Shown here one piece after another: positions 1-64,000 of a stretch of DNA of 64,000 nt. Position numbers and translations under genes: made by a program. Numbering within the stretch: the first letter of the stretch is position 1; every line of letters starts with the position of its first letter. The DNA comes from a virus: IMG/VR virus record IMGVR_UViG_3300048060_000074. One strand, written 5' to 3'. A model generated the notes under the pieces. It ran no database searches, was not told where the DNA came from, and saw only the letters and a program-made list of their open reading frames with translations.

Positions 1-801
1 CATATCCGCATCGACTTCTGCATCATCCCATATGTCGCCGCCGGTCTCGTCAAAGTCTCCACCGATGGTTTCCCGCGCTTTCCTGGCCTGGGCTCTCCAC
101 ACGGCAGTGGACTCCATTTCAGGGATGGACATCTGCCGTGTGGCATCACGCCAATCCTCTGGGATGGTTTGCACGCCGTCGACGTTATATGACTCTTGGG
201 CGATCTCTCGCATAGATGGCATCCCGTGGGAGCGGTTCAGGCAGTTTTTGAGCGCCCTCGTCTCGGCGCGCTGTTCCCAGGTCCATCCCTTCGGCGGGTT
301 GATCGGGTAGCCCCTCTTCGATACCATGTCTTTGGACGTGACGACGCCGACGGCCTTCGTCGCGATGGTTTTGAATGCCTTGTCGTATGGGTCGCCACTC
401 AGGTTTGGATCGCGCGCATATATCTCCGTTAGCCTGGCGAGCAGGTCGTACTGGCTTGCCACGACAATGTAGCATACCGCGCCAATGTCGCCATCTTCGA
501 GCTTGCCATCATACTGGCCGAACCTTTGAGAATATGGCTCTTTGTTGTGCGCCCAGCGGGACAGGAGCTTGTAGCCATCGTTTATGATGAGTTCGCCATC
601 CGATCCTTCCCAGGCGTACACTTCGCCACGGAATGGATTGGCCCCAGTAATGAGGGCGTACTGGGCGAAGGCTATCGCGTGAGAGTCCGTCAGTTTGTTT
701 GCGCCCGGGACGGTATCCTTGATGCGGATTGCCAGCGCATGGACTTCTTCCTCGGAATGGTATAGGCTTACGTCTGCTTGTCCGTACTTTACGAGACTCA
801 C
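1..801 (-). CDS. RecT/Bet-like single-strand annealing recombinase (3' end runs off the window)
   Basis: Manual translation (absent from ORF track because it has no stop): MSLVKYGQ...GANPFRGEVYAW...GYKLLSRWA...PPKGWTWEQRAETRALKNCLNRSHG. GTG start overlaps the upstream TGA, with GGAGG RBS. The NPF..E.Y and W...A..RAL motifs are typical of RecT/Bet. Confidence 0.75.
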   Translation of the reverse strand, partial: MSLVKYGQADVSLYHSEEEVHALAIRIKDTVPGANKLTDSHAIAFAQYALITGANPFRGEVYAWEGSDGELIINDGYKLLSRWAHNKEPYSQRFGQYDGKLEDGDIGAVCYIVVASQYDLLARLTEIYARDPNLSGDPYDKAFKTIATKAVGVVTSKDMVSKRGYPINPPKGWTWEQRAETRALKNCLNRSHGMPSMREIAQESYNVDGVQTIPEDWRDATRQMSIPEMESTAVWRAQARKARETIGGDFDETGGDIWDDAEVDADM

Positions 802-1262
802 TTTTCCTCCTTTGCAAACGAGATGGCGATTTGCGACGGGTCTTGTACAGTCACAACGCCGTATTCCCAGAGCGGAAACCCAGACGCGTCTACATCGGCG
901 ACCATGTCCTGGTTCAGAACGATGCTGTCTGGGTCAATCCAGTGAGAGGCAATACCAAGAAATTTCTCGATGTCTTTGATGACATATCTGTCTTTTGGCT
1001 CCCGCACCTCCACATAGTTGATCCCGTCCGGCATGTCAAAGTCCCGACCGTAGTCACCATGCTCCTGAAACCAAGGCTCAACCACTTCCTTGCGGTGAAT
1101 GCTCATCACCTTCTTTGCTGCGGCGGCCCCACATTTTGCCCTTGCCTCCTTGATGAGTTCTTTGTACGGCGCTGTTTCCAGGTCTTCGAGCGCCTTCGTC
1201 GTATCGGCGTTTCGCTTCAGTTCAACCAGCGTCTCCAATGCTTTTCGGATCTCCTCGTTCAT
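798..1262 (-). CDS. hypothetical protein
   Basis: GAGG RBS, ATG at 1262, stop overlaps next start. Confidence 0.7.
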   Translation of the reverse strand: MNEEIRKALETLVELKRNADTTKALEDLETAPYKELIKEARAKCGAAAAKKVMSIHRKEVVEPWFQEHGDYGRDFDMPDGINYVEVREPKDRYVIKDIEKFLGIASHWIDPDSIVLNQDMVADVDASGFPLWEYGVVTVQDPSQIAISFAKEEK

Positions 1263-1693
1263 GTTTCCTCCTCGATGAATGTTGCGTCCGCCGCGCCAGG
1301 CAGGCGGACAAGAAACTTGCTTAGTGGTTGCGATTCTGTCCACTTGGACAGGTCACCTTTTTTCGTGATGATCTGCTGCGCCATCTTCTGGTAGTATAGC
1401 AATGGGCAGATCGAATAGGTCCTCCCGTTTTTTACGTCGAGGGCGTAGTGGGGCCGCCCACATAAACATGGGCGGTCACTCACCTGAATGTCTACAACGC
1501 TCGCGTGAAAGCTGGCGAAGCGTTGTAGCACCTTCGCATGGCTTTCTAATTTTACTTGTCTTGGATATCTGTCTCTTGTCGATTCTCTCCTTTCTGCTTG
1601 CCGTAGTTCTAGATACCGCTCTCGGCTGATACGATAGTGAGTTGGCTTTTTATATCGCCATTCATTGTCGTTCTGGCTCCAATGGACTGGCAT
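1259..1693 (-). CDS. hypothetical protein
   Basis: ORF in tightly coupled chain. Confidence 0.55.
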   Translation of the reverse strand: MPVHWSQNDNEWRYKKPTHYRISRERYLELRQAERRESTRDRYPRQVKLESHAKVLQRFASFHASVVDIQVSDRPCLCGRPHYALDVKNGRTYSICPLLYYQKMAQQIITKKGDLSKWTESQPLSKFLVRLPGAADATFIEEET

Positions 1694-1694
1694 T

Positions 1695-2240
1695 TCATAT
1701 CGCCATCGCTTTTTGTTCTAGCTCTGGCGGTGTGGATGGTGGCGTTGGGCGCTTCTTGAAGTCCACAAGCGTCTTCGCGAATCCAAGGGCCGCCGAGAGC
1801 TGGCTACCTTCGCCCTGATAGATGACCGCAGTCAGAGACTTTGGGCAAGACCGCCTTCTCAGCCTGGCTGCTTTTCGGAATTCGGGCACGCAAAATGTTT
1901 TCAGCACCATGAAGGCTAGCTCGTTCGACCAGTCGCAGATCGCCAGCAGGGTCTTTGCGTGCGCTAGCTGTAGGTAGAAGTCCAAGAAGTAAAACTCCGG
2001 CATCCCGCCGTACTCCTGGATATACTGCTCGGCCTGCTTCACGAGGCCGGTGGTTTCGGGCGTCTCTGCGATATAGATCGTCCTTTTCTTTTTCCCTCGG
2101 CCTATCCTTGTTGAAATAAGCCTCACGTGGCAGTGTGGGCAGCAATCCACGTTGACCCTGCGGCGCACGGATTCCCCGCACGCCCAGCATGTCTTCGTGG
2201 GCCATCTGTCCCATATTGACTTAGCGCCTGCTTGCGCCAT
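1695..2240 (-). CDS. zinc-ribbon protein
   Basis: AAGGAG RBS then ATG 2240; CWAC...CPHC motif. Confidence 0.65.
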   Translation of the reverse strand: MAQAGAKSIWDRWPTKTCWACGESVRRRVNVDCCPHCHVRLISTRIGRGKKKRTIYIAETPETTGLVKQAEQYIQEYGGMPEFYFLDFYLQLAHAKTLLAICDWSNELAFMVLKTFCVPEFRKAARLRRRSCPKSLTAVIYQGEGSQLSAALGFAKTLVDFKKRPTPPSTPPELEQKAMAI

Positions 2241-2251
2241 TTCATTCTCCT

Positions 2252-2887
2252 TTAGGCTTGCACCTCCTCGGCGTCCAGTGGGGCGCCAAGGCAGCGCATA
2301 ATGATTTGTACAAACGGCGCCGCCTCCAACCGGGCCCCGGGCGCGGCAGATCGCCAAAGCCGCCACGTCGCCGCAAGACACAGCATCCAGTTTCCGTCCT
2401 GCGCGTGGCGGATAATCTCTGGTATCTCGGGCGTGGAATCTCGCCCGAGTTTCATTTTTGCAAGAGATCTGATCGAAAATCCAAAACTCCTCCGACCAAC
2501 CAACATAAGCGACCGAAGGACCTGAATATCGCCCCCTCTGTGAGCCACCTCGCCAGTAGCGAGGCGGGCGCCAATAGGCATCCCGAACATCCAAATGGCC
2601 TTTTCTTGCTGTACACTTTTCAGTATCCTTTCTTCGCTTTCGCCACGGAGGTACTTAGGGTACGGAACGCCGCGCAACACCTCGTCCAGGTCGAGCAGGA
2701 CATACATTCTGCTTTCTGGGCCTGGATATGGAATTGGCGGGTCGATGTCGACCCACATAGGCAATAGTCCATCTTCGCTTCCCTCGGTGGCCAAATAACA
2801 GCCACCCGGCTTGCGACGGCCACACTTGCGTCGTGATGCTACTAGAATCTCTGGAAGCCACCTGCTCTCATTCTGGCTCATCGTCAT
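2252..2887 (-). CDS. hypothetical phage protein
   Basis: GGAG RBS; open frame MSQNESRW...RKCGRRKPGGCYL. Confidence 0.65.
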   Translation of the reverse strand: MTMSQNESRWLPEILVASRRKCGRRKPGGCYLATEGSEDGLLPMWVDIDPPIPYPGPESRMYVLLDLDEVLRGVPYPKYLRGESEERILKSVQQEKAIWMFGMPIGARLATGEVAHRGGDIQVLRSLMLVGRRSFGFSIRSLAKMKLGRDSTPEIPEIIRHAQDGNWMLCLAATWRLWRSAAPGARLEAAPFVQIIMRCLGAPLDAEEVQA

Positions 2888-3443
2888 ACTCCACATAGAC
2901 CGGCTTGATGCCGGCCACGCCACGCAATTCCTCCGGCAGAGGCGTGTCCGGGGTTGGTGCTACCCACTGCACCGATGTGGCCCACCCGTACCCGAAGAAT
3001 CCGCTATCATAGCGGATTCCATATTTCTCTTCGAGGCGCTTCAGGTCGCCTTTTTCGTCTGCGACCCGGAGCAGGTTTGTAAAGGCCCGTCGGGTGATGC
3101 CTTGTGGGAACTCTGGGTACTGTGGATCGGTCGAGATATACATTTCCCAGTCGTCCAGGTCCGCGTCGTGCATAAAACTGCCGACCTCATCGGCATGTTC
3201 TTCTATAAGCTCCCTCAGCAGGTCCCGCAGGGTCATTCCCTCGGCGTGAACCGTGACGATGGCCCTGGAATGTAGCCCAACTATCCTGGTCATTCCTACC
3301 TCGATCTCCGGGATTGCGGTCTTGGGCACCATCCTGGAGACGCCCTGCTTCTTGTTCTCGTCCGCCGCGTCCTCGGGCCAGGAATAGTACCCTGTGCCCC
3401 AGAACTGGGCGATGTCGGGAGGGTGATAGACAGATTCGTTCAC
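2868..3443 (-). CDS. hypothetical protein
   Basis: GTG start overlapping upstream stop. Confidence 0.7.
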   Translation of the reverse strand: MNESVYHPPDIAQFWGTGYYSWPEDAADENKKQGVSRMVPKTAIPEIEVGMTRIVGLHSRAIVTVHAEGMTLRDLLRELIEEHADEVGSFMHDADLDDWEMYISTDPQYPEFPQGITRRAFTNLLRVADEKGDLKRLEEKYGIRYDSGFFGYGWATSVQWVAPTPDTPLPEELRGVAGIKPVYVEYDDEPE

Positions 3444-3685
3444 GGCGCTTCCCCTTCCTGCCGGGCGGTGATTGCCTTGACTTCCAGGCTAAGTAGGACG
3501 GAGAGCTCGCCGCGACTGATGAGGTTGCACAAGGCTTCTGCTTCCGTATTGTTCAGCCTGATATCCACTGCGCCGTCATTGGAGCACAGGGCGCCATTGA
3601 CGTAGAGAATAAGGTAGGTGCGGAGGTTCACGCACCTTTTCGAGACAGGGAGATAGACCCAATCGGCCAATGCGTTTTTATTCAT
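3440..3685 (-). CDS. hypothetical protein
   Basis: coupled ORF MNKNALADW. Confidence 0.55.
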   Translation of the reverse strand: MNKNALADWVYLPVSKRCVNLRTYLILYVNGALCSNDGAVDIRLNNTEAEALCNLISRGELSVLLSLEVKAITARQEGEAP

Positions 3686-4691
3686 TGCTATCGCCTTGCG
3701 TGCTGGCAACTGGAACGTCATCGCCGATCACCTTGATGACCTGCGAACGAAACACAGACCAGTCCACGCCAGCATTCTCGGCCTCGATCCTTGCCAGTCT
3801 TAGGCCCTGGCAGGCCGCGCTGACCTTGGCGCTGACTTGGAATTTGATCATGTTAAGGCTTGACGGTTCCTGTGGGGCGGTCAATTCTTGCACTGTGGGG
3901 ATGTCGGCTTGTGAAGAGGGGGCGGCTGCTTGAAGTTGTTGGCTGGCCGGTCCCTGTGTAAGATCGGTCGGTTCCGGCAGCAACGTGTTTGCTATGGACT
4001 GCGCCTGTTTAAGCATCGGCAGCCTGGCGACTTGCGCCTTAATTGCCTCGACGGTGCGCTGCCCGGCAGCCAGCAACTCGGTCGTGAAGGTGTCCTGATC
4101 GTCCTGGTCAACCTTTGACGCGATGATATACGCCTGGCTGTGGTCGATATCCCCGCGTATTACGGCCTCCCGTATCTCTCCGTTGAGCAGCTTCTCGTAC
4201 ACCGTAACCCGCTGCGAGACGTAGGCGCGGCTGTAGCCGATGTGCAGGGCCACCGCGCCCTTTCCACCTTCGCCGAAATCTTTGTCATACGCGGCGGCCA
4301 TCTCTGCGTAGTGGCGGCCTTCGTCCACGGGGTTGACCGATTCGGCATGCAGATTGTCGATTGCCATGCTGCCGATCTCGTCGAACCGGCTCTTGGGGCG
4401 GGACATTCGGGAGGCGGTAACCCACTGGTCTTCCCTTGGGGTTTCGAGGCGGCTGTACGCTTCCTTGGCGGCCTCGATCCGTCGATCTCCGGCGAGGCAT
4501 TGCTTCACGGTCTTGCCGCCGTCTTTTTTCAGATAGTACAGAATGGGGCGGAAATTCGGCGACTCGCCCGAGCCAATGCGGTCCATCATTTGCACGACCA
4601 TTGCCTCGAACTGGGCGTTCCGAACGATCTCCGATCTAAACCCATTCAGTACCAGATCCCAAACGTTCGGTTTCTGCGGATAATCACTCAC
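3678..4691 (-). CDS. parB: ParB/Spo0J-family CTPase and DNA-binding protein
   Basis: LAGDRRIEAAK (GxxR box), IDNLHAESVNPVDEGRHY, HTH-like AVALHIGYSRAYVSQRV. Confidence 0.8.
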   Translation of the reverse strand: MSDYPQKPNVWDLVLNGFRSEIVRNAQFEAMVVQMMDRIGSGESPNFRPILYYLKKDGGKTVKQCLAGDRRIEAAKEAYSRLETPREDQWVTASRMSRPKSRFDEIGSMAIDNLHAESVNPVDEGRHYAEMAAAYDKDFGEGGKGAVALHIGYSRAYVSQRVTVYEKLLNGEIREAVIRGDIDHSQAYIIASKVDQDDQDTFTTELLAAGQRTVEAIKAQVARLPMLKQAQSIANTLLPEPTDLTQGPASQQLQAAAPSSQADIPTVQELTAPQEPSSLNMIKFQVSAKVSAACQGLRLARIEAENAGVDWSVFRSQVIKVIGDDVPVASTQGDSNE

Positions 4692-5163
4692 TGTTTTTCT
4701 CCTTTATTCTGTCCAATTTGTGTTGTGCGATGACCGACTGGGCGCCAGCCAGCGTGTCAGCGCGTTCGTTCTGCGCGTGGCCATTGTGCCCACGCACCCA
4801 ATGAAAATTTAGGCGGCCTTTGTACTGTGCGAGCAGCCTGTCCAGGTCTCTCCACAGGTCTTGGTTCTTGACCGGCTTTCCTTTCTTGGTTCTCCAACCA
4901 CGGGCTTTCCATTTTTCCAGCCACTCCGTGGCTCCCATGCGGACGTACTCGCTATCTGTCCAAATATGTATCTCTGCGTGCTTGGACAGCACGGCGTCCA
5001 GCCCGTCGATCACCGCGAAAAGCTCGGCGCGATTATTCGTCGTATCATACGCATACGATCCGACGATCTTTTCCTTGTTCCCGCTTTGCAAGATCGCGGC
5101 CCACCCGCCAGGGCCCGGGTTCTTCGGACACGAACCATCTGTGAAGATGTCTATCTGTGGCAT
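4684..5163 (-). CDS. rnhA: ribonuclease HI
   Basis: IFTDGSCPKNPGPGGWAA, TTNNRAEL, WTDSEYV, WKARGW, KNQDLW, WVRGHNGHAQNERADTLA. Confidence 0.97.
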   Translation of the reverse strand: MPQIDIFTDGSCPKNPGPGGWAAILQSGNKEKIVGSYAYDTTNNRAELFAVIDGLDAVLSKHAEIHIWTDSEYVRMGATEWLEKWKARGWRTKKGKPVKNQDLWRDLDRLLAQYKGRLNFHWVRGHNGHAQNERADTLAGAQSVIAQHKLDRIKEKNSE

Positions 5164-5226
5164 TACACTCCTTTCGAGGACCGGGAGAGGAGGAGGCCAA
5201 ACCTCCTCTTGTTACCCGGCTCCTTT

Positions 5227-5255
5227 ATTCTATCACGTTTCCTGACGTTTGTCAA
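5227..5255 (-). promoter_or_regulatory. sigma70-type promoter for the rnhA-parB-recT operon
   Basis: TTGACA-17 bp-TAGAAT. Confidence 0.85.
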
Positions 5256-5272
5256 GAGCGTTTTTTCGTCCA

Positions 5273-5288
5273 TTTTACACGTGTAAAA
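5273..5288. promoter_or_regulatory. 16-bp palindrome TTTTACACGTGTAAAA (inside 26-bp perfect palindrome 5268-5293)
   Basis: exact consensus match; 17 bp upstream of the -35 hexamer. Confidence 0.9.
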
Positions 5289-5304
5289 TGGACACGTAGA
5301 TATG

Positions 5305-5736
5305 CTATCTGCATACGATTTTGTACTCGGGAACATCCCCGACATGTTCTAGCCTACATGTTGTCGTCAGGTCAATCTCGATCCACACAATTATGGATCT
5401 CGGGTTCGCGAGCAAGGTTTGCTCCACGAGTGCCCAGGTGTGTATCGGATTCCACCGGATATCCGGGTATTTGTTTGGCGACCACAAGTAAGAGCGTATT
5501 CGGCGGAGTCTCCCTGGGCCTGGACAATCCCATTCTTGTAGAATGTGCAGGCCGCCTACCTCTTTCCTTAGCGCCATTGCCGCCTCTGTGGAAGGCGCCT
5601 TGAATCGGACCCGCCCCGGTTCAATATAGTCGATTCCGATTCCCTTCGGCAGCATCGTTATAAAGGCCCGTGTGCGATCTAGCAGTTCTTTCAGCCAACA
5701 TATCTGGTCTATAGCTGCGTCGTGGTCGTATCCCAT
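5305..5736 (-). CDS. hypothetical protein
   Basis: ORF MGYDHDAAIDQ; start uncertain. Confidence 0.55.
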   Translation of the reverse strand: MGYDHDAAIDQICWLKELLDRTRAFITMLPKGIGIDYIEPGRVRFKAPSTEAAMALRKEVGGLHILQEWDCPGPGRLRRIRSYLWSPNKYPDIRWNPIHTWALVEQTLLANPRSIIVWIEIDLTTTCRLEHVGDVPEYKIVCR

Positions 5737-6512
5737 CCTGTTATTATCCTTTCCAGTTTTTCGAGCGTGACTCTCGTCCGCCCAGCATAAGTGGTGCTCG
5801 CCGCCTTGCATTGGCGGATCAGGTCCGCCACGACCTCCTCAATGTACGACTCTTCCCGCTCCGCCGTCCAGGCTTCTGTGTAGAAGCCATATGTGATGCC
5901 GCCAAGGCCGGCCCAGGCGATCTCCTGGCCGTCCAGCTTCATGGAAACCCTGATCCAGACGTATGACCAGTCGCCCCTGGAAAGGCCCGATACCTGCTCA
6001 TAGTCCTGACAAGCATAAAGCGCCTCGGCGGCTTTCCCCAGGGCTTCAGGGTCGTCTGTGTCTGGGCTGGTGATGTCGTACTTTTTCAGCTTCGGCGCGA
6101 CGTGTTTGTCAAAATGCTCGCGTGGGTTGTTTTCCTCGGCGTAGTGCTTCGCCATGCCGCACCACTCTCTGGCAGGTTTCCAATACTTGTACTCCTTCCT
6201 GCTATTCTGTGTAGGCAGCCACCTCGCCAACACCTCTGGGCCACCTTCGTCCCATGAATCCCAGGCGTCGTCAAACTCTATCTCTTCCTCTGGGGTTGGG
6301 TTGTCTACGTCGTGAAAGAAATCCTCGACTTGTGGCTCAGGCGGGTCGTCGCCGCGCAGAGTTCCATCTGTGCGGTCTACATACCAGGCATTCGGCGCCC
6401 TGTCTGTGTACTCGCCGAGGTGCGAAATGTCATAGTCGTAGTCGCAGTACTTTTCGATGACGAACTCGAGTTCGCCGTCGGTTCTTTTCTTTGTCTCAAA
6501 CGGGTCAAGCAT
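5709..6512 (-). CDS. acidic hypothetical protein
   Basis: 267 aa, GGAGG RBS. Confidence 0.75.
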   Translation of the reverse strand: MLDPFETKKRTDGELEFVIEKYCDYDYDISHLGEYTDRAPNAWYVDRTDGTLRGDDPPEPQVEDFFHDVDNPTPEEEIEFDDAWDSWDEGGPEVLARWLPTQNSRKEYKYWKPAREWCGMAKHYAEENNPREHFDKHVAPKLKKYDITSPDTDDPEALGKAAEALYACQDYEQVSGLSRGDWSYVWIRVSMKLDGQEIAWAGLGGITYGFYTEAWTAEREESYIEEVVADLIRQCKAASTTYAGRTRVTLEKLERIITGWDTTTTQL

Positions 6513-6524
6513 GTTTTTCCTCCA

Positions 6525-6540
6525 TTTTATACGTATAAAA
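6525..6540. promoter_or_regulatory. 16-bp palindrome TTTTATACGTATAAAA
   Basis: between stop at 6546 and RBS of 6512. Confidence 0.9.
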
Positions 6541-6545
6541 TCAAA

Positions 6546-7067
6546 CTAAAACGGCATCGCCTCCACAGACAGCACCCGCGTGGCTATCATAAGTGGCTTG
6601 CCGCACGACGGGCAATCTGCGTAAATTTTGCCGTGATTGAACATCACCTCTACTTCTACTGGGTTGTTCACGATGTCCGGGTCGGTGCCGAACCGGGCGA
6701 TCAGCTCGCCGCACTTGGGACAGACCAGGGCCTCTACGTTGCGGCACATTTCCAGAGCCGTGATGACTTGCCTGGCAGCATTCGGGGTGTGGCTTTCAGC
6801 CCACCACCAAAAATCCCCAAACTGTTCTCGTTTACAGCTATACTCGAATGTTCGGTAGTACGGGCATGTGGAGCATGCCATTGCGCCACCGGCCTCTTCC
6901 TGCGCAAAATCCATGTACACGGTGCATAACGGTCTATAGAAGAAGTTTGGCACCTTGCCAGGACACACCTCGATCCGTCGCCATAACTCTATCTCTAGAT
7001 CGATTGGGTCCTCTTTGTTGGCAAGGCGCCTGTCGATCTCTGCGCTAATCATAAGGATCATTGTCAT
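6546..7067 (-). CDS. Cys-rich zinc-binding protein
   Basis: CSTC, CPKC, CPSC motifs. Confidence 0.65.
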   Translation of the reverse strand: MTMILMISAEIDRRLANKEDPIDLEIELWRRIEVCPGKVPNFFYRPLCTVYMDFAQEEAGGAMACSTCPYYRTFEYSCKREQFGDFWWWAESHTPNAARQVITALEMCRNVEALVCPKCGELIARFGTDPDIVNNPVEVEVMFNHGKIYADCPSCGKPLMIATRVLSVEAMPF

Positions 7068-7314
7068 CTCCTTCTACTTCAAAAACGCCTGTGTTGGCAT
7101 CGCAGCACTCTCGTGATACGTGCTTGTCGATCTCTTCTTCGAGGCACCCACAGCAAAGCATGTTCGAGTCAATGGCCCGGAGGGGTGTCTCGCACTTCCA
7201 GCACGAGCCGTCGAACTCGTCCTCGAATAGTTCGTGGAGCTCGCTGGCGGGTATTTCGACCGTCACTTTTGTATAACGGCTACCGCTGACGCAAATCGTT
7301 ATTTCGTCCGACAT
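7045..7314 (-). CDS. small Cys-rich acidic protein
   Basis: GGAGG RBS; CWKC, CCGC. Confidence 0.6.
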   Translation of the reverse strand: MSDEITICVSGSRYTKVTVEIPASELHELFEDEFDGSCWKCETPLRAIDSNMLCCGCLEEEIDKHVSRECCDANTGVFEVEGDDNDPYD

Positions 7315-7316
7315 TG

Positions 7317-7559
7317 TTACCTCCTGTGCTTTTCTGGTGGAAACCAGCCGCCGGTCAGGGCCACCGCTTCCTTTTTGTAGAGTTTTGCGCCGTGTTCGGC
7401 GATATTCTTCGTATCGTACTCGGAGTCTTTCTTGGTGACGCCGATGTACGCGGCCCACTCACGGATCGTCCCGTCGGGGTTGTAGTCGACGACTGCGACG
7501 ACCTCGATCTGGCAGCCCGGTACATTTGACGTGAACACCCGTTCTTTGCCCACTTGCAT
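7317..7559 (-). CDS. hypothetical protein
   Basis: TAATG overlap with sbcD stop. Confidence 0.65.
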   Translation of the reverse strand: MQVGKERVFTSNVPGCQIEVVAVVDYNPDGTIREWAAYIGVTKKDSEYDTKNIAEHGAKLYKKEAVALTGGWFPPEKHRR

Positions 7560-8782
7560 TATCTTGCCTCCTGTTCTAGTAATTGTTCCATACGCTCTCT
7601 TAACTCTGCTATGCGTTCGGGCGTCGCCTGCTTGACCTGCAAATACCGCTCCAGCACATCGAGCGGCGCCAGTCCGGCGATATCGCTCTGGGTGCCAAGC
7701 CGCATCCTCTCCGACCGATCCACCTCGTGCGTAATGGACGCGATGTGGAAGGCCGGCTCTAGCGCCCGGCGCACCTTACTATCGTCGATGTGTACATTCA
7801 GGCCCGCCGAGACCTGAACGATGACCCGGACGACAGCGCCCTCGATGTGCTGTGTCTCGATCCTGCGCACGATTTGTGCCGTCGGGTCATCTTCGTCGGC
7901 CCTCATGCGGATGGTCACAAAGCGTCGGGTGTCCAGCTTGCGAAACGTCCAGGAACAGCCACCGCGCTCTACGTCGGCGATGACAAAGCCCTTGTCCTCT
8001 TTCTCCTCGCCAAAGTCGATCCGTTCGATGCTGCCGGAATAGACCACCGGCGGGGAGCGGCCCGGCTCCATTTCTTGGTGCTTATGGATGTGTCCCAAGG
8101 CCACGTAATCCCAGTGTGGATTCTTGAACAGGCTCAGAGGAACGATCATATCGTGGCCCAGCATGGTCGCGCGTTCCGAGCTATAGACTGCACCCTGAAC
8201 GGTGCCATGCGCGGCCAGGACGTGTGGCATGTCAGGCTTGAGTCGCTTTACAAAGCCCCCGTCGCCGGTAAAAAGGCTCTCCACCTTTGCCTGAAGCAGG
8301 GCCGTCGTTTCTGGCAGGCTCTTGTTCTTGTACTCTTTACGTGTGAGCAACGCGCTGCGCGCCACCCAGGGCAGCGTGGCAACCTGTACAGCGCCGTGGG
8401 CCGTTTCGATATCGAACACGGCGGGGCGGCTGGCAACGTAGACATTCTCCACACCCAGCGTATCGAATATTTCCACCGTGTGTGCCCGCCCTGTGGCGTT
8501 GAACGTATCGTGGTTGCCGGGAACCAGGACGGTCGGCAGGCCGGCCCGGGAAAGACGAAGAATGCGGCGTGCGAACTCTCGCTGGTAGGTCGAGGATGGA
8601 GACCGCGTCTTGTAGGCGTCCCCGGCGAAAATCACCAGGTCGGCTTCTGCTATCGCGAAATCGACCACCCGGTCTAGCGAATGCAGAAAATCCGCCGCCC
8701 TGGTAGACATCCCGGTGCGGGGATCCGGTCGGCCGTGCGTCTCTGTGCCGAGGTGGACGTCGGCGAAATGTAGCACCTTCAT
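7559..8782 (-). CDS. sbcD: SbcD/Mre11-family nuclease
   Basis: DVHLG, FAGD, GNHD, AHG, LGHIH, VYSGSIERIDFGE motifs. Confidence 0.95.
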   Translation of the reverse strand: MKVLHFADVHLGTETHGRPDPRTGMSTRAADFLHSLDRVVDFAIAEADLVIFAGDAYKTRSPSSTYQREFARRILRLSRAGLPTVLVPGNHDTFNATGRAHTVEIFDTLGVENVYVASRPAVFDIETAHGAVQVATLPWVARSALLTRKEYKNKSLPETTALLQAKVESLFTGDGGFVKRLKPDMPHVLAAHGTVQGAVYSSERATMLGHDMIVPLSLFKNPHWDYVALGHIHKHQEMEPGRSPPVVYSGSIERIDFGEEKEDKGFVIADVERGGCSWTFRKLDTRRFVTIRMRADEDDPTAQIVRRIETQHIEGAVVRVIVQVSAGLNVHIDDSKVRRALEPAFHIASITHEVDRSERMRLGTQSDIAGLAPLDVLERYLQVKQATPERIAELRERMEQLLEQEAR

Positions 8783-9072
8783 CTGGGGTGCTTTTCCAGG
8801 AACTCGAAAAGTGCCGGGTGGATCTTTCTTGCCTCAGCCTCGTTCACGCGTTTGCAAAGGCGGCTGATGTAGGCCATGAGTGCAATCGACCAGTGGCACT
8901 GCGAGTTTGGCTTGAACACATTTATTGCCCTGGCGCACTTGCGTGTTTTACCTAACAGCAAGCGACCTTCGGCCACCTCCGGCACGTACAGGGCGACGAC
9001 GTTGCCGGTTGGCTGGGCGTGCTTGCGCCAGCGATATTGGTCGTACTCTCGATAGAAGCGAAAGTTTTTCAT
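8779..9072 (-). CDS. hypothetical protein
   Basis: ATGA coupling on both sides. Confidence 0.65.
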   Translation of the reverse strand: MKNFRFYREYDQYRWRKHAQPTGNVVALYVPEVAEGRLLLGKTRKCARAINVFKPNSQCHWSIALMAYISRLCKRVNEAEARKIHPALFEFLEKHPR

Positions 9073-9356
9073 CCGACTGGCCTTTCCGGCGCATCGTAAA
9101 TAGATAATGCGCAGCCCACCCCCAGCCGAGGCAGATGTAAATTTATCCGAGGGCGCACAAGGTCTTGTCGACCGATCAGGTAGCCGATCAAAAATGCTTC
9201 ATCGCGCTGATCGTAAATTGGGTAAGCGATATAACTGGCTCTCAACTTCATTGCCCTTGCAAAGCCTGGGTCTGAAGCCACAGCCCAGAAGACAGGGACA
9301 TCGAGTCTTTTTACCCGGTGGTCAGTTACGCCTGTTCGAGTTATTCTTCCAGCCAT
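9069..9356 (-). CDS. hypothetical protein
   Basis: coupled ORF. Confidence 0.5.
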   Translation of the reverse strand: MAGRITRTGVTDHRVKRLDVPVFWAVASDPGFARAMKLRASYIAYPIYDQRDEAFLIGYLIGRQDLVRPRINLHLPRLGVGCALSIYDAPERPVG

Positions 9357-10369
9357 TCTTGGTTCATCCTTTCTATTTCTTTCTTAATCCTATTTCGCTC
9401 TTTGCGCAGGTGCGTCTTTTTCCACTCTGTCGCCAGCTCCCTGCACCCAGAGCACGACGGCTTTGTCCGTTCGGTGAATGTTTTGGCAAGCTCCAGGAGT
9501 AGCAGTGGGTCGTCGTATACGGTGCCGAATTCGCACCAGGACCCCTTGCAACAAACATCCATGAGCCTGCCGTTTGGCAGGTAGGACAAGCTGTCGGCGT
9601 TGCTATAGTCTCTGCACCCAACATCGTTGTGTCCGCCGATCCTGCCGCGCCCGTTAGGGATAACCGTTGCCCAACCTCGCCACGACGACCTTATACTTTC
9701 GACACAAATCCATGGGTCGTCCCCGTCTGGCTCTGGCGGCCTCTGGCAAACTTCCTCCTCGTAGATGTCGCAACAGTCCTCCTCGCACTTTGGGCACCAT
9801 TCACTGGCTCTGTACGTATCACACTCTCCACAGTACCATTTGGTCTTGTAGAAAACGCCGTCCTCGTCGCGCTCCCAGAGGTTACTGAGCGCCCATTCAA
9901 GGCGTTGGCCTTGCAATCCCTCTGGCCTAAACGCATCGTGAAACTGGTCGTTGCTTATGCGCACAGAGAATGGCAGTCCGTCCCTGGTCTCCAGTCCATG
10001 GCCATCCGGGTCGACGTAGCACCGGACGATGTCCATAAACCTGCGGATAGTAGACGGCTTGTTCATCCACCAGCCGTTGGTGGTCATTTCTACGCCAACG
10101 TCCCATCGCATCACCTGGGATAGAATGTGCTCAAACCTATCCAGGTTCAGCGTCGGCTCACCACCTACAAGGTTGATCCCGGCATGGACGCCAAGTTCTT
10201 GTAGACTATCGATCTGGCCTTTCACAGCCCACAGTACCTTGTCGCTCATCCAGCCCTTGAACTCGGTGCCGCACTCGTACATACAGTGATCGCACCTGAA
10301 GTTACAGCGGCGGGTGAGAAGTAGGCTGATCGTCACTCTTTCTTCTCGGTGTTTCTCGATATCTATCAC
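9341..10369 (-). CDS. radical SAM protein
   Basis: CNFRCDHC (CxxxCxxC), GGEP, additional C-terminal Cys. Confidence 0.9.
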   Translation of the reverse strand: MIDIEKHREERVTISLLLTRRCNFRCDHCMYECGTEFKGWMSDKVLWAVKGQIDSLQELGVHAGINLVGGEPTLNLDRFEHILSQVMRWDVGVEMTTNGWWMNKPSTIRRFMDIVRCYVDPDGHGLETRDGLPFSVRISNDQFHDAFRPEGLQGQRLEWALSNLWERDEDGVFYKTKWYCGECDTYRASEWCPKCEEDCCDIYEEEVCQRPPEPDGDDPWICVESIRSSWRGWATVIPNGRGRIGGHNDVGCRDYSNADSLSYLPNGRLMDVCCKGSWCEFGTVYDDPLLLLELAKTFTERTKPSCSGCRELATEWKKTHLRKERNRIKKEIERMNQEWLEE

Positions 10370-10626
10370 CTAAAAACTCCTATGGTATCGCGGACCATCC
10401 TAAGAAGTCCGCTTCCGTGCTGTATCAGAGCGTCGAACCCTGACAGTTCAAACTCTATCAGGTAGGTGTCTCCGTCGCACCTCAGCGCGCCGGTGCTGAC
10501 GCCCGGCATGCCGCTGGTGCGGAGGATACATTCAGCATACGCATCCGCGACGATCTTGAAAAACGCCGCCTCGCCCTTGCTGCCGTTGACGATTCGGACG
10601 GTGATCCCGTGTATGTCGGCGTTCAC
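10366..10626 (-). CDS. hypothetical protein
   Basis: GGAGG RBS, GTG at 10626. Confidence 0.55.
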   Translation of the reverse strand: MNADIHGITVRIVNGSKGEAAFFKIVADAYAECILRTSGMPGVSTGALRCDGDTYLIEFELSGFDALIQHGSGLLRMVRDTIGVFR

Positions 10627-10763
10627 AGGAGCACCTCCGAATCCTCGTTGAGCACCCGAGCCAGGGTGTCCCAGGTGATGGTCCCGACGACCACCCACTT
10701 CTCATGCAGGCGGACGTCGGGTAGTTCATCTCTCACCTTTTCAGGTGTCCATTCAAATTTCAT
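10623..10763 (-). CDS. small hypothetical protein (46 aa, not in ORF track)
   Basis: MKFEWTPEKVRDELPDVRLHEKW...; stop overlaps next GTG. Confidence 0.5.
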   Translation of the reverse strand: MKFEWTPEKVRDELPDVRLHEKWVVVGTITWDTLARVLNEDSEVLL

Positions 10764-10977
10764 CTCTTATCCTCCTTAGCTCTTTTACGCCCGAGCAAAC
10801 CTTGCACGTTGCCATGTTTACGAACTGTCGGTTTGGCCCTGGGCAAGCCCAGAACGAGCAAGGCACTGTCACGAGGCTGTTGATTACTTTTTGCAGGTCC
10901 TTTTTAAGTTGGGTTCTCGACTTTTTAGGTGTCCGTTTAGAATTGGTCTTTTTAGGTGTCCATTTAGAATTGGTCAT
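10753..10977 (-). CDS. small basic protein with C-terminal Cys motif
   Basis: GGAGG RBS; TNSK(W/R)TPKK duplicated; CSFWAC...CKVC. Confidence 0.55.
   Translation of the reverse strand: MTNSKWTPKKTNSKRTPKKSRTQLKKDLQKVINSLVTVPCSFWACPGPNRQFVNMATCKVCSGVKELRRIRDEI
10921..10974. repeat. 27-bp tandem duplication
   Basis: CTTTTTAGGTGTCC(G/A)TTTAGAATTGGT x2. Confidence 0.9.
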
Positions 10978-11311
10978 AGTCCACCTCCACGCCAAAGGAT
11001 TTCATTACAGCCTGCCGCAGGGACTCCCGCACCTTTTCCAGCGCGTCGTCGATACCGGCGTCGAGGCGGTCGAACTTTATGGCAACCAAAGCGGCGGCCT
11101 CCTTGGAGATTTCCTTGTCGATGGCATCCGCGGCGACCTGGACAAAGTTGGCAACATCGTCGATCTCTTGGCCCTCGACAATGATACGAAAGTCAGGATT
11201 TCCGGCCGGCGCACTCTTGAACACCTCGCGGTCATCCACCGAGCACAGCATTTCAACCAAAAGCCACTGCGCCGTTTGTGACATCTCATCAAATCTATAG
11301 TTTCTGGTCAT
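10964..11311 (-). CDS. hypothetical protein
   Basis: GGAGG RBS. Confidence 0.7.
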   Translation of the reverse strand: MTRNYRFDEMSQTAQWLLVEMLCSVDDREVFKSAPAGNPDFRIIVEGQEIDDVANFVQVAADAIDKEISKEAAALVAIKFDRLDAGIDDALEKVRESLRQAVMKSFGVEVDYDQF

Positions 11312-11328
11312 GCTAACCTCCCTTCTCG

Positions 11329-11344
11329 TTTTATACGTGTAAAA
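11329..11344. promoter_or_regulatory. 16-bp palindrome TTTTATACGTGTAAAA
   Basis: abuts stop at 11345, precedes RBS of 11311. Confidence 0.9.
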
Positions 11345-11914
11345 TCAGTTTTTGGCGTCTGTCATATCTCGCAGTATCCCGCCAGACCGTTCGCTTGGTT
11401 CTTCCCACCCGGCCTCCTTCATCGCCGCGTCATATTCGTCTTGGGAGTTAAAGCATTGTGGACAGTAGGCATAGCCCTGTCTGACAAGCCCATCGGTCTC
11501 GTTGGTATAAGCGCGAATGTGCCTGAATGGGTGAGACGGGTGGTGGCGAATTTGCGGATGATATCCATAATAGTACCTACCGTCGGCGTACAGACCGCGC
11601 TGTGTGCGCCAGACAACGACCCGCCCGTTGCCGGAGCAGGTTTTGCATGAGAGGTTGAGGAACGAGTGCCAGGTCTCTGCGCCTTGCCCAACCCTCGGCT
11701 CACACGCCGGACACATCAGGATCCGGTAGTTCGCTTCAAACATCTGGTTGCGATATACCAGCCAGAATTTCCACCAGCCACCCTCTGTGTCCTTCACGCC
11801 GGTTTCAAGTTGGTCTTGGCAAGCCAGGCCATCCCTGATTCCAGGTATCACATCCAGCACGTGGTTGTGATCCCAAGGCTCTTTGCAGTGCTCACAGTAT
11901 AGATCCATCGTCAT
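11345..11914 (-). CDS. Cys-rich zinc-binding protein
   Basis: CEHC, CPAC, CKTCSGNG, CPQC. Confidence 0.65.
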   Translation of the reverse strand: MTMDLYCEHCKEPWDHNHVLDVIPGIRDGLACQDQLETGVKDTEGGWWKFWLVYRNQMFEANYRILMCPACEPRVGQGAETWHSFLNLSCKTCSGNGRVVVWRTQRGLYADGRYYYGYHPQIRHHPSHPFRHIRAYTNETDGLVRQGYAYCPQCFNSQDEYDAAMKEAGWEEPSERSGGILRDMTDAKN

Positions 11915-12327
11915 TTCTTTCTCCCAGTTGCTCTTGGCCCATAATAAGCCGCGTTCCTTGAACAGGCATTTTCCACCATCATGCTGTAGACACAAATGCT
12001 TCTGCATCCGCCGCCGCCGTAGGGGCAGGGGTCGCCGCGCTTGATATCCTCGGCCATTGCTAGTCGGGCGGTGAGCTCGTCCGCGTGTGTGGTAAACACC
12101 GGCACGCAAGGAAACTTTGTCTTGCGGATCATGATTGTCTTTACGCCACCGATCTCTCTTGTTCTACTAACGTACTCTTTCTCGCCATCGGCGAGCTCTA
12201 TCGTAACCAAGTATATCGTGTGCTTTGAGAGTTTTTGCCTGGTTATCTTCTTCACGATGCCATGAACCTGGTACTGGCTCCAGTCGCGGCGTTCTTTCAG
12301 TGCGTATACTACATCGCCGATTTTCAT
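11911..12327 (-). CDS. hypothetical protein
   Basis: ATGA coupling. Confidence 0.65.
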   Translation of the reverse strand: MKIGDVVYALKERRDWSQYQVHGIVKKITRQKLSKHTIYLVTIELADGEKEYVSRTREIGGVKTIMIRKTKFPCVPVFTTHADELTARLAMAEDIKRGDPCPYGGGGCRSICVYSMMVENACSRNAAYYGPRATGRKK

Positions 12328-12644
12328 TCTAGCCTCATTTCTTGTGTTTTCATCCAGTGGACCATTTTCGGGCCAAAGTTATCGCCGACGCGGCCAATTC
12401 TTGAATAGCCGTTGCAGCTTTCAACGTGGCCGTCAACGTCCAGGACAAGCCTTACGTCATCGCCAGCGCAGCTACTAATATCACCTGGTTCATACTCGCA
12501 GTTGGCGCAACATACGCATCGGTGTTCGTGTTCGTGCAGGACCCCGAGTTCGGCTGGGTTATCGACCACCAGCCAGATATCCGGGTCGGTTATCCCGACG
12601 TCTTTCGGATTATGCTCTACGGTTTGTCGCTCACCTGAATCCAT
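12324..12644 (-). CDS. hypothetical protein
   Basis: ORF in coupled chain; start uncertain. Confidence 0.5.
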   Translation of the reverse strand: MDSGERQTVEHNPKDVGITDPDIWLVVDNPAELGVLHEHEHRCVCCANCEYEPGDISSCAGDDVRLVLDVDGHVESCNGYSRIGRVGDNFGPKMVHWMKTQEMRLE

Positions 12645-13083
12645 ACAACGAACCTATGCTTTCTATCGGGGTATGGCAGGCGGCGCAATCCGGGCCGGCA
12701 TCGGCATAGTTCACATACCAGCCGACCAACTGGCCGCTTCTCACCCGCTCGATGCAGTGGGTAGCGCAGCCACCGCACAGCAGGAACTTGCGACCATCGA
12801 GGCGTTGCCGGTAGCAGATTGCATAGCCGCCCGGCCATACGTATTTGGGTAGCTTGCCGTGGTTCATCTTGGCAAGCTTGCGAACCTGCGACTCTGGCGG
12901 CATAGGGCCATCCAGGTCGGTGATAAAGCCAAGGATAAGGTGAGGCTCCTCGGTGTTCAGTGCTGGCTTTAGGAACGATTCATAAAACTCTAGCTCGCGC
13001 CGTGACAAATCGGCGATACGCGGGTTACTGGAACTGAGCAGTAACTCCATCGCCCTAATAGCGTCTTGTCTGGTCTCGATCAT
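12631..13083 (-). CDS. conserved phage protein with WPGGY motif and zinc ribbon
   Basis: YVWPGGYAICY...LCGGCA...CAACHTPIES. Confidence 0.65.
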   Translation of the reverse strand: MIETRQDAIRAMELLLSSSNPRIADLSRRELEFYESFLKPALNTEEPHLILGFITDLDGPMPPESQVRKLAKMNHGKLPKYVWPGGYAICYRQRLDGRKFLLCGGCATHCIERVRSGQLVGWYVNYADAGPDCAACHTPIESIGSLYGFR

Positions 13084-13355
13084 CTCTCGTTCTCCTTCCA
13101 AGGTTCTGGGCAATCGCAAGCCGGCAGCTCGGCCTCGTCGCCAACCACGAACGCAAGCCACTCTCTAAAGATGCGGCGTGCGCACTTTGGTAGTAGGTGG
13201 TAGGTCCTGGACAGGTCGCCGATCATTCCTGATTGCCAGGACGTGTCGGTCACTGAGCAAGTGCCGGTGTACAGATAAAGGCTCCATCTCATCTCGGAGA
13301 TTTCCGGGTGTACGCAGCGCATATCGAGCGGGTCGAGTTTTGCTTTTTCGGTCAT
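13080..13355 (-). CDS. hypothetical protein
   Basis: GAGG RBS, ATGA coupling. Confidence 0.6.
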   Translation of the reverse strand: MTEKAKLDPLDMRCVHPEISEMRWSLYLYTGTCSVTDTSWQSGMIGDLSRTYHLLPKCARRIFREWLAFVVGDEAELPACDCPEPWKENER

Positions 13356-13428
13356 GGCGGCCTCTTTTCGGGCAACTGGTGGTCGCAGCATTTCCTTTCT
13401 GGTCATCAAGTCCACTCTGCGTCTCCTT

Positions 13429-13662
13429 CTAGTACAGATCCAGGGTCACCTCGACGGTGCCCTGAATGTGCGCGGTGATGCTGCCGATCCGTTTGTACAA
13501 AACGTTCTCAATGAGAACGCCGCAAGACAGTTCAAAGAGAACAGACTTGTTCTCTTTGTCCACATGCATTGCGGCTTCGGATTTCCCCGCGATGTTTGTG
13601 ATGCTCACTGTTTGCCCATGCAGAGCCTCGATCATCAGCTCCTTTGCGGTCTTTTCGTTCAC
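13429..13662 (-). CDS. hypothetical protein
   Basis: AAGGAG RBS. Confidence 0.6.
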   Translation of the reverse strand: MNEKTAKELMIEALHGQTVSITNIAGKSEAAMHVDKENKSVLFELSCGVLIENVLYKRIGSITAHIQGTVEVTLDLY

Positions 13663-13761
13663 TTGTCATTCTCCTTTTTGTGTATGCGCCTACTACCCCG
13701 GCCAATCCCTTTTCGGCGCAACATATGCCGGGCGAGGGAGGTTTGGGCCTCCCTCACAGGG

Positions 13762-13944
13762 TTACTCGGTTTCTGCTGAAGCCTTGAAACTGGGGAACCG
13801 AATGATGAATTCTGCCGCAAACTCAGCATCACCCGTTATCTTGGCCAGGTGTGCGGCTGCGACAATGGTGTCTCTTGTTGCGCCTGTGGCTTTTTGTATT
13901 GATGTGACCATCGCCTCTTTTTCTTCTTTGGTAGGTGTGCTCAC
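13762..13944 (-). CDS. hypothetical protein
   Basis: GTG start overlapping upstream stop. Confidence 0.55.
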   Translation of the reverse strand: MSTPTKEEKEAMVTSIQKATGATRDTIVAAAHLAKITGDAEFAAEFIIRFPSFKASAETE

Positions 13945-14402
13945 AGGTTGTCGTCCTCCGCGTCTTCGTCAAGGCCCCACCTGAGTGGTGCGCCGGCGAC
14001 TTCCCACTCATAAAGGATTGAGGCATCGTCGATCTCGACGACGAATACCGCATCGCACACTTCGCCAGTCGTGCGGCTCTCTTGGAATTTCGTTTGAAGG
14101 TAGTGGTATTTGTTTAGCCATTGGCTCGGGACCTGCACGACAACAGTGTGGGTCTCTGCAAAGAGATCGGCGTGGCTTCTGGCAAACTGCTCGGCCACTC
14201 GGATGTCATAAGTCCCTCGCCGTGCGGCGTTTGTCTCGCAGCTTATGCGCTCTAGTTCGAGGTCGGGCACGTTGGTCTCGTACCTCGCCTCGTCGACCAG
14301 CCCCAGCCCGACTGGCCTGGCTGGCAGACTTATCACCGCCATATAGTTCAATACGGGTACGAATTTTACTGTAAACTCCACGGTCTTTTTCCTTTCTTGC
14401 AA
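13941..14402 (-). CDS. hypothetical protein
   Basis: 153-aa ORF. Confidence 0.6.
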   Translation of the reverse strand: MQERKKTVEFTVKFVPVLNYMAVISLPARPVGLGLVDEARYETNVPDLELERISCETNAARRGTYDIRVAEQFARSHADLFAETHTVVVQVPSQWLNKYHYLQTKFQESRTTGEVCDAVFVVEIDDASILYEWEVAGAPLRWGLDEDAEDDNL

Positions 14403-14436
14403 TGTTCGGTTAATCCAATGTTGACACCGGTCTTTG

Positions 14437-14838
14437 TTATTGCGCCTCCTCCTCCGGCGGGATTTTCGTCGCCAAGAATTTATTCATCGCCTTCTCCATA
14501 ATCTCGAACTCTGCGAATGATGGTGTATAACCGAGGGTCTTTGTTATCAGCCCGATTAGGAGGGCGAGTGGCGATATGCCGTAGCAGATTTGGGCATCGC
14601 GCCACACTGCCATGTGGCTTGATTCTGGTATTGGGCTGTGCGGAGAGCATCGGCCTTCGGGGCGGTACTGGCATTCACACTCATCGCCGGAATAATGTTC
14701 GGTGACTGAGTACAGACCGACGTAGGCCATGCCAGTCCACTGGTACAGTCTGATATGGGTTGGCGGGTCGCCCCATATCACCCCCAGGTCCTTCACGCCT
14801 GGGGCGGCGGTTATTTCAGTCTTCATCTTTGCGTCCAT
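14437..14838 (-). CDS. hypothetical protein
   Basis: AGGAGG RBS. Confidence 0.7.
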   Translation of the reverse strand: MDAKMKTEITAAPGVKDLGVIWGDPPTHIRLYQWTGMAYVGLYSVTEHYSGDECECQYRPEGRCSPHSPIPESSHMAVWRDAQICYGISPLALLIGLITKTLGYTPSFAEFEIMEKAMNKFLATKIPPEEEAQ

Positions 14839-14853
14839 ATTACATACCTCCTG

Positions 14854-14869
14854 TTTTACACGTATAAAA
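14854..14869. promoter_or_regulatory. 16-bp palindrome TTTTACACGTATAAAA
   Basis: gene boundary, directly upstream of RBS of 14838. Confidence 0.9.
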
Positions 14870-15172
14870 TCAACTATCTAACTTGGCTTTTTCCCATTTG
14901 TCGATTGCATCTTTAAGTTCCCGCACGGCCTTTTCGTAGCCTATGCGGTAGCCGTGACGGAATCCCCGTCGCCAGGCTGCGCCCTTGGTCGGCTCCAGTC
15001 CGTGGCTGGCAATAAAGGACATCAGCTTGTCGTATGCTTCCAGGTGTTCGCCGATCTCGTCTGGGTCGTGTCCTTCCTCGGCCAGCGAGTCTCGTAGGAA
15101 GTTCACAAAGGCTGGCCTGTGCAGTTGGTGTTGAGACAAATGGCGGATCATATGGGCATCTTGCAGTTTCAC
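14870..15172 (-). CDS. hypothetical protein
   Basis: AGGAG RBS, GTG at 15172. Confidence 0.55.
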   Translation of the reverse strand: MKLQDAHMIRHLSQHQLHRPAFVNFLRDSLAEEGHDPDEIGEHLEAYDKLMSFIASHGLEPTKGAAWRRGFRHGYRIGYEKAVRELKDAIDKWEKAKLDS

Positions 15173-15182
15173 AGTGTCACTC

Positions 15183-16067
15183 CTAGGTATGGGTGCTGTA
15201 CTCAAACGTACCATTCGGCAAGAACTCGTTGGTTTCCGGGTCTTTCGAGCGGTTCGCGTGCGCGATAATCCCGCCATTCATAATACGGTTTCTGTCTTTG
15301 TCGGACATCACCCAGTAAAAGCTCATCGGGCGGTTCTCGGAGGGCAGGTGGTCGGGATAGACATTCACCGTCACCAACTGTCCATTGGACGAGTTCTTTG
15401 CCGACCTTGCGCGGGCCTGCATTTGCTCCTTCAGCGAGTAATTATCCTTGTTGGTCACTCTCGGGTCGTGCAAGGCTTGGAGGTAATACTTGTCAGTGTC
15501 TCGGTGGAAAACCATTCGGATGTGAGGTGCATACTTGCGTGCAAAGTATGCGATGGTCTCGTGGTGGACCGTGTGGCGCCAACGCGCATTCGCCACATCA
15601 TAGTCCCAGTCCCGGCGTTCAAAGTACGGGACGGTCTCGTCGTTGCACTCGGCCCTCATGCGGTCCACGTCGGCCTTCAGTCTCGTGGCCTGGCGGGCTG
15701 CCATGCGCAGCAGATACGAGAACTCGCCGGCGGGGAACGTGGCGAAGGTTTTCCTGGAAAAATATCCAGTCTCATAGTCATCTGTACCGTACACACGGCG
15801 GTTAACGCCGCCATCGAAATGTGTAATGCGTGCCCCGCCTGGGGTCAGCATCAGCAGGTGGATACCGTCGTTAAAGAACGGGATGAATGGCGCCGTGTCG
15901 TCCATGCAATCGGCTGCAAAGTACGCCTCGGCGATAGTGAGAATGACGCTCTCGTAAGGGCGTCTGTTTTCTGGGCGGTCCTCGTCCAGGGACGTGGTGG
16001 ACAGTTCCACGCGGACAAAGCCGCCGGTGGTTGCCTCAAAACTCAAGTAAGTCAGGTCTGCGAACAT
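15183..16067 (-). CDS. hypothetical protein (294 aa)
   Basis: long ORF, AAAGGA RBS. Confidence 0.75.
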   Translation of the reverse strand: MFADLTYLSFEATTGGFVRVELSTTSLDEDRPENRRPYESVILTIAEAYFAADCMDDTAPFIPFFNDGIHLLMLTPGGARITHFDGGVNRRVYGTDDYETGYFSRKTFATFPAGEFSYLLRMAARQATRLKADVDRMRAECNDETVPYFERRDWDYDVANARWRHTVHHETIAYFARKYAPHIRMVFHRDTDKYYLQALHDPRVTNKDNYSLKEQMQARARSAKNSSNGQLVTVNVYPDHLPSENRPMSFYWVMSDKDRNRIMNGGIIAHANRSKDPETNEFLPNGTFEYSTHT

Positions 16068-16297
16068 GCTTCTTTTTCCTTTCTGTGCATCATTACGGCG
16101 TTCTCCAGCAAGGCGCTGGAGCCAACACTGGTAGAGATCTGAATGGTCAGCAACAGGACATCGTTAAGGTCTAGTCCAATGCTCACAGCCGTCTCGAAGG
16201 CCGCCCTAATTGCTCTGGTGAGTCGGTCGCTGATCAAGACCGCGTGTGGGTTTTTGTGATCGAACATGCCATATTTGTCGTAGATTCGTTTTGTCAT
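16052..16297 (-). CDS. hypothetical protein
   Basis: AAGGAG RBS. Confidence 0.65.
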   Translation of the reverse strand: MTKRIYDKYGMFDHKNPHAVLISDRLTRAIRAAFETAVSIGLDLNDVLLLTIQISTSVGSSALLENAVMMHRKEKEACSQT

Positions 16298-16312
16298 GGG
16301 GCTCCTTTTCTG

Positions 16313-16328
16313 TTTTACACGTATAAAA
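16313..16328. promoter_or_regulatory. 16-bp palindrome TTTTACACGTATAAAA
   Basis: abuts stop at 16329, precedes RBS of 16297. Confidence 0.9.
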
Positions 16329-16544
16329 TCAGTTTGAAAAGCCTGCTTTCCGGGCGACGGACGCCGCCTGGTCGACTTGTTTGCCGATCAGGTTCCACGC
16401 CTTGCCGCACAGGGCATTCTGGCCCTCATTCGTAAAAACGTGGTCCGCCTTACCCCAGGCGATGGCGGTGATAGTTTCCAGCATGGTAGCTGCGCCGTAC
16501 TGGTCGATTAATAATTCCAATCGGGTCGACAGTTCATCCAGCAC
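16329..16544 (-). CDS. hypothetical protein
   Basis: GGAG RBS, GTG start. Confidence 0.6.
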   Translation of the reverse strand: MLDELSTRLELLIDQYGAATMLETITAIAWGKADHVFTNEGQNALCGKAWNLIGKQVDQAASVARKAGFSN

Positions 16545-16547
16545 GTT

Positions 16548-17102
16548 TTAGGTCTCCTCCTGTTTCTCTCTGTACTGCACGGCGAACACATCTGTTGAGT
16601 CGCACTCGACAGAGAACTCATACTCGTCGTAAAGGTCGGCGCACTGCTCGCGCCACAGCTCGTCGTGATAGGCTTCTTCTGAGCCCATACCGTCACAGGT
16701 AGGGCAGATAGCCGGGAAGGCGCCGTCGCCGCCACAAGCATTACAGACAAAGGTCTCGCCATCCGGGCGGACAGTGGTATGGAAATCGTTTACGAGGGAA
16801 TGGATCACCACATCGCGCGGCTCGTTTCTTCTCTTCATCAGGTCGGTGACAGAGCGGTACTTTCTGCCCTCGCATATGTTGCAAGTCTCCATATCGGTGG
16901 GGTGCGTGCCTTTGCCACCGCAAGTAGGACACGGTGTCACATTCGAGCGCGCCCAAGGCGTATAGAATTTACCCGACGGCCAGATCATGCGTCCCAGGTA
17001 AACGGCGCGTTGTTCTTGGTCATCGTTGCTCCATGTTTCTTGTTCGAGCGCCTTCTTGACCAGTTCCGGGTCAAATCCCAATTCGATCTGAGGTTCGCAC
17101 AT
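16548..17102 (-). CDS. protein with DnaJ-type CxxCxGxG zinc-finger repeats
   Basis: CPTCGGKG, CNICEG, CNACGGDG, CPTCDGMG; AAGGAG RBS. Confidence 0.75.
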   Translation of the reverse strand: MCEPQIELGFDPELVKKALEQETWSNDDQEQRAVYLGRMIWPSGKFYTPWARSNVTPCPTCGGKGTHPTDMETCNICEGRKYRSVTDLMKRRNEPRDVVIHSLVNDFHTTVRPDGETFVCNACGGDGAFPAICPTCDGMGSEEAYHDELWREQCADLYDEYEFSVECDSTDVFAVQYREKQEET

Positions 17103-17154
17103 TTCATTCTCCTTGCCGGGTGTAACGCCGGCGCTAATCAAACTATTCAGCGAG

Positions 17155-17218
17155 TCGCTCCAGCCAGAATCGAACTGGCAATTGGCCATCGTCTAGGTTA
17201 CTAGAATACTCTGGAGCG
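17155..17218 (-). ncRNA. tRNA-like mini RNA (acceptor stem + T-arm, no anticodon arm)
   Basis: CGCTCCA/TGGAGCG 7-bp stem, GCCAG-TTCGATT-CTGGC T-arm, discriminator A; only 32 nt between the arms. Confidence 0.45.
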
Positions 17219-17322
17219 GTACGCCGTGAGCGGTGTTAACGCCCTCTCATCCCATACGGCGATAGGGAGTGTTGCATTGCGGCCTCCTTATGGTGCAGAG
17301 TAGTCAATTTCTTGAAAGGTGG

Positions 17323-17517
17323 TCAGATCAATCCCAATTTTAGTAACCAACTGGGATTACCGTGTGGGCAATACCCATCTGGTTCCACCCAACAGGCGTG
17401 GACGCACGCCGCCTCACAGCCACCATCCTCGGCCTCCCACCTGATCAGCGTTTCCAGGTCAGGCGGATCGAGGGTTTTTGTTGTGTCATCCAAGTCGGTA
17501 GTGGTTGGCATCGTCAT
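17323..17517 (-). CDS. small conserved phage protein (VEPDGxCPHG motif)
   Basis: CEAAC...WVEPDGYCPHGNPSWLLKLGLI. Confidence 0.7.
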   Translation of the reverse strand: MTMPTTTDLDDTTKTLDPPDLETLIRWEAEDGGCEAACVHACWVEPDGYCPHGNPSWLLKLGLI

Positions 17518-17777
17518 CGGCGTCTCCTATTGATCTTGCGTGAGCGCGCCGCGATCTTGTTCCGGCGCTTGCGCTTTTTGCGCCAGTTCTTGGGTTTGAG
17601 GCGTCGCCCGGCAGCGTGGGGGCTAACGCGGCCTGCGGGGTACTCCACCTGCGTAAATGCCCCGACGAGGCGCTCCCAGAACGTTTGTTGGGCCTTGCGG
17701 AATTTCTTCTCGGCCCGCTTGAGTTCTGCCTGATCTACCTCTGGTTTGTGGTTATCGATCTGCTGGTTGTCGTTCAT
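17514..17777 (-). CDS. protein with Arg/Lys-rich C-terminus
   Basis: AAGGAG RBS; KPKNWRKKRKRRNKIAARSRKINRRRR. Confidence 0.65.
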   Translation of the reverse strand: MNDNQQIDNHKPEVDQAELKRAEKKFRKAQQTFWERLVGAFTQVEYPAGRVSPHAAGRRLKPKNWRKKRKRRNKIAARSRKINRRRR

Positions 17778-17971
17778 GGTCGTTTCTCCTTTTTCTCGTG
17801 GCTGAAAAAGCCACCCCAAAACGCAACGCTGATCACGATTGCGAATACAAGTGGCTGTTCCCAGGTAACTGTTTTGGCGGGGAGCTCGCTATCGACCATA
17901 GCCACTGCCGTGGCGATAAAGTACGCGATCAAGGTCAGTGTTGTCGTGAAAATAATCCAGTTAATTCTCAT
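17774..17971 (-). CDS. small two-helix membrane protein
   Basis: MRINWIIFTTTLTLIAYFIA...VFAIVISVAFWGGFF. Confidence 0.6.
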   Translation of the reverse strand: MRINWIIFTTTLTLIAYFIATAVAMVDSELPAKTVTWEQPLVFAIVISVAFWGGFFSHEKKEKRP

Positions 17972-18312
17972 GCCCGGTCTCGGCGGTAGGCTTGTTCGAT
18001 CAGGACACGGCGCCCTGCCGAGACATAGTGAGGGGGTCCGTGTTCGACCAGTTCTACCGGCATCAGCACGGCGAACCGGTTGCCCTGGGCGTCCACCTTT
18101 ACGGTGTAATGGCACCACCACACATCCTCGTGGCGCGGAGGTGGCACATCCAGTTTAGTCTCTGGATCTTCCCACTCATCGCCTCGCCAGGCGCGGTGGG
18201 GGACAGCGTAGGCGATCTCCAATTCGTCCAGGAAGGCGTTATCAAATGAGCAACGCACCTGTCCGCCCACGAACTCGAATTCTGCCCAAATTTGAGGCTT
18301 GTTCATTGTCAT
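17968..18312 (-). CDS. hypothetical protein
   Basis: AAGGAG RBS downstream of an extended -10. Confidence 0.7.
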   Translation of the reverse strand: MTMNKPQIWAEFEFVGGQVRCSFDNAFLDELEIAYAVPHRAWRGDEWEDPETKLDVPPPRHEDVWWCHYTVKVDAQGNRFAVLMPVELVEHGPPHYVSAGRRVLIEQAYRRDRA

Positions 18313-18325
18313 TCTCCTTTGCTAC

Positions 18326-18334
18326 ATTATAACA
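18326..18334 (-). promoter_or_regulatory. extended -10 promoter
   Basis: TGtTATAAT just upstream of the RBS of 18312. Confidence 0.55.
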
Positions 18335-18347
18335 CAAATCCGATAGG

Positions 18348-18460
18348 CCCGGGCTGCCGATTTGAACGGCTTTCGCTGGAGTCTTTCGTGCCTTGCGGCG
18401 ATCCTACTCCTGCTTTTACCATGCCTACGCGGGTTAAGCCACCCTGCGTAGGCGCCCGGA
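18348..18460 (-). ncRNA. putative structured RNA with closing helix, GNRA loops and a T-loop
   Basis: TCCGGGC/GCCCGGG, GCCTACGC/GCGTAGGC, GGAGT/ACTCC, GCC-GCAA-GGC, GCCG-TTCAAAT-CGGC. Confidence 0.45.
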
Positions 18461-18508
18461 AGGGCGGGCAGTTTTTAGGGTCGTACCCAGGACCGCGCTC
18501 TTGGAGAG

Positions 18509-18589
18509 CTAGCCATCGGCGATCAGCACAACGATCACCACGATCAGACAGACAAAGACAACCAGCATGATGCCAATAGTAGCGTTCAC
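18509..18589 (-). CDS. 26-aa single-pass membrane peptide (not in ORF track)
   Basis: GAGGAG RBS, GTG overlapping upstream TGA; MNATIGIMLVVFVCLIVVIVVLIADG. Confidence 0.55.
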   Translation of the reverse strand: MNATIGIMLVVFVCLIVVIVVLIADG

Positions 18590-18882
18590 TCTGGCTCCTC
18601 CTCATAAGGGCCTCGGCTCACGAACACCGATGCCGAGTCACCGTCTATGAACCTGACATCTACCAGGTGGTCGTAGATGTCAAACTGGGCGATCATCGTG
18701 TGGGCGGCGTTCTCCACAGTTGCAATACCGCTTGGCGCCAGGTCTGTCAAGTGGGCAAAGGCGATCTGCACCACATCGTCCTCTTCCCCGATGGTGTTCC
18801 GGACTTGCATGCTGAACTGGAACGTCTCGGCGGTTGCCAGAATAAACGCCTGGCGTTGCATTGGGTCACTCTTGTCCATCAA
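18586..18882 (-). CDS. hypothetical protein
   Basis: GGAGG RBS. Confidence 0.7.
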   Translation of the reverse strand: MMDKSDPMQRQAFILATAETFQFSMQVRNTIGEEDDVVQIAFAHLTDLAPSGIATVENAAHTMIAQFDIYDHLVDVRFIDGDSASVFVSRGPYEEEPE

Positions 18883-18891
18883 AACCTCCCG

Positions 18892-18907
18892 TTTTACACG
18901 TATAAAA
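18892..18907. promoter_or_regulatory. 16-bp palindrome TTTTACACGTATAAAA
   Basis: directly upstream of RBS of 18882. Confidence 0.9.
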
Positions 18908-18919
18908 CCAATAGCGATT

Positions 18920-19141
18920 CTACAGATCGTTGGCTTCTATCCCCATCGTATCAGAAAGCTGGCGAACATAAAAGCCACGACGATCATAATCAAGGCGCTC
19001 GTCCGTCGTAGCCCGCCTGATCGAAATAATCTCAGGCGACTCGGGCATTTCACGAAATACCCAACGCCACGCTTTTGCCCGAGTAGGTGCGTCGAGCAGT
19101 AAGTAGTACAGTTCTCCTACGTCAATTCTGAAAGTATTCAT
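18920..19141 (-). CDS. hypothetical protein
   Basis: AAGGA RBS, MNTFRIDV. Confidence 0.55.
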   Translation of the reverse strand: MNTFRIDVGELYYLLLDAPTRAKAWRWVFREMPESPEIISIRRATTDERLDYDRRGFYVRQLSDTMGIEANDL

Positions 19142-19205
19142 GCGGGTCCTTTCTTTGATTCTACCCAATCCTTTGCCTACCAGTGGGTGATAGGCAAAAG
19201 GCTGG

Positions 19206-19754
19206 CTAGATCCGGCCGGCTGCGTGTGCGCACCTGTACGCTGCGCGTATGATGGTGTCCTCCGTGTTCCCAGCCAGCGCCCAGTAAAACTCCTCGATAG
19301 CGGCGGCGTCTGGATCCTCCACCATGACGAAAATCTTGTCCTCAGACAATTTCTCGCCGTGCTTGGCAAGCTCTCGTCGGTCAGCATATAGAACGCGAGA
19401 GGTCCCGCCGTCGTCCTCCATAAAAAATGCCCAATTGCGAGACGCCAGAATTTCAAAGTACCCAAAGTCAACCAGGTGCACCTTGGGCGACTTGCGCTTG
19501 GCTCCACAAGGACAACGGGTGTGGTTGTCCAGGATGAAATTGTGGCGGCACCTGGATCCGTCGCCATCCACAACGGGGTACATGTAACCGTTCTTGGTCA
19601 TACGTATGCCACTGGCTCCAGTCTGCACCATCGCCGATGCGAGTTGTCGCGCTCGATTGTCGCTGTACCACACCCGCTTTTTGTTTGCCATGACAGGGGT
19701 GGGTGGCACCCCTGTCCCAAATGGGAAGTGTTCCCACAAAAGCCCGATCATCAA
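19206..19754 (-). CDS. hypothetical protein with CxH...CPC motif
   Basis: AAGGAGG RBS. Confidence 0.7.
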   Translation of the reverse strand: MMIGLLWEHFPFGTGVPPTPVMANKKRVWYSDNRARQLASAMVQTGASGIRMTKNGYMYPVVDGDGSRCRHNFILDNHTRCPCGAKRKSPKVHLVDFGYFEILASRNWAFFMEDDGGTSRVLYADRRELAKHGEKLSEDKIFVMVEDPDAAAIEEFYWALAGNTEDTIIRAAYRCAHAAGRI

Positions 19755-19915
19755 AGCCTCCTTATATACTGTCTGAAAAGGATTCTACCCAAACCCATGA
19801 CCCAGAGTGGTGCACACACGGGCGCTTCAATATGCGATATCCCGCGTGGCGTTGCCTGATATCACTCTGGGACAAGAGTGTGGAGGGAATCAAATACCCG
19901 GTGGAGGATACTGAC

Positions 19916-20287
19916 TCAGCGACTTGACCGAACTAGAGGGGGGTGCGGATATCCACCTATACGATGCAGATAGAAAGTATAGACCGCCACAGGCTTGCCT
20001 GTTGTCACGATAGATTTGTCTATGACGTATACGCACCCGCATGGACACCAAGCGATTGTGGAATCACCGTGTGCCATAGTAGATATGTCGCTATCGCCAC
20101 CACAGTCGGGGCAAGGACATTCTGCATTGTTTCTTGAGAACACCACCACATCGTATGGCGGTGTACCTACTTCAACCTTGTTTTCTGATACGACGATTTG
20201 CACCAACGTTCCCTTTCTACTGATAACCCGGGACTTGCCACCCGGACAACGATAACGCTGTGGTCTTACGCCCCCGAGATTGCCCAA
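19916..20287 (-). CDS. Cys-rich hypothetical protein
   Basis: CPCPDC...CPCGC; start uncertain. Confidence 0.5.
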   Translation of the reverse strand: MGNLGGVRPQRYRCPGGKSRVISRKGTLVQIVVSENKVEVGTPPYDVVVFSRNNAECPCPDCGGDSDISTMAHGDSTIAWCPCGCVYVIDKSIVTTGKPVAVYTFYLHRIGGYPHPPLVRSSR

Positions 20288-20430
20288 GTCCCAGGGGCGG
20301 GCTCGATATTATTCAATTTTTACTCCATACGCTGTTTCGTGGCGTACAGAGTGTGCTAATTACGCTTCATGGCTGTCCTTTCTTTTAATGTGCTAGGCGA
20401 TTGTAACGTATCGCCGAATATATGACAGAT

Positions 20431-20667
20431 TTATGACACGACTCTATAATCCTCTAGGTCGTTCCACAAATCTATCAATGGTGGGCCCTTTGGGTAACAC
20501 TCATCACCGATGACCAGGATTTGTGCCACCTTGCTCGTCACAAAGCAGTATCCACCAACTATGCACCAGTTGTCTTGTTTCTCAAGTAGCCCGGTGGCGA
20601 TCTTGCCGTCTTCACCACGAATATTGCACTGCTTACCCTGAAGCATGGCAAGGACTTTATCTATCAT
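20431..20667 (-). CDS. hypothetical protein
   Basis: AAAGGA RBS. Confidence 0.55.
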   Translation of the reverse strand: MIDKVLAMLQGKQCNIRGEDGKIATGLLEKQDNWCIVGGYCFVTSKVAQILVIGDECYPKGPPLIDLWNDLEDYRVVS

Positions 20668-21034
20668 TGATGGTCCTTTCTATGTTAGCGCGACGCCGCT
20701 ATTCGTAATGCATCCTAGAAAATATGACAAAGGGTGTCTTGTTTGACGACCGATTGCTAGCCGATGTTGTATTTATGGACTTTTGGAATTCTAAAAGTCT
20801 AAAAGTCCATATGGGGTGGGTGTCGAAATTTGGCAGGGTTTCTTGCGCCCCGTTTTCCCGCCCTTTGCCCAAAGCGATCTAAATTCTCTTTTTCTCCTAA
20901 CCGATCCGGTTCAAAAAGCATCGAAATACACGGGTCGTGTCTGTGTTTTGCGATTGCGATCTAACCGATCCGGTCAGTCGCTTTGCACGTGTAAAATCAG
21001 CACAAAAGCACCATGGGTGTCTGTGCTGTTGTGT

Positions 21035-21217
21035 CTACCACTCGTCTTGGCGCGTGTCGGGGCGTTCCGAACCATACTCGGAACACAAGTCATCCTCCAC
21101 ATATGCGCCTGTGGCATCGCGCTCTGTTTGATAGAGTACGTGTTCCGCGTCAGCGTACCAATGTCGCTTGCAGTATGGGCAAATCGCTTTTACTTGCCAA
21201 TTCGCTATCGTGTCCAT
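21035..21217 (-). CDS. small zinc-ribbon protein
   Basis: AGGAG RBS; CPYC. Confidence 0.5.
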   Translation of the reverse strand: MDTIANWQVKAICPYCKRHWYADAEHVLYQTERDATGAYVEDDLCSEYGSERPDTRQDEW

Positions 21218-21422
21218 TTTTTTCTCCTGTGGACTTGGGGAAATTCGCGTGATTTTTTTCAGTTTTCGAGTGTGCTAGACTTGCCACAATTCCCCTAGTC
21301 TACCCTGCGTGGAGGACGCACTGGGGCGCTATGGCAAAACTAGCACATAGCGCAAAACGCAGGATCCTGACAATCCTGCGTTTTGCCTTGTCTCTAGGGA
21401 TAGGACGTTTTGTTAAAAATCG

Positions 21423-22211
21423 CTACGAACCGTTTGAGGGCGCCCATGTGGACGCGTCCTCTGAAATAGTGCTGATGCCTACGGATCCTCCAAAAGCGAG
21501 CTTGCCGTACTCTTTGGACTTCATGGACGCGTGCAGACCGTCAATCGTCCCGTCACACGTGTACTCTTTACCATCGCGCGTCGTCTTGCTTTCGTGTCCA
21601 AACGCCGACATAAATCGTTTGGCAGTACTCGCATACTTGATGCTGAGTTCACCGAACTCCGCACTCGTTGCCCCTGGTAAGGCATTGTCCAAAAACTTAC
21701 CATTACCCTGGTCGATGCGAACGTACACTCTCCAGATATTGTGTGCGGTAATTTTCATCACACGCACTTGCCCGTCCACGTCGCAGGCTACCACTTTTCC
21801 CTCAATGGAATCGCGTTTCCCCGTCTTCCGTGTGCGCGTCACTGTCCATGCTTCCCTGAACGCGTCATACTTGGACGCTTTCAACGCTGACATTTCTGTC
21901 TGTAACAGTGCTATTCTGCTTGGTGCACTCTCCCGCGCTTTGATAAGTGCTTGCACAGCGCCAAAGTCTTTGCGCTCTACTGCACCTTTGAGCGCATCGT
22001 CAAAGTGCGCACTGTCCAAGTAGCGCTCTTGCGCAAGAATGCTGTTCTCACATTTCCCCACAGCGTCACTGTCCACGTGCGCCTCGACAAATGCTTGCAC
22101 GCTCACCGCAATTGAGCGTCCTATACTGCCCTCCGGGTGCTCTGCCAACTTTGCAATAAATCCTGGAGTGCTTGCAAAATCGTCAATCTCTTTAACACTG
22201 AAATTAAACAC
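21423..22211 (-). CDS. hypothetical protein, candidate immediate-early gene
   Basis: AAGGAG RBS, GTG start; lies in the compositionally distinct island. Confidence 0.7.
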   Translation of the reverse strand: MFNFSVKEIDDFASTPGFIAKLAEHPEGSIGRSIAVSVQAFVEAHVDSDAVGKCENSILAQERYLDSAHFDDALKGAVERKDFGAVQALIKARESAPSRIALLQTEMSALKASKYDAFREAWTVTRTRKTGKRDSIEGKVVACDVDGQVRVMKITAHNIWRVYVRIDQGNGKFLDNALPGATSAEFGELSIKYASTAKRFMSAFGHESKTTRDGKEYTCDGTIDGLHASMKSKEYGKLAFGGSVGISTISEDASTWAPSNGS

Positions 22212-22338
22212 CTTAGAACTCCTTTTTCTGTCACTTGCCCATCCCTATGCTGTTGTAAATGTGCTTTTAGTACACATCCCTGACTGCGAGAACCCCCTCA
22301 CAGGCAAGAATTTGTACTAAAACGTTGCTTGCAGAAAA

Positions 22339-22551
22339 CTACAAGCGAGATACCATACGTGACTGGATGCTGTACCCGTATGGTACTTCCATGCATGGTA
22401 CTGCTCTAGCTACAGCGTGCAGTGTAAACGCTTGTGCTGGAATATACGAGATTGCGCCAAGACTCTCCCACGTGGAGCCAGTCCAGTACCCTATTATACT
22501 GCCCTCCCGTGTCAGAACTAGCGCTAGTATCCGCGTACCATAGTTGTCCAT
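22339..22551 (-). CDS. hypothetical protein
   Basis: AGGAGG RBS; extended -10 TGaTACAAT at 22609-22617. Confidence 0.6.
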   Translation of the reverse strand: MDNYGTRILALVLTREGSIIGYWTGSTWESLGAISYIPAQAFTLHAVARAVPCMEVPYGYSIQSRMVSRL

Positions 22552-23300
22552 TTTTCCTCCTATGCAGTTAGTGAGTCTATGCCCCAGGTGGCGCACACGC
22601 GCACACACATTGTATCACGACTTTTAGCATACTATATGTAGTATGCAGATACCTAAAAAAGTGCTGTTTTGACGTGTGCGCATACTACCTGTAGCATTTG
22701 CACGTTACGCTGAAAAAGTGTAAATACCTAATCGAGTGATATATCGCCAAGTGCACTATGCTATGTACTATACTGTATACACACTATACAAAGAGCCCTT
22801 CCTGTAGTCTATACCCGTACACGTGGTCGGCTTTACATAATTCAGTTGAGAATTAGGCAGTATATGTGCATACACACAATGCAGTATATACATATGTGAT
22901 ATATAGCATTGTGTGTACAGCACACTATGTGTCCATACTAGTGGTTGGATTATGCGTGCTACTGCACACGCTAGGCAGAGCGTGCAGATACCCCGCCTAG
23001 CGCGCCACACTCGCACAGAGATATAATGCCATATGCTCTAGCGCATTGCAGCATGGCAGAGCAGGAGCGTTGCAGAGCGGCATGACATAACCCCCTGGTA
23101 AGATTATGACGCCAAGCGGTAAAAATGCTCGATTACCCAACTTTCCCCCACCACCCCCAAAAAATCCTCACCTTTACATAACAACCCCCAACAATTCCCT
23201 AATCGCTACACGCATTTCGCATAGCGTGGTAGGGCAGAGGTCGCGTGCAGATAGCTGCAAAAGCGTGCAATTAGCGTGCTGATATGCTCCATTCGTCCCA

Positions 23301-23316
23301 TTTTACACGTATAAAA
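23301..23316. promoter_or_regulatory. 16-bp palindrome TTTTACACGTATAAAA
   Basis: in the long non-coding region. Confidence 0.9.
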
Positions 23317-23387
23317 TGTGAAATTCTGTGTAGATAGCAGTATTACATTCCCGGAACGTTGCACATACCCCTACCTGCGTCGCGCAC

Positions 23388-23417
23388 TTGGGATAAGTTG
23401 GGATAAACTTGGGATAA
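23388..23417. repeat. three phased direct repeats of TTGGGATAA
   Basis: copies start at 23388, 23398 and 23409. Confidence 0.85.
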
Positions 23418-23462
23418 CTCAGTTTCCGTGTGGCTCGCACTCGGGTGAAGTATCGTAGAGGC

Positions 23463-23549
23463 AACAAAAAAGGGAGAGCATCCGAGTGTCCGCGTGCGGG
23501 CATCCATTCCCGCGCTCTCGTTCTCTCCCTTTTCCCCTTAGAGGAAGGT
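23463..23549 (-). ncRNA. putative ~90-nt small RNA
   Basis: follows promoter 23556-23584; AAGGGAGAG/CTCTCCCTT stem with inner GCGGG/CCCGC stem and a U-tract. Confidence 0.45.
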
Positions 23550-23555
23550 ACTCTT

Positions 23556-23584
23556 ATCTTACTACAAACGAGGCAAATTGTCAA
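23556..23584 (-). promoter_or_regulatory. sigma70-type promoter
   Basis: TTGACA-17-TAAGAT. Confidence 0.7.
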
Positions 23585-23598
23585 TAGCCTCAAAAGAG

Positions 23599-23639
23599 AA
23601 GGGGACGCCCGGCCTTCAGTCCAGCCGCAGCGTCCCCTT
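23599..23639 (-). terminator. putative intrinsic terminator
   Basis: AAGGGGACGC/GCGTCCCCTT stem followed by a T-rich tail on the minus strand. Confidence 0.5.
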
Positions 23640-23696
23640 TGTGAGCCGCATAGAGGGTTGCCCCTCGTCTGCTCGTTCTATCCTATCATAGGTCAA

Positions 23697-24233
23697 TCAA
23701 TCCGTCAATAAAGTTAGCGAGTCCGCCGAGAAAATATGCCCCCAGACGTGTTTAAAGCCATCGAGTTGCATAAAAACGCCCTCTTGGAAATCCGGTGGCG
23801 TGTCTGGATCATCACATTCTTGATACACAACGTACAATCTCCGTGGCATATTCCAGTCAATATCTGTCGCCAGCCTATCGCCAAGAAATTCCAAGAGCAC
23901 GCTCCCATCGTCATTTTTTGAGGTGCAGACGAGTTGCATTTCAACCCGTCTATAGCCATCGCCGTCCCGAATAAAACATCTTGCCGGTACGATCTCCACT
24001 TTTTTCTTCATAGGGCATTTGTGCTTCCTTTTCTTCCCAGAGCACTTTGGGCAAAGCTGGCGTTCCTTCCCGATCAGCCAGCCCTTTGCTCTGGCCTCCT
24101 TGAAGCATTGCCCTTCTGTATGCCCAGTAAATTGGTGAGGAAACTCATCGTACTCGTGGATGAGCATATCTTCCTTATGGCCCTCTTTCTGGTTATCGCA
24201 GTACAGATGTAGATCGTAGCACCCTACTATCAT
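23697..24233 (-). CDS. hypothetical protein with zinc ribbon
   Basis: GGGAG RBS; YCD...LCPKC. Confidence 0.6.
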   Translation of the reverse strand: MIVGCYDLHLYCDNQKEGHKEDMLIHEYDEFPHQFTGHTEGQCFKEARAKGWLIGKERQLCPKCSGKKRKHKCPMKKKVEIVPARCFIRDGDGYRRVEMQLVCTSKNDDGSVLLEFLGDRLATDIDWNMPRRLYVVYQECDDPDTPPDFQEGVFMQLDGFKHVWGHIFSADSLTLLTD

Positions 24234-24916
24234 CTTTTCTCTCCCTATTGCACTCCAGCATGGCCGTCGACGGCATTCAATATACGATCCGCCCTTGCCG
24301 GGTTGCTGCGGTTTGTCATCTCGACAATCTTCGATGTGGGCCATTCCCTCTCATCAACCAGTCCCCGATATTTCTTGAAACGTTCCCATGACTTACGCGT
24401 TATCCTGAGCAGTTTGTGCCCTTTATATAGTTCGCCACGCCGGTCCGTTTCTTCGAGCAAGGCGGTCAGTCTGTACGCAAGGTACAGCGATTGTATAAAC
24501 ATGTTCATAGGCGTTGCGGTTGTCATGCTTGCCTTCCTTTCTATGGTCATTTGCCAATGGCAGGGGAGGGAGGGAATTCCACCCTCTGTCGTCTTGATAG
24601 GACTTTCGTCGCCTACTCTACGCGGTATCAATCGCGGTTACCCTCGGCCATATCACACGGCGTCTATACCGTGTGCCTCCCCTCTTTCCCTTCCAGAACG
24701 CTTCGGAAGTGCTCCCAGAACAGCTTCACATCTACATCGCCTGGCATGTCGTATTCCACAATATTAAACCCAAAGGTCCGCATACTGTGCATACATACTG
24801 CACATGCATCAACCCACGCCCTGAGGGTCGCAGAATAGTATTGCCCGATGGCTGGAACAAGGTCGCCGTGCTTCCCGCATATATCGCATAGGGCGGTGTT
24901 TATCTTCATTTTATGC

Positions 24917-25159
24917 TCAATCCACACTGGGAATTCTAATTGCAAACTCCGACAGCGCAATGTCGCATGCAGCGTCACGCATTGCTTCTACTGCTTCTAT
25001 AGAGACTGCCATAAGGTCATTCCGCTGCGTCGTAAGCTCTGCGACAAGCTCCCGGTACACACGCAAAGAATCTCTGAAAGCGGCCAAAGTCTCTTCGTAT
25101 CCCTCCACCAGGTCGCGGCAGATAGGGCAGAGGCGCTGGTCGCAGTGCAAGTTACTCAT
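24917..25159 (-). CDS. coiled-coil protein with CPIC motif
   Basis: GGAGG RBS; MSNLHCDQRLCPICRD. Confidence 0.55.
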   Translation of the reverse strand: MSNLHCDQRLCPICRDLVEGYEETLAAFRDSLRVYRELVAELTTQRNDLMAVSIEAVEAMRDAACDIALSEFAIRIPSVD

Positions 25160-25340
25160 CGTCTGTGCCCTCCTCCTGCTCGCGATCATACCATATATAA
25201 AGAACAATGCACAAAGTCAGTATTTCAATGAGGGATGGCGCCGTATACGAGCCGCCCCACAGTGTAAGCAGCTCTTCAACTCCAAGCATCACCAGCCTTG
25301 CTATCCCGCTTGCCACAAAGATCCAGACAACATCTTTCAT
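25152..25340 (-). CDS. small membrane protein
   Basis: two hydrophobic segments, ATGA coupling. Confidence 0.6.
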   Translation of the reverse strand: MKDVVWIFVASGIARLVMLGVEELLTLWGGSYTAPSLIEILTLCIVLYIWYDREQEEGTDDE

Positions 25341-25807
25341 CTCTCTTCCTCCTTCAGGTTAATCGCCGGCGGCATAGGCAGCCAGTGCGTGACAGTGAAA
25401 TCGAAAGGAAACCCGTAGCCACCACAAATATACTCTTCGACCGTCCACTCCTGCCGCTGGTTAAAGACTTGTTGGCGCCAAACCAGATAGCGGCCATTTT
25501 CCTTTGGCTTGTCATCGGGGTAGATATGCGGCGGGTCTTTTGGCATTATCGGCCTCTCCCTTTCCCCTTTCAGTCTAATCGCCAGCGTCCCTGTTACTGG
25601 CCCATACCCCATGGCGATCTCTCGACCGTCCCTTCCACGAAACACTTCGATGAAGATGTTTTCTGTTCCGTGTCCGTGACCAATTGGCACCAGTAGCGCG
25701 CCCGTATCCAGGCAGGATACAATGCTGTACAAGTCTGCCATATGCCACCTACGTTCTGCACTGATGCCGGCGGCTATCAAGAAGAAGGCATCCTGCTTAG
25801 ACATCAT
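25337..25807 (-). CDS. DUF551-like phage protein (C-terminal domain)
   Basis: P...GRYLVW...VTHWLPMPPA. Confidence 0.65.
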   Translation of the reverse strand: MMSKQDAFFLIAAGISAERRWHMADLYSIVSCLDTGALLVPIGHGHGTENIFIEVFRGRDGREIAMGYGPVTGTLAIRLKGERERPIMPKDPPHIYPDDKPKENGRYLVWRQQVFNQRQEWTVEEYICGGYGFPFDFTVTHWLPMPPAINLKEEER

Positions 25808-26117
25808 TGCCGCCTCCTACAGACACAACACGCCTTATTGTCGCCGTTTCCCCCTTGGGGTAATCGCGTATCACGAATGCGCCCTCCTCGATGATGACGG
25901 CGACCGTTGGCCGTTGCTTGCCAACGTATTTAGATATCTCTTGCCGAATCGCCTCGATGTCTTCCAGCTTGGCCTCCCAGTATTCTTTGGCCTCAATGTA
26001 CTGCTTTTGCAAATACTCGGCTTTCTCCACCGCCTTCACATAATTCCGCACGATCATTTGCACGTGCCGTCTCTGGTCAGGTGTGGTGAGCGGTTTCAGT
26101 TCCCTTTTTGCCGTCAT
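25797..26117 (-). CDS. coiled-coil hypothetical protein
   Basis: GGAGG RBS, coupled. Confidence 0.65.
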   Translation of the reverse strand: MTAKRELKPLTTPDQRRHVQMIVRNYVKAVEKAEYLQKQYIEAKEYWEAKLEDIEAIRQEISKYVGKQRPTVAVIIEEGAFVIRDYPKGETATIRRVVSVGGGNDV

Positions 26118-26518
26118 TGCCTTTCCTCCTCCGTATCACCTACAAAAACCATATACGCCGCTTTGCAGATGGCAAGTGCTGGCGTGTCTGCCTCTGCGTC
26201 AAATTGTCCGAACACGCAGCGCCAAGCATTGTCTCCTATCCACCCATACTCTACTACAACCTCGTCTGAGTTGTGCGCCAGCATCTCGTCTACAACCTTC
26301 CAAGCGTCGGCGATGCTGCTGGTGTAGTGGGGCACGAAGCGAGTTCCGAGAAGAAACTCGGACTCGGAGCCTTCCCACAATCTGAAAGACTGAAGGTTTG
26401 CATCCGGTACTAAATCGCCTACCGAACGCCTGGACAGGAAGGTGTCTGTTCGCTTCCACCCCATCACGTGCTCGGCAATCCACGCGTCGAATTCTCTGCT
26501 GGACTCGTTTATGTTCAT
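26114..26518 (-). CDS. phage ABA-sandwich (BC1872-like) protein
   Basis: FDAWIAEHVMGW...PHYTSSIADAWKVVDEM...ADTPALAICKAAY. Confidence 0.75.
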   Translation of the reverse strand: MNINESSREFDAWIAEHVMGWKRTDTFLSRRSVGDLVPDANLQSFRLWEGSESEFLLGTRFVPHYTSSIADAWKVVDEMLAHNSDEVVVEYGWIGDNAWRCVFGQFDAEADTPALAICKAAYMVFVGDTEEERQ

Positions 26519-27909
26519 CGCTGCTCCTTTTCTTGGAACGGCGCAAGGGCAACGTCGATACCACAGAGGCAATCATTTACCAGCCCCCAGTCCGTTGCGC
26601 GGATCCCGGCTAACTCGCCCATCAAGCTCCGGAAAGCGGGAGGCGCGAGCTTGGCTACCTCGACCAATGCCTTCACTCGCGGATTCTGCAAACACAACGC
26701 ATCGAACTCGGCGTCGGTTAGGGCCGATTCCGGGCTGTGATCGCCACTTTTAATGCGATGAGGAAATATTTCACCTTCCGCATGGCGGTAGAATGCTTTT
26801 TCAAGATGCGCGTTTCCTGCACCGGAGAGGCAAATCACACTCCTTTTTACCATCGCCTCTTAAATACCCCCTCTATCTCTTTAGACAACAACTCTGCCCG
26901 TATGTCCGGGAAGACCTTTAAGAGTTGTAGCACGTCTTGCCCAAGGCGCCAGACGGCTCCCTCCAACTCCTTGGAGTATTTATAGAGGTGCGCGTGCGAT
27001 AATGCCATCTCGATGTTATCTGCTGCGTCTTTGACTCGCTCGATGACCGCATTTTCTTCTGTGTTCATTCTGTTGTCCCCTTCCATGCCCTCTCGAAAGC
27101 CAACCACAATTCCTTATGCGAGATGAGCCATTCTTCACCGTGGTACAAGATAGTGACATAGCCAGTGCCGCCTCCTATGGAGCCAACACATTCACCGTTG
27201 CCATCGAATACATCCGTGGGGGAGAATTTGAAGACGGTGAAACCTTTCTTGCCACCTTCCACTTCTACCTGTGGCCTGAACGCCTCGATGGTGAACAGTA
27301 TCTTTGGCGCTTGCGCTATAATTTCCTTGTATCTTTCTGCTCTACTCGTCATCTTTCCTCCTAGTCCTCCACGGCCACTTGAGATGCTTCCACCCAGGAA
27401 TGACGCCGACCGGCCACTCCATGAACCCCCATATCTCCAGGATGAGACAAAGGTTGAGCAAGACAACCTGCCACACCTTTTTCAGTCGGCATCGCGTCGC
27501 AATGTACCTTCCGCGAAACCCGGCGCGCGCGACATAAGTGAGCCAGGGCGGTGCGGTTTGCATATCGACAATGCACAGTCGCAAGCCCAGTAATTCAAAT
27601 GGTTGCCCAAAGTTTGCCGGCAGAGGCGGCTTGCATAGCTTTATATAATGGCGCGAAAAGACAGCAATCACCCCATCGCCAACCCACACCGCGCCTGTGT
27701 CTGTCAGTTCTATTGTTGCAAGTTTCACTTCATCTCCTTCGGCCAGTCTATGTCCAACCCGCCACCCTCCCGCGCCTTTACGATCAGCGCCGCTGTGGAG
27801 TTTGTCAAGCCCTTTCAGGATAGATATTCCATTCCAGGACTGACGGGCTAATTCCCACTCTAATTCAAAGCGGAGGTATCCGGTCGAAAGCTCAATGCTG
27901 GCTTTCATG
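26515..27909 (-). other. run of four coupled hypothetical ORFs (26515-26853, 26847-27107, 27065-27352, 27342-27909)
   Basis: overlapping stops and starts; no recognisable motifs. Confidence 0.55.
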
Positions 27910-28454
27910 CTTTCCTCTCCACATATCAGACATGTTGTAACAGCTAGGCAGTTCATGCTTCCGCAAGTGCTGCACGTAGGTATAGTCCATCTCGGCAGGC
28001 AGCCAAATGTCCGCGCATTCGGCACACATTTTGAACAGAAAGATTTCGCCGTCATTCCTACGCATGTAGAGTGGAAACTCGATATGCATTATCGCTTCGT
28101 CTGAGCCAATACGGTCGATAGCCCATTCATGGTGTGTAACATAAAACCGTTTCTTTTCTACACAGTACCACCCAAACGACCTCCTCGATGGACACGCGAT
28201 GATGCTGTTGAACCAGCTATCTGACCGTTTGACCCTGTCGACATACAGATAATTGAGCTCGGGGTCTTTTTCAGGCGCAGACAGCAAGACTCGATGGCGT
28301 CTCAAAGGCAGGAAACGGACATATACATAGTCATCTGGGTCGCCATCGTATATTTCTGCTGCGGCCTCCGTCTCGTTTGCCGCTCTCCCGCGCCACTTGT
28401 CAAGGTTGGCGATCTCCTTCTCAATTAGTCGGTCGAGCCAGGAACAGTCATCCA
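27892..28454 (-). CDS. hypothetical protein
   Basis: MDDCSWLD...; C-terminal CAEC. Confidence 0.55.
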
Positions 28455-28656
28455 TCTTGCCTAATCCCCTCGGGTTCGCTCCAACCTGCAACAGCGATGG
28501 GATGTTCGAGAATTCGCTCAAGATCGACCTCGACCCCGACCCTGTAGGACGCATCGTGCTTCTCGTGCGCGCGCCGCACATCTTTCACCACGAATATATC
28601 GCCTCTCTTGGGGTAGGGAAGGCCGCTCTCGTCGGTTACTATAAGTGTGTAGATCC

Positions 28657-29160
28657 TCATTCCTTTTTCTCCTCCTCATACCTTTTCCGCAGCGGTGACT
28701 TGAAGGCGTAATCTGCTGCCAGTTGCCTGTATCGGGTCGGAGGGTCTTCTACATATCCGCCATAGACACGTACCTTGTGCTGCCGCAGAAACTTGTCCGC
28801 GAACCACCGGCGGGCCAGTTCTCCATGATCGTCGATGATGTATCCTCTGAACGCGCGGGCCATGTCCTCAAACCTCGACATGGGAACAAAAAAAACCCTG
28901 TTGCCGGTCGCGATGGATTCAACGGTTAGGTGGGATGGGCTGAACAACAACAGCGTCCTGCGTCTATTTAGGATCGAGAGTAGGCGTCTGAGGTTTTGCT
29001 TGGCCTCGTCGGACAAATACGTTATGTACATAGCATCTTTTGGGCAGCCCTCCTGGTCTTCTAGAAAGTCCGCCGCGTAATGCAGTGCGCTGGTCGTCTT
29101 TCCAGCCCCGCGCCTGTTGTAGATACGAACCTTTTCAAGCCTTTCAAGGTCTGTTCTCAT
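28657..29160 (-). CDS. small P-loop NTPase-like protein
   Basis: NRRGAGKTT Walker A; IIDD possible Walker B. Confidence 0.55.
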   Translation of the reverse strand: MRTDLERLEKVRIYNRRGAGKTTSALHYAADFLEDQEGCPKDAMYITYLSDEAKQNLRRLLSILNRRRTLLLFSPSHLTVESIATGNRVFFVPMSRFEDMARAFRGYIIDDHGELARRWFADKFLRQHKVRVYGGYVEDPPTRYRQLAADYAFKSPLRKRYEEEKKE

Positions 29161-29659
29161 TCCTTTTTCTCCTCGATCCTTCTCCGCATCCGCGCCGTGA
29201 ATTCCTCGATCTGCGAGGCCCTGAATGGCATCGTTGCGCTGCTGGCGCCCACCTGGAGATAGAAAAATCCGTTCCGGTATTCCATCTTGTATACGGGCCG
29301 CTCATGTAATTCCAGAAACGCCGCCTGGTACTCGTCGATGATCCTTAGATACTCAACCGACATCCGTAACCTCCCTCCATTGCGGAGTTGCCAGCGCTCT
29401 CGTGACGGCCTCGTGAATGGCCGCTTCGTCCACTCCTGCCACTGCTAACGCACAGACTAATTCGACGACCAGCCGCGCCAAAGCGACACGGAGGTACACC
29501 TGCTTCTGGCATAGCTCGGCCCGGCGTAAGGGTTCGCAGTGCTTGCAATTCCTGTCATACGCCACGCACCCCGCGCAGGTTCGGCCCTCTGGGCTGCCTA
29601 TTGCTGCCAGGGCCTTGGCTTTGGACATGTTTTCCAATGCTTCTGCTACTACAGCGAGA

Positions 29660-30331
29660 TCACTCATCACTATTTCCTCCCTGCCAAGGGCCGTCCGTAG
29701 GACCTGTTGGCCGCCGTCCTCTTTCACGGTCGGCGGCGCTTTTGTCTACGGCTCCCTGGACAACGTCATGCCCGTATGCATCTCCGGCGACGAAGAGCAC
29801 GACCTGCATATCAGACAACTCGCCTTTGAAGCTCAGTATATCGTACTCGCCCAGGCATGCCCTGTGCCAAGGGGCTTCTTTGTCAAAGTACCACCTGGCG
29901 AGCGCGCCAGCTATACGGACAGCGAGCCGTAACGGCCACGGAAGCCAAACATACTTTGCGGCTTCGGCCACCTCTTCTAGCATCTTGCAGATTTGTCTGC
30001 ACGCTAACTCGAAATCCAACCAGTATCTACCGCTACCGTCTTGGTAGTAGCCACGCTCACGAACGTTGTCCGCCACTATCTGCTGTGGCGGGGGAAGCTC
30101 GGACTCGACGGGCAGGGGCTCGTTTTCTTTCTCGTGCGCCATCCTCTCGATTTCGTCGATGATGCTGCCCTGGCAGTAGCGAGGGTCAAAGGAAATGAAT
30201 CGCCTACACGGCCTTTTTCCTCCGACAGCTATCACGCCCTTGATACTCAAGAGCTCGCCTCTGTCCAGGTCTGTCCACACAGAACAGTGTCCATCTGTCA
30301 CACCGTCGAACAAGATTATGTAATTTCTCAT
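29660..30331 (-). CDS. MazG-like nucleotide pyrophosphohydrolase
   Basis: RQICKMLEEVAEAA...GELSDMQVVL (EExxE...ExxD). Confidence 0.55.
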   Translation of the reverse strand: MRNYIILFDGVTDGHCSVWTDLDRGELLSIKGVIAVGGKRPCRRFISFDPRYCQGSIIDEIERMAHEKENEPLPVESELPPPQQIVADNVRERGYYQDGSGRYWLDFELACRQICKMLEEVAEAAKYVWLPWPLRLAVRIAGALARWYFDKEAPWHRACLGEYDILSFKGELSDMQVVLFVAGDAYGHDVVQGAVDKSAADRERGRRPTGPTDGPWQGGNSDE

Positions 30332-30779
30332 CGTTTCTCCTTTTCTGTCAAAATCTGCTGTCGTCAACGTTCCCTGGCGTATCATACTCCTCAGTTTCCA
30401 TCCCGTAGCTACGGACCTCCTTTAGGTGTGTTGCGCAGGCGTCCCACCACTGTTGTGTTTCATCTACCCAGTACCGACCCTTTGCAAGCCGAACAATGCC
30501 ATCTGCGCCACACAAATCACAAAAATTCGCACTGATTATCATTTGCCTGCTCCTCACACATCCAGATCCAAATACTCTTTGCTGTTCTCTCTGTAAGTGC
30601 CGGCACCGCCGCCATCGCACGAAATGAGAAAACTGTCTATGACCTCCAGCGTCTCCGTCTTGATGAGAAGCAACGTGCCACTTGCAGCAAAGAGCTGTAT
30701 GCCGTCTGGCCAGCGTGCACTCATCGCATCCAGCCGCCTCTTGATTTCGCTAGGATATAGTTTTCTGGTCGCCTTTCTT

Positions 30780-31553
30780 TTACTCATTGCCTGCTCCGTT
30801 TCCGCCGCTGACCACCAGCCACGATCCCTGGTTAGCTTCGGTCTTCCAGTTGTACAATGTGGTCTGTGACGGGCTCTTCTCCCACTCCGCAAGGGCCAAA
30901 GCCCGCACATCCTCTTCGACAAATGGCCCGTTCGTGTTTTCCAGGGTGGGGTACTTGGCCCTCCACCACCCGATACCGGGCGCACCTGGTCGGCGCGTGG
31001 CCGCTTCTGGTTCAGTCTTGACCACCTTCTTCTCAGAGGATCTCTTAGGAGGATCTCTGAACTTGCCATCCTGAATGGCAGTGGCCCAACTTGCACCCGC
31101 TCCCATCACAGGTTGAATCAATGCAAAGAACAAGGGGGCCAGAAACCCCACATCCACACCAGTGAACGGGACCAAGATGGTCGCTTTCGGTACAGAGCGG
31201 GCCAACTGCCAGGCAGAAGTGGCCCAGGAGGCAACTGCGTTGAACACGACGAACCCGAGAATGGTGTAGCTGTACCTCAACTTCCTCTCACTCTGACCCA
31301 CTCCCTGGTGAATCCGACCAAACTTGTACACCAGGTAGTCAGCCATCAGGTCAAGAAAGAACGCTAATGACTTGCCGTATAGCTCTGCGTGGTCACTTCC
31401 GACCATCGCGCTGGCCCAAAAAGAACCCTCGATTGGCAGCGCAAAGAACGAAGTGGCCCGAGCGGCCAACATCAACCCGTACTTGTTAAGAAAATGTCCT
31501 GGGATTGCCAGAAACCCTTCGATGCCGAGGATGAGTTTTTCAGAGGTGGTCAT
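30780..31553 (-). CDS. multi-pass membrane protein with C-terminal HTH-like segment (Spd/DUF2637-like architecture)
   Basis: about four hydrophobic helices, Lys/Pro linker, then WEKSPSQTTLYNWK. Confidence 0.55.
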   Translation of the reverse strand: MTTSEKLILGIEGFLAIPGHFLNKYGLMLAARATSFFALPIEGSFWASAMVGSDHAELYGKSLAFFLDLMADYLVYKFGRIHQGVGQSERKLRYSYTILGFVVFNAVASWATSAWQLARSVPKATILVPFTGVDVGFLAPLFFALIQPVMGAGASWATAIQDGKFRDPPKRSSEKKVVKTEPEAATRRPGAPGIGWWRAKYPTLENTNGPFVEEDVRALALAEWEKSPSQTTLYNWKTEANQGSWLVVSGGNGAGNE

Positions 31554-31729
31554 TGGATGGCCTTTATGTATCCCTCTGCCTGGATCTGCACCTCTTTGAC
31601 CTTATTAGGGATAATGTGCGAGGAAACGGAGGACCCCGGCGCTGTGCAATATAGGATGCGTATCATCTCGGATGTGTAGATAAGAAATTGAAGTACTAAC
31701 GTTTGAAATATGGTCATTCTTTCTCCTCG

Positions 31730-31745
31730 TTTTATACGTGTAAAA
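31730..31745. promoter_or_regulatory. 16-bp palindrome TTTTATACGTGTAAAA
   Basis: after stop at 31758, before GAGGAG RBS of a small ORF starting at 31716. Confidence 0.9.
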
Positions 31746-31757
31746 TCGCGTCTTTAG

Positions 31758-32069
31758 CTACCGCTCGACGACCTTGCCGAGAAAGTCGTCCCACTGCGAC
31801 TTGGCCACTGTGCCCTGGAGCTTGAACTGGTTCTGCCCTGCCGGTTGCATCCAGACGGACACCCGGTCCCCGACGACAAGGACGTAGTGCTGAAACTGCC
31901 CGGTCTCGTGCAACGCCAGGTGCAGGACAAAGTTCTCTGCCTCCAGGCCCGAGCTACGGGCCTCCAGGACAATCATTCGTTTGTAGATGGCATCGATCAT
32001 CTCCGCCGTCAACGGAGTTTTGTAGGCAGCGTCTCGATTCCGTTCCAGTATGTCAAGTGCTACACTCAT
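31758..32069 (-). CDS. hypothetical protein
   Basis: 103-aa ORF downstream of the 32.2-kb promoter. Confidence 0.65.
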   Translation of the reverse strand: MSVALDILERNRDAAYKTPLTAEMIDAIYKRMIVLEARSSGLEAENFVLHLALHETGQFQHYVLVVGDRVSVWMQPAGQNQFKLQGTVAKSQWDDFLGKVVER

Positions 32070-32197
32070 GTGTTTTCTGCAAGAGGGCCGCTTGGGGGCT
32101 GCGGCCCGTTGTTAAAGAACTCAGACGGCTACTCTTGCAGATCCTCCTTTCCAGTTTGCTATGAATAAAGTCAGTTCGTGATTTCCCCCACAATTCT

Positions 32198-32226
32198 ATT
32201 ATACTCGTTTTCCTGACATTTGTCAA
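32198..32226 (-). promoter_or_regulatory. consensus sigma70 promoter
   Basis: TTGACA-17-TATAAT. Confidence 0.9.
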
Positions 32227-32242
32227 GATAGTTTTTGGGGAA

Positions 32243-32271
32243 AAGGGGGCAGTCGAAAAAACTGCCCCCTT
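32243..32271 (-). terminator. intrinsic terminator
   Basis: AAGGGGGCAGT/ACTGCCCCCTT stem followed by TT on the minus strand. Confidence 0.7.
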
Positions 32272-32276
32272 ACAAG

Positions 32277-32498
32277 CTACGCATTCATGGCGCGGACAGC
32301 GACTATGCCTGCCCCAACCACGCCCCCGGTTATCAGGTACAAGGCAGCCCAGAACGCTCTGTCGAGTGATTCAGGAACGGGGCTTCCCATAAGAATCATC
32401 GCAAGGTACGTACCTACAATGCCGAGCACGACGATGAAAATCAGGATAGTGCCATCCTTGAGTAGTTCCCAAAATTTGCTCATGTTGATCTCCTTCAC
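32277..32498 (-). CDS. small two-TM membrane protein (holin-like size)
   Basis: AAGGAG RBS before MSKFWELL; two hydrophobic helices. Confidence 0.6.
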   Translation of the reverse strand: MKEINMSKFWELLKDGTILIFIVVLGIVGTYLAMILMGSPVPESLDRAFWAALYLITGGVVGAGIVAVRAMNA

Positions 32499-32814
32499 AG
32501 TATGAGCGGACCCTCATCCTTCCGCCGGGTCCGCTTGACGACTTGAACTTGCTTTGCCGACACGCGCAGATTCGGCCTTAGCATCCACGTGCCACTTTTA
32601 ACGACGTCAAACCCGGCGACTCCTATCGCGACAACGGCTCGACGGATCAGCTTCCAGATTTCCTCGATGACCTCCGGGTGATGCTCGCGGATTTCCTCTA
32701 TCGACAGATCCATCCAGCCTGGGTGGCGACCCTTCCTGGATAGCCTCTCAGCTTTGACGTTCTCTATATACGTTGGCAGCAAAAACGCTACGGCCTGATC
32801 GATCTCTGTTTCGT

Positions 32815-33531
32815 TCATATTACCTCCGGGGGCGGCAAGCCGCAACCATAGATACTTCCTGGCGCCCGCCTCGAAGGAAGGCAAAGTGGCGAAAGCCCGC
32901 GATACGAAAGCGGCCAAGAAGGGTCGAGACGAAATATTGGCATGAGCGGGTCGGGGGCGCTGCACGGGGTACTTTCAATGGCAAAGTCTGGGTCGTGGCC
33001 GGTGATAGCCACCAGTGCCAGGCTCTTTATTACACGTGTAATGTTCCGGGCCACCGTACTTTCTGGCACACCCATCCTAAGCGCATACATCGCATACAAG
33101 TCCGCAAGCGGGCTTCTCCCGACATGCTCGAATTTGTCACGGAATTTCTGCTCGCGCACGTGTTCGGACCACATCCATGGGCTCTCCCGTCGCACCGCGA
33201 CCGAATAAACAAAGCCGTCGCCCTCTCGCCCCGCTGCATCCCACGATACTTCGTACACGCCCTCAGCAGTCTTGGCATCGGGCAGGTTGAACTCTGTTGG
33301 CCTCGTATCGCCAGGGCTGCGGAAGATCGGGTCGACCCAGTCCTTAAAGGCATCTTGGTACGATGTGGCAAACACCTTGTCGAACGGGACTTTCTCGCAC
33401 TCGTGTTCTTTTTGGATCTCGCTGGCCGCCTCCGGCAGATCCAGCATGTCTTTAATCGTGAACGAGTCTACCTTTTCTCGGAATTTCGTGACCGCGACCG
33501 TCGTCGACGGCGCAAGTTTACTTTCTTCCAT
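32815..33531 (-). CDS. hypothetical protein
   Basis: AGGAGG RBS; MEESKLAP. Confidence 0.7.
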   Translation of the reverse strand: MEESKLAPSTTVAVTKFREKVDSFTIKDMLDLPEAASEIQKEHECEKVPFDKVFATSYQDAFKDWVDPIFRSPGDTRPTEFNLPDAKTAEGVYEVSWDAAGREGDGFVYSVAVRRESPWMWSEHVREQKFRDKFEHVGRSPLADLYAMYALRMGVPESTVARNITRVIKSLALVAITGHDPDFAIESTPCSAPDPLMPIFRLDPSWPLSYRGLSPLCLPSRRAPGSIYGCGLPPPEVI

Positions 33532-34004
33532 GTGTTGCCTCCTATCTTTTTGATTCCCGATTCTAGCCTGTCGGAGCCAATGTGTAATAAATCGGCTACG
33601 AGCAAGCCGGAGAATAGTTTCCCAAGTACCCAACTGTACGTCCAAATCGTTCTAAAGGCGTACAGCCACGACAATTTCCATAGCATAAGGGCAATAATTA
33701 TCGTGGCGACCGGGACAACCGCGAGAAGTGCGAACCTGATCAGAGTGCCGTATAGCGGTCCGTGCGATATCTTGCTTCTGTGTGGCACGATCTCGGCATA
33801 CTCATCCACGAATAACAACCTGCCCAACCACCCTAGCGCGCCAGGGTTCAAGTCCCAGTCTGGGCTCACCTTCAGCCCTACGAAACACCCAACCGGGATG
33901 AGGATATTCGTTATGTCTCCTGTGAGAATCGGTATCGCAGAAAGTGCAACGACCCCGATTATCGTCTGGTTTCTATGCCCCAGATTCCCTTTGTAGTTCG
34001 GCAT
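33468..34004 (-). CDS. DUF2227-like metal-binding membrane protein
   Basis: H..., SPDWDL, PHRSKISHGPLYGTLIR, LHIGSD. Confidence 0.75.
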   Translation of the reverse strand: MPNYKGNLGHRNQTIIGVVALSAIPILTGDITNILIPVGCFVGLKVSPDWDLNPGALGWLGRLLFVDEYAEIVPHRSKISHGPLYGTLIRFALLAVVPVATIIIALMLWKLSWLYAFRTIWTYSWVLGKLFSGLLVADLLHIGSDRLESGIKKIGGNTWKKVNLRRRRRSRSRNSEKR

Positions 34005-34482
34005 TTTTTTCCTTCCGCCTTGCTTCTCGCCCACGATAAGTGAGCCAAATTTCCCGCCGTCTCATCGCATCTTCTACATTCACGAGCCAAATCTTTCTCG
34101 GGCATCGGCGTCCATCTGAGAATATCGAGACGGCGGCTATTTTTCTGGCCCTGACCTTGTCATCACCTATCCAACTGTAGATGGTCATCTCTGGAACCCC
34201 GATCTTTCCAGACAGCTCTATGATCGGCAGTTCATCGCCCTCGTCGTATTCTACTTCTGGAAAGGTGGCTTCAAACGCTGCTATGCCCTTTCTTTTCTGC
34301 TTCAACCTGTATACTTTTGTGGCGTACTCTGCTGCGAACCTTGGGCACAATGCTGCCAGTAGTGGATCCACGACGGGGAAAAGCCCATTTCTCACTGTGA
34401 ACTTGCCAACCTCGATACCGTTTTCCTCTACGTAGGCCCTGGCCTCTGGCGAGAGAATCATGGCGTCAAAGTGCTCGATCAA
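33973..34482 (-). CDS. HTH DNA-binding protein
   Basis: LPIIELSGKIGVPEMTIYSWIGDDKV; TTG start overlapping upstream stop. Confidence 0.6.
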   Translation of the reverse strand: MIEHFDAMILSPEARAYVEENGIEVGKFTVRNGLFPVVDPLLAALCPRFAAEYATKVYRLKQKRKGIAAFEATFPEVEYDEGDELPIIELSGKIGVPEMTIYSWIGDDKVRARKIAAVSIFSDGRRCPRKIWLVNVEDAMRRREIWLTYRGREARRKEKNAELQRESGA

Positions 34483-34694
34483 GGCGTCCTCATCGGCCCG
34501 TTGCAGCGTGGGCAGATTGCATGTTCTTCTCGGAACACACACCCGCAGTACCAACACCTGTATGTAGGATTTGGTGCAACCAGTCGATCAAGGAAATGTG
34601 CACGGTGGTGGTCACTATGAATTGCATACGTTGCAGTACCAAAAAGGTATGTCGTGTCAAAAGGACGTCTATCTACAAGGCCAGTTATCTCCAT
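34479..34694 (-). CDS. zinc-ribbon protein
   Basis: CWYCG...CPRCNG. Confidence 0.6.
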   Translation of the reverse strand: MEITGLVDRRPFDTTYLFGTATYAIHSDHHRAHFLDRLVAPNPTYRCWYCGCVFREEHAICPRCNGPMRTP

Positions 34695-34723
34695 GTTCCC
34701 AAGTCGCCGCTGCCCAACTAATC

Positions 34724-36085
34724 TCACACCACTGCCTCCGGGTGATCCTGCCACTGCCCGGACCCGATGAATTGCTTTAGTTTGAGCACGCCGTCCACGA
34801 GAGCACAGCCTATTTTGGAATTCCCGCCCTTCTTGGCCGGGCCAACGAGCACCCCCGCGGCGTAATAGTTTCTGTAGGCATGTCTGATGTCCGCCTGAAT
34901 GACGTCTCTGGTCTTCCCGTCAACTTGCCTCGTCATCGAGCCCCTGACGTTCTTAAAGGCGTCCGTCTGTCCGGTCGCCTTGTCGCCGACTCGGCGGTTT
35001 GCCGCAATCTCTTTCCACAACCGATATCGCCAGTCGGAAAAGTCGGATATCTCGGCGGCTACCAACTCGTCTATCTCGCCTGGCTGGACGAGTAGTGATT
35101 TGCCTCTTTTTGGACGGGACATTTCGTCAAGTATGAACTCGCCCTTGGCTACCGGCAATTTTTTTGGCTTGTAACCAAGAACCACATCGGCCTGTGCTGC
35201 TGTTCGTACCCGGAAACATATTCGCCTGTCAAAGTTGATAGTGATCGTTTTTGGAATAATGTCAAACCGTGGATATTGGGTCGCGTAAACCAGGTGAATC
35301 TTTGCCCCTGCGGCCTGCATGGCAAGAGTTTTCATGGCCTGGATGCCCGGGTTTCGGTGTTCGTTACCTTCCACTGTGATTTTTCCGACCTCATCTATAA
35401 TAAGAATTGTGGGCCTGCGATCCGACTTTCTCTCGAATCTCTTCTGGGCCTCAATTCTTAGATCGACTAGCAACTTCATTGCCTCGTTCATGTCCCGAAC
35501 GTAGACACCAAAAGCCCCAAACTTATACAATTCCTCGTCCATGTCTGCTTTCAGGTCTATAATGTAGATGATCGGTCGCTGCGCTTTTGGTTTTGCGCAG
35601 AGCTGTATCAAGATAGATAAGATTTCATTGGTTTTACCCGTTCTGGTAAGACCGGCGACGAGGGTGTGCCCATCGCCCAAGTCGACTGTGATCGGGCGCC
35701 CCTTTCGGTCGTATCCCAAAATAACCGAGAGGGAACTTTTGGACAAATTCGGGTGCGTGGCTGCTACGTCAAGGCTGCGGGCAGCCACCGGCGGGCCCTG
35801 CGGCGCGGCCCTCTTGTCTTCCTCGATCTGCTTTTGCCACTTGCCGATGCGCTTCACCGTCTTCACGGCACAAACCACGACGAGGATGATTATCGTCGCG
35901 ATTATGTACTGAACCTTGGACTTGAACGTGCCGTTCCAGGCAACAGCGAGCAGGAACATTGCTGCTGGAATACCGAAGACCCAGCGCCAGCCAATATCCC
36001 TGGCGATGTCTCCTGGCAAAGCGACGAGTGCAACGATGGCCGCCGCAAGCAATACCCACGAGCCGAACGCTATGGACTTTTTCAT
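34724..36085 (-). CDS. FtsK/SpoIIIE-family ATPase with N-terminal TM helices
   Basis: three hydrophobic segments; HTLVAGLTRTGKT, IIDLK, LIIDEV, IHLVYATQYP, RRICFRV, GEFIL. Confidence 0.85.
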   Translation of the reverse strand: MKKSIAFGSWVLLAAAIVALVALPGDIARDIGWRWVFGIPAAMFLLAVAWNGTFKSKVQYIIATIIILVVVCAVKTVKRIGKWQKQIEEDKRAAPQGPPVAARSLDVAATHPNLSKSSLSVILGYDRKGRPITVDLGDGHTLVAGLTRTGKTNEILSILIQLCAKPKAQRPIIYIIDLKADMDEELYKFGAFGVYVRDMNEAMKLLVDLRIEAQKRFERKSDRRPTILIIDEVGKITVEGNEHRNPGIQAMKTLAMQAAGAKIHLVYATQYPRFDIIPKTITINFDRRICFRVRTAAQADVVLGYKPKKLPVAKGEFILDEMSRPKRGKSLLVQPGEIDELVAAEISDFSDWRYRLWKEIAANRRVGDKATGQTDAFKNVRGSMTRQVDGKTRDVIQADIRHAYRNYYAAGVLVGPAKKGGNSKIGCALVDGVLKLKQFIGSGQWQDHPEAVV

Positions 36086-36702
36086 TGCGGGTTCCACAAC
36101 CATTTGTTGAGCATCTGTTTCACAATTTCCTTTTCCATCTCTGCCGGTATCACATCGCGCGAAGTCCAGTCCCGGAGATTCTGAACGAGGAATTGATCCT
36201 CTGTCTCAGGCTCTAGCTGCTTGAACGTGATGGGGGCCTTCTTGATCTCCTCCATGAGCCTTAGCGGTACACGCTCTCCCTCAAAGTACACGTGCTTGTT
36301 TGAGCTCGCTTTTACACGTGTAAAACCCAAGTACTTTTCGTGGATCCAGCGTTTCTCTTCGGTCGCAATCGCGTTGATGTCGTCCCCCTTGTTGTGCTCG
36401 CACAGTATACCTTTAAGGCGACGCAATGTCGATTTTCCTCTGGGATAATCCACGATTATCCACCACTCTGCATTCCACCTGGCGATCTCCATTGCCAGGG
36501 GGATTGCGAGAATGAGGAGTGGGGGGATCGCCATTGCATACAGGGGGCGATAGAGGAGGCCAAGCCCTACCGAGACAGATAGCGAAATCGCAAGCCACCA
36601 AACAAAATCTGCCACTTCTTCGACTAGCTCGAACCAGTGGCGGCGGGTGGCGTATCTTAGCTTAGTGCCCTCAGGAGGGCGCCAGTTCTTGGGCAGCTTC
36701 AT
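36082..36702 (-). CDS. membrane protein, PH-domain-like C-terminus
   Basis: two TM helices followed by a beta-rich soluble part; start uncertain. Confidence 0.5.
   Translation of the reverse strand: MKLPKNWRPPEGTKLRYATRRHWFELVEEVADFVWWLAISLSVSVGLGLLYRPLYAMAIPPLLILAIPLAMEIARWNAEWWIIVDYPRGKSTLRRLKGILCEHNKGDDINAIATEEKRWIHEKYLGFTRVKASSNKHVYFEGERVPLRLMEEIKKAPITFKQLEPETEDQFLVQNLRDWTSRDVIPAEMEKEIVKQMLNKWLWNPQ
36310..36325. promoter_or_regulatory. 16-bp palindrome TTTTACACGTGTAAAA (intragenic)
   Basis: exact match inside a coding frame (GFTRVK). Confidence 0.8.
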
Positions 36703-36973
36703 GATAAATCCTTCGGTAGATTTCGAGAACTCGGCGATATCCCAACTTGAAAAAGATACGCCCATCGCGGATTTCAATGCCTCGGTTGAGGCTGATGCTC
36801 TCGTGTGCCCACTGCTTGGATCGTTCACAGATCATTGCGATCTGTTGGTAGGTAGGGCATTTTCCGCCTGCCATATCTTTGTACATTGCGGTTGCATAGG
36901 TGATTCTGTCGCTGCCGCTCAGAGAGCGGAAAACGCTATCGTCCTGTACCGCCTTGGCGATTCTTTCAAACAT
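36671..36973 (-). CDS. small HTH-like protein
   Basis: CPTYQQIAMICERSKQWAHESI. Confidence 0.5.
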   Translation of the reverse strand: MFERIAKAVQDDSVFRSLSGSDRITYATAMYKDMAGGKCPTYQQIAMICERSKQWAHESISLNRGIEIRDGRIFFKLGYRRVLEIYRRIYHEAAQELAPS

Positions 36974-37328
36974 AGATCGACCTCTGAAATACCCACAAAA
37001 TTCCGACGTGGCGACCGCTGAGGGTGTACACGTCACGTCGCTTGGCGAACTTGCGAATCATGCCGTTTCTCCACAGGTTGTGGAGGATTGCCTGAACGCT
37101 TGTAAATTGTGCCGCTGCCGGATGGAGCGACGGCAGCCCAATCATCCAAAGCGTGCGAATCATGCCTGTTTTGTCTCTCAGCAACTCGTATACTTCCTGT
37201 CTCTTGTAGCCGAGGGACGGATCGACGAGGCCATCCAGCCGCTCGATTGCCATCCTCGACGCCATGAGGTAGGTCTCCATACTTGTCGGGTACAGTTCAA
37301 GGTACGTCGGCTTCATCACTTCTGGCAT
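36966..37328 (-). CDS. hypothetical protein
   Basis: MPEVMKPTYLE. Confidence 0.55.
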   Translation of the reverse strand: MPEVMKPTYLELYPTSMETYLMASRMAIERLDGLVDPSLGYKRQEVYELLRDKTGMIRTLWMIGLPSLHPAAAQFTSVQAILHNLWRNGMIRKFAKRRDVYTLSGRHVGILWVFQRSIYV

Positions 37329-37421
37329 CGTTTTTCCACGACATGTAGAACAGAAAGACCGCAGCCACGAATCCGCCTGACAGACAGGCCCCGGCGTGTG
37401 TAAGAACAAGAACCACGCCGG

Positions 37422-37940
37422 CTAACCACTTCGGGATAAAGAGTTCCATGCTCTTTCCTTGTGTTTGGCCCTGGTCGCTAGGGCGATGGCTACGGCGTCA
37501 GCTTCGTTGTCGTCGGAAAGCGCAAGCCCAAATTGGCTGTTGATAAAGCGGAGCACTTTTTCTTTGTCGGCCCTTCCGTCCCCCGTGGCTGCCAACTTTG
37601 CCGTTGATGGCTGAATGCCATGCACTGGCAAGTGGTGGAAACGGGCCGCTGCCCGTATTGTGGCCCACGACTTGGCGAGGGCGATCACTGTCTTTGCGTT
37701 CATTTTTAGAAACGGCTCCTCGATGCCCACTACCGCCGCGTGTGGCTGCGCAGAGAAATTGGCGAACATCTCAGAACACATAGCAAACAGTATATCTAGA
37801 CGGTTTTCCATTGGAATTCTGCTCGTTCCAAGCCGCCACACCCCGCTCCGCCTGTAGCGGTCGCCGAAAAGCACACACCACCCGACGTTGTTCTGGGTGC
37901 CGTTGTCTATGCCGATACTGTAGAATTCCTGTCGTGGCAA
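37422..37940 (-). CDS. ruvC: RuvC Holliday junction resolvase
   Basis: IGIDNG, GIEE, PSTAKLAATGDGRADKEKV, SDDNEADAVAIAL; start likely TTG 37940 rather than 38099. Confidence 0.9.
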   Translation of the reverse strand: MPRQEFYSIGIDNGTQNNVGWCVLFGDRYRRSGVWRLGTSRIPMENRLDILFAMCSEMFANFSAQPHAAVVGIEEPFLKMNAKTVIALAKSWATIRAAARFHHLPVHGIQPSTAKLAATGDGRADKEKVLRFINSQFGLALSDDNEADAVAIALATRAKHKERAWNSLSRSG

Positions 37941-37945
37941 TGCGA

Positions 37946-38125
37946 TCAAAACGCTCTGAACCTTTCTGTGCCTGTCGCCAGGCGAATAACCGTCAACGCA
38001 ATAGAGCAGACAAAAAATGCCACGGCGGCGATAAATGCGCGTTCTGGATAGTCGTTGCCGAATACCCAGACAGCAGAGAAAAAGATTGCGGCCAGCCAAC
38101 TTATCCCTAGAAGGATGTTAAGCAT
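37946..38125 (-). CDS. small membrane protein
   Basis: AAGGAG RBS; two TM helices. Confidence 0.6.
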   Translation of the reverse strand: MLNILLGISWLAAIFFSAVWVFGNDYPERAFIAAVAFFVCSIALTVIRLATGTERFRAF

Positions 38126-38315
38126 TTTTCTCCTTCTCTCGGACGAACCACCGGGCGATTGCATCGCCCACCGTGATCCCTGTGGCTTCAGTATCGCCAT
38201 ACCGACCTGTGGTCGCATGTGCCCACAGGCGTATCGTCGCAAAATACACGAGCCACCTTGGCAAAAGCCAGGCGACCCACATCTTGAAACGATACCTTAT
38301 ACGATGCATGTACAT
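38118..38315 (-). CDS. hypothetical protein
   Basis: AAGGAG RBS; first gene of the leftward arm. Confidence 0.65.
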   Translation of the reverse strand: MYMHRIRYRFKMWVAWLLPRWLVYFATIRLWAHATTGRYGDTEATGITVGDAIARWFVREKEKNA

Positions 38316-38329
38316 GTCTCTCCTTTCAA

Positions 38330-38848
38330 TATGCCGGGCAATGCTCCCGGCGGTCGGCCTTTAAAAGGTGGTGGCATCGGGCTGGCTAGTCATCTACGAA
38401 CAGACCCCAGATGTTCCCGTTGGCGCTGCCGTCTAGCCGGCTACCACCGGCCCCGCACAAGTGCTACGGGCTACTGTCTCGTACAGCACAGCCACCACAA
38501 TGCAAGGCGCCGGCTCGCTCTATAGCACGACCGATCTTTTAAGTGGGGGACTATGACCTCCACAGCCACCCTTGCAAATATGAGTCTCGGCTTCGGTTTC
38601 CACTCTTAGTTTTTCTGTATTCGGCAGGTCGGGCTGTACACGCCCTACGGAATTTACTTTACCGCAAAGCTGCTTTGAAAGGGTCACACCGCGCCGATTA
38701 TCAGGGAATACCTGGCTTTACTACCGTGCCTCGTCCTTGGCAGAAGGGTCTAGAATTTCCACCAAGCCTGCATCGTGGTATCCAGGCTGATTGTACCCAT
38801 AACGTTCCCCTGCGGTATTTACGCATCCTCGCGGTTACCGAGACTCAC
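38330..38848 (-). ncRNA. putative large structured RNA or 5' leader (leftward)
   Basis: starts at the predicted TSS; TGAGTCTCGG 38581-38590 pairs with CCGAGACTCA 38838-38847; many internal hairpins; no RBS-supported ORF. Confidence 0.5.
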
Positions 38849-38854
38849 AGATAA

Positions 38855-38883
38855 AGTATACCACCCTTCCTGACATTTGTCAA
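38855..38883 (-). promoter_or_regulatory. leftward sigma70 promoter of the divergent pair
   Basis: TTGACA-17-TATACT. Confidence 0.85.
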
Positions 38884-38900
38884 GTACGCTTTTCAGTCGA

Positions 38901-38916
38901 TTTTATACGTATAAAA
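38901..38916. promoter_or_regulatory. 16-bp palindrome TTTTATACGTATAAAA centred between divergent promoters
   Basis: 17 bp from each -35 hexamer. Confidence 0.92.
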
Positions 38917-38933
38917 CGTGCCCAAATACCCCC

Positions 38934-38962
38934 TTGACAAACGTCCTGATCTGTGATAGACT
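38934..38962 (+). promoter_or_regulatory. rightward sigma70 promoter of the divergent pair
   Basis: TTGACA-17-TAGACT. Confidence 0.85.
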
Positions 38963-38968
38963 AAGATC

Positions 38969-39640
38969 GCATCGAGGATCTGCCGAATCTCATCTTCTCC
39001 TCCTTTATTCTGTCACGAGTCGGTATGAGCAGCCGACTAACAAAATTGCTCCCTGACAACGGGGCGGCTGGCAGCCGGCAGCCGCCCCGATTGGGTGGGG
39101 AGCACAGAGACCTCAGAGCAATAAGCATCTCGCACTCAGCCTCTTTTGTTTTTCTTGGGGCGCCAGTGCCCGTAGCGGGCGCTCACCTGCTACATGCGAG
39201 GTGCCGCTGGACGCCCAAGAAAAGCACGAGAGGCTTTATGTTTCAGTCGTTTTGGCTAAACACAATCAAATCAATGCAGCACGCCAGTTCGCTGAAACAC
39301 TAAGCCCTGCCCGAACAATGCGGCGGGGTTTTCTGCTTCGCCCTGACGCTACATACTGTACGAGCCGTAAGTCCCAGGCAGCCCCCGAGGGCGAGAGGTT
39401 GACGAGAGGCAGTAAATCCAGATTCCGCATAGCGGCCCCGCCGGGTTACACCAGGGGATGATGGACAAACACCGAAAGGTGTACGTGGTAAGTACCCGCC
39501 TGGTCACGTTTGAGTCCATTCCACGAAAGTGGCTGTGAAAGCGACCGACCGACCGACCGACGGTCATACGTCACCACAGGTCCTCCCTATTTTACGGGGG
39601 GATCTGTCTTCTCCCTCTCTCCCTCCCTCAAGTCATACTC
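38969..39640 (+). ncRNA. putative large structured RNA or 5' leader (rightward)
   Basis: CGGGGCGGCTG/CAGCCGCCCCG, AGTCGG/CCGACT, GCATCTCGCA/TGCGAGGTGC, GAAA tetraloops at 39469-39482 and 39521-39532. Confidence 0.55.
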
Positions 39641-39702
39641 ACAGGAACACAAACAGCAGAAGGCGAGAGAAGCAAGAAGGGGAAGAAGAAAGGGGAAACA
39701 GA

Positions 39703-39921
39703 ATGCCAACAAAGTTTGGAACAGCGACAGTAAGTGAACATGGAGATAACTTTCTAATCGAAGCGCCCTGGTGCGAAGAATTCATTCCAGCCATAAAGAA
39801 GTTACCAAAAGGGTCTCGCTGGTGGGACCCCATCCTTAAAGGGTGGCTGGTAAGAGACGAGGTCTATACCAAGGCACTCGTCATCGTGTCAAGATTCTTT
39901 AACATCGAGTACGAAGACTAG
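39703..39921 (+). CDS. small protein (WDP..K.W motif)
   Basis: AGGGG RBS; MPTKFG...RWWDPILKGWLV. Confidence 0.65.
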   Translation: MPTKFGTATVSEHGDNFLIEAPWCEEFIPAIKKLPKGSRWWDPILKGWLVRDEVYTKALVIVSRFFNIEYED

Positions 39922-39928
39922 ATTCCGG

Positions 39929-39944
39929 TTTTACACGTGTAAAA
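39929..39944. promoter_or_regulatory. 16-bp palindrome TTTTACACGTGTAAAA
   Basis: between stop at 39921 and RBS of 39955. Confidence 0.9.
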
Positions 39945-39954
39945 CGAAAGGAAA

Positions 39955-40416
39955 ATGATGACGGAAACAAGATTCATTACGAGTATGTCCACGATAGCCA
40001 AAGAGTCGACATCGCTGATCGCGCATCATGATAGTGACTCATTGGAGGAGCGTATTGCCAGTCTCCTCTCGATTTCCAGAAAGTCGCGACGGCTTGCAGA
40101 ACAACTAGATCGTGCGAGGCTGAGACAGGTGCGGTTTGCCGAGGAGGATATCTACCTCGAAATAGCCGTCATCGAGCCAGCCCAGTATCCGTATGGGTTC
40201 AGCGCAAACCTCGCTCTTTATTTCGACGACCTGGAGCAAGCTAACTATTCTGTGGAAGAAATGCTTCTGAATCGTGGCGTAATAGACAAAAGAACGTCTA
40301 TAACCGACACAGAGCAAGACTGTTTTTGCATCTACTTCACAGATATGAAGGCTGGATCAGAGTTCATCTACCGGCTGAACGCTTTTCTGGACGAGCACGT
40401 GGCGGGGGTGGTATGA
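39955..40416 (+). CDS. hypothetical protein
   Basis: AAAGGA RBS. Confidence 0.7.
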   Translation: MMTETRFITSMSTIAKESTSLIAHHDSDSLEERIASLLSISRKSRRLAEQLDRARLRQVRFAEEDIYLEIAVIEPAQYPYGFSANLALYFDDLEQANYSVEEMLLNRGVIDKRTSITDTEQDCFCIYFTDMKAGSEFIYRLNAFLDEHVAGVV

Positions 40417-40643
40417 CAGAGGTTTTCAAACTTGAAGACAGAGAGCTATACGAAGAAGAAGATTTAGAAGCAGAACGACTTCGCGACTACGTTAAGACGA
40501 TCTGCCGACAAGGATTCTTGAATACACAACCAGACCCACTAAGCGAGACGCAGTCCTATCTGGTTTTTGTTGCATTGAGGGCCTTGATTATGAAAAAGAA
40601 ACTCGTGGCCAGGCATGAAAATAGTGTGGAGGCTAAGGAATGA
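40413..40643 (+). CDS. hypothetical protein
   Basis: ATGA coupling. Confidence 0.6.
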   Translation: MTEVFKLEDRELYEEEDLEAERLRDYVKTICRQGFLNTQPDPLSETQSYLVFVALRALIMKKKLVARHENSVEAKE

Positions 40644-40782
40644 CCGACGGCAAAGTAGATTACCAGATCAAAAAGACCGAACCGGAGCTAGATCCAAGCA
40701 ACTGGCGGATGACCAGGCTAACGCCCGAGGAGAGCCAGATAGTCGACGAGGTGTGGTAAGGAAACCAACTCTTAACCAACTC

Positions 40783-40811
40783 TTGACAGCATTTTCGCTT
40801 TGTGCTACAAT
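40783..40811 (+). promoter_or_regulatory. sigma70 promoter of the packaging operon
   Basis: TTGACA-17-TACAAT; ATG 7 nt downstream. Confidence 0.8.
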
Positions 40812-40817
40812 GAGTGT

Positions 40818-41369
40818 ATGGACTCGCTGAGGCATAGAGCAAGAGAAGAGTTCGTCCGCCTGTACCTCGAAAACGGGAGAATTACCCGTCTTTGGTTTGC
40901 CGAGTATTCTCTACAGATACTCGGCGAAGAGGTGCCGCTGAACACGATCCAATGGTGGTACAAGGTGGACTCGTGGGCGACCAGGCTGAGTGCGGCCACG
41001 TTTGACTCTGTCGATCTAAAGCGTACAAAGAGGCTGCTCGACGGAGTCTTTAAGGAGATCGCAGATTTCCAGGCAGGAAGTCTAAGCCTTTCTGAAAAAG
41101 AGCTATCCAGTGTTGCACAAACACTGAATTTGTTAGTCACCGGACTCCCAATAGCACTGATCTCTCTTGTAGAAGACGAACTGATCGACGCCACAGATTT
41201 CTTCTATGACTATGTCGACGAGAAGTTTGGCGTAATGCTCAGGACTCATCGCCTGAGCATTTTGCGTTCCTACAAGACACTGAGATCGCGCGTCCTCCCA
41301 GAGATTCCGCTTTCCACGAAACAAGGTGTGGAAGCGGATTCCATTGTTATGGGGGGAACAGTAAAGTGA
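40818..41369 (+). CDS. candidate terminase small subunit
   Basis: directly upstream of terL; helical, with N-terminal HTH-like segment (VPLNTIQWW). Confidence 0.5.
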   Translation: MDSLRHRAREEFVRLYLENGRITRLWFAEYSLQILGEEVPLNTIQWWYKVDSWATRLSAATFDSVDLKRTKRLLDGVFKEIADFQAGSLSLSEKELSSVAQTLNLLVTGLPIALISLVEDELIDATDFFYDYVDEKFGVMLRTHRLSILRSYKTLRSRVLPEIPLSTKQGVEADSIVMGGTVK

Positions 41370-41400
41370 ATCGCCAAGCCCGGGTTAGATCGTATATGAC

Positions 41401-43065
41401 TTGGCAAAGTCTCTCTCCAGGCTGGTCAGCGAAGAACAGCTAGAAGAACTCAAGAAGTGCAGCCAAAGTGTCATCTATTGGCTTACCAAGTATGTCTACC
41501 TAAGACATACTACTCAGGGGAAGATTCCTTGGGACAAGCCATACCCGTACCAGGTAGAGTTTCTTGAAGCTCTAGAGCGTGGTGAGGATGTTCTGTGTTG
41601 CAAGTCCCGCCGTGTTGGGGCGTCCTGGACAGCGTGCGCGTTTGTTCTATGGCGGATTATGTTCCGCCCGGATATCACCTGCCTATTGCTGTCCAGAAAA
41701 CAAAAACTTGCCGAGGGGTTGCTCGTCAGGGTAAAGTTCATCCTGAAGCACCTGCCGGAGTGGATGCGCCCGAAGGTGGTTGCCCAGAATAAGAGTGAAA
41801 TTGTCTTTCGTTTCGTCTTTCGTGGTAACGTTGGCGAGTCAAATGTCCTCTCCCTCACCACCACTGACGACAGTGGCAGAGGCGAAGACGCCGCCGTGGT
41901 GCTAATGGACGAAGCGGCGTTTATGCAGAACGCCGACGACGTTTGGTCGGCGATTGGCCCGACGGCGGCCTTTGGCGGGCAGAGAGCAGTCATCTCGACG
42001 CCAAACGGGGTCGGTGGACTTTTCCATAGATTGGTCTCCGAGTCTCGCCTTGGGGTCGACAACGGGTTCACCTACCTTGAGGCCCATTGGAAAAGGGACT
42101 GCGGCCTTTCCGATGAGTGGTACGTTAGAGCCACGCGCGGAATGGGCCTGCTCAAGAAACAGCAGGAATTCGGCCTGGTGTTCCTGTCATCTGGCAGGCC
42201 ATTCTTTGACCTGAATGCGCTGAACCGCTGCTACAAGCCGACTAGCAGGTTTCCCGAGATTGCATCGGCGATGTGCAAAACGGCAATGAACTTTGGCGGT
42301 GTTGATACGTCGGAGGGGCATACGCTAGCCGATGGCGGCCAGCCAGATTTTCATTCGATCACCATACTCAACCAGTACGGTGTTCAGATTTATCAGTACT
42401 CGAACAACAAAATCAGCCAGAGAGAGTTCTCTGGCTACACCGAGCGACTGCCAGATGGACAGGCCGTCGAGGTGGAGAGCGTTCCAAGCAAGATACACCG
42501 GGAGTATCCAGGGATGATGGCTATCGAGCGGTGGGGGAGCGGCGATATAACCTACGCCCACCACCAGGTGCCTCTTGATGGGCGGTCGAACGTCGTAGCC
42601 CGCAGGCAGACCAACTCGTCGAAAATGTCCGGTCTAAACGCGCTTCGTCGAATGATAAACGACGATGCGATAGTGATAACGGACCAATTCACTTACCATT
42701 GCTGTACGACGTTCGAGGACCAGACTTCTGGAATCGTCCAGAAGGCTGCTGCCTCGAAGGGGTCATTCGACGACCCGGTGATCACCCTAATGCTCGCCGC
42801 GCGTGAGTGGGAGCGGTGGGGTGGCTACCAGTTCGATCTTACATCTATCGGCCAAACATCAGGGGGACAAAGAGCGGTCGGGCTGCGCCAACAGTCCGAT
42901 ATGGCGCAAGGTGATTTGGCAAAACTTTTACCAGTTGGAACAATTGCGCAGGGCCCGCTTTGGCAAGAGCGGGAACCATTCGAGCCCGGGGAAGGCAATC
43001 GGAGGTATAGCGATGACATCGACCTCGTCCGCAGAGGAAAAAAGATGCGTCCGACCGGGCTGTAG
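41401..43065 (+). CDS. terL: terminase large subunit
   Basis: KSRRVGASW Walker A, VLMDEAAF Walker B, ISTPNG, nuclease GVDTSEG and SFDDPV. Confidence 0.93.
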   Translation: MAKSLSRLVSEEQLEELKKCSQSVIYWLTKYVYLRHTTQGKIPWDKPYPYQVEFLEALERGEDVLCCKSRRVGASWTACAFVLWRIMFRPDITCLLLSRKQKLAEGLLVRVKFILKHLPEWMRPKVVAQNKSEIVFRFVFRGNVGESNVLSLTTTDDSGRGEDAAVVLMDEAAFMQNADDVWSAIGPTAAFGGQRAVISTPNGVGGLFHRLVSESRLGVDNGFTYLEAHWKRDCGLSDEWYVRATRGMGLLKKQQEFGLVFLSSGRPFFDLNALNRCYKPTSRFPEIASAMCKTAMNFGGVDTSEGHTLADGGQPDFHSITILNQYGVQIYQYSNNKISQREFSGYTERLPDGQAVEVESVPSKIHREYPGMMAIERWGSGDITYAHHQVPLDGRSNVVARRQTNSSKMSGLNALRRMINDDAIVITDQFTYHCCTTFEDQTSGIVQKAAASKGSFDDPVITLMLAAREWERWGGYQFDLTSIGQTSGGQRAVGLRQQSDMAQGDLAKLLPVGTIAQGPLWQEREPFEPGEGNRRYSDDIDLVRRGKKMRPTGL

Positions 43066-46000
43066 TCGCACTCTTAACAAGGGGAAATTGTACTGTAGTT
43101 CTACGTGCTTTGCCCTGGACAGGCCACGAAAGAAAATGTTGCGCAGCGCCGCGTCAGACATGTCCTCGGCAGTTCACGAATGGATACCGGAGGCACAGAG
43201 AAACCAGCTAGTTTCGATGGTTGGCGCTGGCCCGGCGACGGTCGTGCTTGAGGAGATCGCCTATTCTTTAGAGCAGCGCAAGCCGATAGCGGCTCCCCCG
43301 CTCGACCTGCGACGAACTCGGTCCGGGTATGCAGACGGCGACCGCTTCGGTATACTCCAGATGAGCAACGGGAGATCGTATAGGCCGGACGATTCGTTGA
43401 GCTATACGACCATCGACGACATGTTGACGAATGGGCATGTTCTCTTTGCTCTCAACATGAAGCTCGCCGGGATTCGTAGCGTACTGCGCGACGACCGTTC
43501 GTGGGTCGTGCGATGTGAGGATAAGCGAATCTCGCAGACCATTCGAGGCATCATGAACTGGGTGTTCCGTAGGTACGCAAAAGAGATGCTTCTCTCTATG
43601 GCTTATGGCGCGTCCTTCTTTGAGAAGGTCTGGACGTATAAGCCCGCTTCATACTGGGGCATCGAGGGCACGCGGGGCAAAGTCTACGGCTATGACGCAT
43701 TGCTTTCCTGCCATCCAAGGTCTATTGCCCACATCAATTACACTGATGACGGGCAGCACTTCGATGGGTTTACTCAGTCTCCGAGCGGTATTGTAGCCGG
43801 GCCAGGCACAACGCCGGTGCCGGCAGAAACCGCCCTGGTCATTACGTATGACAAGAGATGGAGGAACCTGTGGGGGAATCCTGGATTCGATCCAGTGTAC
43901 CCGTTATGGTTCTGGTTGGAGGTGACGCTGCGCTCGTTTCTGCGTTACTTGGAGCGCACTGGAACACCCGTTACTGTTTGTTACGCGCCAGGGCACGGCA
44001 ATACAATGGCGCCAGACGGGACGTTGTATGCCAACCTCAAATATGCGCAATTGGTTGCAGGGTACGTTGCAAAGTCGAACGCCATTGCCATTCCAAGCGA
44101 CGTCGACCCGGACACCAAACAGCAGCTTTGGCGGTTGGAATACCTGGCGGATGACAAGCGGGGCGATCAGTTCGTCAGAGCAATCGAGGTCTTGGGCACG
44201 CTGATTGCCAGGGCGATGATACTTGCCGACCGGGCGACGATGCAAGGCTCGGAGGTGGGGAGCTACGCGGCATCAGAGACGCACATGGCTGCCACGGTGA
44301 CACACAACGAGTTGGTGCTCGACGAGCTTTTGATCCAGGTAAACGATTATTTGGTCGAGCCGATTAGGCGGTATAACGGCACGCAGCGCACGCCTAGGGC
44401 CTGGATCGAGACCGCAACGATGGACCCGGAGGCCAGGGAGCGACTATTCAAGCTGCTATCGACAATGGGCAACCAACAGGGCAGCGATGCGATGAAGCAG
44501 GTTGACTGGGCCGCGATTATGGAGGTCATGAGGGTCCCTGTCAAGTCGCCTGAGGAAATCGAGCAGGATTTCCAGGACGAACTCAAGCACACCGAGGAGC
44601 GGAACAAAATGCTTGCCAAGTCTGCGGAACAGGGGGCAGGCGCTCCGTTTCCAAAGAAGGGACAGGGGCCAGAGGCGGAAGCCAAGCAAAAACAGGCAAC
44701 GGCGGAAAAGGTCAAGCAGTCTGCGGATTGGGCATTGTACCAGGTATCCAGCGGCGCGACTGTGCCGTTGATGGTGACTGGTGCGCAAGCACTGGAGATT
44801 GCAGATCGGTTCTCGGAGAATCCCAGCTATTTTTTTTCGAGAACGACCGACGGCTTTGATGCTCAGGTAGAACGTATCGTCGAGCAGATTATGTCTGAGG
44901 TCGAAGGCGTCGAAACAGCCAGCCCGGAGGACATTCAAAGGCTGCGAGAGCTTATCCTGCGAGAGATTGGGTTGTCTGACAGTTCGGCCAAGTTGGAATA
45001 TGACGACCTAGATTATGACGCCATCGAGCTTGCCTTGGGTGCATGGCTCAAAGAGGCTTGGAAGAAAGTCAAACAGATAGCCAGCAAGGTAGTGAAGGCG
45101 GTTACCGGCAGGACGCCGCAAGAATGGAAGAAGACTAGGGAGACAGGAAGCCGAGGCGGGGTGACGGTAACGAGAGCAGATGGAACGACTTATACGTGGA
45201 GATCTGAGGACCATCCGAGAGATGCCAGTGGGAAATTTGCAAAGAAGGCGGCGGCTGATTCAGAAGGCGGCGAGGCTGACGAGAAGGGGCTAGTTGAGGA
45301 TATTCCAGATCTCTCTGGCCCGGAGCATCCGCCAAAGCCGCCACCGCTCACCTCCCTCTTTTCAGAAGATCGGTGGGAAACGCCGAGTGAGTTTCCTGAT
45401 ATCGAGAATGCCAGCGAGGTCAGGACTATAACGGTGGATGGACTGTCGTATGCAGCCATTGGCGAGATAGACCCCGAACTGTTTGCTTCTATACACGAAA
45501 CGAGGGCGGGAATGGCCGAAAAGTCAGAAGGTCTCTATGACGGCCTTGAGCCTGTGCACCTGACAATATTGAATATGGAAGACACTGCCTCCATGGCGTC
45601 CGCTCTTGGTGTTAGCGAGGATGATGTCAGGTCTTATGTAGAAGAAACCGGCGGGCAAATGGCCGTGTTTGGAATGATGGGCGGCATCACGATTGATGAT
45701 AAGCTGGCACGTGAATCCAAGGAGATGTTTGAAGTGGTATTGTACCATGAGACATTGCATGGGCAATCTAGAGAGAACGGATCCGTGATGGCAACTTTCA
45801 CATACGATCCTGATGAAATATGGACTACATTGCTTACTATGGAATATGCCCAAAAACATGGATTGCCGGAGGTGAATGGGTACCCAACGTGGACATCCTG
45901 GGCAGTTCAAGCGGCGGACAATCTCGGATGGAGTAAGCAAAAGTTGTTTGACTATGCAGAAAGAGCGCATAGACTTGGTGGAACGGATTCCAAAGAGTTG

Positions 46001-46177
46001 GTGGGTGCTCTTTTGGAACAAGCCGACGTGAGTGGCGGCACCTCTGAGACGAGAGACCGCAGATACAAAGAATCTCTCAAAGAAATGTTCCCAGAGTGGG
46101 AAAACGATACAAAGGCACTTGCCTCTGTGTATGGAATAGACGTGGATGATTTTGTCTCCAGTCTGTGGGGTGAATAA
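43013..46177 (+). CDS. portal protein (DUF935/Mu gp29-like) fused to an N-terminal Zn finger and a C-terminal HExxH domain
   Basis: GGAGG RBS at 43001; core with NLWG...YPLWFW...FLRYLERTGTP; EDHPRDASGKF; VLYHETLHG. Confidence 0.8.
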   Translation: MTSTSSAEEKRCVRPGCSRTLNKGKLYCSSTCFALDRPRKKMLRSAASDMSSAVHEWIPEAQRNQLVSMVGAGPATVVLEEIAYSLEQRKPIAAPPLDLRRTRSGYADGDRFGILQMSNGRSYRPDDSLSYTTIDDMLTNGHVLFALNMKLAGIRSVLRDDRSWVVRCEDKRISQTIRGIMNWVFRRYAKEMLLSMAYGASFFEKVWTYKPASYWGIEGTRGKVYGYDALLSCHPRSIAHINYTDDGQHFDGFTQSPSGIVAGPGTTPVPAETALVITYDKRWRNLWGNPGFDPVYPLWFWLEVTLRSFLRYLERTGTPVTVCYAPGHGNTMAPDGTLYANLKYAQLVAGYVAKSNAIAIPSDVDPDTKQQLWRLEYLADDKRGDQFVRAIEVLGTLIARAMILADRATMQGSEVGSYAASETHMAATVTHNELVLDELLIQVNDYLVEPIRRYNGTQRTPRAWIETATMDPEARERLFKLLSTMGNQQGSDAMKQVDWAAIMEVMRVPVKSPEEIEQDFQDELKHTEERNKMLAKSAEQGAGAPFPKKGQGPEAEAKQKQATAEKVKQSADWALYQVSSGATVPLMVTGAQALEIADRFSENPSYFFSRTTDGFDAQVERIVEQIMSEVEGVETASPEDIQRLRELILREIGLSDSSAKLEYDDLDYDAIELALGAWLKEAWKKVKQIASKVVKAVTGRTPQEWKKTRETGSRGGVTVTRADGTTYTWRSEDHPRDASGKFAKKAAADSEGGEADEKGLVEDIPDLSGPEHPPKPPPLTSLFSEDRWETPSEFPDIENASEVRTITVDGLSYAAIGEIDPELFASIHETRAGMAEKSEGLYDGLEPVHLTILNMEDTASMASALGVSEDDVRSYVEETGGQMAVFGMMGGITIDDKLARESKEMFEVVLYHETLHGQSRENGSVMATFTYDPDEIWTTLLTMEYAQKHGLPEVNGYPTWTSWAVQAADNLGWSKQKLFDYAERAHRLGGTDSKELVGALLEQADVSGGTSETRDRRYKESLKEMFPEWENDTKALASVYGIDVDDFVSSLWGE

Positions 46178-46341
46178 TGACGAATAAGGTAGTCGCTGAC
46201 GCACTTGAGAAACATTTTGGTATCAAGGTTGGCAGCCCGGTCGACGAGTCCGCGAAAGGCATGAGCAATGAGGCCGTTGCTGTATTGAAAGAATTCGAGT
46301 TATTCGATATCGAGGAGGTTGATGAAGAGGAGCCTGGATGA
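46177..46341 (+). CDS. 54-aa acidic protein (not in ORF track)
   Basis: TAATG and ATGA coupling on both sides. Confidence 0.6.
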   Translation: MTNKVVADALEKHFGIKVGSPVDESAKGMSNEAVAVLKEFELFDIEEVDEEEPG

Positions 46342-46703
46342 TCCGCATGCACGTTAAGATCGATCCGCTTCCTGGAGTACCTACAGACTTGCTTTTCGAT
46401 GCCGCAGCCGAGCGATATGAAAAGACGACCATCGAGATTGGCAAGCAGCTTGGCGGCATTCTCGTCACAGACAAGAAACTTCATGCTTACCTGAAAGCGG
46501 TCTTTGACAAGATTGTGCGAGGGCATGGCGGGCCGCCTGATGTGCTTCGCCCGCCTCATTATCCGGCAGAGGAGTTCGAGCCGTTTCAGGCAGTGTTCAC
46601 CATCGCCATCCCGGTGGCCGGCAAGGCCCTTGAGGCAACCAAGACGTATTTTGTGCGGAGGCCGAGAATGTTCCCTGGACTCATCCGGCAGCTAAAGCAC
46701 TGA
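46338..46703 (+). CDS. hypothetical protein
   Basis: GAGGAG RBS, coupled. Confidence 0.7.
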   Translation: MIRMHVKIDPLPGVPTDLLFDAAAERYEKTTIEIGKQLGGILVTDKKLHAYLKAVFDKIVRGHGGPPDVLRPPHYPAEEFEPFQAVFTIAIPVAGKALEATKTYFVRRPRMFPGLIRQLKH

Positions 46704-46719
46704 TTTTATACGTATAAAA
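46704..46719. promoter_or_regulatory. 16-bp palindrome TTTTATACGTATAAAA
   Basis: abuts stop at 46703, at the head of the glycan island. Confidence 0.9.
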
Positions 46720-46747
46720 TGGGAAAATCTACGAATTGCGGGAGAGC

Positions 46748-47557
46748 ATGATACCATTTTTCTTCGTCGGCAGTAGGCGTTCTGGTACAACGATTGTATG
46801 TCACATCATAAACTATCACCCTAACTTATATGTTCCGTTTGAGAGGTACATAATGTGGTTGCTGTACTGTATCAAGACAACAGCTACCATAAAGGCTCCT
46901 CCTGGTGGGGCGCTTGCCCCAATGCTTGTTACTCTAGAGCAGTCTGGAGGTGCCTTTCTCAGTTATCTACAAAGTGACCGTGGAGTTGAATCTACACGTG
47001 CGGCGTTTTTTGACGCGATGAACAATTGTAGAATGAGACGCGGAACAGGGAAATGGCGCAAGGAACTCGTTGCGATAGGAGAGAAAAATCCTCCAGAATA
47101 TACCGCCCCGGCGATGCAAGACTTTATCCTGGAAGCATTTCCAGAATCGAAGTTTATTCATGTTGTGCGACATCCCGTTGCTGTTGTTCATAGCCAAATG
47201 GGGTTTCTTTATAAAAGAATTGCGAGCAACAGCCTGGAAGTTTCCCCGCTTTGGAAAGAGCATCAGGAATCCATTCACTTTCTGAATTGGGCTGGAATAG
47301 AACAGCATGTGTTGAAGATACGTGCTCCGGTGCTTACTATTGGGTACGAGGACTTTGTCGACGATCCAGTCCATGAGTCCCATAGGCTGTATGAGTTCTT
47401 TGGTGTTTCTAGCAATGATTACATTGACCGACGGATCCGGCACAATGTTGTGGCTTCTGGGAATACTCAGTACGGCCACTTGTCTGTTCCTGAGAATGTC
47501 GAGGGCCTTGCCGAGCTTATGGATTGGTACGGGTACAAGAATTGTCCGGGAGGATAA
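46748..47557 (+). CDS. PAPS-dependent sulfotransferase
   Basis: FFVGSRRSGTT (5'-PSB), GEKNP, KFIHVVRHP (3'-PB), IGYEDFVDDP. Confidence 0.88.
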   Translation: MIPFFFVGSRRSGTTIVCHIINYHPNLYVPFERYIMWLLYCIKTTATIKAPPGGALAPMLVTLEQSGGAFLSYLQSDRGVESTRAAFFDAMNNCRMRRGTGKWRKELVAIGEKNPPEYTAPAMQDFILEAFPESKFIHVVRHPVAVVHSQMGFLYKRIASNSLEVSPLWKEHQESIHFLNWAGIEQHVLKIRAPVLTIGYEDFVDDPVHESHRLYEFFGVSSNDYIDRRIRHNVVASGNTQYGHLSVPENVEGLAELMDWYGYKNCPGG

Positions 47558-47559
47558 AA

Positions 47560-48834
47560 ATGCGAATTTGTATCATCTTGCCGCCTGCTCCGGGTCTTTT
47601 TGACCCGCGCACCAACATTCCTCTCGGGCCCCTCTATGTTGCAGCAGTTCTTGAGCGAGCAGGGCACGAGGTTGTGTTGGTCTCTCTGTTGGGGCACGAC
47701 ATCCCGGCGAGCTGGCCCGAAGCGGATTTGTATGCGATGGGATTCACGACCCCTCAAGCCGGTGCCGCGAAGGGCATCCTGGAACTGATTCGTAGCCAAT
47801 ATCCCGATGCTAAGGTGCTGGCTGCCGGTGCGCACCCGACCGCCGAGCCAGTCCAGACCTTGCTGCTAGGGTTTGACAGCGTACTTATCGGCGAGGCGGA
47901 CGTGACGATCCTTCTGGTCCTGGACGACATGCCGGACCTTGAAAGAATTTATTACTGCGTTCCTCCTACCAATCTAGATGCCATCCCGTTTCCCGCGCGC
48001 CATTTGTTGCCTCCAGAGGATTTGCAGAATAAGGCGTCTTCGGTTTTCAGAAAGAAGTATGAAGACAGACACATCGCCGGCATTATGGGGACTCGTGGAT
48101 GCCCTGGCAAATGCGCGTTTTGTTCCAATCGCCTCAGGTCTGGAACAAGACATCGCTCGGCAATCAACATTGTCGCAGAAATGCAAGAGCTGGTCAGTCT
48201 CGGGATCACATGTTTCAAATTTCAGGACGACACATTTACCTCTAGCCCAAAGCGAGTAATATCGCTTGGTGCGGAGGCGGAAAAGGCATTCTGGCAAGGG
48301 CAGATCGCGACGCGAATAATAACCAGGGCGGATACTTTTTCGAGGAGAATCATTCCGGCCCTGAAGCAGCTAAATGTAGAGGTCGTGTCGTTTGGGATCG
48401 AGAGTGGCAGCCAGAAGGTGCTCGATATGTCGCACAAGGGCGTTAAGATCGAGCAGGTCGAGCGTACACTGAGGCTGGCCCACGGGTTTGGATTCTCGAC
48501 GTTTGGGTACTTTGTGTTTGGGCTGCCTGGCGAGTGCGAAAAGACCGTCGACGAGACTATCGAGTTCTGGAGGCGAAACAAGCCGTACTTGGATGTCGCC
48601 GTACTCTCCATTTTTGTGCCATATGCAGGGTGTGACATTGCGAGACGGCCAGACAACTACCGCATGCACATTTTAGAACGTAATTTGAATCGTTACTGGA
48701 CCACGCAGAAGAGGTCTGTCATAGCATTGCCGTACTCCGTGAGCTTTGATCGGATGATTGAGTTGAAGCAGAAGGCACTCGAAGCGTTCGTCGAGCTAGG
48801 ATATGCCAGGCCAGAATGGGAGCACGATCTATGA
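47560..48834 (+). CDS. cobalamin-dependent radical SAM enzyme
   Basis: PLGPLYVAAVL and GAHPT B12 domain; TRGCPGKCAFC; GIESGSQ; FVFGLPGE. Confidence 0.9.
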   Translation: MRICIILPPAPGLFDPRTNIPLGPLYVAAVLERAGHEVVLVSLLGHDIPASWPEADLYAMGFTTPQAGAAKGILELIRSQYPDAKVLAAGAHPTAEPVQTLLLGFDSVLIGEADVTILLVLDDMPDLERIYYCVPPTNLDAIPFPARHLLPPEDLQNKASSVFRKKYEDRHIAGIMGTRGCPGKCAFCSNRLRSGTRHRSAINIVAEMQELVSLGITCFKFQDDTFTSSPKRVISLGAEAEKAFWQGQIATRIITRADTFSRRIIPALKQLNVEVVSFGIESGSQKVLDMSHKGVKIEQVERTLRLAHGFGFSTFGYFVFGLPGECEKTVDETIEFWRRNKPYLDVAVLSIFVPYAGCDIARRPDNYRMHILERNLNRYWTTQKRSVIALPYSVSFDRMIELKQKALEAFVELGYARPEWEHDL

Positions 48835-49595
48835 AGACCCTGAAATGGTTCAGATCGAGAGGCTATCTTTATCATCCAACCATAAGTTTCGTGCTGCATA
48901 CACACAGCATGTCCGGCGCTGCGGTTCAGATAGTGGACGATCTCCGGCAGTTTTCGGATTCGGAGATCATCGTTATAGATGATGGCAGTTCACACGACCA
49001 TACGCAACGGCTGGTTGGCTATCTCAATGGCGTGAATGAGTTTGTGCTGCACGCAAATGACCTATTCGACGTGATTGTTTTTAACCGTGTCTTCGCCTTT
49101 GCTCGTGGAAAGTACATTGCTGTTATGCAGGACGACGACAAGTACAAAGGCAAGGATTGGGTAACGAGAGCAGTCGGGCATTTGGACTGGGACCCAAAAC
49201 TCGCGATTCTTGGTGGGCGAATGAGAATCACTCTTCCTAAGGATGGCAAGGCCAGGGATGAAGGCGCCGGCGTATTTCAGTATGTCCAAGCTATTAACGC
49301 TTCTCCAATGTGGATCAGGAGAGAGGCGTTTCTCGAACTTGGCGGATTCGATATAGATTTCGCGCCGATGCTATGGCACGAGCCGGCCTTTTGCCTCAAG
49401 GCTTGGTTGAGCGGATATCACGTTGGCTGGTACAAGAGTGGCATCAGGTCGTGTGCAATCCCCACACGACAGAGGCGTAATGTGAAAGAGGAGCTTACGC
49501 GTGATGCGAGAAAAAAGAACTATGAACTTTTGATGGAGAGGTACGGTGACAAGCTGGATGGCATACGAGAGTGTGTAGAGAGAATGAACCAATGA
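48831..49595 (+). CDS. GT2 glycosyltransferase
   Basis: IVIDDGSSHD, VMQDDD, FLELGGFD. Confidence 0.9.
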   Translation: MKTLKWFRSRGYLYHPTISFVLHTHSMSGAAVQIVDDLRQFSDSEIIVIDDGSSHDHTQRLVGYLNGVNEFVLHANDLFDVIVFNRVFAFARGKYIAVMQDDDKYKGKDWVTRAVGHLDWDPKLAILGGRMRITLPKDGKARDEGAGVFQYVQAINASPMWIRREAFLELGGFDIDFAPMLWHEPAFCLKAWLSGYHVGWYKSGIRSCAIPTRQRRNVKEELTRDARKKNYELLMERYGDKLDGIRECVERMNQ

Positions 49596-50386
49596 AAACT
49601 CTTGAGTGGTGGGGATCCAGGGGGCACCTTCTTCATCCCAAGGTGAGTTTCCTGCTCGAAACGCACAACTTGAGTGAGGAAACTGTCGACATAGCAAAGG
49701 GGCTGAGGCAATATCCGAATGCCGAGACCATTATTATAGACGACGGCAGTACGCACGACCACACGAAGTGCATCGCCGACGGGCTTGGCGGTGTCAATGA
49801 ATACCTTCTGCACTTCAATGACCTCTTCGTCGTGCTGACCCAGAACCGGGCGGTCAGCTTTGCACGTGGTGAGTACATCGTCAAACTCCAGGATGACGAT
49901 GTTTATCCTGGTATGGACTGGATCGAGCGGGCGCTAGTGTTGTTCGATGAGCATAAAGACCTGGCTATTATTGGAGGCAGGGGGTCCGTGAGCCTCCCGG
50001 ATGGCTGGGATTTCTCAAGGCCACTGCCCTGGAGGCCACGCTGCCCCCTCCAGTTTCAGTTCGTCTCAATGGTCAACGAGGCCCCGATGTGGATACGGCG
50101 CTCTGACTTTTTGGGGCTTGGGGGTTTCGATCAAGAGTTCGCCCCGCACTACTGGGGGGAACAAGAACTTTGCCTGAGGGCCTGGCTTTCTGGCAAGTCT
50201 GTTGGGTGGTATGACTCTGGGTGGAGACGTCGTGGTGTGGATTTACGGCGGCGCATACGGGAGAAGGAACTGCTGCACTTGGAATCCTGGCGAAAGAACA
50301 GCGCCATTTTTGCCAGAAACTTTGCAGACAAGCTGGGTTATATAAACAGGCTTGTTTGTGCAAGAAACCAGGAGGAGTATCTGTGA
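49592..50386 (+). CDS. GT2 glycosyltransferase (tandem paralog of 48831)
   Basis: IIIDDGSTHD, KLQDDD, FLGLGGFD; same MKTLxW start. Confidence 0.9.
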   Translation: MKTLEWWGSRGHLLHPKVSFLLETHNLSEETVDIAKGLRQYPNAETIIIDDGSTHDHTKCIADGLGGVNEYLLHFNDLFVVLTQNRAVSFARGEYIVKLQDDDVYPGMDWIERALVLFDEHKDLAIIGGRGSVSLPDGWDFSRPLPWRPRCPLQFQFVSMVNEAPMWIRRSDFLGLGGFDQEFAPHYWGEQELCLRAWLSGKSVGWYDSGWRRRGVDLRRRIREKELLHLESWRKNSAIFARNFADKLGYINRLVCARNQEEYL

Positions 50387-51411
50387 AAAGAAATCTCTTA
50401 TTGATTATTGTGGACTGTTTGAGGCTAGACCGTGTAACTGACCAGTATATGCCCTGGCTAACTCAGTGGGGCAGGGAGAATACCGTATTCTCCAACCACT
50501 GGTCGTCTTCGCACTGTACAGACCCGGCTATCACGCATATGCTCTCCGGCAAACACCCAGACGAACTACGCCTGTTCTCGATGATGTATAGCGACAAGAG
50601 CTTTACAATCTCAGGCGATGTGGAGATGCTTTCGCAGACTGCCCAGGTCAATGGTTACAAGACCGGGTTTGTAACCAACCTTGGCAGATGGTATCGGCGC
50701 GGAGTCGATGTGTTCGTGGACAGCAGAGGATGGCCTGGCGTACAGATATTCCAGTCCGCCGCAGCGGTCATTGAGTCGTTTGAGGGCAAGCCGTGGTTTG
50801 TCATTGTGCATACAGACGACTGCCACATGAATTACACTGGAGGTAGCTATAGTAGCGCATGTCGGTCGGCGGACTCGAATATTCGGAAACTGATCGAGCT
50901 TGTCGGCGACGACACTGCTGTTTTTATCACCAGCGACCATGGCGAGGGACTTGGGCAGTCTGGCCTGGATGGGAAACCAATTCAGCAGCATGGTTATGGG
51001 CTATGGGACTTTTTGACGCATGTACCCTTGCTGACAAATACGATGCCGCGCGGGGAGTGCATTTGCCTACACGACGTAGGATGTCTATACAGCAGAATGC
51101 TGAGGTTTATTACTGGGCATTCGTCTTTGACCGCCAGGGAAGTAGTGTACAGAGGGTTGGTCTTCCAGTCAGGCGCAACGCCAAAGGCATTCCATCGCGG
51201 GGTTGTTCTGGGGGACGGAAGGCAGTTTGTTCGAGGCACCACAGAGAAGGGACACGAATACTACTGGGTTGGAGATTTCACAGACGAGGAGCGAAAAGAG
51301 ACCGAGTTGCAGGTGTCGCTGCACTGCCAAAAGTACGGTCGAAACTACGGTGTGTTCGAGGATGATGCTGTAGCAATGAGAAAGCTGAAAGGATTGGGGT
51401 ATTTTGAGTAG
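50383..51411 (+). CDS. sulfatase-like alkaline phosphatase superfamily enzyme
   Basis: IIVDCLRLD, SHCTDPAITHMLSG, VHTDDCH, ITSDHGE, HVPLL, LKGLGYF. Confidence 0.82.
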   Translation: MKRNLLLIIVDCLRLDRVTDQYMPWLTQWGRENTVFSNHWSSSHCTDPAITHMLSGKHPDELRLFSMMYSDKSFTISGDVEMLSQTAQVNGYKTGFVTNLGRWYRRGVDVFVDSRGWPGVQIFQSAAAVIESFEGKPWFVIVHTDDCHMNYTGGSYSSACRSADSNIRKLIELVGDDTAVFITSDHGEGLGQSGLDGKPIQQHGYGLWDFLTHVPLLTNTMPRGECICLHDVGCLYSRMLRFITGHSSLTAREVVYRGLVFQSGATPKAFHRGVVLGDGRQFVRGTTEKGHEYYWVGDFTDEERKETELQVSLHCQKYGRNYGVFEDDAVAMRKLKGLGYFE

Positions 51412-52003
51412 AATCATAGAACACAGTACGTTTGTTGATATAGACAAGATCATGTACACCTCCAGAGGCGTACATGGAGATAGCTGCACATCGGACGACT
51501 TGCTTCGTTTGTTGACAGTCAGGTACGGTGGGCATATCAAATTAGAACTCGGCCCTGGCCGCATAGGCGGAGCGCCGTGGGGGAAAGCGCCGTGGGCGAC
51601 GATTGGGCTCAATCATAGTTCCGATCCGCACTCCGACATTTATTATGACTTGAGCCGTGGGATCCCGCTTCCTGACAAATCTGTGGACGAGATACATTCA
51701 AATCAAGTTCTTGAGCACCTAAGAGACCCCATTAAGATCATGAACGAGCAATGGAGAGTGCTCAAGCCAGGCGGGTTTGTTTACGCCTGCGTGCCGCATT
51801 ATCTGGCGCCGTCGGCGTGTGGCGATCCAACTCACAGAACATTCTGGAGCGAAACATCGTTTCAGTACTACTGCTTACGCGATGATGGAACGCCGTTTGT
51901 AGACAGGTTTTCCGATTATGGAATCAAATGCAGGTTCATTTTGGAGGAGCATACATGGCAACGAATGGTGCACGTGACTGCGAAATTGCGCAAGCCCCTG
52001 TAG
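51404..52003 (+). CDS. class I SAM methyltransferase
   Basis: LELGPG, DLSRGIPLPDKSVD, VLEHL, RVLKPGG, GDPTH. Confidence 0.85.
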   Translation: MSRIIEHSTFVDIDKIMYTSRGVHGDSCTSDDLLRLLTVRYGGHIKLELGPGRIGGAPWGKAPWATIGLNHSSDPHSDIYYDLSRGIPLPDKSVDEIHSNQVLEHLRDPIKIMNEQWRVLKPGGFVYACVPHYLAPSACGDPTHRTFWSETSFQYYCLRDDGTPFVDRFSDYGIKCRFILEEHTWQRMVHVTAKLRKPL

Positions 52004-52590
52004 CTGTGCAAGATGGCAGATTTGCCGGAATACAGAAGCACGAGCTTGAATGGTGGACTAACTACAACTACATGCCGTGGGGTGAGTGGACGCAGTACCA
52101 CTCAAAACTTCATATGCATCTGCGACCATTCAGGTCTGTCGCCGACGTAGGAAGTGGGCCGGTGCCGTTTTTCTTGTCCGGTGTCATCTTCTATGAAGAC
52201 GCCATTGCAATCGACCCGTTGATAAGCAAGTACTTGTCGATTGAGCGATACAAGCAGTATCACGACAAGGAATTTGGCTGTTTTTCCAGGATAGAGGATG
52301 TCTGCGAGAAGATGTTCGATGGCGTGTTTTGTCTCAACACTATCGACCACGTTCGAGACCCAACCGCTTTCATCTCTGAACTGGATCGCATTCTTGAGCC
52401 TGGTGGCAGGTTGTATGTCTGTGTGGATGTAGAAAAGCCGCCGGACCCGCTTCATCCTCATATGATCCACGCCGACTGGCTCGACGAGCAGTTTTCATTT
52501 TACACGTATAAAACGCTCTTGCGGCAGGTCGTGCCGAGCTTCAAGTTCCAGAATGACCTTTATTGGTTTGTTGGAGATAAGGAGGAATAG
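51955..52590 (+). CDS. class I SAM methyltransferase
   Basis: GGAGGAG RBS; ADVGSGP, AIDPL, FDGVFCLNTIDH, RILEPGG. Confidence 0.85.
   Translation: MATNGARDCEIAQAPVAVQDGRFAGIQKHELEWWTNYNYMPWGEWTQYHSKLHMHLRPFRSVADVGSGPVPFFLSGVIFYEDAIAIDPLISKYLSIERYKQYHDKEFGCFSRIEDVCEKMFDGVFCLNTIDHVRDPTAFISELDRILEPGGRLYVCVDVEKPPDPLHPHMIHADWLDEQFSFYTYKTLLRQVVPSFKFQNDLYWFVGDKEE
52498..52513. promoter_or_regulatory. 16-bp palindrome TTTTACACGTATAAAA (intragenic)
   Basis: exact match inside a coding frame (FYTYK). Confidence 0.8.
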
Positions 52591-53555
52591 TGGGAGCAAA
52601 GTACGCGCATATAAGCCTTTTCAAGACCAGGGATGCTGCCGGTAGACACCTAGGGGGCGTGGAGCAGTTTGGCATGTATCTCAAACGGGCGATTCCAGAG
52701 ATGAGTCTATTTTCCTGGCCCGATTACCCAGAGTTCGGGGAGAATGGGCATCTCCAGGATTATGAGAAGGCAGAGATGTTGAACACCTGGCTGCTCAAGT
52801 CGGGCCTCGTTGACGAAAACACCATTGTCATCACCGATGGTTACTGGGCCAATGGCCTTCAGGGCAAGGTGGCAAGGCTGATATCTGTCGTCCATGGTTC
52901 GTACTGGGGACGATACATGATCCACCAGGTGTTCAAATGGGGTGATGAGGTCATTGGTATGAATCATGTCAACGCCCAGTTCGACATCTGGGAAGATGAC
53001 CGCGTGGAAGTGGTCTGTGTGTCACAGGCCAGCGCGGACGAGCTTGGGGAGTTTGGCGCTGGGTGCGAGTGCGAGGTGACGGTCATCGAGCACGGAATAG
53101 ACCTTGAGAGATTTCGGCCTCTTCCCGATGCTAGCCACGGCCTTTGGATGCACGGCGCCACCTCCGGGCGCAAGGGATATGACGTCATCGTTCGTCTTGC
53201 CGCAATGGGAAAGCATTACATCGAACCAATGAACGAGCGTAGTGGTGTCCCGGAGAACAAGGTTGCCAGGTTGAATGAGGCAAAATGCCTGCTTGCGCCT
53301 ACACGGCACGAGGGCAACTCGTATCTACTGCTAGAAGCCCTGGCATGTGGGGTCCCTCTCATTACGTACTACACCGGCCTGGCCGAGAGCATGGACGAAC
53401 GGGTAGGTATCGTGACTGATAACCTAGATCCATACAACTTTGCAAGGTTGATGGACAGCTTTGACCCATCGTTGTATGACCCGAGAGGGTGGGCCGAAGA
53501 GTTCGCGTCCTTTGATCGTTTTGCAATACCGTGGAGGGTATACCTTGATATCTAA
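52590..53555 (+). CDS. GT4 glycosyltransferase
   Basis: IEHGID, RKGY, RHEGNSYLLLEALACGVP. Confidence 0.9.
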   Translation: MGAKYAHISLFKTRDAAGRHLGGVEQFGMYLKRAIPEMSLFSWPDYPEFGENGHLQDYEKAEMLNTWLLKSGLVDENTIVITDGYWANGLQGKVARLISVVHGSYWGRYMIHQVFKWGDEVIGMNHVNAQFDIWEDDRVEVVCVSQASADELGEFGAGCECEVTVIEHGIDLERFRPLPDASHGLWMHGATSGRKGYDVIVRLAAMGKHYIEPMNERSGVPENKVARLNEAKCLLAPTRHEGNSYLLLEALACGVPLITYYTGLAESMDERVGIVTDNLDPYNFARLMDSFDPSLYDPRGWAEEFASFDRFAIPWRVYLDI

Positions 53556-56500
53556 CTTGCTCGGACATGATTTCTTTGCGTTGCCGAGAATACTGGTTCA
53601 TTGTCCTACCAAGGACAGGGACTCAGTTCTAGGACGGATGCTTGCCAGCCTGATAAAGCAAACCTACAGAAACTTTGACGTCGTAGTTTACAACGATGGC
53701 AGCCAGCAGGTGGGCACTACACAGTCTACAGACTATAATCTTGCTTGCTTGAAAGCGGGCGGGATGCGCGAGGTTTGGCTGGAAGAAGGCAGCCACATTA
53801 GCCAGGCCCACAACCACAACCTGGCACTCTACGATCCTGCGTTCCGCGACTACAAGTACTTTGTCCGCATGGACGACGATGTGCTCTTGAACGCATTCGC
53901 CCTGGAGCGGATGCTGAATACGATCATTCGGCATGGTGCGGCAGCCGTTGGTGGGTTGTGGTTTGAGAATGAATTTGCAGCCGAGAGCTTGTACGACAGG
54001 ATGGTTGCAGAGGTAGGCATTGCTCCTCCGCTCGACGGCAAGTGCGGGCCGTTTAACTCGAATTGGCAACAGAGGGTTTACCACAGCGTCGACGAGTTGA
54101 TGAGAGTCGAGCATGTCTACTCGGTGTGCATCTACGATACGGAGAAAATGCGGCAGGCTGGTGGTTGGCCTGAAGTCTATGGCCGTGGCGTGGCGCACGG
54201 CGAGGAAACTGACGGAACGTTCCGCTTGCATTTGACGGGCGAGGATCTGTACATCAATCCTTGCATCACCGGAGAGCACCTTCGGGCAGGCAGCGGGGGA
54301 ATTCGGTCCGTTGCCAATTTGCAGCAGATACAAGCTCACGACCTCCGCAAGTGGCAGATACGGCTGCCGGATATCAAGAGGATCAATTTCAAGCCGACTG
54401 TCGCCGTGGAGTGCAGGCATTCCTACGGGCTTGGTGGTGCAGAGCGGCTGTTCTACCACACTGTTCACCTGTTGCAGCAGAGCGGCAAGTTCGAGGTTGT
54501 CCACCCGATTTTCCCATCGGTGCACTTTTCGCCGGACGAAGTGATGGACGCCTTCGGCTTCAGTTATGAGGATGCTGCGCCGCTTGACGAATATGACGTG
54601 CTCATTGTCATAGGGCACGAGCCACAACACATCACCAAGGCCAAGCATAAGATATTCTACTGCCTGTTCCCAATTCCGACCGTTAGTCGGGCCGACCTGA
54701 TCGACTTTGACCTGATCCTTGGAATCAGCGGATACACAGCGGAATGGATTCGAGAGTGGTGGAAGTACAATGTTGGCTATATCTATCCTCCAGTGGAGCC
54801 AATAGGTTTCGACCCAGAAGAGAAAGAAAACATCATTCTGATGGTGGGCAGGTGCGTTCCGCACAAAAACCCCTTGTGGCTGATGCAAAAGTTCATGCAA
54901 TGGAAATTCCACGGGTGGGAGCTTCATTTCGTTTCTGCAACGTGCATTGCCGACCACGCGGCGTATGAGGCGGACGTGCTTGAATATGCTGCCAAGCATG
55001 ACAACATTGTGGTTCACCAGAACATTTCTATCAATGGGGTGGAGATGCTGTACCGTCGGTCCAAAATCTTATGGGCGGCGAATGGAATGCTAGGGAAATT
55101 GGCGCAACAGGCCGAGCATTTTGGGTACACGCCCGTCGAGGCTTGGGGCGCTGGATGTATCCCAATCGTGTACAATCGTGGCGGACATAAAGAGACGGTT
55201 GATTCACCGTTCAGGTGGTCTACTGAGTCAGAACTTCTGATCGCGACAGAAATCTCGATGGGCTCCTTCGGGAAGATCGATAACGTCGTCGACATGTCCA
55301 GGTTCGACCCGGATGAGTACGCGTTGGTTTGGGAGCAATACATCAGGCGCGTGAATGCGATGGCTCTGGAACTGCCTATGGCAGAAGTCGTCGAGGTCGA
55401 GGCGCGCGCGCCGCACATCGCGATGATTACGGATAGCCCCTACTTCCCCGAGCACGGGACAGGGGTTAGCAGTGGATTTGGAGTCGTCGCAGGACAGATC
55501 GCCAGGCGGTTCCTTGAGGAAAAGTACAGGCTGTCCATTTTGGGAATGATGGATCACGTGATACCAAAGTCCTCTCAGCCATTGCCGTTCGACTTATTCC
55601 CGACGATAGGCGATCCAGAGGCGCTACGAATTATCCCCATGTTCTTGAACTGGGCCAAGCCATACGATGTCATTTTTATGCTGTACGACCCAGGTGGATT
55701 ATTGCCCCGTATCGAGACCTTCCAGAATACCGGGATGGCACCGGAGCCTGTCATTGCCTATTTCCCGGTCGAGGGTGCAAACACGATCAATGCAAGTATT
55801 CCCGGGCTCATTGAAAGGGTGCATTTCCCAGTCGTGTACTGCGAGTCCGCCAAGCGGCTGATTCAACAGTATGTATCGTGTGACGAGATTTACGTCGCGC
55901 CTCACGGAATCGACCATGCCAAGTTTGGACCGCCCCCTGCGCGCGACAGAAACCGCGTGAGGGAATTGGTAGACTGGGACAATCGGTTTATCGTGATGGC
56001 GGTTGGCACGAACAAAAGAGTGAAGAACCACCCTGTGCTCATCAAAGCGATACGTATCTTGATGGGAAGAGGATACGACGACATCTCACTGTACTTGCAT
56101 ACCACAAAAGACCCGACAAGTCCATACCTTGCCGGGTGGAATCTAAAGTCGGTGATCGACCAGGAGTCTGCTAGGTCTGGGCTGGAAGTCGCCAGGCATA
56201 TCTACATGCCGATCCACGACCCGTACCATGGCGCGGCATACAAGTGGGACGATCTGGATATCTGGCGGATGACCAGGCCGTCGACCGCTGATGAGCGCAA
56301 GGGGCTATTCAACGCCCTGGACTTTATCACCCGCTACCAGATCGCCGATTTGTACGTCGATATCAGCGGGGCAGAGGGGTTTGGCCTTCCGCCGCTAGAG
56401 GCCGCTGCGTGTGGAGTTCCAGTGGTCAGCATAGATGATGGAATGGTTCGATCAGAGATTCATTCCAAGTATTGCCACATGATCGAGCCGGACTTCTGGA

Positions 56501-56706
56501 CTGAATGGCACACCGGCACAATGCTTGCCGGGGTGTTCCCAGAAGAACTAGCAGACGAGATCGAGGATCTCTATCACGACCGAAAGTTCATGCACAAGTT
56601 CGATGCTGCACAGGCCGGGATCATGGAAGACCTGCCTTGGCGAAAATCGACCGATGTTTTTGTCGGCCTGGTGGAGAAGGCGGTTGCCATATCAAGAACG
56701 ACCTGA
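53545..56706 (+). CDS. three-domain glycosyltransferase (GT2 + GT4 + GT4)
   Basis: YFVRMDDD; EHFGYTPVEAWGAGC; EGFGLPPLEAAACGVP; TTG start after GGAGG. Confidence 0.88.
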   Translation: MISNLLGHDFFALPRILVHCPTKDRDSVLGRMLASLIKQTYRNFDVVVYNDGSQQVGTTQSTDYNLACLKAGGMREVWLEEGSHISQAHNHNLALYDPAFRDYKYFVRMDDDVLLNAFALERMLNTIIRHGAAAVGGLWFENEFAAESLYDRMVAEVGIAPPLDGKCGPFNSNWQQRVYHSVDELMRVEHVYSVCIYDTEKMRQAGGWPEVYGRGVAHGEETDGTFRLHLTGEDLYINPCITGEHLRAGSGGIRSVANLQQIQAHDLRKWQIRLPDIKRINFKPTVAVECRHSYGLGGAERLFYHTVHLLQQSGKFEVVHPIFPSVHFSPDEVMDAFGFSYEDAAPLDEYDVLIVIGHEPQHITKAKHKIFYCLFPIPTVSRADLIDFDLILGISGYTAEWIREWWKYNVGYIYPPVEPIGFDPEEKENIILMVGRCVPHKNPLWLMQKFMQWKFHGWELHFVSATCIADHAAYEADVLEYAAKHDNIVVHQNISINGVEMLYRRSKILWAANGMLGKLAQQAEHFGYTPVEAWGAGCIPIVYNRGGHKETVDSPFRWSTESELLIATEISMGSFGKIDNVVDMSRFDPDEYALVWEQYIRRVNAMALELPMAEVVEVEARAPHIAMITDSPYFPEHGTGVSSGFGVVAGQIARRFLEEKYRLSILGMMDHVIPKSSQPLPFDLFPTIGDPEALRIIPMFLNWAKPYDVIFMLYDPGGLLPRIETFQNTGMAPEPVIAYFPVEGANTINASIPGLIERVHFPVVYCESAKRLIQQYVSCDEIYVAPHGIDHAKFGPPPARDRNRVRELVDWDNRFIVMAVGTNKRVKNHPVLIKAIRILMGRGYDDISLYLHTTKDPTSPYLAGWNLKSVIDQESARSGLEVARHIYMPIHDPYHGAAYKWDDLDIWRMTRPSTADERKGLFNALDFITRYQIADLYVDISGAEGFGLPPLEAAACGVPVVSIDDGMVRSEIHSKYCHMIEPDFWTEWHTGTMLAGVFPEELADEIEDLYHDRKFMHKFDAAQAGIMEDLPWRKSTDVFVGLVEKAVAISRTT

Positions 56707-56731
56707 CGAGAGCGATATTGTAGAAACTGTT

Positions 56732-56887
56732 GTGAGCACATGCAACAAGCCTGACTGGATTAGGTGCCCTTACTGCCAGCGCCGATTTGGCTATGCTGAG
56801 ACTGTACTGACGGCGATCATAGTTTTCTATTGCACCAGATGCAAAATGTCTTTTCGGTTCATCCTTGGGGTAAATGTAGAGTACTAA
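56732..56887 (+). CDS. Mu Com-like zinc-finger protein
   Basis: IRCPYCQRRF...IVFYCTRCK; start uncertain. Confidence 0.5.
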   Translation: MSTCNKPDWIRCPYCQRRFGYAETVLTAIIVFYCTRCKMSFRFILGVNVEY

Positions 56888-56890
56888 TCA

Positions 56891-56919
56891 TTGACTCCAG
56901 ACACATAATGTGGTAGAAT
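56891..56919 (+). promoter_or_regulatory. sigma70-type promoter
   Basis: TTGACT-17-TAGAAT. Confidence 0.75.
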
Positions 56920-56949
56920 AGCATATAGAAGAGCCTGAAGGGGAAACCG

Positions 56950-56982
56950 AGGGGCCGCAAGATATCTTGCGGCCCCTTTTTT
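56950..56982 (+). terminator. intrinsic terminator
   Basis: 28-bp perfect palindrome AGGGGCCGCAAGATATCTTGCGGCCCCT followed by a T-run. Confidence 0.85.
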
Positions 56983-56988
56983 GTTTCA

Positions 56989-57004
56989 TTTTACACGTAT
57001 AAAA
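56989..57004. promoter_or_regulatory. 16-bp palindrome TTTTACACGTATAAAA
   Basis: between the terminator and the 1213-aa gene. Confidence 0.9.
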
Positions 57005-57045
57005 CGGAGATTGAATTGCTCTTGGATTAAGCGGGGCGAAACGAT

Positions 57046-60000
57046 ATGATTAGGTATTACCTGGGGAGGATCAGAGATCAGGCGATGGGTGGCACCCGTG
57101 TGACACGGGCAGCCATCGCTTTGACGATGATCGATCTGTCGGGTGGGGATCGTTATCGCGCTTCAGTCCCGTTTGACTACGGTTTCGACTGGGCAGTAAT
57201 CGAGATACATGCGCCGGAAGCGACGCAGGCGTTGATTGCTGCCGAGAGCGACATGTACCCTCTGCCATTCTACGATGCGCTGGGTCAAGATTTATCCCTC
57301 GATGACACCCTGGCGGATATACCGAGCGCGGATAGAGCGACTTTCCTGACGCGGCTTGAAGAACGACGCATCCCGTGGCCCTCTCTCCCACTGATGACGA
57401 CGCTCCGCGATGCGCTTGAGACCCTCAAAAAGACCGTTCGCATTACGCAGATGATGAAAGATGCATACCTCAAAGGGTACGCACTTTCAACGACGATTGC
57501 AGGGATTCCAGTGGCGGCGCGAGATAGGGCTCAGAACTGGATGCTGGCTCGTGGTCTAAGCATTGGGTGGATCACGGGTGTGACGACGGTCAAGCAAGTC
57601 CTGCTCTACGTTCTCGACAACTTTGTCTGGGCGGCATTTGAAAATGCGAGGATAGAAGAGCGCGCGTATTTCATAAAACAGTTTGGCATGTCACCAGAAC
57701 AGATGTTCCGCATCATGGTGACGGTCTCGGATGACTTTAACAGGTCGGACGAGGACTTGGATGCCAGTTCAGACTGGAGTGAGGACACGGGCGTCTGGGC
57801 AGTTGTTAGCAATGCTGTTCAGAACACAACTGGCACCGGAGGCGACTACTGGCTCGCCCGATGGATAGGGACAAGTCTTTCTGGTTCAGATAACTTTGTC
57901 CAAGTCACTGTCGATAAGGCATCAGATAACGCCGTTGGCCCTGGGCCGGCGGTACGCAAGGCTGCGGGCACAGGTGATTCAAACAGTGATTGCTATGCCA
58001 CTGTAGCGTTCAACGATGGCTACTATCTTATAAGGCTAGATAACAGCACTGACACTACATTGGATTCCTGGGGCAACCCAGGATTTCAGCCAATAGATCT
58101 CCGTATAGAGGCTATCGGCAGCTCTATTGAGGGTTTTGTTTCTGGCACTTCGAGACTCACGGCGACAGATGCAACATACGGCTCTGGCGGCGTCGGTATG
58201 TGCTTTGGCGAGTTTGTAATTGGCGGGGACCAGACGGAATTTGACGATTGGTCGGCGGGTGACCTTGTTTCTGGAAGTGCGTCCGTGAGCCCTTCTGTGT
58301 CGCCGTCAGTTTCACCGTCGGTCTCGCCAAGCGTATCGCCGAGTGCTAGTGAGTCACCTAGCGTGAGTCCTTCGGTGAGTCCTTCAGTCTCACCGTCGAT
58401 CAGCCCGTCTGCGTCAGAATCGCCGTCCGTTTCCCCATCGGTGAGCCCGAGTGTTTCACCTTCGATCTCGCCATCGGCCTCGGAGTCCCCGTCGGTTTCG
58501 CCTTCAGTCTCGCCGTCGATCAGCCCAAGCGCAAGCGAGTCGCCATCTGTCAGTCCATCGGTGTCGCCAAGCGTGTCGCCAAGCGTGTCGCCATCAGTCA
58601 GTCCATCTGCGTCTGAATCTCCCAGTGTCTCGCCTAGCGTTTCTCCATCCGTCTCGCCATCGGCGTCCGAGTCGGCATCGGCCAGCCCTTCCGTCTCGCC
58701 ATCGGTGAGTCCGAGTGTATCGCCGTCGGTCTCGCCATCGGCGTCTGTCTCGCCGTCGATTTCCCCATCGGTCTCTCCGTCGGTCAGTCCAAGCGCGTCA
58801 GAGTCGCCGTCTGTCTCGCCCAGTATTAGCCCATCGTCTTCCGAGAGCCCGAGCGTTAGCCCAAGCGCATCTGTATCACCGTCCGTTAGCCCGAGTGTAA
58901 GTCCTTCAGTAAGCCCTTCGGTGAGCCCAAGCGTTTCACCGTCAATTAGCCCTTCGGCTTCCGAGAGTCCTTCAGTTTCTCCATCTGCATCTGTGTCGCC
59001 ATCTGCATCGGTTTCGCCTAGTGTGAGCCCTTCTATATCGCCATCCGTCTCGCCGTCGGCTTCAGTGTCACCCAGTGTCTCACCTAGCGTGTCACCGTCA
59101 GTGTCACCGAGCATATCTCCATCGGCTTCGGCGTCAGCCAGTGTGTCTCCATCGGTCTCGCCAAGTGTGTCGCCGTCGATTTCTCCATCGGCCTCGGTCT
59201 CGCCTAGTGCGGCTGGGAGCCCGAGCGCGAGTTTATCGCCCAGTGCATCCGTCTCGCCATCCGTCTCGCCATCGGTTTCTCCTAGCGTCTCGCCGTCGGT
59301 CAGTCCTAGTGCCAGTGTCAGCCCAAGCGCGAGTGTTTCGCCAAGCGTTTCTCCCTCGGCGTCGGTTTCCCCATCCGTCAGCCCGTCAGCGTCCGTCTCG
59401 CCTAGCGTGTCACCGTCTGCGAGCGTGTCACCGTCGACCAGCCCTTCTATATCACCTAGCGCCAGCGAATCTCCATCTATATCGCCGTCGGCGTCAGTCT
59501 CGCCTTCGGCCAGCGTGAGTCCTAGCATAAGCCCAAGCGCGTCGGAATCTCCGTCGGTTAGCCCGAGCGTAAGCCCTAGTGTTAGCCCTTCCGCCTCCGT
59601 CTCGCCATCGGTGAGTCCTAGCGCCAGCATCTCTCCTAGCGCGAGCGTCTCACCCAGTGCGGCGGTCAGCCCAAGCGCAAGTCTGTCGCCAAGCGCATCC
59701 GTGTCGCCTTCGGTCTCGCCGTCGGTCTCTCCTAGCGCCAGTGTGAGTCCCAGTGCCTCCGAGTCGCCATCAATCAGCCCGTCGGCTTCTGTAAGCCCAA
59801 GCGCGAGCGTTTCGCCGTCTATCAGCCCAAGCGCCTCTGTGTCACCATCGGCTAGCGAGTCGCCATCTATAAGCCCGTCGGCCAGCGTGAGTCCGTCGCT
59901 ATCTCCGAGTGCCAGTGAAAGTCCGTCCGTTTCACCATCGGCGTCAATTTCTCCTAGTGTATCGCCGTCCGTGTCCGCGTCAGAGTCGCCAAGTGTAAGC

Positions 60001-60687
60001 CCCTCGGCAAGCATATCGCCAAGCCCATCACTCGGCGATATTCCGTGGTACGAGGCAACATCTCACTCATCTAGCGTCGGCGGTATATCATCCGGAACGA
60101 TCTGGAGCACACATAACGACGATGGCGACGAGGTGGATGTAGACGAGACTACTGGCGCTCCTGGATGGGTCTACGACCTGGTCTTCGGTGAAAACGAGAG
60201 TGTCCCGACATTTAATCTATACGCGAATTTTCTGGCGTGGTATGATGGGAACATTGGACATACTGTCAAGTTGCAACAATGGAACTATACAAATACGCAG
60301 TGGGACAATGTTACGGTCGCTGCTCAGGACTTCCAGGATGAGGTGTCTGAACAGTCGTACCAGTTTACCCTGTTGGCGTCGGGTGACTATATCTCTGGTG
60401 GAGAGATTCAGCTACGTGTTAATCACTCTTCGCCAGGAAATGTAACTCACCAGTTTCATCTGAACCAAGTCTATTTGTCGCTTACTGGAAGCCCATCGCC
60501 AAGCGTCTCGCCAAGCATTAGCCCATCTGCGTCGCTTTCTCCGTCTGCATCTGTGTCGCCAAGCGCGAGCCCGTCGCCATCGCCTGCGCCAGAAGCGGTG
60601 TTTGATTTTGAATTACACGTAAAGCAGAATCAGTCGTTTGATCTGCATGTAAAGCAGGCATTTAGTTTTGATTTAGGAGTGGAATAG
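57046..60687 (+). CDS. large mucin-like Ser/Pro-repeat protein, probably virion- or surface-associated
   Basis: N-terminal helical domain, beta-sandwich-like domain (DDFNRSD...FDDWSAG), ~587-aa SPSX tract, C-terminal beta domain. Confidence 0.85.
58270..60030 (+). repeat. coding tandem repeat ([18 protein letters not shown])n with scrambled synonymous codons
   Basis: direct reading of protein and DNA; short second tract ~60487-60590. Confidence 0.95.
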
Positions 60688-60692
60688 CGCCA

Positions 60693-62234
60693 ATGCTATC
60701 TGTGCTTATCCCGTCGAGAAATGAACTGTTCCTACAGAAGACCGTCGATGATATTTTCGACAATGCTGCTGGAGATGTTGAGTGCATAGTTTCGCTCGAC
60801 GGCTACTGGCCCGACCCGCCGTTGAAAGAACATCCGAAGCTGCACGTGATACACCGTTCCAAGCCTGCCGGGATGCGTGCGGGTATCAATGCATGTGCAA
60901 CGGTGGCCCGTGGCAAGTTCATAATGAAATGTGACGCGCATTGCGCTTTCGCGGAAGGGTTCGACGAGGTGTTGCAGGCAGACTGTGATGATAACTGGGT
61001 CGTGATTCCCCGAAGATACTCGCTCAACCCGGACACCTGGGCGCCTCAGGAAAGCAGCCCTGGCGTGTGGCGAATGCCCATCGACTATGAGTTTCTGTCC
61101 TATCCGTACTGGAAAGAGGATCACTATGGCATCCACGGTACACGATGGGGAGAGCGTACCAAGCAGCGATTGAATGACCCAGAGTACGAGATCGACGATA
61201 ACATGGGCTTCCAGGGAAGCTGTTGGTTCACCACCAGGGAACATTTCCTGGAGCGTATAGGTGGCTTGCAGGAAGAGGGGTACGGGACATTCATTGGTGA
61301 GCCGCAGGAGGTGGGCAACAAAACCTGGCTTGGTGGCGGACGGCTTGTAACGAACAAAAAAACATGGTACAGCCATCTCCATAAAGGTAAGCGGTTTGGC
61401 AGGGGATACTCTGTCAGCAGGCGTGGACTGAGAGATGGCAATGTCTACTCGGTGCAGTACTGGATGACCAACGCGTGGCCTGGTAGAATTCACGACATTG
61501 AGTGGCTGGTAGAAAAGTTCTGGCCTGTACCGTCGTGGCCGGACGACAGAAGTCTTTGGAGGTTGAAGGATGAGGATCTGCCGGAATGGGCGGTGGCGGA
61601 CAAAATGAGTAAAGTAGAGATATCAGACGCCAACAGCTATATATTGAAGAAGTACAAGCCAGAGATACCGCGTCGAATGCCCATCAACTTGCCCATTGGC
61701 AGGGACGATTTGCCTGGGCTGTTCGCGGAATTGGGCTACAAGGTAGGCGCCGAGATAGGGATCGAGAGGGGTCTATACTCTGAGAAACTGTGCCAGGCTG
61801 GCCTCAGACTCTACGCGATAGACGCCTGGACAGCCTACAGCGGATATCGCGAACACGTCAGCCAGAGCAAGTTAGATAGGTTTTACAACGAGACACGGGA
61901 CAGGCTGGCCGGATATGACCACCAGCTAATTCGATGTTTCAGCATGGATGCTCTCAAGCTCATACCAGATGGGTCTTTGGATTTCGTGTACATCGACGGG
62001 AACCACGAGTTTCGACATGCGACCGACGATACCGACGGGTGGGGTAAGAAGGTCAGGGTCGGTGGTATAATAGCCGGCCACGATTTCAGGAGGAACAAGC
62101 GGAAGGCGTACCGTTGTCACGTAAAAGACGTCGTACATGCCTGGACGTACAGCCATGAGATTAGTCCGTGGTTCATTACGGGTGGAGACCGCCGCTCGAA
62201 GAGTTGGTTCTGGGTGAAGACAGCCGATGAATAG
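60693..62234 (+). CDS. GT-A glycosyltransferase (ppGalNAc-T-like motifs) fused to a class I methyltransferase
   Basis: MKCDAHC (DxH), FIGEPQEVGNKTWLGGG; C-terminal AEIGIERG, DFVYIDGNH, GGIIAGHD. Confidence 0.85.
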   Translation: MLSVLIPSRNELFLQKTVDDIFDNAAGDVECIVSLDGYWPDPPLKEHPKLHVIHRSKPAGMRAGINACATVARGKFIMKCDAHCAFAEGFDEVLQADCDDNWVVIPRRYSLNPDTWAPQESSPGVWRMPIDYEFLSYPYWKEDHYGIHGTRWGERTKQRLNDPEYEIDDNMGFQGSCWFTTREHFLERIGGLQEEGYGTFIGEPQEVGNKTWLGGGRLVTNKKTWYSHLHKGKRFGRGYSVSRRGLRDGNVYSVQYWMTNAWPGRIHDIEWLVEKFWPVPSWPDDRSLWRLKDEDLPEWAVADKMSKVEISDANSYILKKYKPEIPRRMPINLPIGRDDLPGLFAELGYKVGAEIGIERGLYSEKLCQAGLRLYAIDAWTAYSGYREHVSQSKLDRFYNETRDRLAGYDHQLIRCFSMDALKLIPDGSLDFVYIDGNHEFRHATDDTDGWGKKVRVGGIIAGHDFRRNKRKAYRCHVKDVVHAWTYSHEISPWFITGGDRRSKSWFWVKTADE

Positions 62235-63192
62235 GTGGTATCAGAACGTTCCGGTGCCGGGCGCGGTGTACGAGGGTACTGAGAGGAAGGAAAGCCGGTT
62301 CTGGAACGAAGGAAAGTGGGACAACTTCATCCAGCCATTGCTGCCAGTGGAACGCAGGACATTCATCGACATTGGCTGCAATGCCGGGCTGATGCTCAAG
62401 CTGGCGCGAGAGGCTGGTTTTCAGCGCGTGATTGGAATTGAGGGCAGCCGACGTGCGATGAAACAGGCCGAGCAGTACAGGGAGAGTGTCGGCGGTGACT
62501 GGTCACTGGTTTTACAGGTTGCAGGTGGGGGACTCGATCTGAAGCAACTTCCGTTGGCCGACGTGGTGCTGTTGAGCAACATGCACTACTATATCCCCGT
62601 GCCGGATTTTGCGAGATTGGTCGACACGCTCCGCCACAACACGTTATACTGCATCGTGGTGTCTGCGAGGGTGAAGCGACGGGGAGGCAATGCGCTCTAC
62701 GATCTTTACTCGGTCCGGGCTTATTTCCGAGACTGGATGGAGACAGGAGTGGTCGAGGGTGTGCCGGAGGAGGGCGATCCTGCCCCACGACGCGGGATGT
62801 ACGGTGTCTCATTTAAGGGAGGTCTGCATAGCCAGAATGTAGGTTCGCTCTACGGCTGGTGGCGGGGGGAATGCCTGCGATCTAAAAAGTTTCATTTCAA
62901 TGCGCTGCCAGCGGCGCTAGAGGAATTCTTCTCTCGGGTACTCTCCGGCGAGCACTTTGCTTATGAGAATACCCTGCTCTACGAGTACTGGAGGACACGG
63001 GAGCCTAACAGGCCACCAGAGAGTGCCCTGCGACGGCTTGTGCAGAAGCGTGAGTTAGCGGAAAATGTGAGGGACAACGGCATACGCGAGCCGGTCTTTT
63101 TTGACTATCGGGGGAATCTCATCGACGGACTCCACAAACTATGTATTGCGAAGCAGTTGGGCTATAAACGCATTTTGGTGAGAAGGCTATGA
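62227..63192 (+). CDS. class I methyltransferase with a C-terminal ParB/Srx-like domain
   Basis: FIDIGCNAG; GIREPV...LIDGLHKLCIAKQLG. Confidence 0.75.
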   Translation: MNRWYQNVPVPGAVYEGTERKESRFWNEGKWDNFIQPLLPVERRTFIDIGCNAGLMLKLAREAGFQRVIGIEGSRRAMKQAEQYRESVGGDWSLVLQVAGGGLDLKQLPLADVVLLSNMHYYIPVPDFARLVDTLRHNTLYCIVVSARVKRRGGNALYDLYSVRAYFRDWMETGVVEGVPEEGDPAPRRGMYGVSFKGGLHSQNVGSLYGWWRGECLRSKKFHFNALPAALEEFFSRVLSGEHFAYENTLLYEYWRTREPNRPPESALRRLVQKRELAENVRDNGIREPVFFDYRGNLIDGLHKLCIAKQLGYKRILVRRL

Positions 63193-63208
63193 TTCCAATG
63201 GCTAGGAG

Positions 63209-63490
63209 TTAGTCGTGAGTCACAACAACCCAGTCTGTGCCAAGGAGATCGCCCTCGCTGACGATCCATGTACACCACTTGTAAAATTTGGTTTTCATAT
63301 CGTAACTGATCTCCAAAAAGCTGTTGCGCAAGGCGCAGTAAATCTCGTTGTCGTTCCAGTCCAGCCTTGTTATGGACTTTCCCTCGATGACTGCCCTTAT
63401 GGCGGTTGGGAAGTCCATCAAGATCGGGGTAGGGCTTTCGCTCAGCGGGACGGCGGGCGTGGGCGACTGGGAGATTGGCTTACTGGACAT
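63209..63490 (-). CDS. DUF2829 / Tad2-like anti-defence sponge protein
   Basis: MDFPTAIRAVIEGKSITRLDWN...WIVSEGDLLGTDWVVV; AAGGAG RBS. Confidence 0.7.
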   Translation of the reverse strand: MSSKPISQSPTPAVPLSESPTPILMDFPTAIRAVIEGKSITRLDWNDNEIYCALRNSFLEISYDMKTKFYKWCTWIVSEGDLLGTDWVVVTHD

Positions 63491-63627
63491 TTCGGAAACT
63501 CCTTTTCGTGTTTTTCTTGGATTAAGGACTCGATCATAGCACGCCCGCTTATGCCGAACTTTTTGCAAAGTTCGGCGAGCATGGCCTTATGCTTATCAGA
63601 CAGGCGAAAGCTGGTCGACTTTTTCAT
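63442..63627 (-). CDS. ribbon-helix-helix regulator
   Basis: MKKSTSFRLSDKHKAMLAELCKKFGISGRAMIESLI. Confidence 0.75.
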   Translation of the reverse strand: MKKSTSFRLSDKHKAMLAELCKKFGISGRAMIESLIQEKHEKEFPKCPVSQSPSRPRPPSR

Positions 63628-63634
63628 TGGCATT

Positions 63635-63663
63635 ATTGTACCACATAATGAGCTACGTGTCAA
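63635..63663 (-). promoter_or_regulatory. sigma70 promoter of the RHH-Tad2 cassette
   Basis: TTGACA-17-TACAAT with extended TG. Confidence 0.85.
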
Positions 63664-63672
63664 GGAGACAGC

Positions 63673-64000
63673 GTGTCCACATTAGGCGTGCTTATCCCGA
63701 GCCGTAACGAGATGTTCCTCCAGAGAACTATCAAGGACATCTTGGAACATATCGAGGGAGATACGAACATCATCGCCATTCTCGACGGTGCTTGGGCAGA
63801 CCCGCCCATCGAAGACGATCCGCGAGTGATGCTGGTCTACCACCCCCAGAGCATTGGGCAGCGGGCTGCGACGAATGAGGCTGCACGGTTGTCCAGCGCA
63901 AAGTTCATAATGAAATGCGACGCTCATTGCTCGTTCGATCAAGGGTTCGACGTCAAGTTGATGGCTCACTTCGAGGATGACTGGACGGTTGTCCCAGAAA
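63673..64000 (+). CDS. second ppGalNAc-T-like GT-A glycosyltransferase (runs off the window)
   Basis: Manual translation MSTLGVLIPSRNEMFLQRTI...KFIMKCDAHCSFDQGFD; paralog of 60693; AAGGAG RBS. Confidence 0.85.
   Translation, partial: MSTLGVLIPSRNEMFLQRTIKDILEHIEGDTNIIAILDGAWADPPIEDDPRVMLVYHPQSIGQRAATNEAARLSSAKFIMKCDAHCSFDQGFDVKLMAHFEDDWTVVPE

Follow-up and report, generated by a model that had tools for sequence, protein, structure and literature searches.

What does a phage modify when it carries a battery of glycan enzymes among its head genes? The question is raised by an uncultured sediment phage with a genome of ~89.5 kb, analysed here over a window of 64,000 nucleotides (IMG/VR record IMGVR_UViG_3300048060_000074). 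Between its portal and capsid genes lies an island in which domain searches find six genes with eight glycosyltransferase (GT) domains between them and four domains of SAM methyltransferases, as well as a single sulfotransferase, AlkP/sulfatase-family enzyme and B12 radical-SAM enzyme. The island genes all lie on the + strand, around a 1213-aa protein, P0001; on the 3′ side come genes for a scaffold, for a gpD-like decoration protein and for a gpE-like capsid protein. This inventory, and the position of the island directly after the portal, bear out what an earlier sequence-only reading of the same DNA had listed. The features are as follows.

42803-46177: Mu-type portal, 5′ of the island (PF06074, 1.6e-19)
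46736..47557, +: sulfotransferase, no hydrophobic segment (PF13469 1.1e-19, PF00685 2e-6)
47524..48834, +: B12-binding radical SAM enzyme (PF04055 4.5e-22, PF02310 1.8e-10)
48816..49595, +: GT2 glycosyltransferase (PF00535 2e-11)
49571..50386, +: GT2 glycosyltransferase (PF00535 1e-11)
50221..51411, +: AlkP-superfamily (sulfatase-family) enzyme (PF00884 2.4e-17)
51404..52003, +: SAM methyltransferase (PF08241 8e-10)
51928..52590, +: SAM methyltransferase (PF08241 1.5e-7, PF13489)
52590..53555, +: GT4 glycosyltransferase (PF13692, PF00534)
53461..56706, +: three-domain GT, GT2 + GT4 + GT4 (PF00535 at residues 49-167, PF00534 in two stretches, 1e-25; phrog_2170); gene-caller start 53545, 1053 aa (L001)
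56891..56978, +: promoter-like site (TTGACT-17-TAGAAT), then an intrinsic-terminator-like hairpin (13-bp stem, T tract)
57046-60687, +: P0001, 1213 aa, a single 3.6-kb ORF
57046..57711, +: P0001, N-terminal helical module of ~220 aa
57709..58305, +: P0001 residues ~222-420, ConA-like/CBM66-like carbohydrate-binding domain (profile against PDB)
58303..60015, +: P0001 residues 420-990, (Ser-x)n stalk built of short SP-initiated units, SPSASE among them
60016..60687, +: P0001 C-terminal part: beta-rich domain (~991-1147), another short Ser/Pro tract (~1148-1186), short tail
60693..62234, +: GT-A1, a GT27-like D-x-H GT (residues 1-290) fused to Methyltransf_24 (PF00535, PF13578)
62227..63192, +: SAM methyltransferase, 321 aa (PF13489, PF08003)
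63209..63568, −: Tad2-like (DUF2829) gene inserted in the module (PF11195 1e-10)
63673..64000, +: GT-A2, a second GT27-like D-x-H GT, N-terminus only in the window (530 aa in L001:11447-13039)

The reading favoured here, at a probability of roughly 0.6, is that these enzymes O-glycosylate, in the cytoplasm, the Ser-x stalk of a lectin-bearing phage fibre. The proposed acceptor is the only S/T/P-rich ORF within ~83 kb of the ~89.5-kb genome, and three independent assemblies agree on every base of its gene. Gene callers choose a 642-aa antisense ORF in its place; judged from the sequence, the + frame is the true coding frame, because one 3.6-kb ORF joins non-repeat N- and C-terminal domains and Ser is kept across all six of its codons (TCN 180, AGY 104). 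The stalk comprises 571 residues, with 284 Ser (49.7%), 118 Pro, 81 Val and 50 Ala; Ser occupies 283 of 285 alternate positions, and 117 units begin with SP. The earlier description of a tract that is about half Ser therefore stands, while its length is corrected from 587 to 571 residues. Pro lies at −1, +1 or +3 of 277 of the 284 stalk Ser, the positions favoured by polypeptide N-acetylgalactosaminyltransferases (ppGalNAc-Ts), and the acceptor logic fits for that reason.

The domains flanking the stalk are those of a putative fibre or adhesin. A profile of the lectin-like domain retrieves the CBM66 chains of Bacillus subtilis levanase from the PDB (4AZZ, 4B1L, 4B1M; E 7e-11), and some members of its family match PF13385 and PF06439. 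The N-terminal module belongs to a family of ~200-aa modules and has no match in PDB or Atlas; ~400-aa homologues of both N-terminal modules adjoin proteins of the LamG type, a type characteristic of fibre modules. The C-terminal domain is 41% identical to that of the Ser-repeat protein of L012, and its nearest Atlas cluster is 97% viral.

The enzymes adjoining this gene resemble CAZy family GT27, the eukaryotic ppGalNAc-Ts that start mucin-type O-glycosylation. GT-A1 starts 5 nt past the P0001 stop, with a GGAG within the end of P0001, and GT-A2 is its paralogue (33% identity over 303 aa, E 1e-54). The profile and structure searches that the sequence-only reading had suggested place both closest to GT27. 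The GT-A family profile aligns with the whole catalytic domain of GalNAc-T1 (E 5e-12), 15 of its 21 PDB matches being GT27, and the best phmmer matches of GT-A2 in the PDB are ppGalNAc-T10, T2 and T1. For the predicted model of GT-A1 (pLDDT 93.5), the Foldseek top 50 in PDB and top 30 in Swiss-Prot are all ppGalNAc-T, and an independent VIA all-representatives search scores GT27 at Z 25.4 and 24.5 compared with at most 18.5 for other GT-A families. D81, H83 and H228 are invariant in the 36 family members compared, and this D-x-H and distal His align with the metal-ligand motifs DAHC and GHVF of GalNAc-T1, as does the Gal/GalNAc-T motif region. GT-A1 is thus a candidate polypeptide O-glycosyltransferase joined to a sugar methyltransferase. 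The phage enzymes nevertheless share just 15-22% sequence identity with GT27 and lack its ricin-type lectin domain, carrying instead a methyltransferase or, in GT-A2, a phage-only domain whose Atlas matches are exclusively viral clusters. They also lack a membrane anchor, and so would work in the cytoplasm rather than in the Golgi, the site of GT27. Their proposed Ser/Pro-rich acceptors, although repeats as in mucins, are almost purely Ser and not Thr-rich; "mucin-type", with its alpha-GalNAc, is used here by analogy only.

The association between these enzymes and Ser/Pro-repeat genes extends well beyond the present genome. The core, made up of GT-A1, Methyltransf_24 and GT-A2, occurs widely, with at least 578 relatives in IMG/VR, and among the best 80 of these, 62 GT-A-anchored loci contain Ser/Pro-repeat ORFs. 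Such ORFs number 96, of which 93 share the orientation of GT-A and 39 are no more than 100 bp away from a module gene. In the first phage contexts examined, a Ser-rich repeat ORF stands beside GTs in all eight and GT-A itself is present in seven, the exception (L004) having a different GT set and a Thr/Pro tract. The 321-aa methyltransferase often accompanies the core in close relatives, with copies 66% (L007) and 38% (L016) identical. A reverse search starting from the repeat finds the module in four of seven loci; three IMG/VR contigs with giant TPSx/SPSx proteins have no module in the fetched part. The linkage spans phages of differing portal and capsid types, so that the co-occurrence in related contigs to which the sequence-only reading had pointed is seen in many that are unrelated. 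That reading had also held that such islands should not occur without a Ser/Thr-rich protein, which the loci contradict in part: the fetched flank of GT-A lacks a Ser/Pro-rich ORF in 18 of the 80 viral loci and in ~50 of 74 MAG loci, and the enzyme family is therefore not exclusively tied to such acceptors. At least one GT-A copy is chromosomal. A tblastn search with GT-A1 of 50,697 deposited phage genomes gave no match, no published description of the cassette was found, and no RNA runs with the locus were found.

Because the pairing of a GT27-like enzyme with a Ser-rich protein recurs in hundreds of uncultured phages, this phage probably sugar-coats P0001. In the proposed mechanism, soluble GT-A1 and GT-A2 would transfer sugars from host nucleotide-sugar pools to stalk Ser in the cytoplasm of the infected cell, whereupon the fused Methyltransf_24 and the neighbouring 321-aa enzyme would methylate them. 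The resulting glycoprotein would form a stiff, mucin-like stalk that resists proteases and presents carbohydrate-binding domains for attachment to glycans of host or matrix. The island encodes no genes for nucleotide-sugar synthesis, and its proteins contain no membrane-spanning segments (maximum KD19 1.71); all look soluble.

The closest bacterial parallels are the Ser-rich repeat adhesins Fap1, GspB, SraP and PsrP, which are O-glycosylated in the cytosol before assembly or export (PMC7948813; bioRxiv 10.1101/219105), as is proposed for P0001. Both systems have a substrate of their own, whose long, strict (Ser-x)n stalk bears binding domains, and several soluble GTs beside the substrate gene. 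The phage, unlike the Gram-positive system, has no recognised GtfA/GtfB pair, no SecA2/SecY2/Asp genes and no LPXTG anchor; its putative initiators are GT27-like GT-A enzymes and not GT4, its x positions are Pro, Val, Ala, Ile and Glu, and the cassette is phage-encoded within a structural gene block. Giant viruses offer a second parallel: in chlorovirus A064R-type multi-domain GT/methyltransferases and mimivirus fibril clusters, GT-methyltransferase fusions make methylated glycans for the surface proteins or fibrils of the virus itself, without recourse to host membrane pathways. The likeness lies in virus-encoded multi-domain GTs fused to methyltransferases, and the sequence matches seen are generic GT-A ones; those viruses infect eukaryotes, use other GT families and make N-linked or fibril-specific glycans.

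The upstream genes, from the sulfotransferase to the triple GT, are less readily placed. The B12 radical SAM enzyme has only sub-threshold NCBIfam matches (HpnJ, PhpK and MCR Gln C-methyltransferase types) and is probably a tailoring enzyme of the C- or P-methyltransferase type. The AlkP-superfamily enzyme, whose real start probably lies 3′ of 50386, is perhaps not a classical sulfatase but a transferase or an esterase, since its translation lacks the formylglycine motif C/S-x-P-x-R. Among the best 80 of the at least 578 relatives no homologue of these genes appears apart from one weak instance of the triple GT (1/80), and by this comparison the arm is lineage-specific. A strong terminator-like hairpin just 5′ of the fibre gene separates it from P0001. 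The earlier picture of a brush both methylated and sulfated finds no support here, although the arm plausibly extends or decorates the same glycan in this lineage.

The same two features lend themselves to a different reading, in which the upstream arm, if not the island as a whole, serves to alter glycans of the host envelope during infection (LPS, EPS, S-layer or cell-wall polymers), for instance for superinfection exclusion or receptor masking, and P0001 is an unglycosylated fibre, its tract no more than a flexible linker. GT2s, GT4s, sulfotransferases and AlkP-family transferases are what one typically meets in polysaccharide clusters, and weak NCBIfam matches point to EPS, colanic acid, teichuronic acid and NoeE-type enzymes. 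Phage GTs that convert the host serotype are a well-known class (Markine-Goriaynoff 2004, as cited in PMC12619734). The reading is nonetheless doubtful: Wzx, Wzy and an initiating phosphoglycosyl transferase were not found in the island, which encodes neither lipid-carrier machinery nor a membrane segment; it sits inside the late structural block; and its GT-A pair is GT27-like and closely linked to Ser/Pro-repeat genes across lineages.

That P0001 is glycosylated but is no part of the virion, and serves instead as a mucin-like decoy, as a matrix binder or as a protective coat once released at lysis or shown on the infected cell, is unlikely. Only gene order suggests attachment to the particle, P0001 has its own promoter-like site, and in the cellular (CPR) genomes that hold related cassettes the fibre must be a cell product. 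Yet neither a signal peptide nor a hydrophobic segment is present in P0001, its gene lies on the same strand between the portal and scaffold/capsid genes, and its N-terminal homologues keep fibre-typical company.

It is quite improbable that the GTs act chiefly on other virion proteins (capsid, decoration or tail) and not on the Ser/Pro protein. Virion glycosylation occurs in mycobacteriophages Che8, Corndog and Myrna, where short tails at the C-terminus of the capsid and tail-tube subunits are the acceptors (Freeman et al. 2023, as cited in PMC12619734). There, as proposed here, phage GTs near structural genes modify proteins of the phage itself within the host cytoplasm, and the present island abuts head genes. 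The capsid, gpD-like and downstream tail proteins of this phage, however, have no S/T-rich tails, the GT-A linkage to Ser/Pro ORFs holds despite differing portal and capsid types, and a dedicated 1213-aa repeat protein is on hand.

DNA-base hypermodification, the alternative raised by the sequence-only reading, in which glycans on hydroxymethylated bases would evade restriction, is very improbable even though some phage GTs do add varied glycans to DNA (Pyle et al. 2024, as cited in PMC12619734) and a separate radical-SAM gene lies at 9341-10369, since 30 further window ORFs yielded neither a thymidylate-synthase-like hydroxymethylase nor any other base-modification family, the core GTs match polypeptide transferases best by fold and profile, and the conserved Ser/Pro-repeat linkage would go unexplained.

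The Tad2-like gene within the module has its own strong promoter (63663-63635, 11 of 12 positions matched), and the + strand ORF that overlaps it (63215-63685) is probably spurious. Tad2-like matches recur in 12 of the 80 viral loci, the best 80 of at least 578 IMG/VR relatives, and also in L005, L007 and L069.

The window sequence is present in three sediment-metagenome assemblies, and its source genome spans ~89.5 kb. A divergent early region on the minus strand is followed on the plus strand by the large terminase (41401-43065) and a Mu-type portal (42803-46177). The early region also encodes a non-B12 radical-SAM protein (Radical_SAM + Fer4_12; 9341-10369, minus strand) and a metallophosphoesterase (7559-8782, minus strand). 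At 1124 aa, the portal ORF is about twice the usual length; the portal models PF06074 and phrog_113 match residues ~200-630 only, the remainder being a large C-terminal extension outside that match. All of the glycan-type genes named by the sequence-only reading were found between 46736 and the window end, where an upstream arm (46736-56706) is followed by the repeat protein P0001 and the glycosyltransferases (GTs) GT-A1 and GT-A2.

Genes of the glycan island (coordinates, strand, what it is)
46736 onward, +, sulfotransferase
upstream arm, +, B12-binding radical-SAM enzyme
upstream arm, +, two GT2 glycosyltransferases
50221-51411, +, AlkP/sulfatase-family enzyme
upstream arm, +, two SAM methyltransferases
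upstream arm, +, GT4 glycosyltransferase
upstream arm, +, GT2+GT4+GT4 protein (triple GT)
57046-60687, +, P0001, Ser/Pro-repeat fibre-type protein of 1213 aa
60693-62234, +, GT-A1, fusion of GT2 and Methyltransf_24
after GT-A1, 321-aa methyltransferase
63673 to past the window end, +, GT-A2, a further GT2 (530 aa in L001)

In L001, a fetched locus that covers the phage beyond the window end, the genes after GT-A2 encode a protein of 104 aa, a scaffold-like protein of 415 aa, a gpD-like decoration protein (PF02924, 3e-5), and a gpE-like major capsid protein (PF03864, 2e-11), with the tail genes beyond them. The scaffold-like, decoration, and capsid genes downstream thus place the island as an insertion within the head-morphogenesis block.

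P0001 is the sole Ser/Thr/Pro-rich ORF in ~83 kb of phage genome. Its stalk is a (Ser-x)n tract: residues 420-990 (571 aa) comprise 284 Ser, 118 Pro, 81 Val, and 50 Ala, with Ser at 283 of 285 alternate positions, and are organized as 117 SP-initiated units, chiefly [14 protein letters not shown] and SPSASE. Serine is maintained through all six of its codons (180 TCN and 104 AGY), which shows that selection acts at the protein level and that the tract is not simply a DNA repeat. Together with this codon usage, the single 3.6-kb ORF that spans the stalk plus non-repetitive N- and C-terminal domains, and the identity of the gene across three assemblies, identify the plus frame as coding. Automatic calling places an antisense 642-aa ORF (58086-60014, minus strand; Gly/Asp/Leu/Thr-rich) over the Ser-x tract and misses the 1213-aa gene, and the same miscalling recurs in L007, L009, and other fetched loci. 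As a consequence, full-length P0001 is missing from protein databases, as this protein class largely is, which explains why a whole-protein word search of a protein database with P0001 returned no match. IMG/VR scans for close relatives, using the P0001 N-terminus, the triple GT, and the capsid as queries, likewise yielded none.

Outside the stalk, P0001 residues 222-420 form a ConA-like carbohydrate-binding domain, as a 40-homologue profile matches the CBM66 of B. subtilis levanase with an E-value of 7e-11. Residues 1-222 belong to a widespread module of ~200 aa, for which the searches made returned no recognisable fold or family; a single-sequence AlphaFold prediction of residues 1-425 reached a pLDDT of 34. 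Homologues of ~400 aa that carry both N-terminal modules and lack the stalk exist, and in other phages, too, Ser-repeat proteins end in the C-terminal domain seen in P0001 (41% identity in L012).

GT-A1 starts 5 nt past the P0001 stop, and its N-terminal 290 residues are paralogous to the first 300 of GT-A2 (33% identity, E 1e-54). A family profile aligns with polypeptide GalNAc-transferase T1 over the full extent of the catalytic domain (E 5e-12, positions 3-255 of 284), and 15 of its 21 matches in the PDB are GT27 enzymes. In an alignment of 36 family members, D81, H83, and H228 are invariant; this D-x-H motif and distal His align with DAHC and GHVF of GalNAc-T1, which provide the Mn2+ ligands in GT27. 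Structural comparison gives the same answer: the GT-A1 AlphaFold model (mean pLDDT 93.5) retrieves exclusively ppGalNAc-Ts among the top 50 PDB and top 30 Swiss-Prot matches of Foldseek, and the Foldseek-independent VIA, run against 48,161 representative chains, gives Z-scores of 25.4 and 24.5 for the two GT27 representatives, ahead of the next family, a fucosyltransferase (Z 18.5), and then chondroitin polymerase, SpsA, TarS, and others. Profile, Foldseek, and VIA searches thus concur in placing the core GT-A enzymes nearest GT27, to which they are remotely homologous. Unlike canonical GT27 enzymes, GT-A1 and GT-A2 have no type II membrane anchor (maximum KD19 of 0.77 and 0.96, respectively) and no C-terminal ricin-type lectin domain, the place of which is taken by Methyltransf_24 in GT-A1; searches with the C-terminus of GT-A2 gave nothing in Pfam or the PDB and only viral clusters in the Atlas. 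A predicted complex of GT-A1, Mn, and the stalk segment 440-480 scored 0.00, which weighs neither for nor against binding.

The sequence-only reading had proposed checking whether such repeat proteins accompany these GTs in related phage contigs. The GT-A family has 3667 matches in metagenomes (E<1e-5), and at least 578 viral stretches in IMG/VR encode relatives. A six-frame scan of the first eight phage contexts located a Ser-rich repeat ORF beside the GTs in all eight, several of these ORFs touching or overlapping the GT-A start (L007, L008), and terminase, portal, and capsid types differ among these contexts. By tblastn, the conserved core consists of GT-A1, Methyltransf_24, and GT-A2. Among the best 80 IMG/VR loci by GT-A (1.26 Mb), a set that includes some copies of a single phage and in which short contigs account for many of the negatives, 62 contain at least one Ser/Pro-rich repeat ORF. 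These ORFs number 96 in total, of which 93 are on the GT-A strand and 39 within 100 bp of a module gene; the median distance is ~0.5 kb. With the repeat rather than the enzyme as anchor, the module was present in four of seven confirmed IMG/VR loci, the other three being short contigs full of giant TPSx/SPSx proteins. These three (L013, L014, and L015) encode serial TPSI/SPSV-type proteins of 561 to >2500 aa, with no GT27-like module within the fetched 14 kb.

Members of the GT-A family are also found with no Ser/Pro ORF close by, and cellular genomes encode them as well. Among GTDB species genomes, the family is confined to MAGs, which belong to the CPR/Patescibacteria, Anaerolineales, Planctomycetota, 'Gammaproteobacteria' bins, and a few archaea; a co-oriented Ser/Pro-repeat ORF is found at 23 of 74 loci, or 24 counting a shorter tract. 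At least one locus is chromosomal: in L023, a 318-kb MAG contig, a copy of the cassette near ribosomal protein L1 (9992-19912) carries several GT-A and two Methyltransf_24 genes, followed by two ~371-aa paralogues in place of a Ser/Pro-repeat ORF. In deposited phage genomes (50,697 records), tblastn detected no GT-A relative, even with the cutoff relaxed to E 1e-3.

The GT27 similarity and the linkage to repeat genes support the earlier interpretation for its core, namely a Ser-x fibre together with GT27-like GTs and methyltransferases. We propose as the main mechanism that the GT27-like GTs O-glycosylate the P0001 stalk in the cytoplasm, a reading to which we assign a probability of roughly 0.6. 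Proline at -1, +1, or +3 enhances the action of ppGalNAc-Ts, and 277 of the 284 stalk serines have Pro at one of these positions. Speculatively, the existence of two conserved GT-A paralogues may correspond to that of two serines per SPSx unit, which are not equivalent.

A competing possibility is that the island serves the cell envelope, in the manner of an Und-P-dependent O-antigen or capsule cluster. Unlike such clusters, it includes no Pfam family for an initiating phosphoglycosyl transferase, Wzx flippase, Wzy polymerase, or ABC exporter, and none of its 14 proteins has a membrane-spanning segment. The absence of membrane-spanning segments from the island proteins, the lack of Wzx and Wzy, the standing of P0001 as the only Ser/Thr/Pro-rich ORF, and the Pro residues near its serines collectively argue for cytoplasmic protein glycosylation. 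DNA-base hypermodification, which the sequence-only reading had offered as its alternative, gained no support, as a non-exhaustive survey of 30 further window ORFs matched RNase H, RuvC, FtsK-like, metallophosphoesterase, and a separate radical-SAM enzyme, and found no base hydroxymethylase (thymidylate-synthase family) or other modifiable-base pathway.

The nearest working analogy to cytoplasmic glycosylation of P0001 is provided by the serine-rich repeat proteins (SRRPs) of Gram-positive bacteria, adhesins that are glycosylated by several cytosolic GTs encoded beside their substrate (PMC7948813; bioRxiv 10.1101/219105). Like an SRRP, P0001 combines long (Ser-x)n repeats with a binding region, here the CBM66-like domain; unlike the SRRP and accessory Sec systems, the island genes include no SecA2, SecY2, or Asp, and the P0001 C-terminus has no LPXTG. 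As to the SRRP GtfA/GtfB pair, the island has GT4 domains, and none of the NCBIfam or Pfam matches carries either name. Mycobacteriophages offer a precedent for glycosylation of the virion (Freeman et al., 2023, as cited in PMC12619734), with Ser/Thr-rich C-terminal tails on capsid and tail-tube subunits as the acceptors. Both the enzymes and the acceptors differ from those considered here; the capsid (L001, 15147-16346), decoration, and tail proteins of this phage have no such tails. Literature on phage GT27, mucin-type, or serine-rich systems yielded no description of the cassette.

Besides the sulfotransferase, the radical-SAM enzyme, and the AlkP-like enzyme, the upstream arm holds five of the island's eight GT domains, an unusually rich accessory set for such a cassette, and it is set apart from this core. 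A promoter-like site and a terminator with a 13-bp stem stand between it and P0001, and the 80 viral loci contain no homologues of its genes, except for the triple GT in one. L009, another fetched phage locus, carries an analogous, non-homologous tailoring set of three sulfotransferases, DegT, a nucleotidyltransferase, and SIS. Such analogous sets in some other lineages would fit a possible lineage-specific elaboration of a common core glycan. The AlkP-family ORF as called shares 165 nt with the end of the preceding GT2, and its true start probably lies further downstream. Lacking the C/S-x-P-x-R formylglycine motif of sulfatases, this protein may instead function as a phospho- or sulfo-ester transferase. 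Both the sulfated brush and a virion location for P0001 are hypothetical.

A far broader, and in our estimate rather unlikely, proposition is that GT27-type enzymes, regarded as an innovation of the eukaryotic Golgi, have a large family of soluble sisters among tailed phages and the ultra-small CPR bacteria, and that this family builds mucin-like fibres on dedicated (Ser-x)n proteins, the glycan here being additionally sulfated, C-methylated, and phospho-decorated to give a particle-borne viral 'mucin'. Virus-encoded protein O-glycosylation is so far limited, to our knowledge, to a few mycobacteriophages and giant viruses. Were the main mechanism proposed above confirmed, this activity would be common in environmental tailed phages, a large, uncharacterised prokaryotic and viral branch of the animal mucin-initiating enzymes would be identified, and a class of long glycoprotein fibres systematically lost to antisense gene calling would be revealed. 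It would bear on phage adhesion, particle stability, immune and defence shielding, and the evolutionary origin of GT27, and would supply soluble enzymes for mucin-like glycopeptide synthesis.

Several further observations merit separate mention. L003 (JGI 3300048496 contig), considered as a variant island, was rejected as such because it is the same phage at 99.986% identity; two indels, either genuine variation or errors of assembly, break its GT-A2 frame. In L004, from an SU10-like phage, a distant P0001 homologue (9352-10776) shares the CBM66-like domain at 35% identity and ends in a Thr/Pro-rich tract. Its neighbouring GT set differs and includes a Glyco_transf_7C + GT2 enzyme, an epimerase, and a methyltransferase; the Glyco_transf_7C GT was rejected as a GT-A2 counterpart, being non-homologous, and the locus may represent an independent solution to the same task. 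Lastly, a Tad2-like (DUF2829) gene (63209-63568, minus strand) with its own strong promoter (63663-63635) lies on the opposite strand within the glycosylation module. Tad2-like matches occur in 12 of the 80 GT-A-anchored viral loci, and also in L005 (8007-8210), L007 (14847-15146), and L069, a recurrence that could mean either that anti-defence genes preferentially insert here or that the gene is functionally connected with the module.

Follow-up and report, generated by a model that had tools for sequence, protein, structure and literature searches.

GT27-like glycosyltransferases of uncultured phages are genetically tied to serine-repeat proteins

Two paralogous genes on a phage contig are best explained as encoding glycosyltransferases of the GT-A fold that are predicted to be soluble, cytoplasmic and Mn2+ dependent, and that belong to a lineage found in phages and candidate-phyla-radiation (CPR) bacteria. 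The nearest characterized relatives of this lineage are the eukaryotic GT27 polypeptide GalNAc-transferases. GT27 enzymes are type II membrane proteins of the secretory pathway that transfer GalNAc from UDP-GalNAc to peptide Ser or Thr with retention of configuration, and they have been viewed as a eukaryotic invention of unclear origin. The enzymes described here form a large, uncharacterized family with GT27 as its nearest neighbour by both sequence and fold, and with a genetic link to serine-repeat proteins. Phages that possess both this enzyme set and serine-repeat proteins probably sugar-coat their own particle proteins.

The genes reside in a 64-kb stretch of DNA (the window) from a phage contig of 89.5 kb. 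The window has no tRNA genes, and its relevant features are the following.

57046..60687, + strand: serine-repeat protein of 1213 aa, the presumed acceptor (ORF; repeat count)
60693..62234, + strand: paralog 1, 513 aa, a fusion of a GT27-like GT-A catalytic domain (approximately residues 1–296) with a SAM-dependent O-methyltransferase domain of family Methyltransf_24 (residues 354–465) (ORF, Pfam, profile, AF2 model)
60927..60944, + strand: KCDAHC of paralog 1, containing the DxH metal motif (D81, H83) (invariance; alignment to DSHC/DAHC of GalNAc-Ts)
61290..61340, + strand: FIGEPQEVGNKTWLGGG of paralog 1, counterpart of the Gal/GalNAc-T motif WGGENLE..W.CGG (residue-by-residue alignment with PGANT9 and bird GalNAc-T3)
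61368..61385, + strand: YSHLHK of paralog 1, in which H228 corresponds to the C-terminal His that is the third metal ligand of GT27, and K231 takes the place of the GT27 Arg (alignment with the GHVFR segment)
62227..63192, + strand: separate class I SAM methyltransferase of 321 aa, between paralogs 1 and 2 (Pfam Methyltransf_23 and related families)
63209..63568, − strand: Tad2-like (DUF2829) gene, inverted, inside the cassette (Pfam PF11195, E = 1e-10)
63673..64000, + strand: paralog 2, first 109 residues, running off the end of the window (ORF; full gene on the parent contig)
63913..63930, + strand: KCDAHC of paralog 2

An earlier note on this DNA had placed both enzymes directly downstream of a mucin-like gene. 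Paralog 1 does begin just 6 nt past the stop codon of the 1213-aa repeat gene, with no terminator-like site between the two, but the separate methyltransferase gene and the inverted Tad2-like gene intervene before paralog 2. The tract called mucin-like is indeed a serine-repeat gene, more exactly described as an (S-x)n dipeptide repeat. The KCDAHC segments with DxH that the note recognized in both paralogs, and the two further motifs it named in the complete one, are present at the positions listed above. Full-length paralog 2 has 530 aa on the parent contig (L001:12981-14573).

Sequence comparisons place GT27 enzymes closest to both proteins. A single-sequence phmmer search of the PDB ranked PGANT9 first (E = 0.0036), with the DxH, the GE..E..K.W..GG segment and the His all aligned. 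GT27 is also the best PDB match for the family profile of paralog 1 (E = 7e-10, profile positions 4–256), and GalNAc-T1 is best for that of paralog 2 (E = 8.5e-11), the two being clear paralogous families (hhalign E = 5e-84). For both paralogs, the GT27 alignments cover the catalytic domain from end to end, with DxH and the C-terminal His both included, whereas non-GT27 GT2 chains align with the profiles over only the N-terminal 90 or so residues. These alignments begin at residues 1–4, and thus leave no room for a signal peptide, membrane anchor or stem.

Curated family models say less. The Glycos_transf_2 model PF00535 matches the two paralogs at 49.3 and 39.0 bits (cut-off 23.3) in the N-terminal nucleotide-binding half only, and because this model also covers GT27 catalytic domains, the match does not separate GT2 from GT27. 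Pfam detects no ricin-type lectin domain in either paralog, nor the GT60 model PF11397 at E-values up to 0.1. There is a weak Glyco_transf_7C match on paralog 2 (E = 0.036), for which NCBIfam gives weak sub-threshold matches only, and paralog 1 has no NCBIfam family.

The residues expected to bind metal are strictly conserved. In mouse GALNT1, the Mn2+ ligands are D209, H211 and H344 (PMC4202792), and the DxH and downstream His of both paralogs align with the Mn2+ ligands of GalNAc-T1. The DxH (D81-A-H83 and D83-A-H85) is invariant in both families and aligned with that of GT27, as are H228 and H244 with the His of the GT27 segment GHVFR. Specifically, K79, D81, H83, W212, H228 and K231 of paralog 1 are invariant among 32 relatives, with F200, E203, Q205, E206, K210, L213, G215 and G216 nearly so, and K81, D83, A84, H85, C86 and H244 of paralog 2 are invariant among 21 relatives. 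Among GT-A families, only GT27 and GT60 have DxH instead of DxD (Taujale et al. 2020, PMC7185993).

The Gal/GalNAc-T motif region also aligns and is conserved inside each family, yet it has diverged from the WGGENLE of GT27. Paralog 1 carries F-I-G-E-P-Q-E..K-T-W-L-G-G-G and paralog 2 carries W-G-Q-M-G-T-E..K-S-W-L-S-G-G, which lacks a Glu aligning to the first Glu of the motif. In the donor-pocket segment, the paralogs have G-S-C-W and G-A-C-W where GalNAc-T2 has G-G-L-F. Since these residues differ, GalNAc cannot be assumed as the donor and the transferred sugar may be another.

Predicted structures point the same way. AF2 models of paralogs 1 and 2 have pLDDT values of 93.4 and 90.5. In a Foldseek search of the PDB with the paralog 1 model, all 50 of the matches listed are GT27 chains. 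VIA-align scores for paralog 1 are Z = 26.1 for GalNAc-T1 (265 residues, 2.8 Å) and 24.4 for Toxoplasma GalNAc-T3 (TgGalNAc-T3), with WrtF (18.5) and K4CP (18.0) as the best non-GT27 structures; those for paralog 2 are 26.6 and 24.9 against 18.4 for the next family. A structural search of Swiss-Prot AlphaFold models returned GALNTs as all of its top 30, with no GT60 protein among them, and no solved GT60 structure appeared, so that a distant relationship to GT60 may still exist. Single sequences, family profiles and predicted structures all place the catalytic domains closer to GT27 than to the usual GT2 enzymes. A structural comparison, which the earlier note had proposed as one of its checks, gives GT27 as nearest for both paralogs (Z of roughly 26 versus 18).

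The two proteins differ in what follows the catalytic domain. The methyltransferase domain of paralog 1 had been noted as occupying the position of the ricin lectin domain, which is accurate as a description of topology. However, most relatives encode the methyltransferase separately, in the gene that immediately follows the glycosyltransferase gene, and the domain therefore represents a gene fusion, of a kind frequent among relatives, rather than a replacement of the lectin domain; paralog 2 has a different C-terminal domain. The methyltransferase domain alone matches cyanophage and Asgard-virus methyltransferases (tblastn, GenBank phages). The PHROGs match of paralog 1 is confined to this domain, and we regard its label, ‘DNA methyltransferase’, as uninformative. 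Paralog 2 has a four-Cys zinc-ribbon insert in its GT27-like domain, followed by a second GT-like domain of alpha/beta type with an invariant E-H-D. This C-terminal domain matches neither PDB entries by sequence nor the GT27-like domain by profile; its Atlas feature matches to GT92, WavE and DUF4422 clusters (scores 0.84–0.85) are leads only.

The order of glycosyltransferase, Methyltransf_24 methyltransferase and second glycosyltransferase with the extra GT-like domain constitutes a conserved cassette, present in at least 364 viral contigs (IMG/VR) and 120 MAG/SAG contigs. Among the best 80 of the at least 364 IMG/VR loci, same-strand companions of the glycosyltransferase include a paralog-2 type in 64, the methyltransferase in 65 and the C-terminal domain in 62. 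At 50% identity, the family resolves into 424 clusters (E ≤ 1e-30), and it is also found on contigs assigned by binning to the CPR and to other lineages of bacteria and archaea. Its absence from the 50,697 GenBank phage records, in which neither glycosyltransferase domain was matched by tblastn, explains why it has gone unnoticed, and no account of such enzymes from phages or CPR bacteria turned up in our literature search for GT27-like proteins.

The presumed acceptor contains an (S-x)n repeat 590 residues long, and another, short repeat lies close to its C terminus. Serines of the long repeat keep one parity in 291 of 292 cases, and the intervening residues are mostly P (122), V (83), A (51), I (19) and E (15). 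All six Ser codons are used, with almost no repetition at the DNA level. The N-terminal domain has no Pfam or PHROG match and falls in unnamed Atlas clusters only. Because the globular parts match no known structural family, it is the position of the gene that suggests a location in the virion.

An ORF with at least 10 SPS triplets (an SPS-repeat ORF) is present in 60 of the best 80 of at least 364 viral loci, and on the same strand in 20 of the 21 viral loci whose 10-kb flanks are complete. The S/T/P-rich ORFs, 99 of 99, share the strand of the glycosyltransferase gene, which many of them adjoin, and the repeats are joined to globular domains of unrelated kinds, among them Phage-tail_3 and CBM96. 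In the reverse test, which used 120 loci collected with a degenerate repeat pattern, the glycosyltransferases occur in 16 of the 32 loci with true SPS repeats versus 0 of the 88 without. The cassette and Ser-Pro-Ser repeat proteins therefore occur together in phage contigs whichever of the two is taken as the starting point, and it is by this association that the putative link to a Ser-rich acceptor is supported. The GT4 genes of the window have no relatives in the 80 loci (BLAST E < 1e-5) and the conserved cassette contains no GT4, so the GT27-like pair is the part that travels with the repeats. The link is not universal, since most cassettes on MAG contigs lack a nearby SPS-repeat ORF (present within 10 kb in 18 of 77 loci, and in 12 of the 33 with complete flanks). 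On a tree of 157 family members, the association is somewhat clustered yet scattered (33 changes versus at least 40 in shuffles), with many ‘absent’ states coming from truncated contigs, for which reason we read nothing into this pattern.

On balance, we favour with moderate confidence a model in which, late in infection, the GT27-like cassette glycosylates the (S-x)n repeat protein. One enzyme of the pair, at least, would use a UDP-sugar as donor and attach the initial sugar to serine hydroxyls in the repeat of the adjacent 1213-aa protein, presumably with the anomeric configuration retained as it is in GT27. Further sugars may be added by the other paralog or by the C-terminal domain of paralog 2, either of which may instead serve the second serine context. 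The methyltransferase would O-methylate a sugar, and other enzymes of the surrounding 17-kb island, which encodes further glycosyltransferases and methyltransferases, a sulfotransferase and an AlkP-family enzyme, could complete the glycan. We infer peptide-serine transfer on well-motivated grounds; that both enzymes initiate, as had been proposed, is unlikely.

A different division of labour, in which the GT27-like enzymes extend a glycan on sugar acceptors and another enzyme of that protein-glycosylation pathway initiates on serine, strikes us as unlikely but worth weighing. Glycans on the (S-x)n repeats of Gram-positive serine-rich-repeat adhesins (SRRPs) are started by the GT4 enzymes GtfA/B, and Pfam finds GT4 domains in the same island (a GT4 of 321 aa and a GT2-GT4-GT4 fusion). 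Both GT7 and the GT2 chondroitin-synthase group, which are sister families to GT27, use sugar acceptors (PMC7185993), some GT27 isoforms prefer glycopeptides (PDB titles describe GalNAc-T4, T10 and T12 structures with glycopeptides), and the first motif Glu is missing from paralog 2. Nevertheless, relatives of these GT4 genes at BLAST E < 1e-5 occur in 0 of the 80 viral loci, as opposed to 60 with SPS-repeat ORFs. The two GT27-like families are the only glycosyltransferases consistently found with the repeats, where some enzyme must initiate.

It is quite improbable that the cassette modifies a host envelope polysaccharide or lipid (for serotype conversion or superinfection exclusion) or a bacterial cell-surface polymer, and that it neighbours serine repeats only through shared late or structural modules. 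This would suit the Pfam assignment to Glycos_transf_2 only, the public annotations that read ‘cell wall biosynthesis’, the UDP-glucose dehydrogenase and epimerase genes alongside some cassettes, and the lack of an SPS-repeat ORF within 10 kb of most MAG cassettes, as well as one cassette that has FtsX, a PcsB-like peptidase and a GtrB-like glycosyltransferase as neighbours, on a contig of 240 kb assigned by binning to the CPR lineage WWE3. It fits poorly with enzymes predicted to lack an N-terminal membrane segment or signal peptide, a conserved core with no flippase or polymerase, the two-way SPS association in viral contigs, and peptide-acceptor enzymes as the closest structural relatives by about 8 Z units. 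We give very little credence to the possibility that these are ordinary GT2 enzymes whose likeness to GT27 reflects the shared GT-A architecture and a chance DxH. Identities of only 16–22%, profile E-values of only around 1e-9 to 1e-11 and PF00535 as the sole Pfam match for the glycosyltransferase domain are what one would cite for it. Against it stand the alignment of the C-terminal half with GT27 chains only, the same Z-score gap for two independently modelled paralogs, top Foldseek matches that are all GT27 in both the PDB and Swiss-Prot, and a DxH and C-terminal His that are invariant in both families while the other GT2 genes of the window retain DxD.

The proposed glycosylation of the repeat protein by the GT27-like cassette invites comparison with known systems. 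The phage enzymes resemble GT27 in their GT-A domain, their metal ligands, a recognizable though diverged Gal/GalNAc-T motif region, the best profile and fold matches (Z of 24–27) and an association with Pro-containing, Ser-rich repeat acceptors. They differ in lacking a lectin domain, membrane anchor and stem, in being predicted as cytoplasmic, in their motifs (FIGEPQE and WGQMGTE versus WGGENLE), and in the zinc ribbon and second GT-like domain of paralog 2. The only other GT-A family with DxH is GT60, the polypeptide alpha-GlcNAc-transferases (PF11397) of Dictyostelium, Trypanosoma and some prokaryotes, which also use polypeptide Ser, Thr or Hyp acceptors and include cytoplasmic members; neither paralog matches its model. 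Proteins named ‘Glycosyltransferase, GlcNAc’ are present in uncultured phages, and these match the predicted phage enzyme structure with lower TM and identity (TMq 0.57–0.64, 12–17% identity) than GT27 does (0.62–0.72, 16–22%).

In SRRP systems, a GT4 pair of the GT-B fold (GtfA/B) initiates glycosylation and an accessory Sec system exports the product. Shared features are an acceptor with Ser at every second position for hundreds of residues and the proposed cytoplasmic glycosylation by soluble enzymes encoded beside it. In contrast, the conserved phage enzymes are GT27-like GT-A proteins, Pro, Val and Ala fill most of the x positions, the genes sit among the late genes of a phage, and no SecA2/SecY2-like genes were seen. 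Viruses are also known to encode such activities, as with the chlorovirus PBCV-1 protein A064R, a GT-GT-methyltransferase that includes a sugar methyltransferase. Mycobacteriophages are described as glycosylating their virions (Freeman et al. 2023, cited in PMC12619734). The proposed similarity is that virus-encoded glycosyltransferases decorate the structural proteins of the virus without the host secretory pathway. The acceptors in those systems are short C-terminal tails or N-linked sites rather than long (S-x)n repeats, there is no detectable sequence relation, and no GenBank phage record matches either glycosyltransferase domain.

If the enzymes glycosylate the repeats, coats resembling mucins or SRRPs would be made by phages themselves, with consequences for adsorption, particle stability and evasion of recognition by hosts or grazers. 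Soluble, cytoplasmic, lectin-free GalNAc-T-like enzymes would then be useful tools for making O-glycoproteins in bacteria, and ideas on how mucin-type glycosylation evolved could be put to the test. A bolder version, which we hold as tentative and somewhat doubtful, is that the enzymes are genuine polypeptide-serine O-glycosyltransferases and represent a sister lineage of GT27 in prokaryotes and viruses, forming the first mucin-type (GT27-like) system of protein O-glycosylation outside eukaryotes, by which many uncultured phages and some CPR bacteria coat (S-x)n fibres of the virion or cell surface with methylated glycans; the lineage would then be a candidate prokaryotic root of the eukaryotic mucin-initiating enzymes.

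Two genes within the locus are less constant among the best 80 of the at least 364 IMG/VR loci. Relatives of the separate 321-aa methyltransferase are found in 3 of these 80, and the Tad2-like gene, which lies outside the glycosylation function, is found in 17.

Both open reading frames (ORFs) that an earlier note had likened to the eukaryotic polypeptide GalNAc-transferases (family GT27) are present in the window, and every motif quoted for them was located at its given position. Paralog 1 encodes 513 amino acids and starts 6 nucleotides 3′ of the stop codon of a serine-repeat gene, with no terminator-like site between the two. Paralog 2 is truncated by the window end and encodes 530 amino acids on the parent contig (L001), a metagenomic viral contig of 89,481 bp from a JGI sample. 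The two genes lie in an island of roughly 17 kb on the plus strand, between the portal and head genes:

41401: large terminase gene
42803–46177, plus strand: Mu-type portal gene with a Portal_Mu match
Start of the island, plus strand: sulfotransferase, B12 radical-SAM enzyme, two DxD GT2 enzymes, AlkP/sulfatase-family enzyme
Continuing, plus strand: two methyltransferases, GT4, GT2-GT4-GT4 fusion, 1213-amino-acid repeat protein (57046–60687)
End of the island: paralog 1 (60693–62234, plus strand), another methyltransferase, inverted Tad2-like gene (63209–63568, minus strand), paralog 2 (from 63673, plus strand)
L001:13335–13460: zinc-ribbon insert of paralog 2 (residues ~119–160), past the window end

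Just past the window end are genes for a lambda-D-like decoration protein and an E-type major capsid protein. The portal ORF comprises 1124 amino acids, about twice the usual length, and its Portal_Mu match is confined to residues 204–557. Just upstream of the repeat gene is a small Cys-rich ORF (56603–56887, plus strand, 94 amino acids) with weak zinc-ribbon matches, followed on its 3′ side by a strong promoter-like site (56891) and a terminator-like hairpin with a 13-bp stem (56949–56978).

The paralog-1 and paralog-2 families are paralogous to each other (hhalign E = 5e-84). In alignments of 32 paralog-1 and 21 paralog-2 relatives, the K, D and H of KCDAHC and a later His are invariant, and both motifs are family signatures rather than chance occurrences. 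The GT27-like domain of paralog 2 also carries the zinc-ribbon insert, in which three Cys residues (C120, C136 and C139) are invariant and a fourth (C123) nearly so, and which bears a weak likeness to ribosomal protein eL37. The whole paralog-2-type protein is entered as ‘ribosomal protein L37E’ in some public annotations. The C-domain of paralog 2 (~235 residues, alpha/beta) has an invariant E-H-D after a beta-strand and no sequence match in the PDB; it looks like a second GT-A-type active site.

The proposal that the catalytic domains are GT27-like is borne out by sequence, predicted structure and diagnostic residues, three independent lines on which the resemblance is real. When paralog 1 is compared by phmmer with all PDB chains, the top match is Drosophila PGANT9 (E = 0.0036). 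In this alignment DAHC lies opposite DSHC, the His of YSHLHK opposite that of the GHIFR segment, and G-E-P-Q-E-V-G-N-K-T-W-L-G-G-G opposite G-E-N-L-E-L-S-F-K-T-W-M-C-G-G. Family profiles match GT27 at 7e-10 for paralog 1 (profile positions 4–256) and 8.5e-11 for paralog 2, and match the bacterial GT2 chains 3bcv, 5hea, 6p61, K4CP and SpsA only over the first ~90 residues. AlphaFold modelled the paralog-1 domain and full-length paralog 2 with high confidence (pLDDT 93.4 and 90.5, respectively), and Foldseek, which the earlier note had proposed applying to predicted structures, returned GT27 chains in all 50 PDB matches listed. An independent VIA-align search of 48,161 representatives placed the paralog-1 model closest to GalNAc-T1 (Z 26.1 over 265 residues at 2.8 Å) and Toxoplasma GalNAc-T3 (Z 24.4), followed after a gap by WrtF (18.5), K4CP (18.0) and TarS, TarP and SpsA (~17); SunS, a GT2 peptide S-glycosyltransferase, scored 12.6. 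The paralog-2 model gives the same pattern (26.6 and 24.9 versus 18.4). The Mn2+ ligands of mouse GALNT1 are D209, H211 and H344 (PMC4202792).

According to Taujale et al. (PMC7185993), GT27 and GT60 are the sole families in which DxH replaces DxD, and both fall in one clade with GT7 and the chondroitin-synthase GT2s. With its prokaryotic members, GT60 is the first alternative to consider, and a distant relation of the paralogs to it may exist. Neither paralog matches the GT60 Pfam model PF11397, however, and the top 30 structural matches among Swiss-Prot AlphaFold models are GALNTs throughout, with no GT60 protein among them. The match to the model is poorer for uncultured-phage proteins named ‘Glycosyltransferase, GlcNAc’ than for GT27. 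DxD is retained in the other GT2 genes of the window, as QDDD in the two GT2 paralogs at 48816–49595 and 49571–50386 (plus strand). These two have Gal/GalNAc-T-like segments (W-G-E-Q-E-L-C-L-R-A-W-L-S-G and W-H-E-P-A-F-C-L-K-A-W-L-S-G) and may belong, as GT7- or chondroitin-synthase-like enzymes, to the same GT-A clade.

The GT27-like phage domains also differ from GT27 itself. They share 16–22% identity with it, and they lack both a lectin domain and the space for a membrane anchor. Their counterpart of the WGGENLE motif is divergent, such that paralog 1 has Pro after the conserved Glu and paralog 2 lacks that Glu. Opposite the G-G-L-F donor segment they have G-S-C-W and G-A-C-W. Given these differences, the donor sugar may be other than GalNAc. 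By analogy with GT27, the mechanism would be a retaining one.

Over 590 residues of the candidate acceptor, Ser keeps to one parity in 291 of 292 cases, and the intervening residues are mostly Pro (122), Val (83), Ala (51), Ile (19) and Glu (15). Its coding sequence draws on all six Ser and all four Pro codons and has almost no repeated 18-mers; it follows that the protein is under selection and that the genuine frame is the plus-strand one. In the public gene calls for the parent contig, the place of the 1213-amino-acid gene is taken by a 642-amino-acid minus-strand ORF (58086–60014, rich in Gly, Asp, Leu and Thr) and a 184-amino-acid fragment. The strict Ser alternation, the use of every Ser codon and the existence of same-strand homologues elsewhere show that the plus-strand gene is the genuine one.

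Such repeats travel with the GT27-like genes. Among the best 80 of at least 364 IMG/VR contigs that carry the family, 63 have S/T/P-rich ORFs; these number 99, all share the strand of the GT gene and many adjoin it. Ten or more Ser-Pro-Ser (SPS) triplets are present in 60 of the 80 loci, and in 20 of the 21 with complete 10-kb flanks. The repeats are fused to globular parts of unrelated kinds, among them a Phage-tail_3 domain and a CBM96 module, and also occur in small proteins of ~100 residues. In the reverse direction, 120 viral loci with flanks of ~7 kb were retrieved with a degenerate DNA pattern designed to capture (SPS[AV])n. True SPS-repeat ORFs are found in 32 of them, 16 of which have the GT27-like GTs within the flanks, whereas these GTs are in none of the other 88.

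Relatives of the window's GT4 genes (BLAST E < 1e-5) are absent from the 80 loci, and thus the GT27-like pair is the sole GT component to accompany the repeats, which is our main argument that one of the two enzymes initiates glycosylation. The earlier note had cast both as initiating peptide-serine transferases; a putative peptide-serine role is supported by the strong genomic association in both directions, whereas initiation by both enzymes is unsupported. The acceptor need not always be an adjacent SPS protein, given that the cassette (paralog-1-type GT, Methyltransf_24 and paralog-2-type GT) is conserved in MAG and SAG contigs in which only 18 of 77 loci, or 12 of 33 with full flanks, have an SPS-repeat ORF nearby.

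We propose that one GT27-like enzyme, cytoplasmic, late-expressed and Mn2+-dependent, would transfer the first sugar to the repeat serines. Its paralog could act on the other serine context (Ser before Pro versus Ser after Pro) or extend the glycan, to which the paralog-2 C-domain might add a further sugar. The methyltransferase would cap the glycan, and the remaining island enzymes would elaborate it. Chlorovirus A064R is among the closest viral analogues. Among bacteria, the serine-rich-repeat adhesin system comes closest in acceptor design, although its initiator is a GT4 enzyme rather than a GT27-like one. Mycobacteriophage virion glycosylation, as cited in PMC12619734, is another of the closest viral analogues.

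The family is widespread, with 3,673 relatives of paralog 1 and more than 5,000 of paralog 2 in a 90%-identity database, and 424 clusters at 50% identity in an exhaustive profile search (E ≤ 1e-30). A paralog-2-type gene is present in 64 of the best 80 loci, a Methyltransf_24 gene in 65 and the paralog-2 C-domain in 62; the cassette lies on one strand throughout, mostly in the order GT, methyltransferase, GT. The methyltransferase, whose best PDB match is 6g7d (a mycobacterial mannoside O-methyltransferase), is mostly a separate gene directly 3′ of the GT gene, and fusions as in paralog 1 are common. The suggestion that it takes the place of the ricin lectin domain is therefore not borne out, and fusion instead points to functional coupling.

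Neither GT domain occurs in any of 50,697 GenBank phage records. In the GTDB genome collection, all 120 matches are from MAG or SAG contigs and none from isolates; many of the bins are CPR (Woesebacteria, Saccharibacteria, Paceibacterota and others), and some are Planctomycetota, Anaerolineales or ‘Gammaproteobacteria’. Some of these contigs look cellular. A 240-kb WWE3 MAG contig (L238) encodes FtsX, a PcsB-like M23 peptidase and a GtrB-like GT beside the cassette and an SPS-repeat protein, and a 319-kb contig (L207) has ribosomal protein L1 upstream of the cassette and three tail-fibre-like paralogs downstream. The system is thus not restricted to phages.

The Tad2-like (DUF2829) gene recurs in 17 of the 80 viral loci, within or beside the cassette in those examined, often between the methyltransferase and second GT and on either strand. 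HNH/AP2 homing-endonuclease ORFs lie inside the cassette region in 11 loci (for example, L048:13185–13637), and the entry of the closest AlphaFold DB cluster representative (A0A1F7YW97, a 1181-amino-acid family protein) takes its name from a DOD-type homing endonuclease domain, which may be an intein. Selfish elements may therefore target the cassette genes. UDP-glucose/GDP-mannose dehydrogenase-family genes accompany the cassette in 18 loci and NAD-dependent epimerase/dehydratase genes in 8 (examples of the two kinds taken together are L077:16717–17523 and L071:6437–7375), which hints that the donor in some phages is uronic-acid-derived or a pentose.
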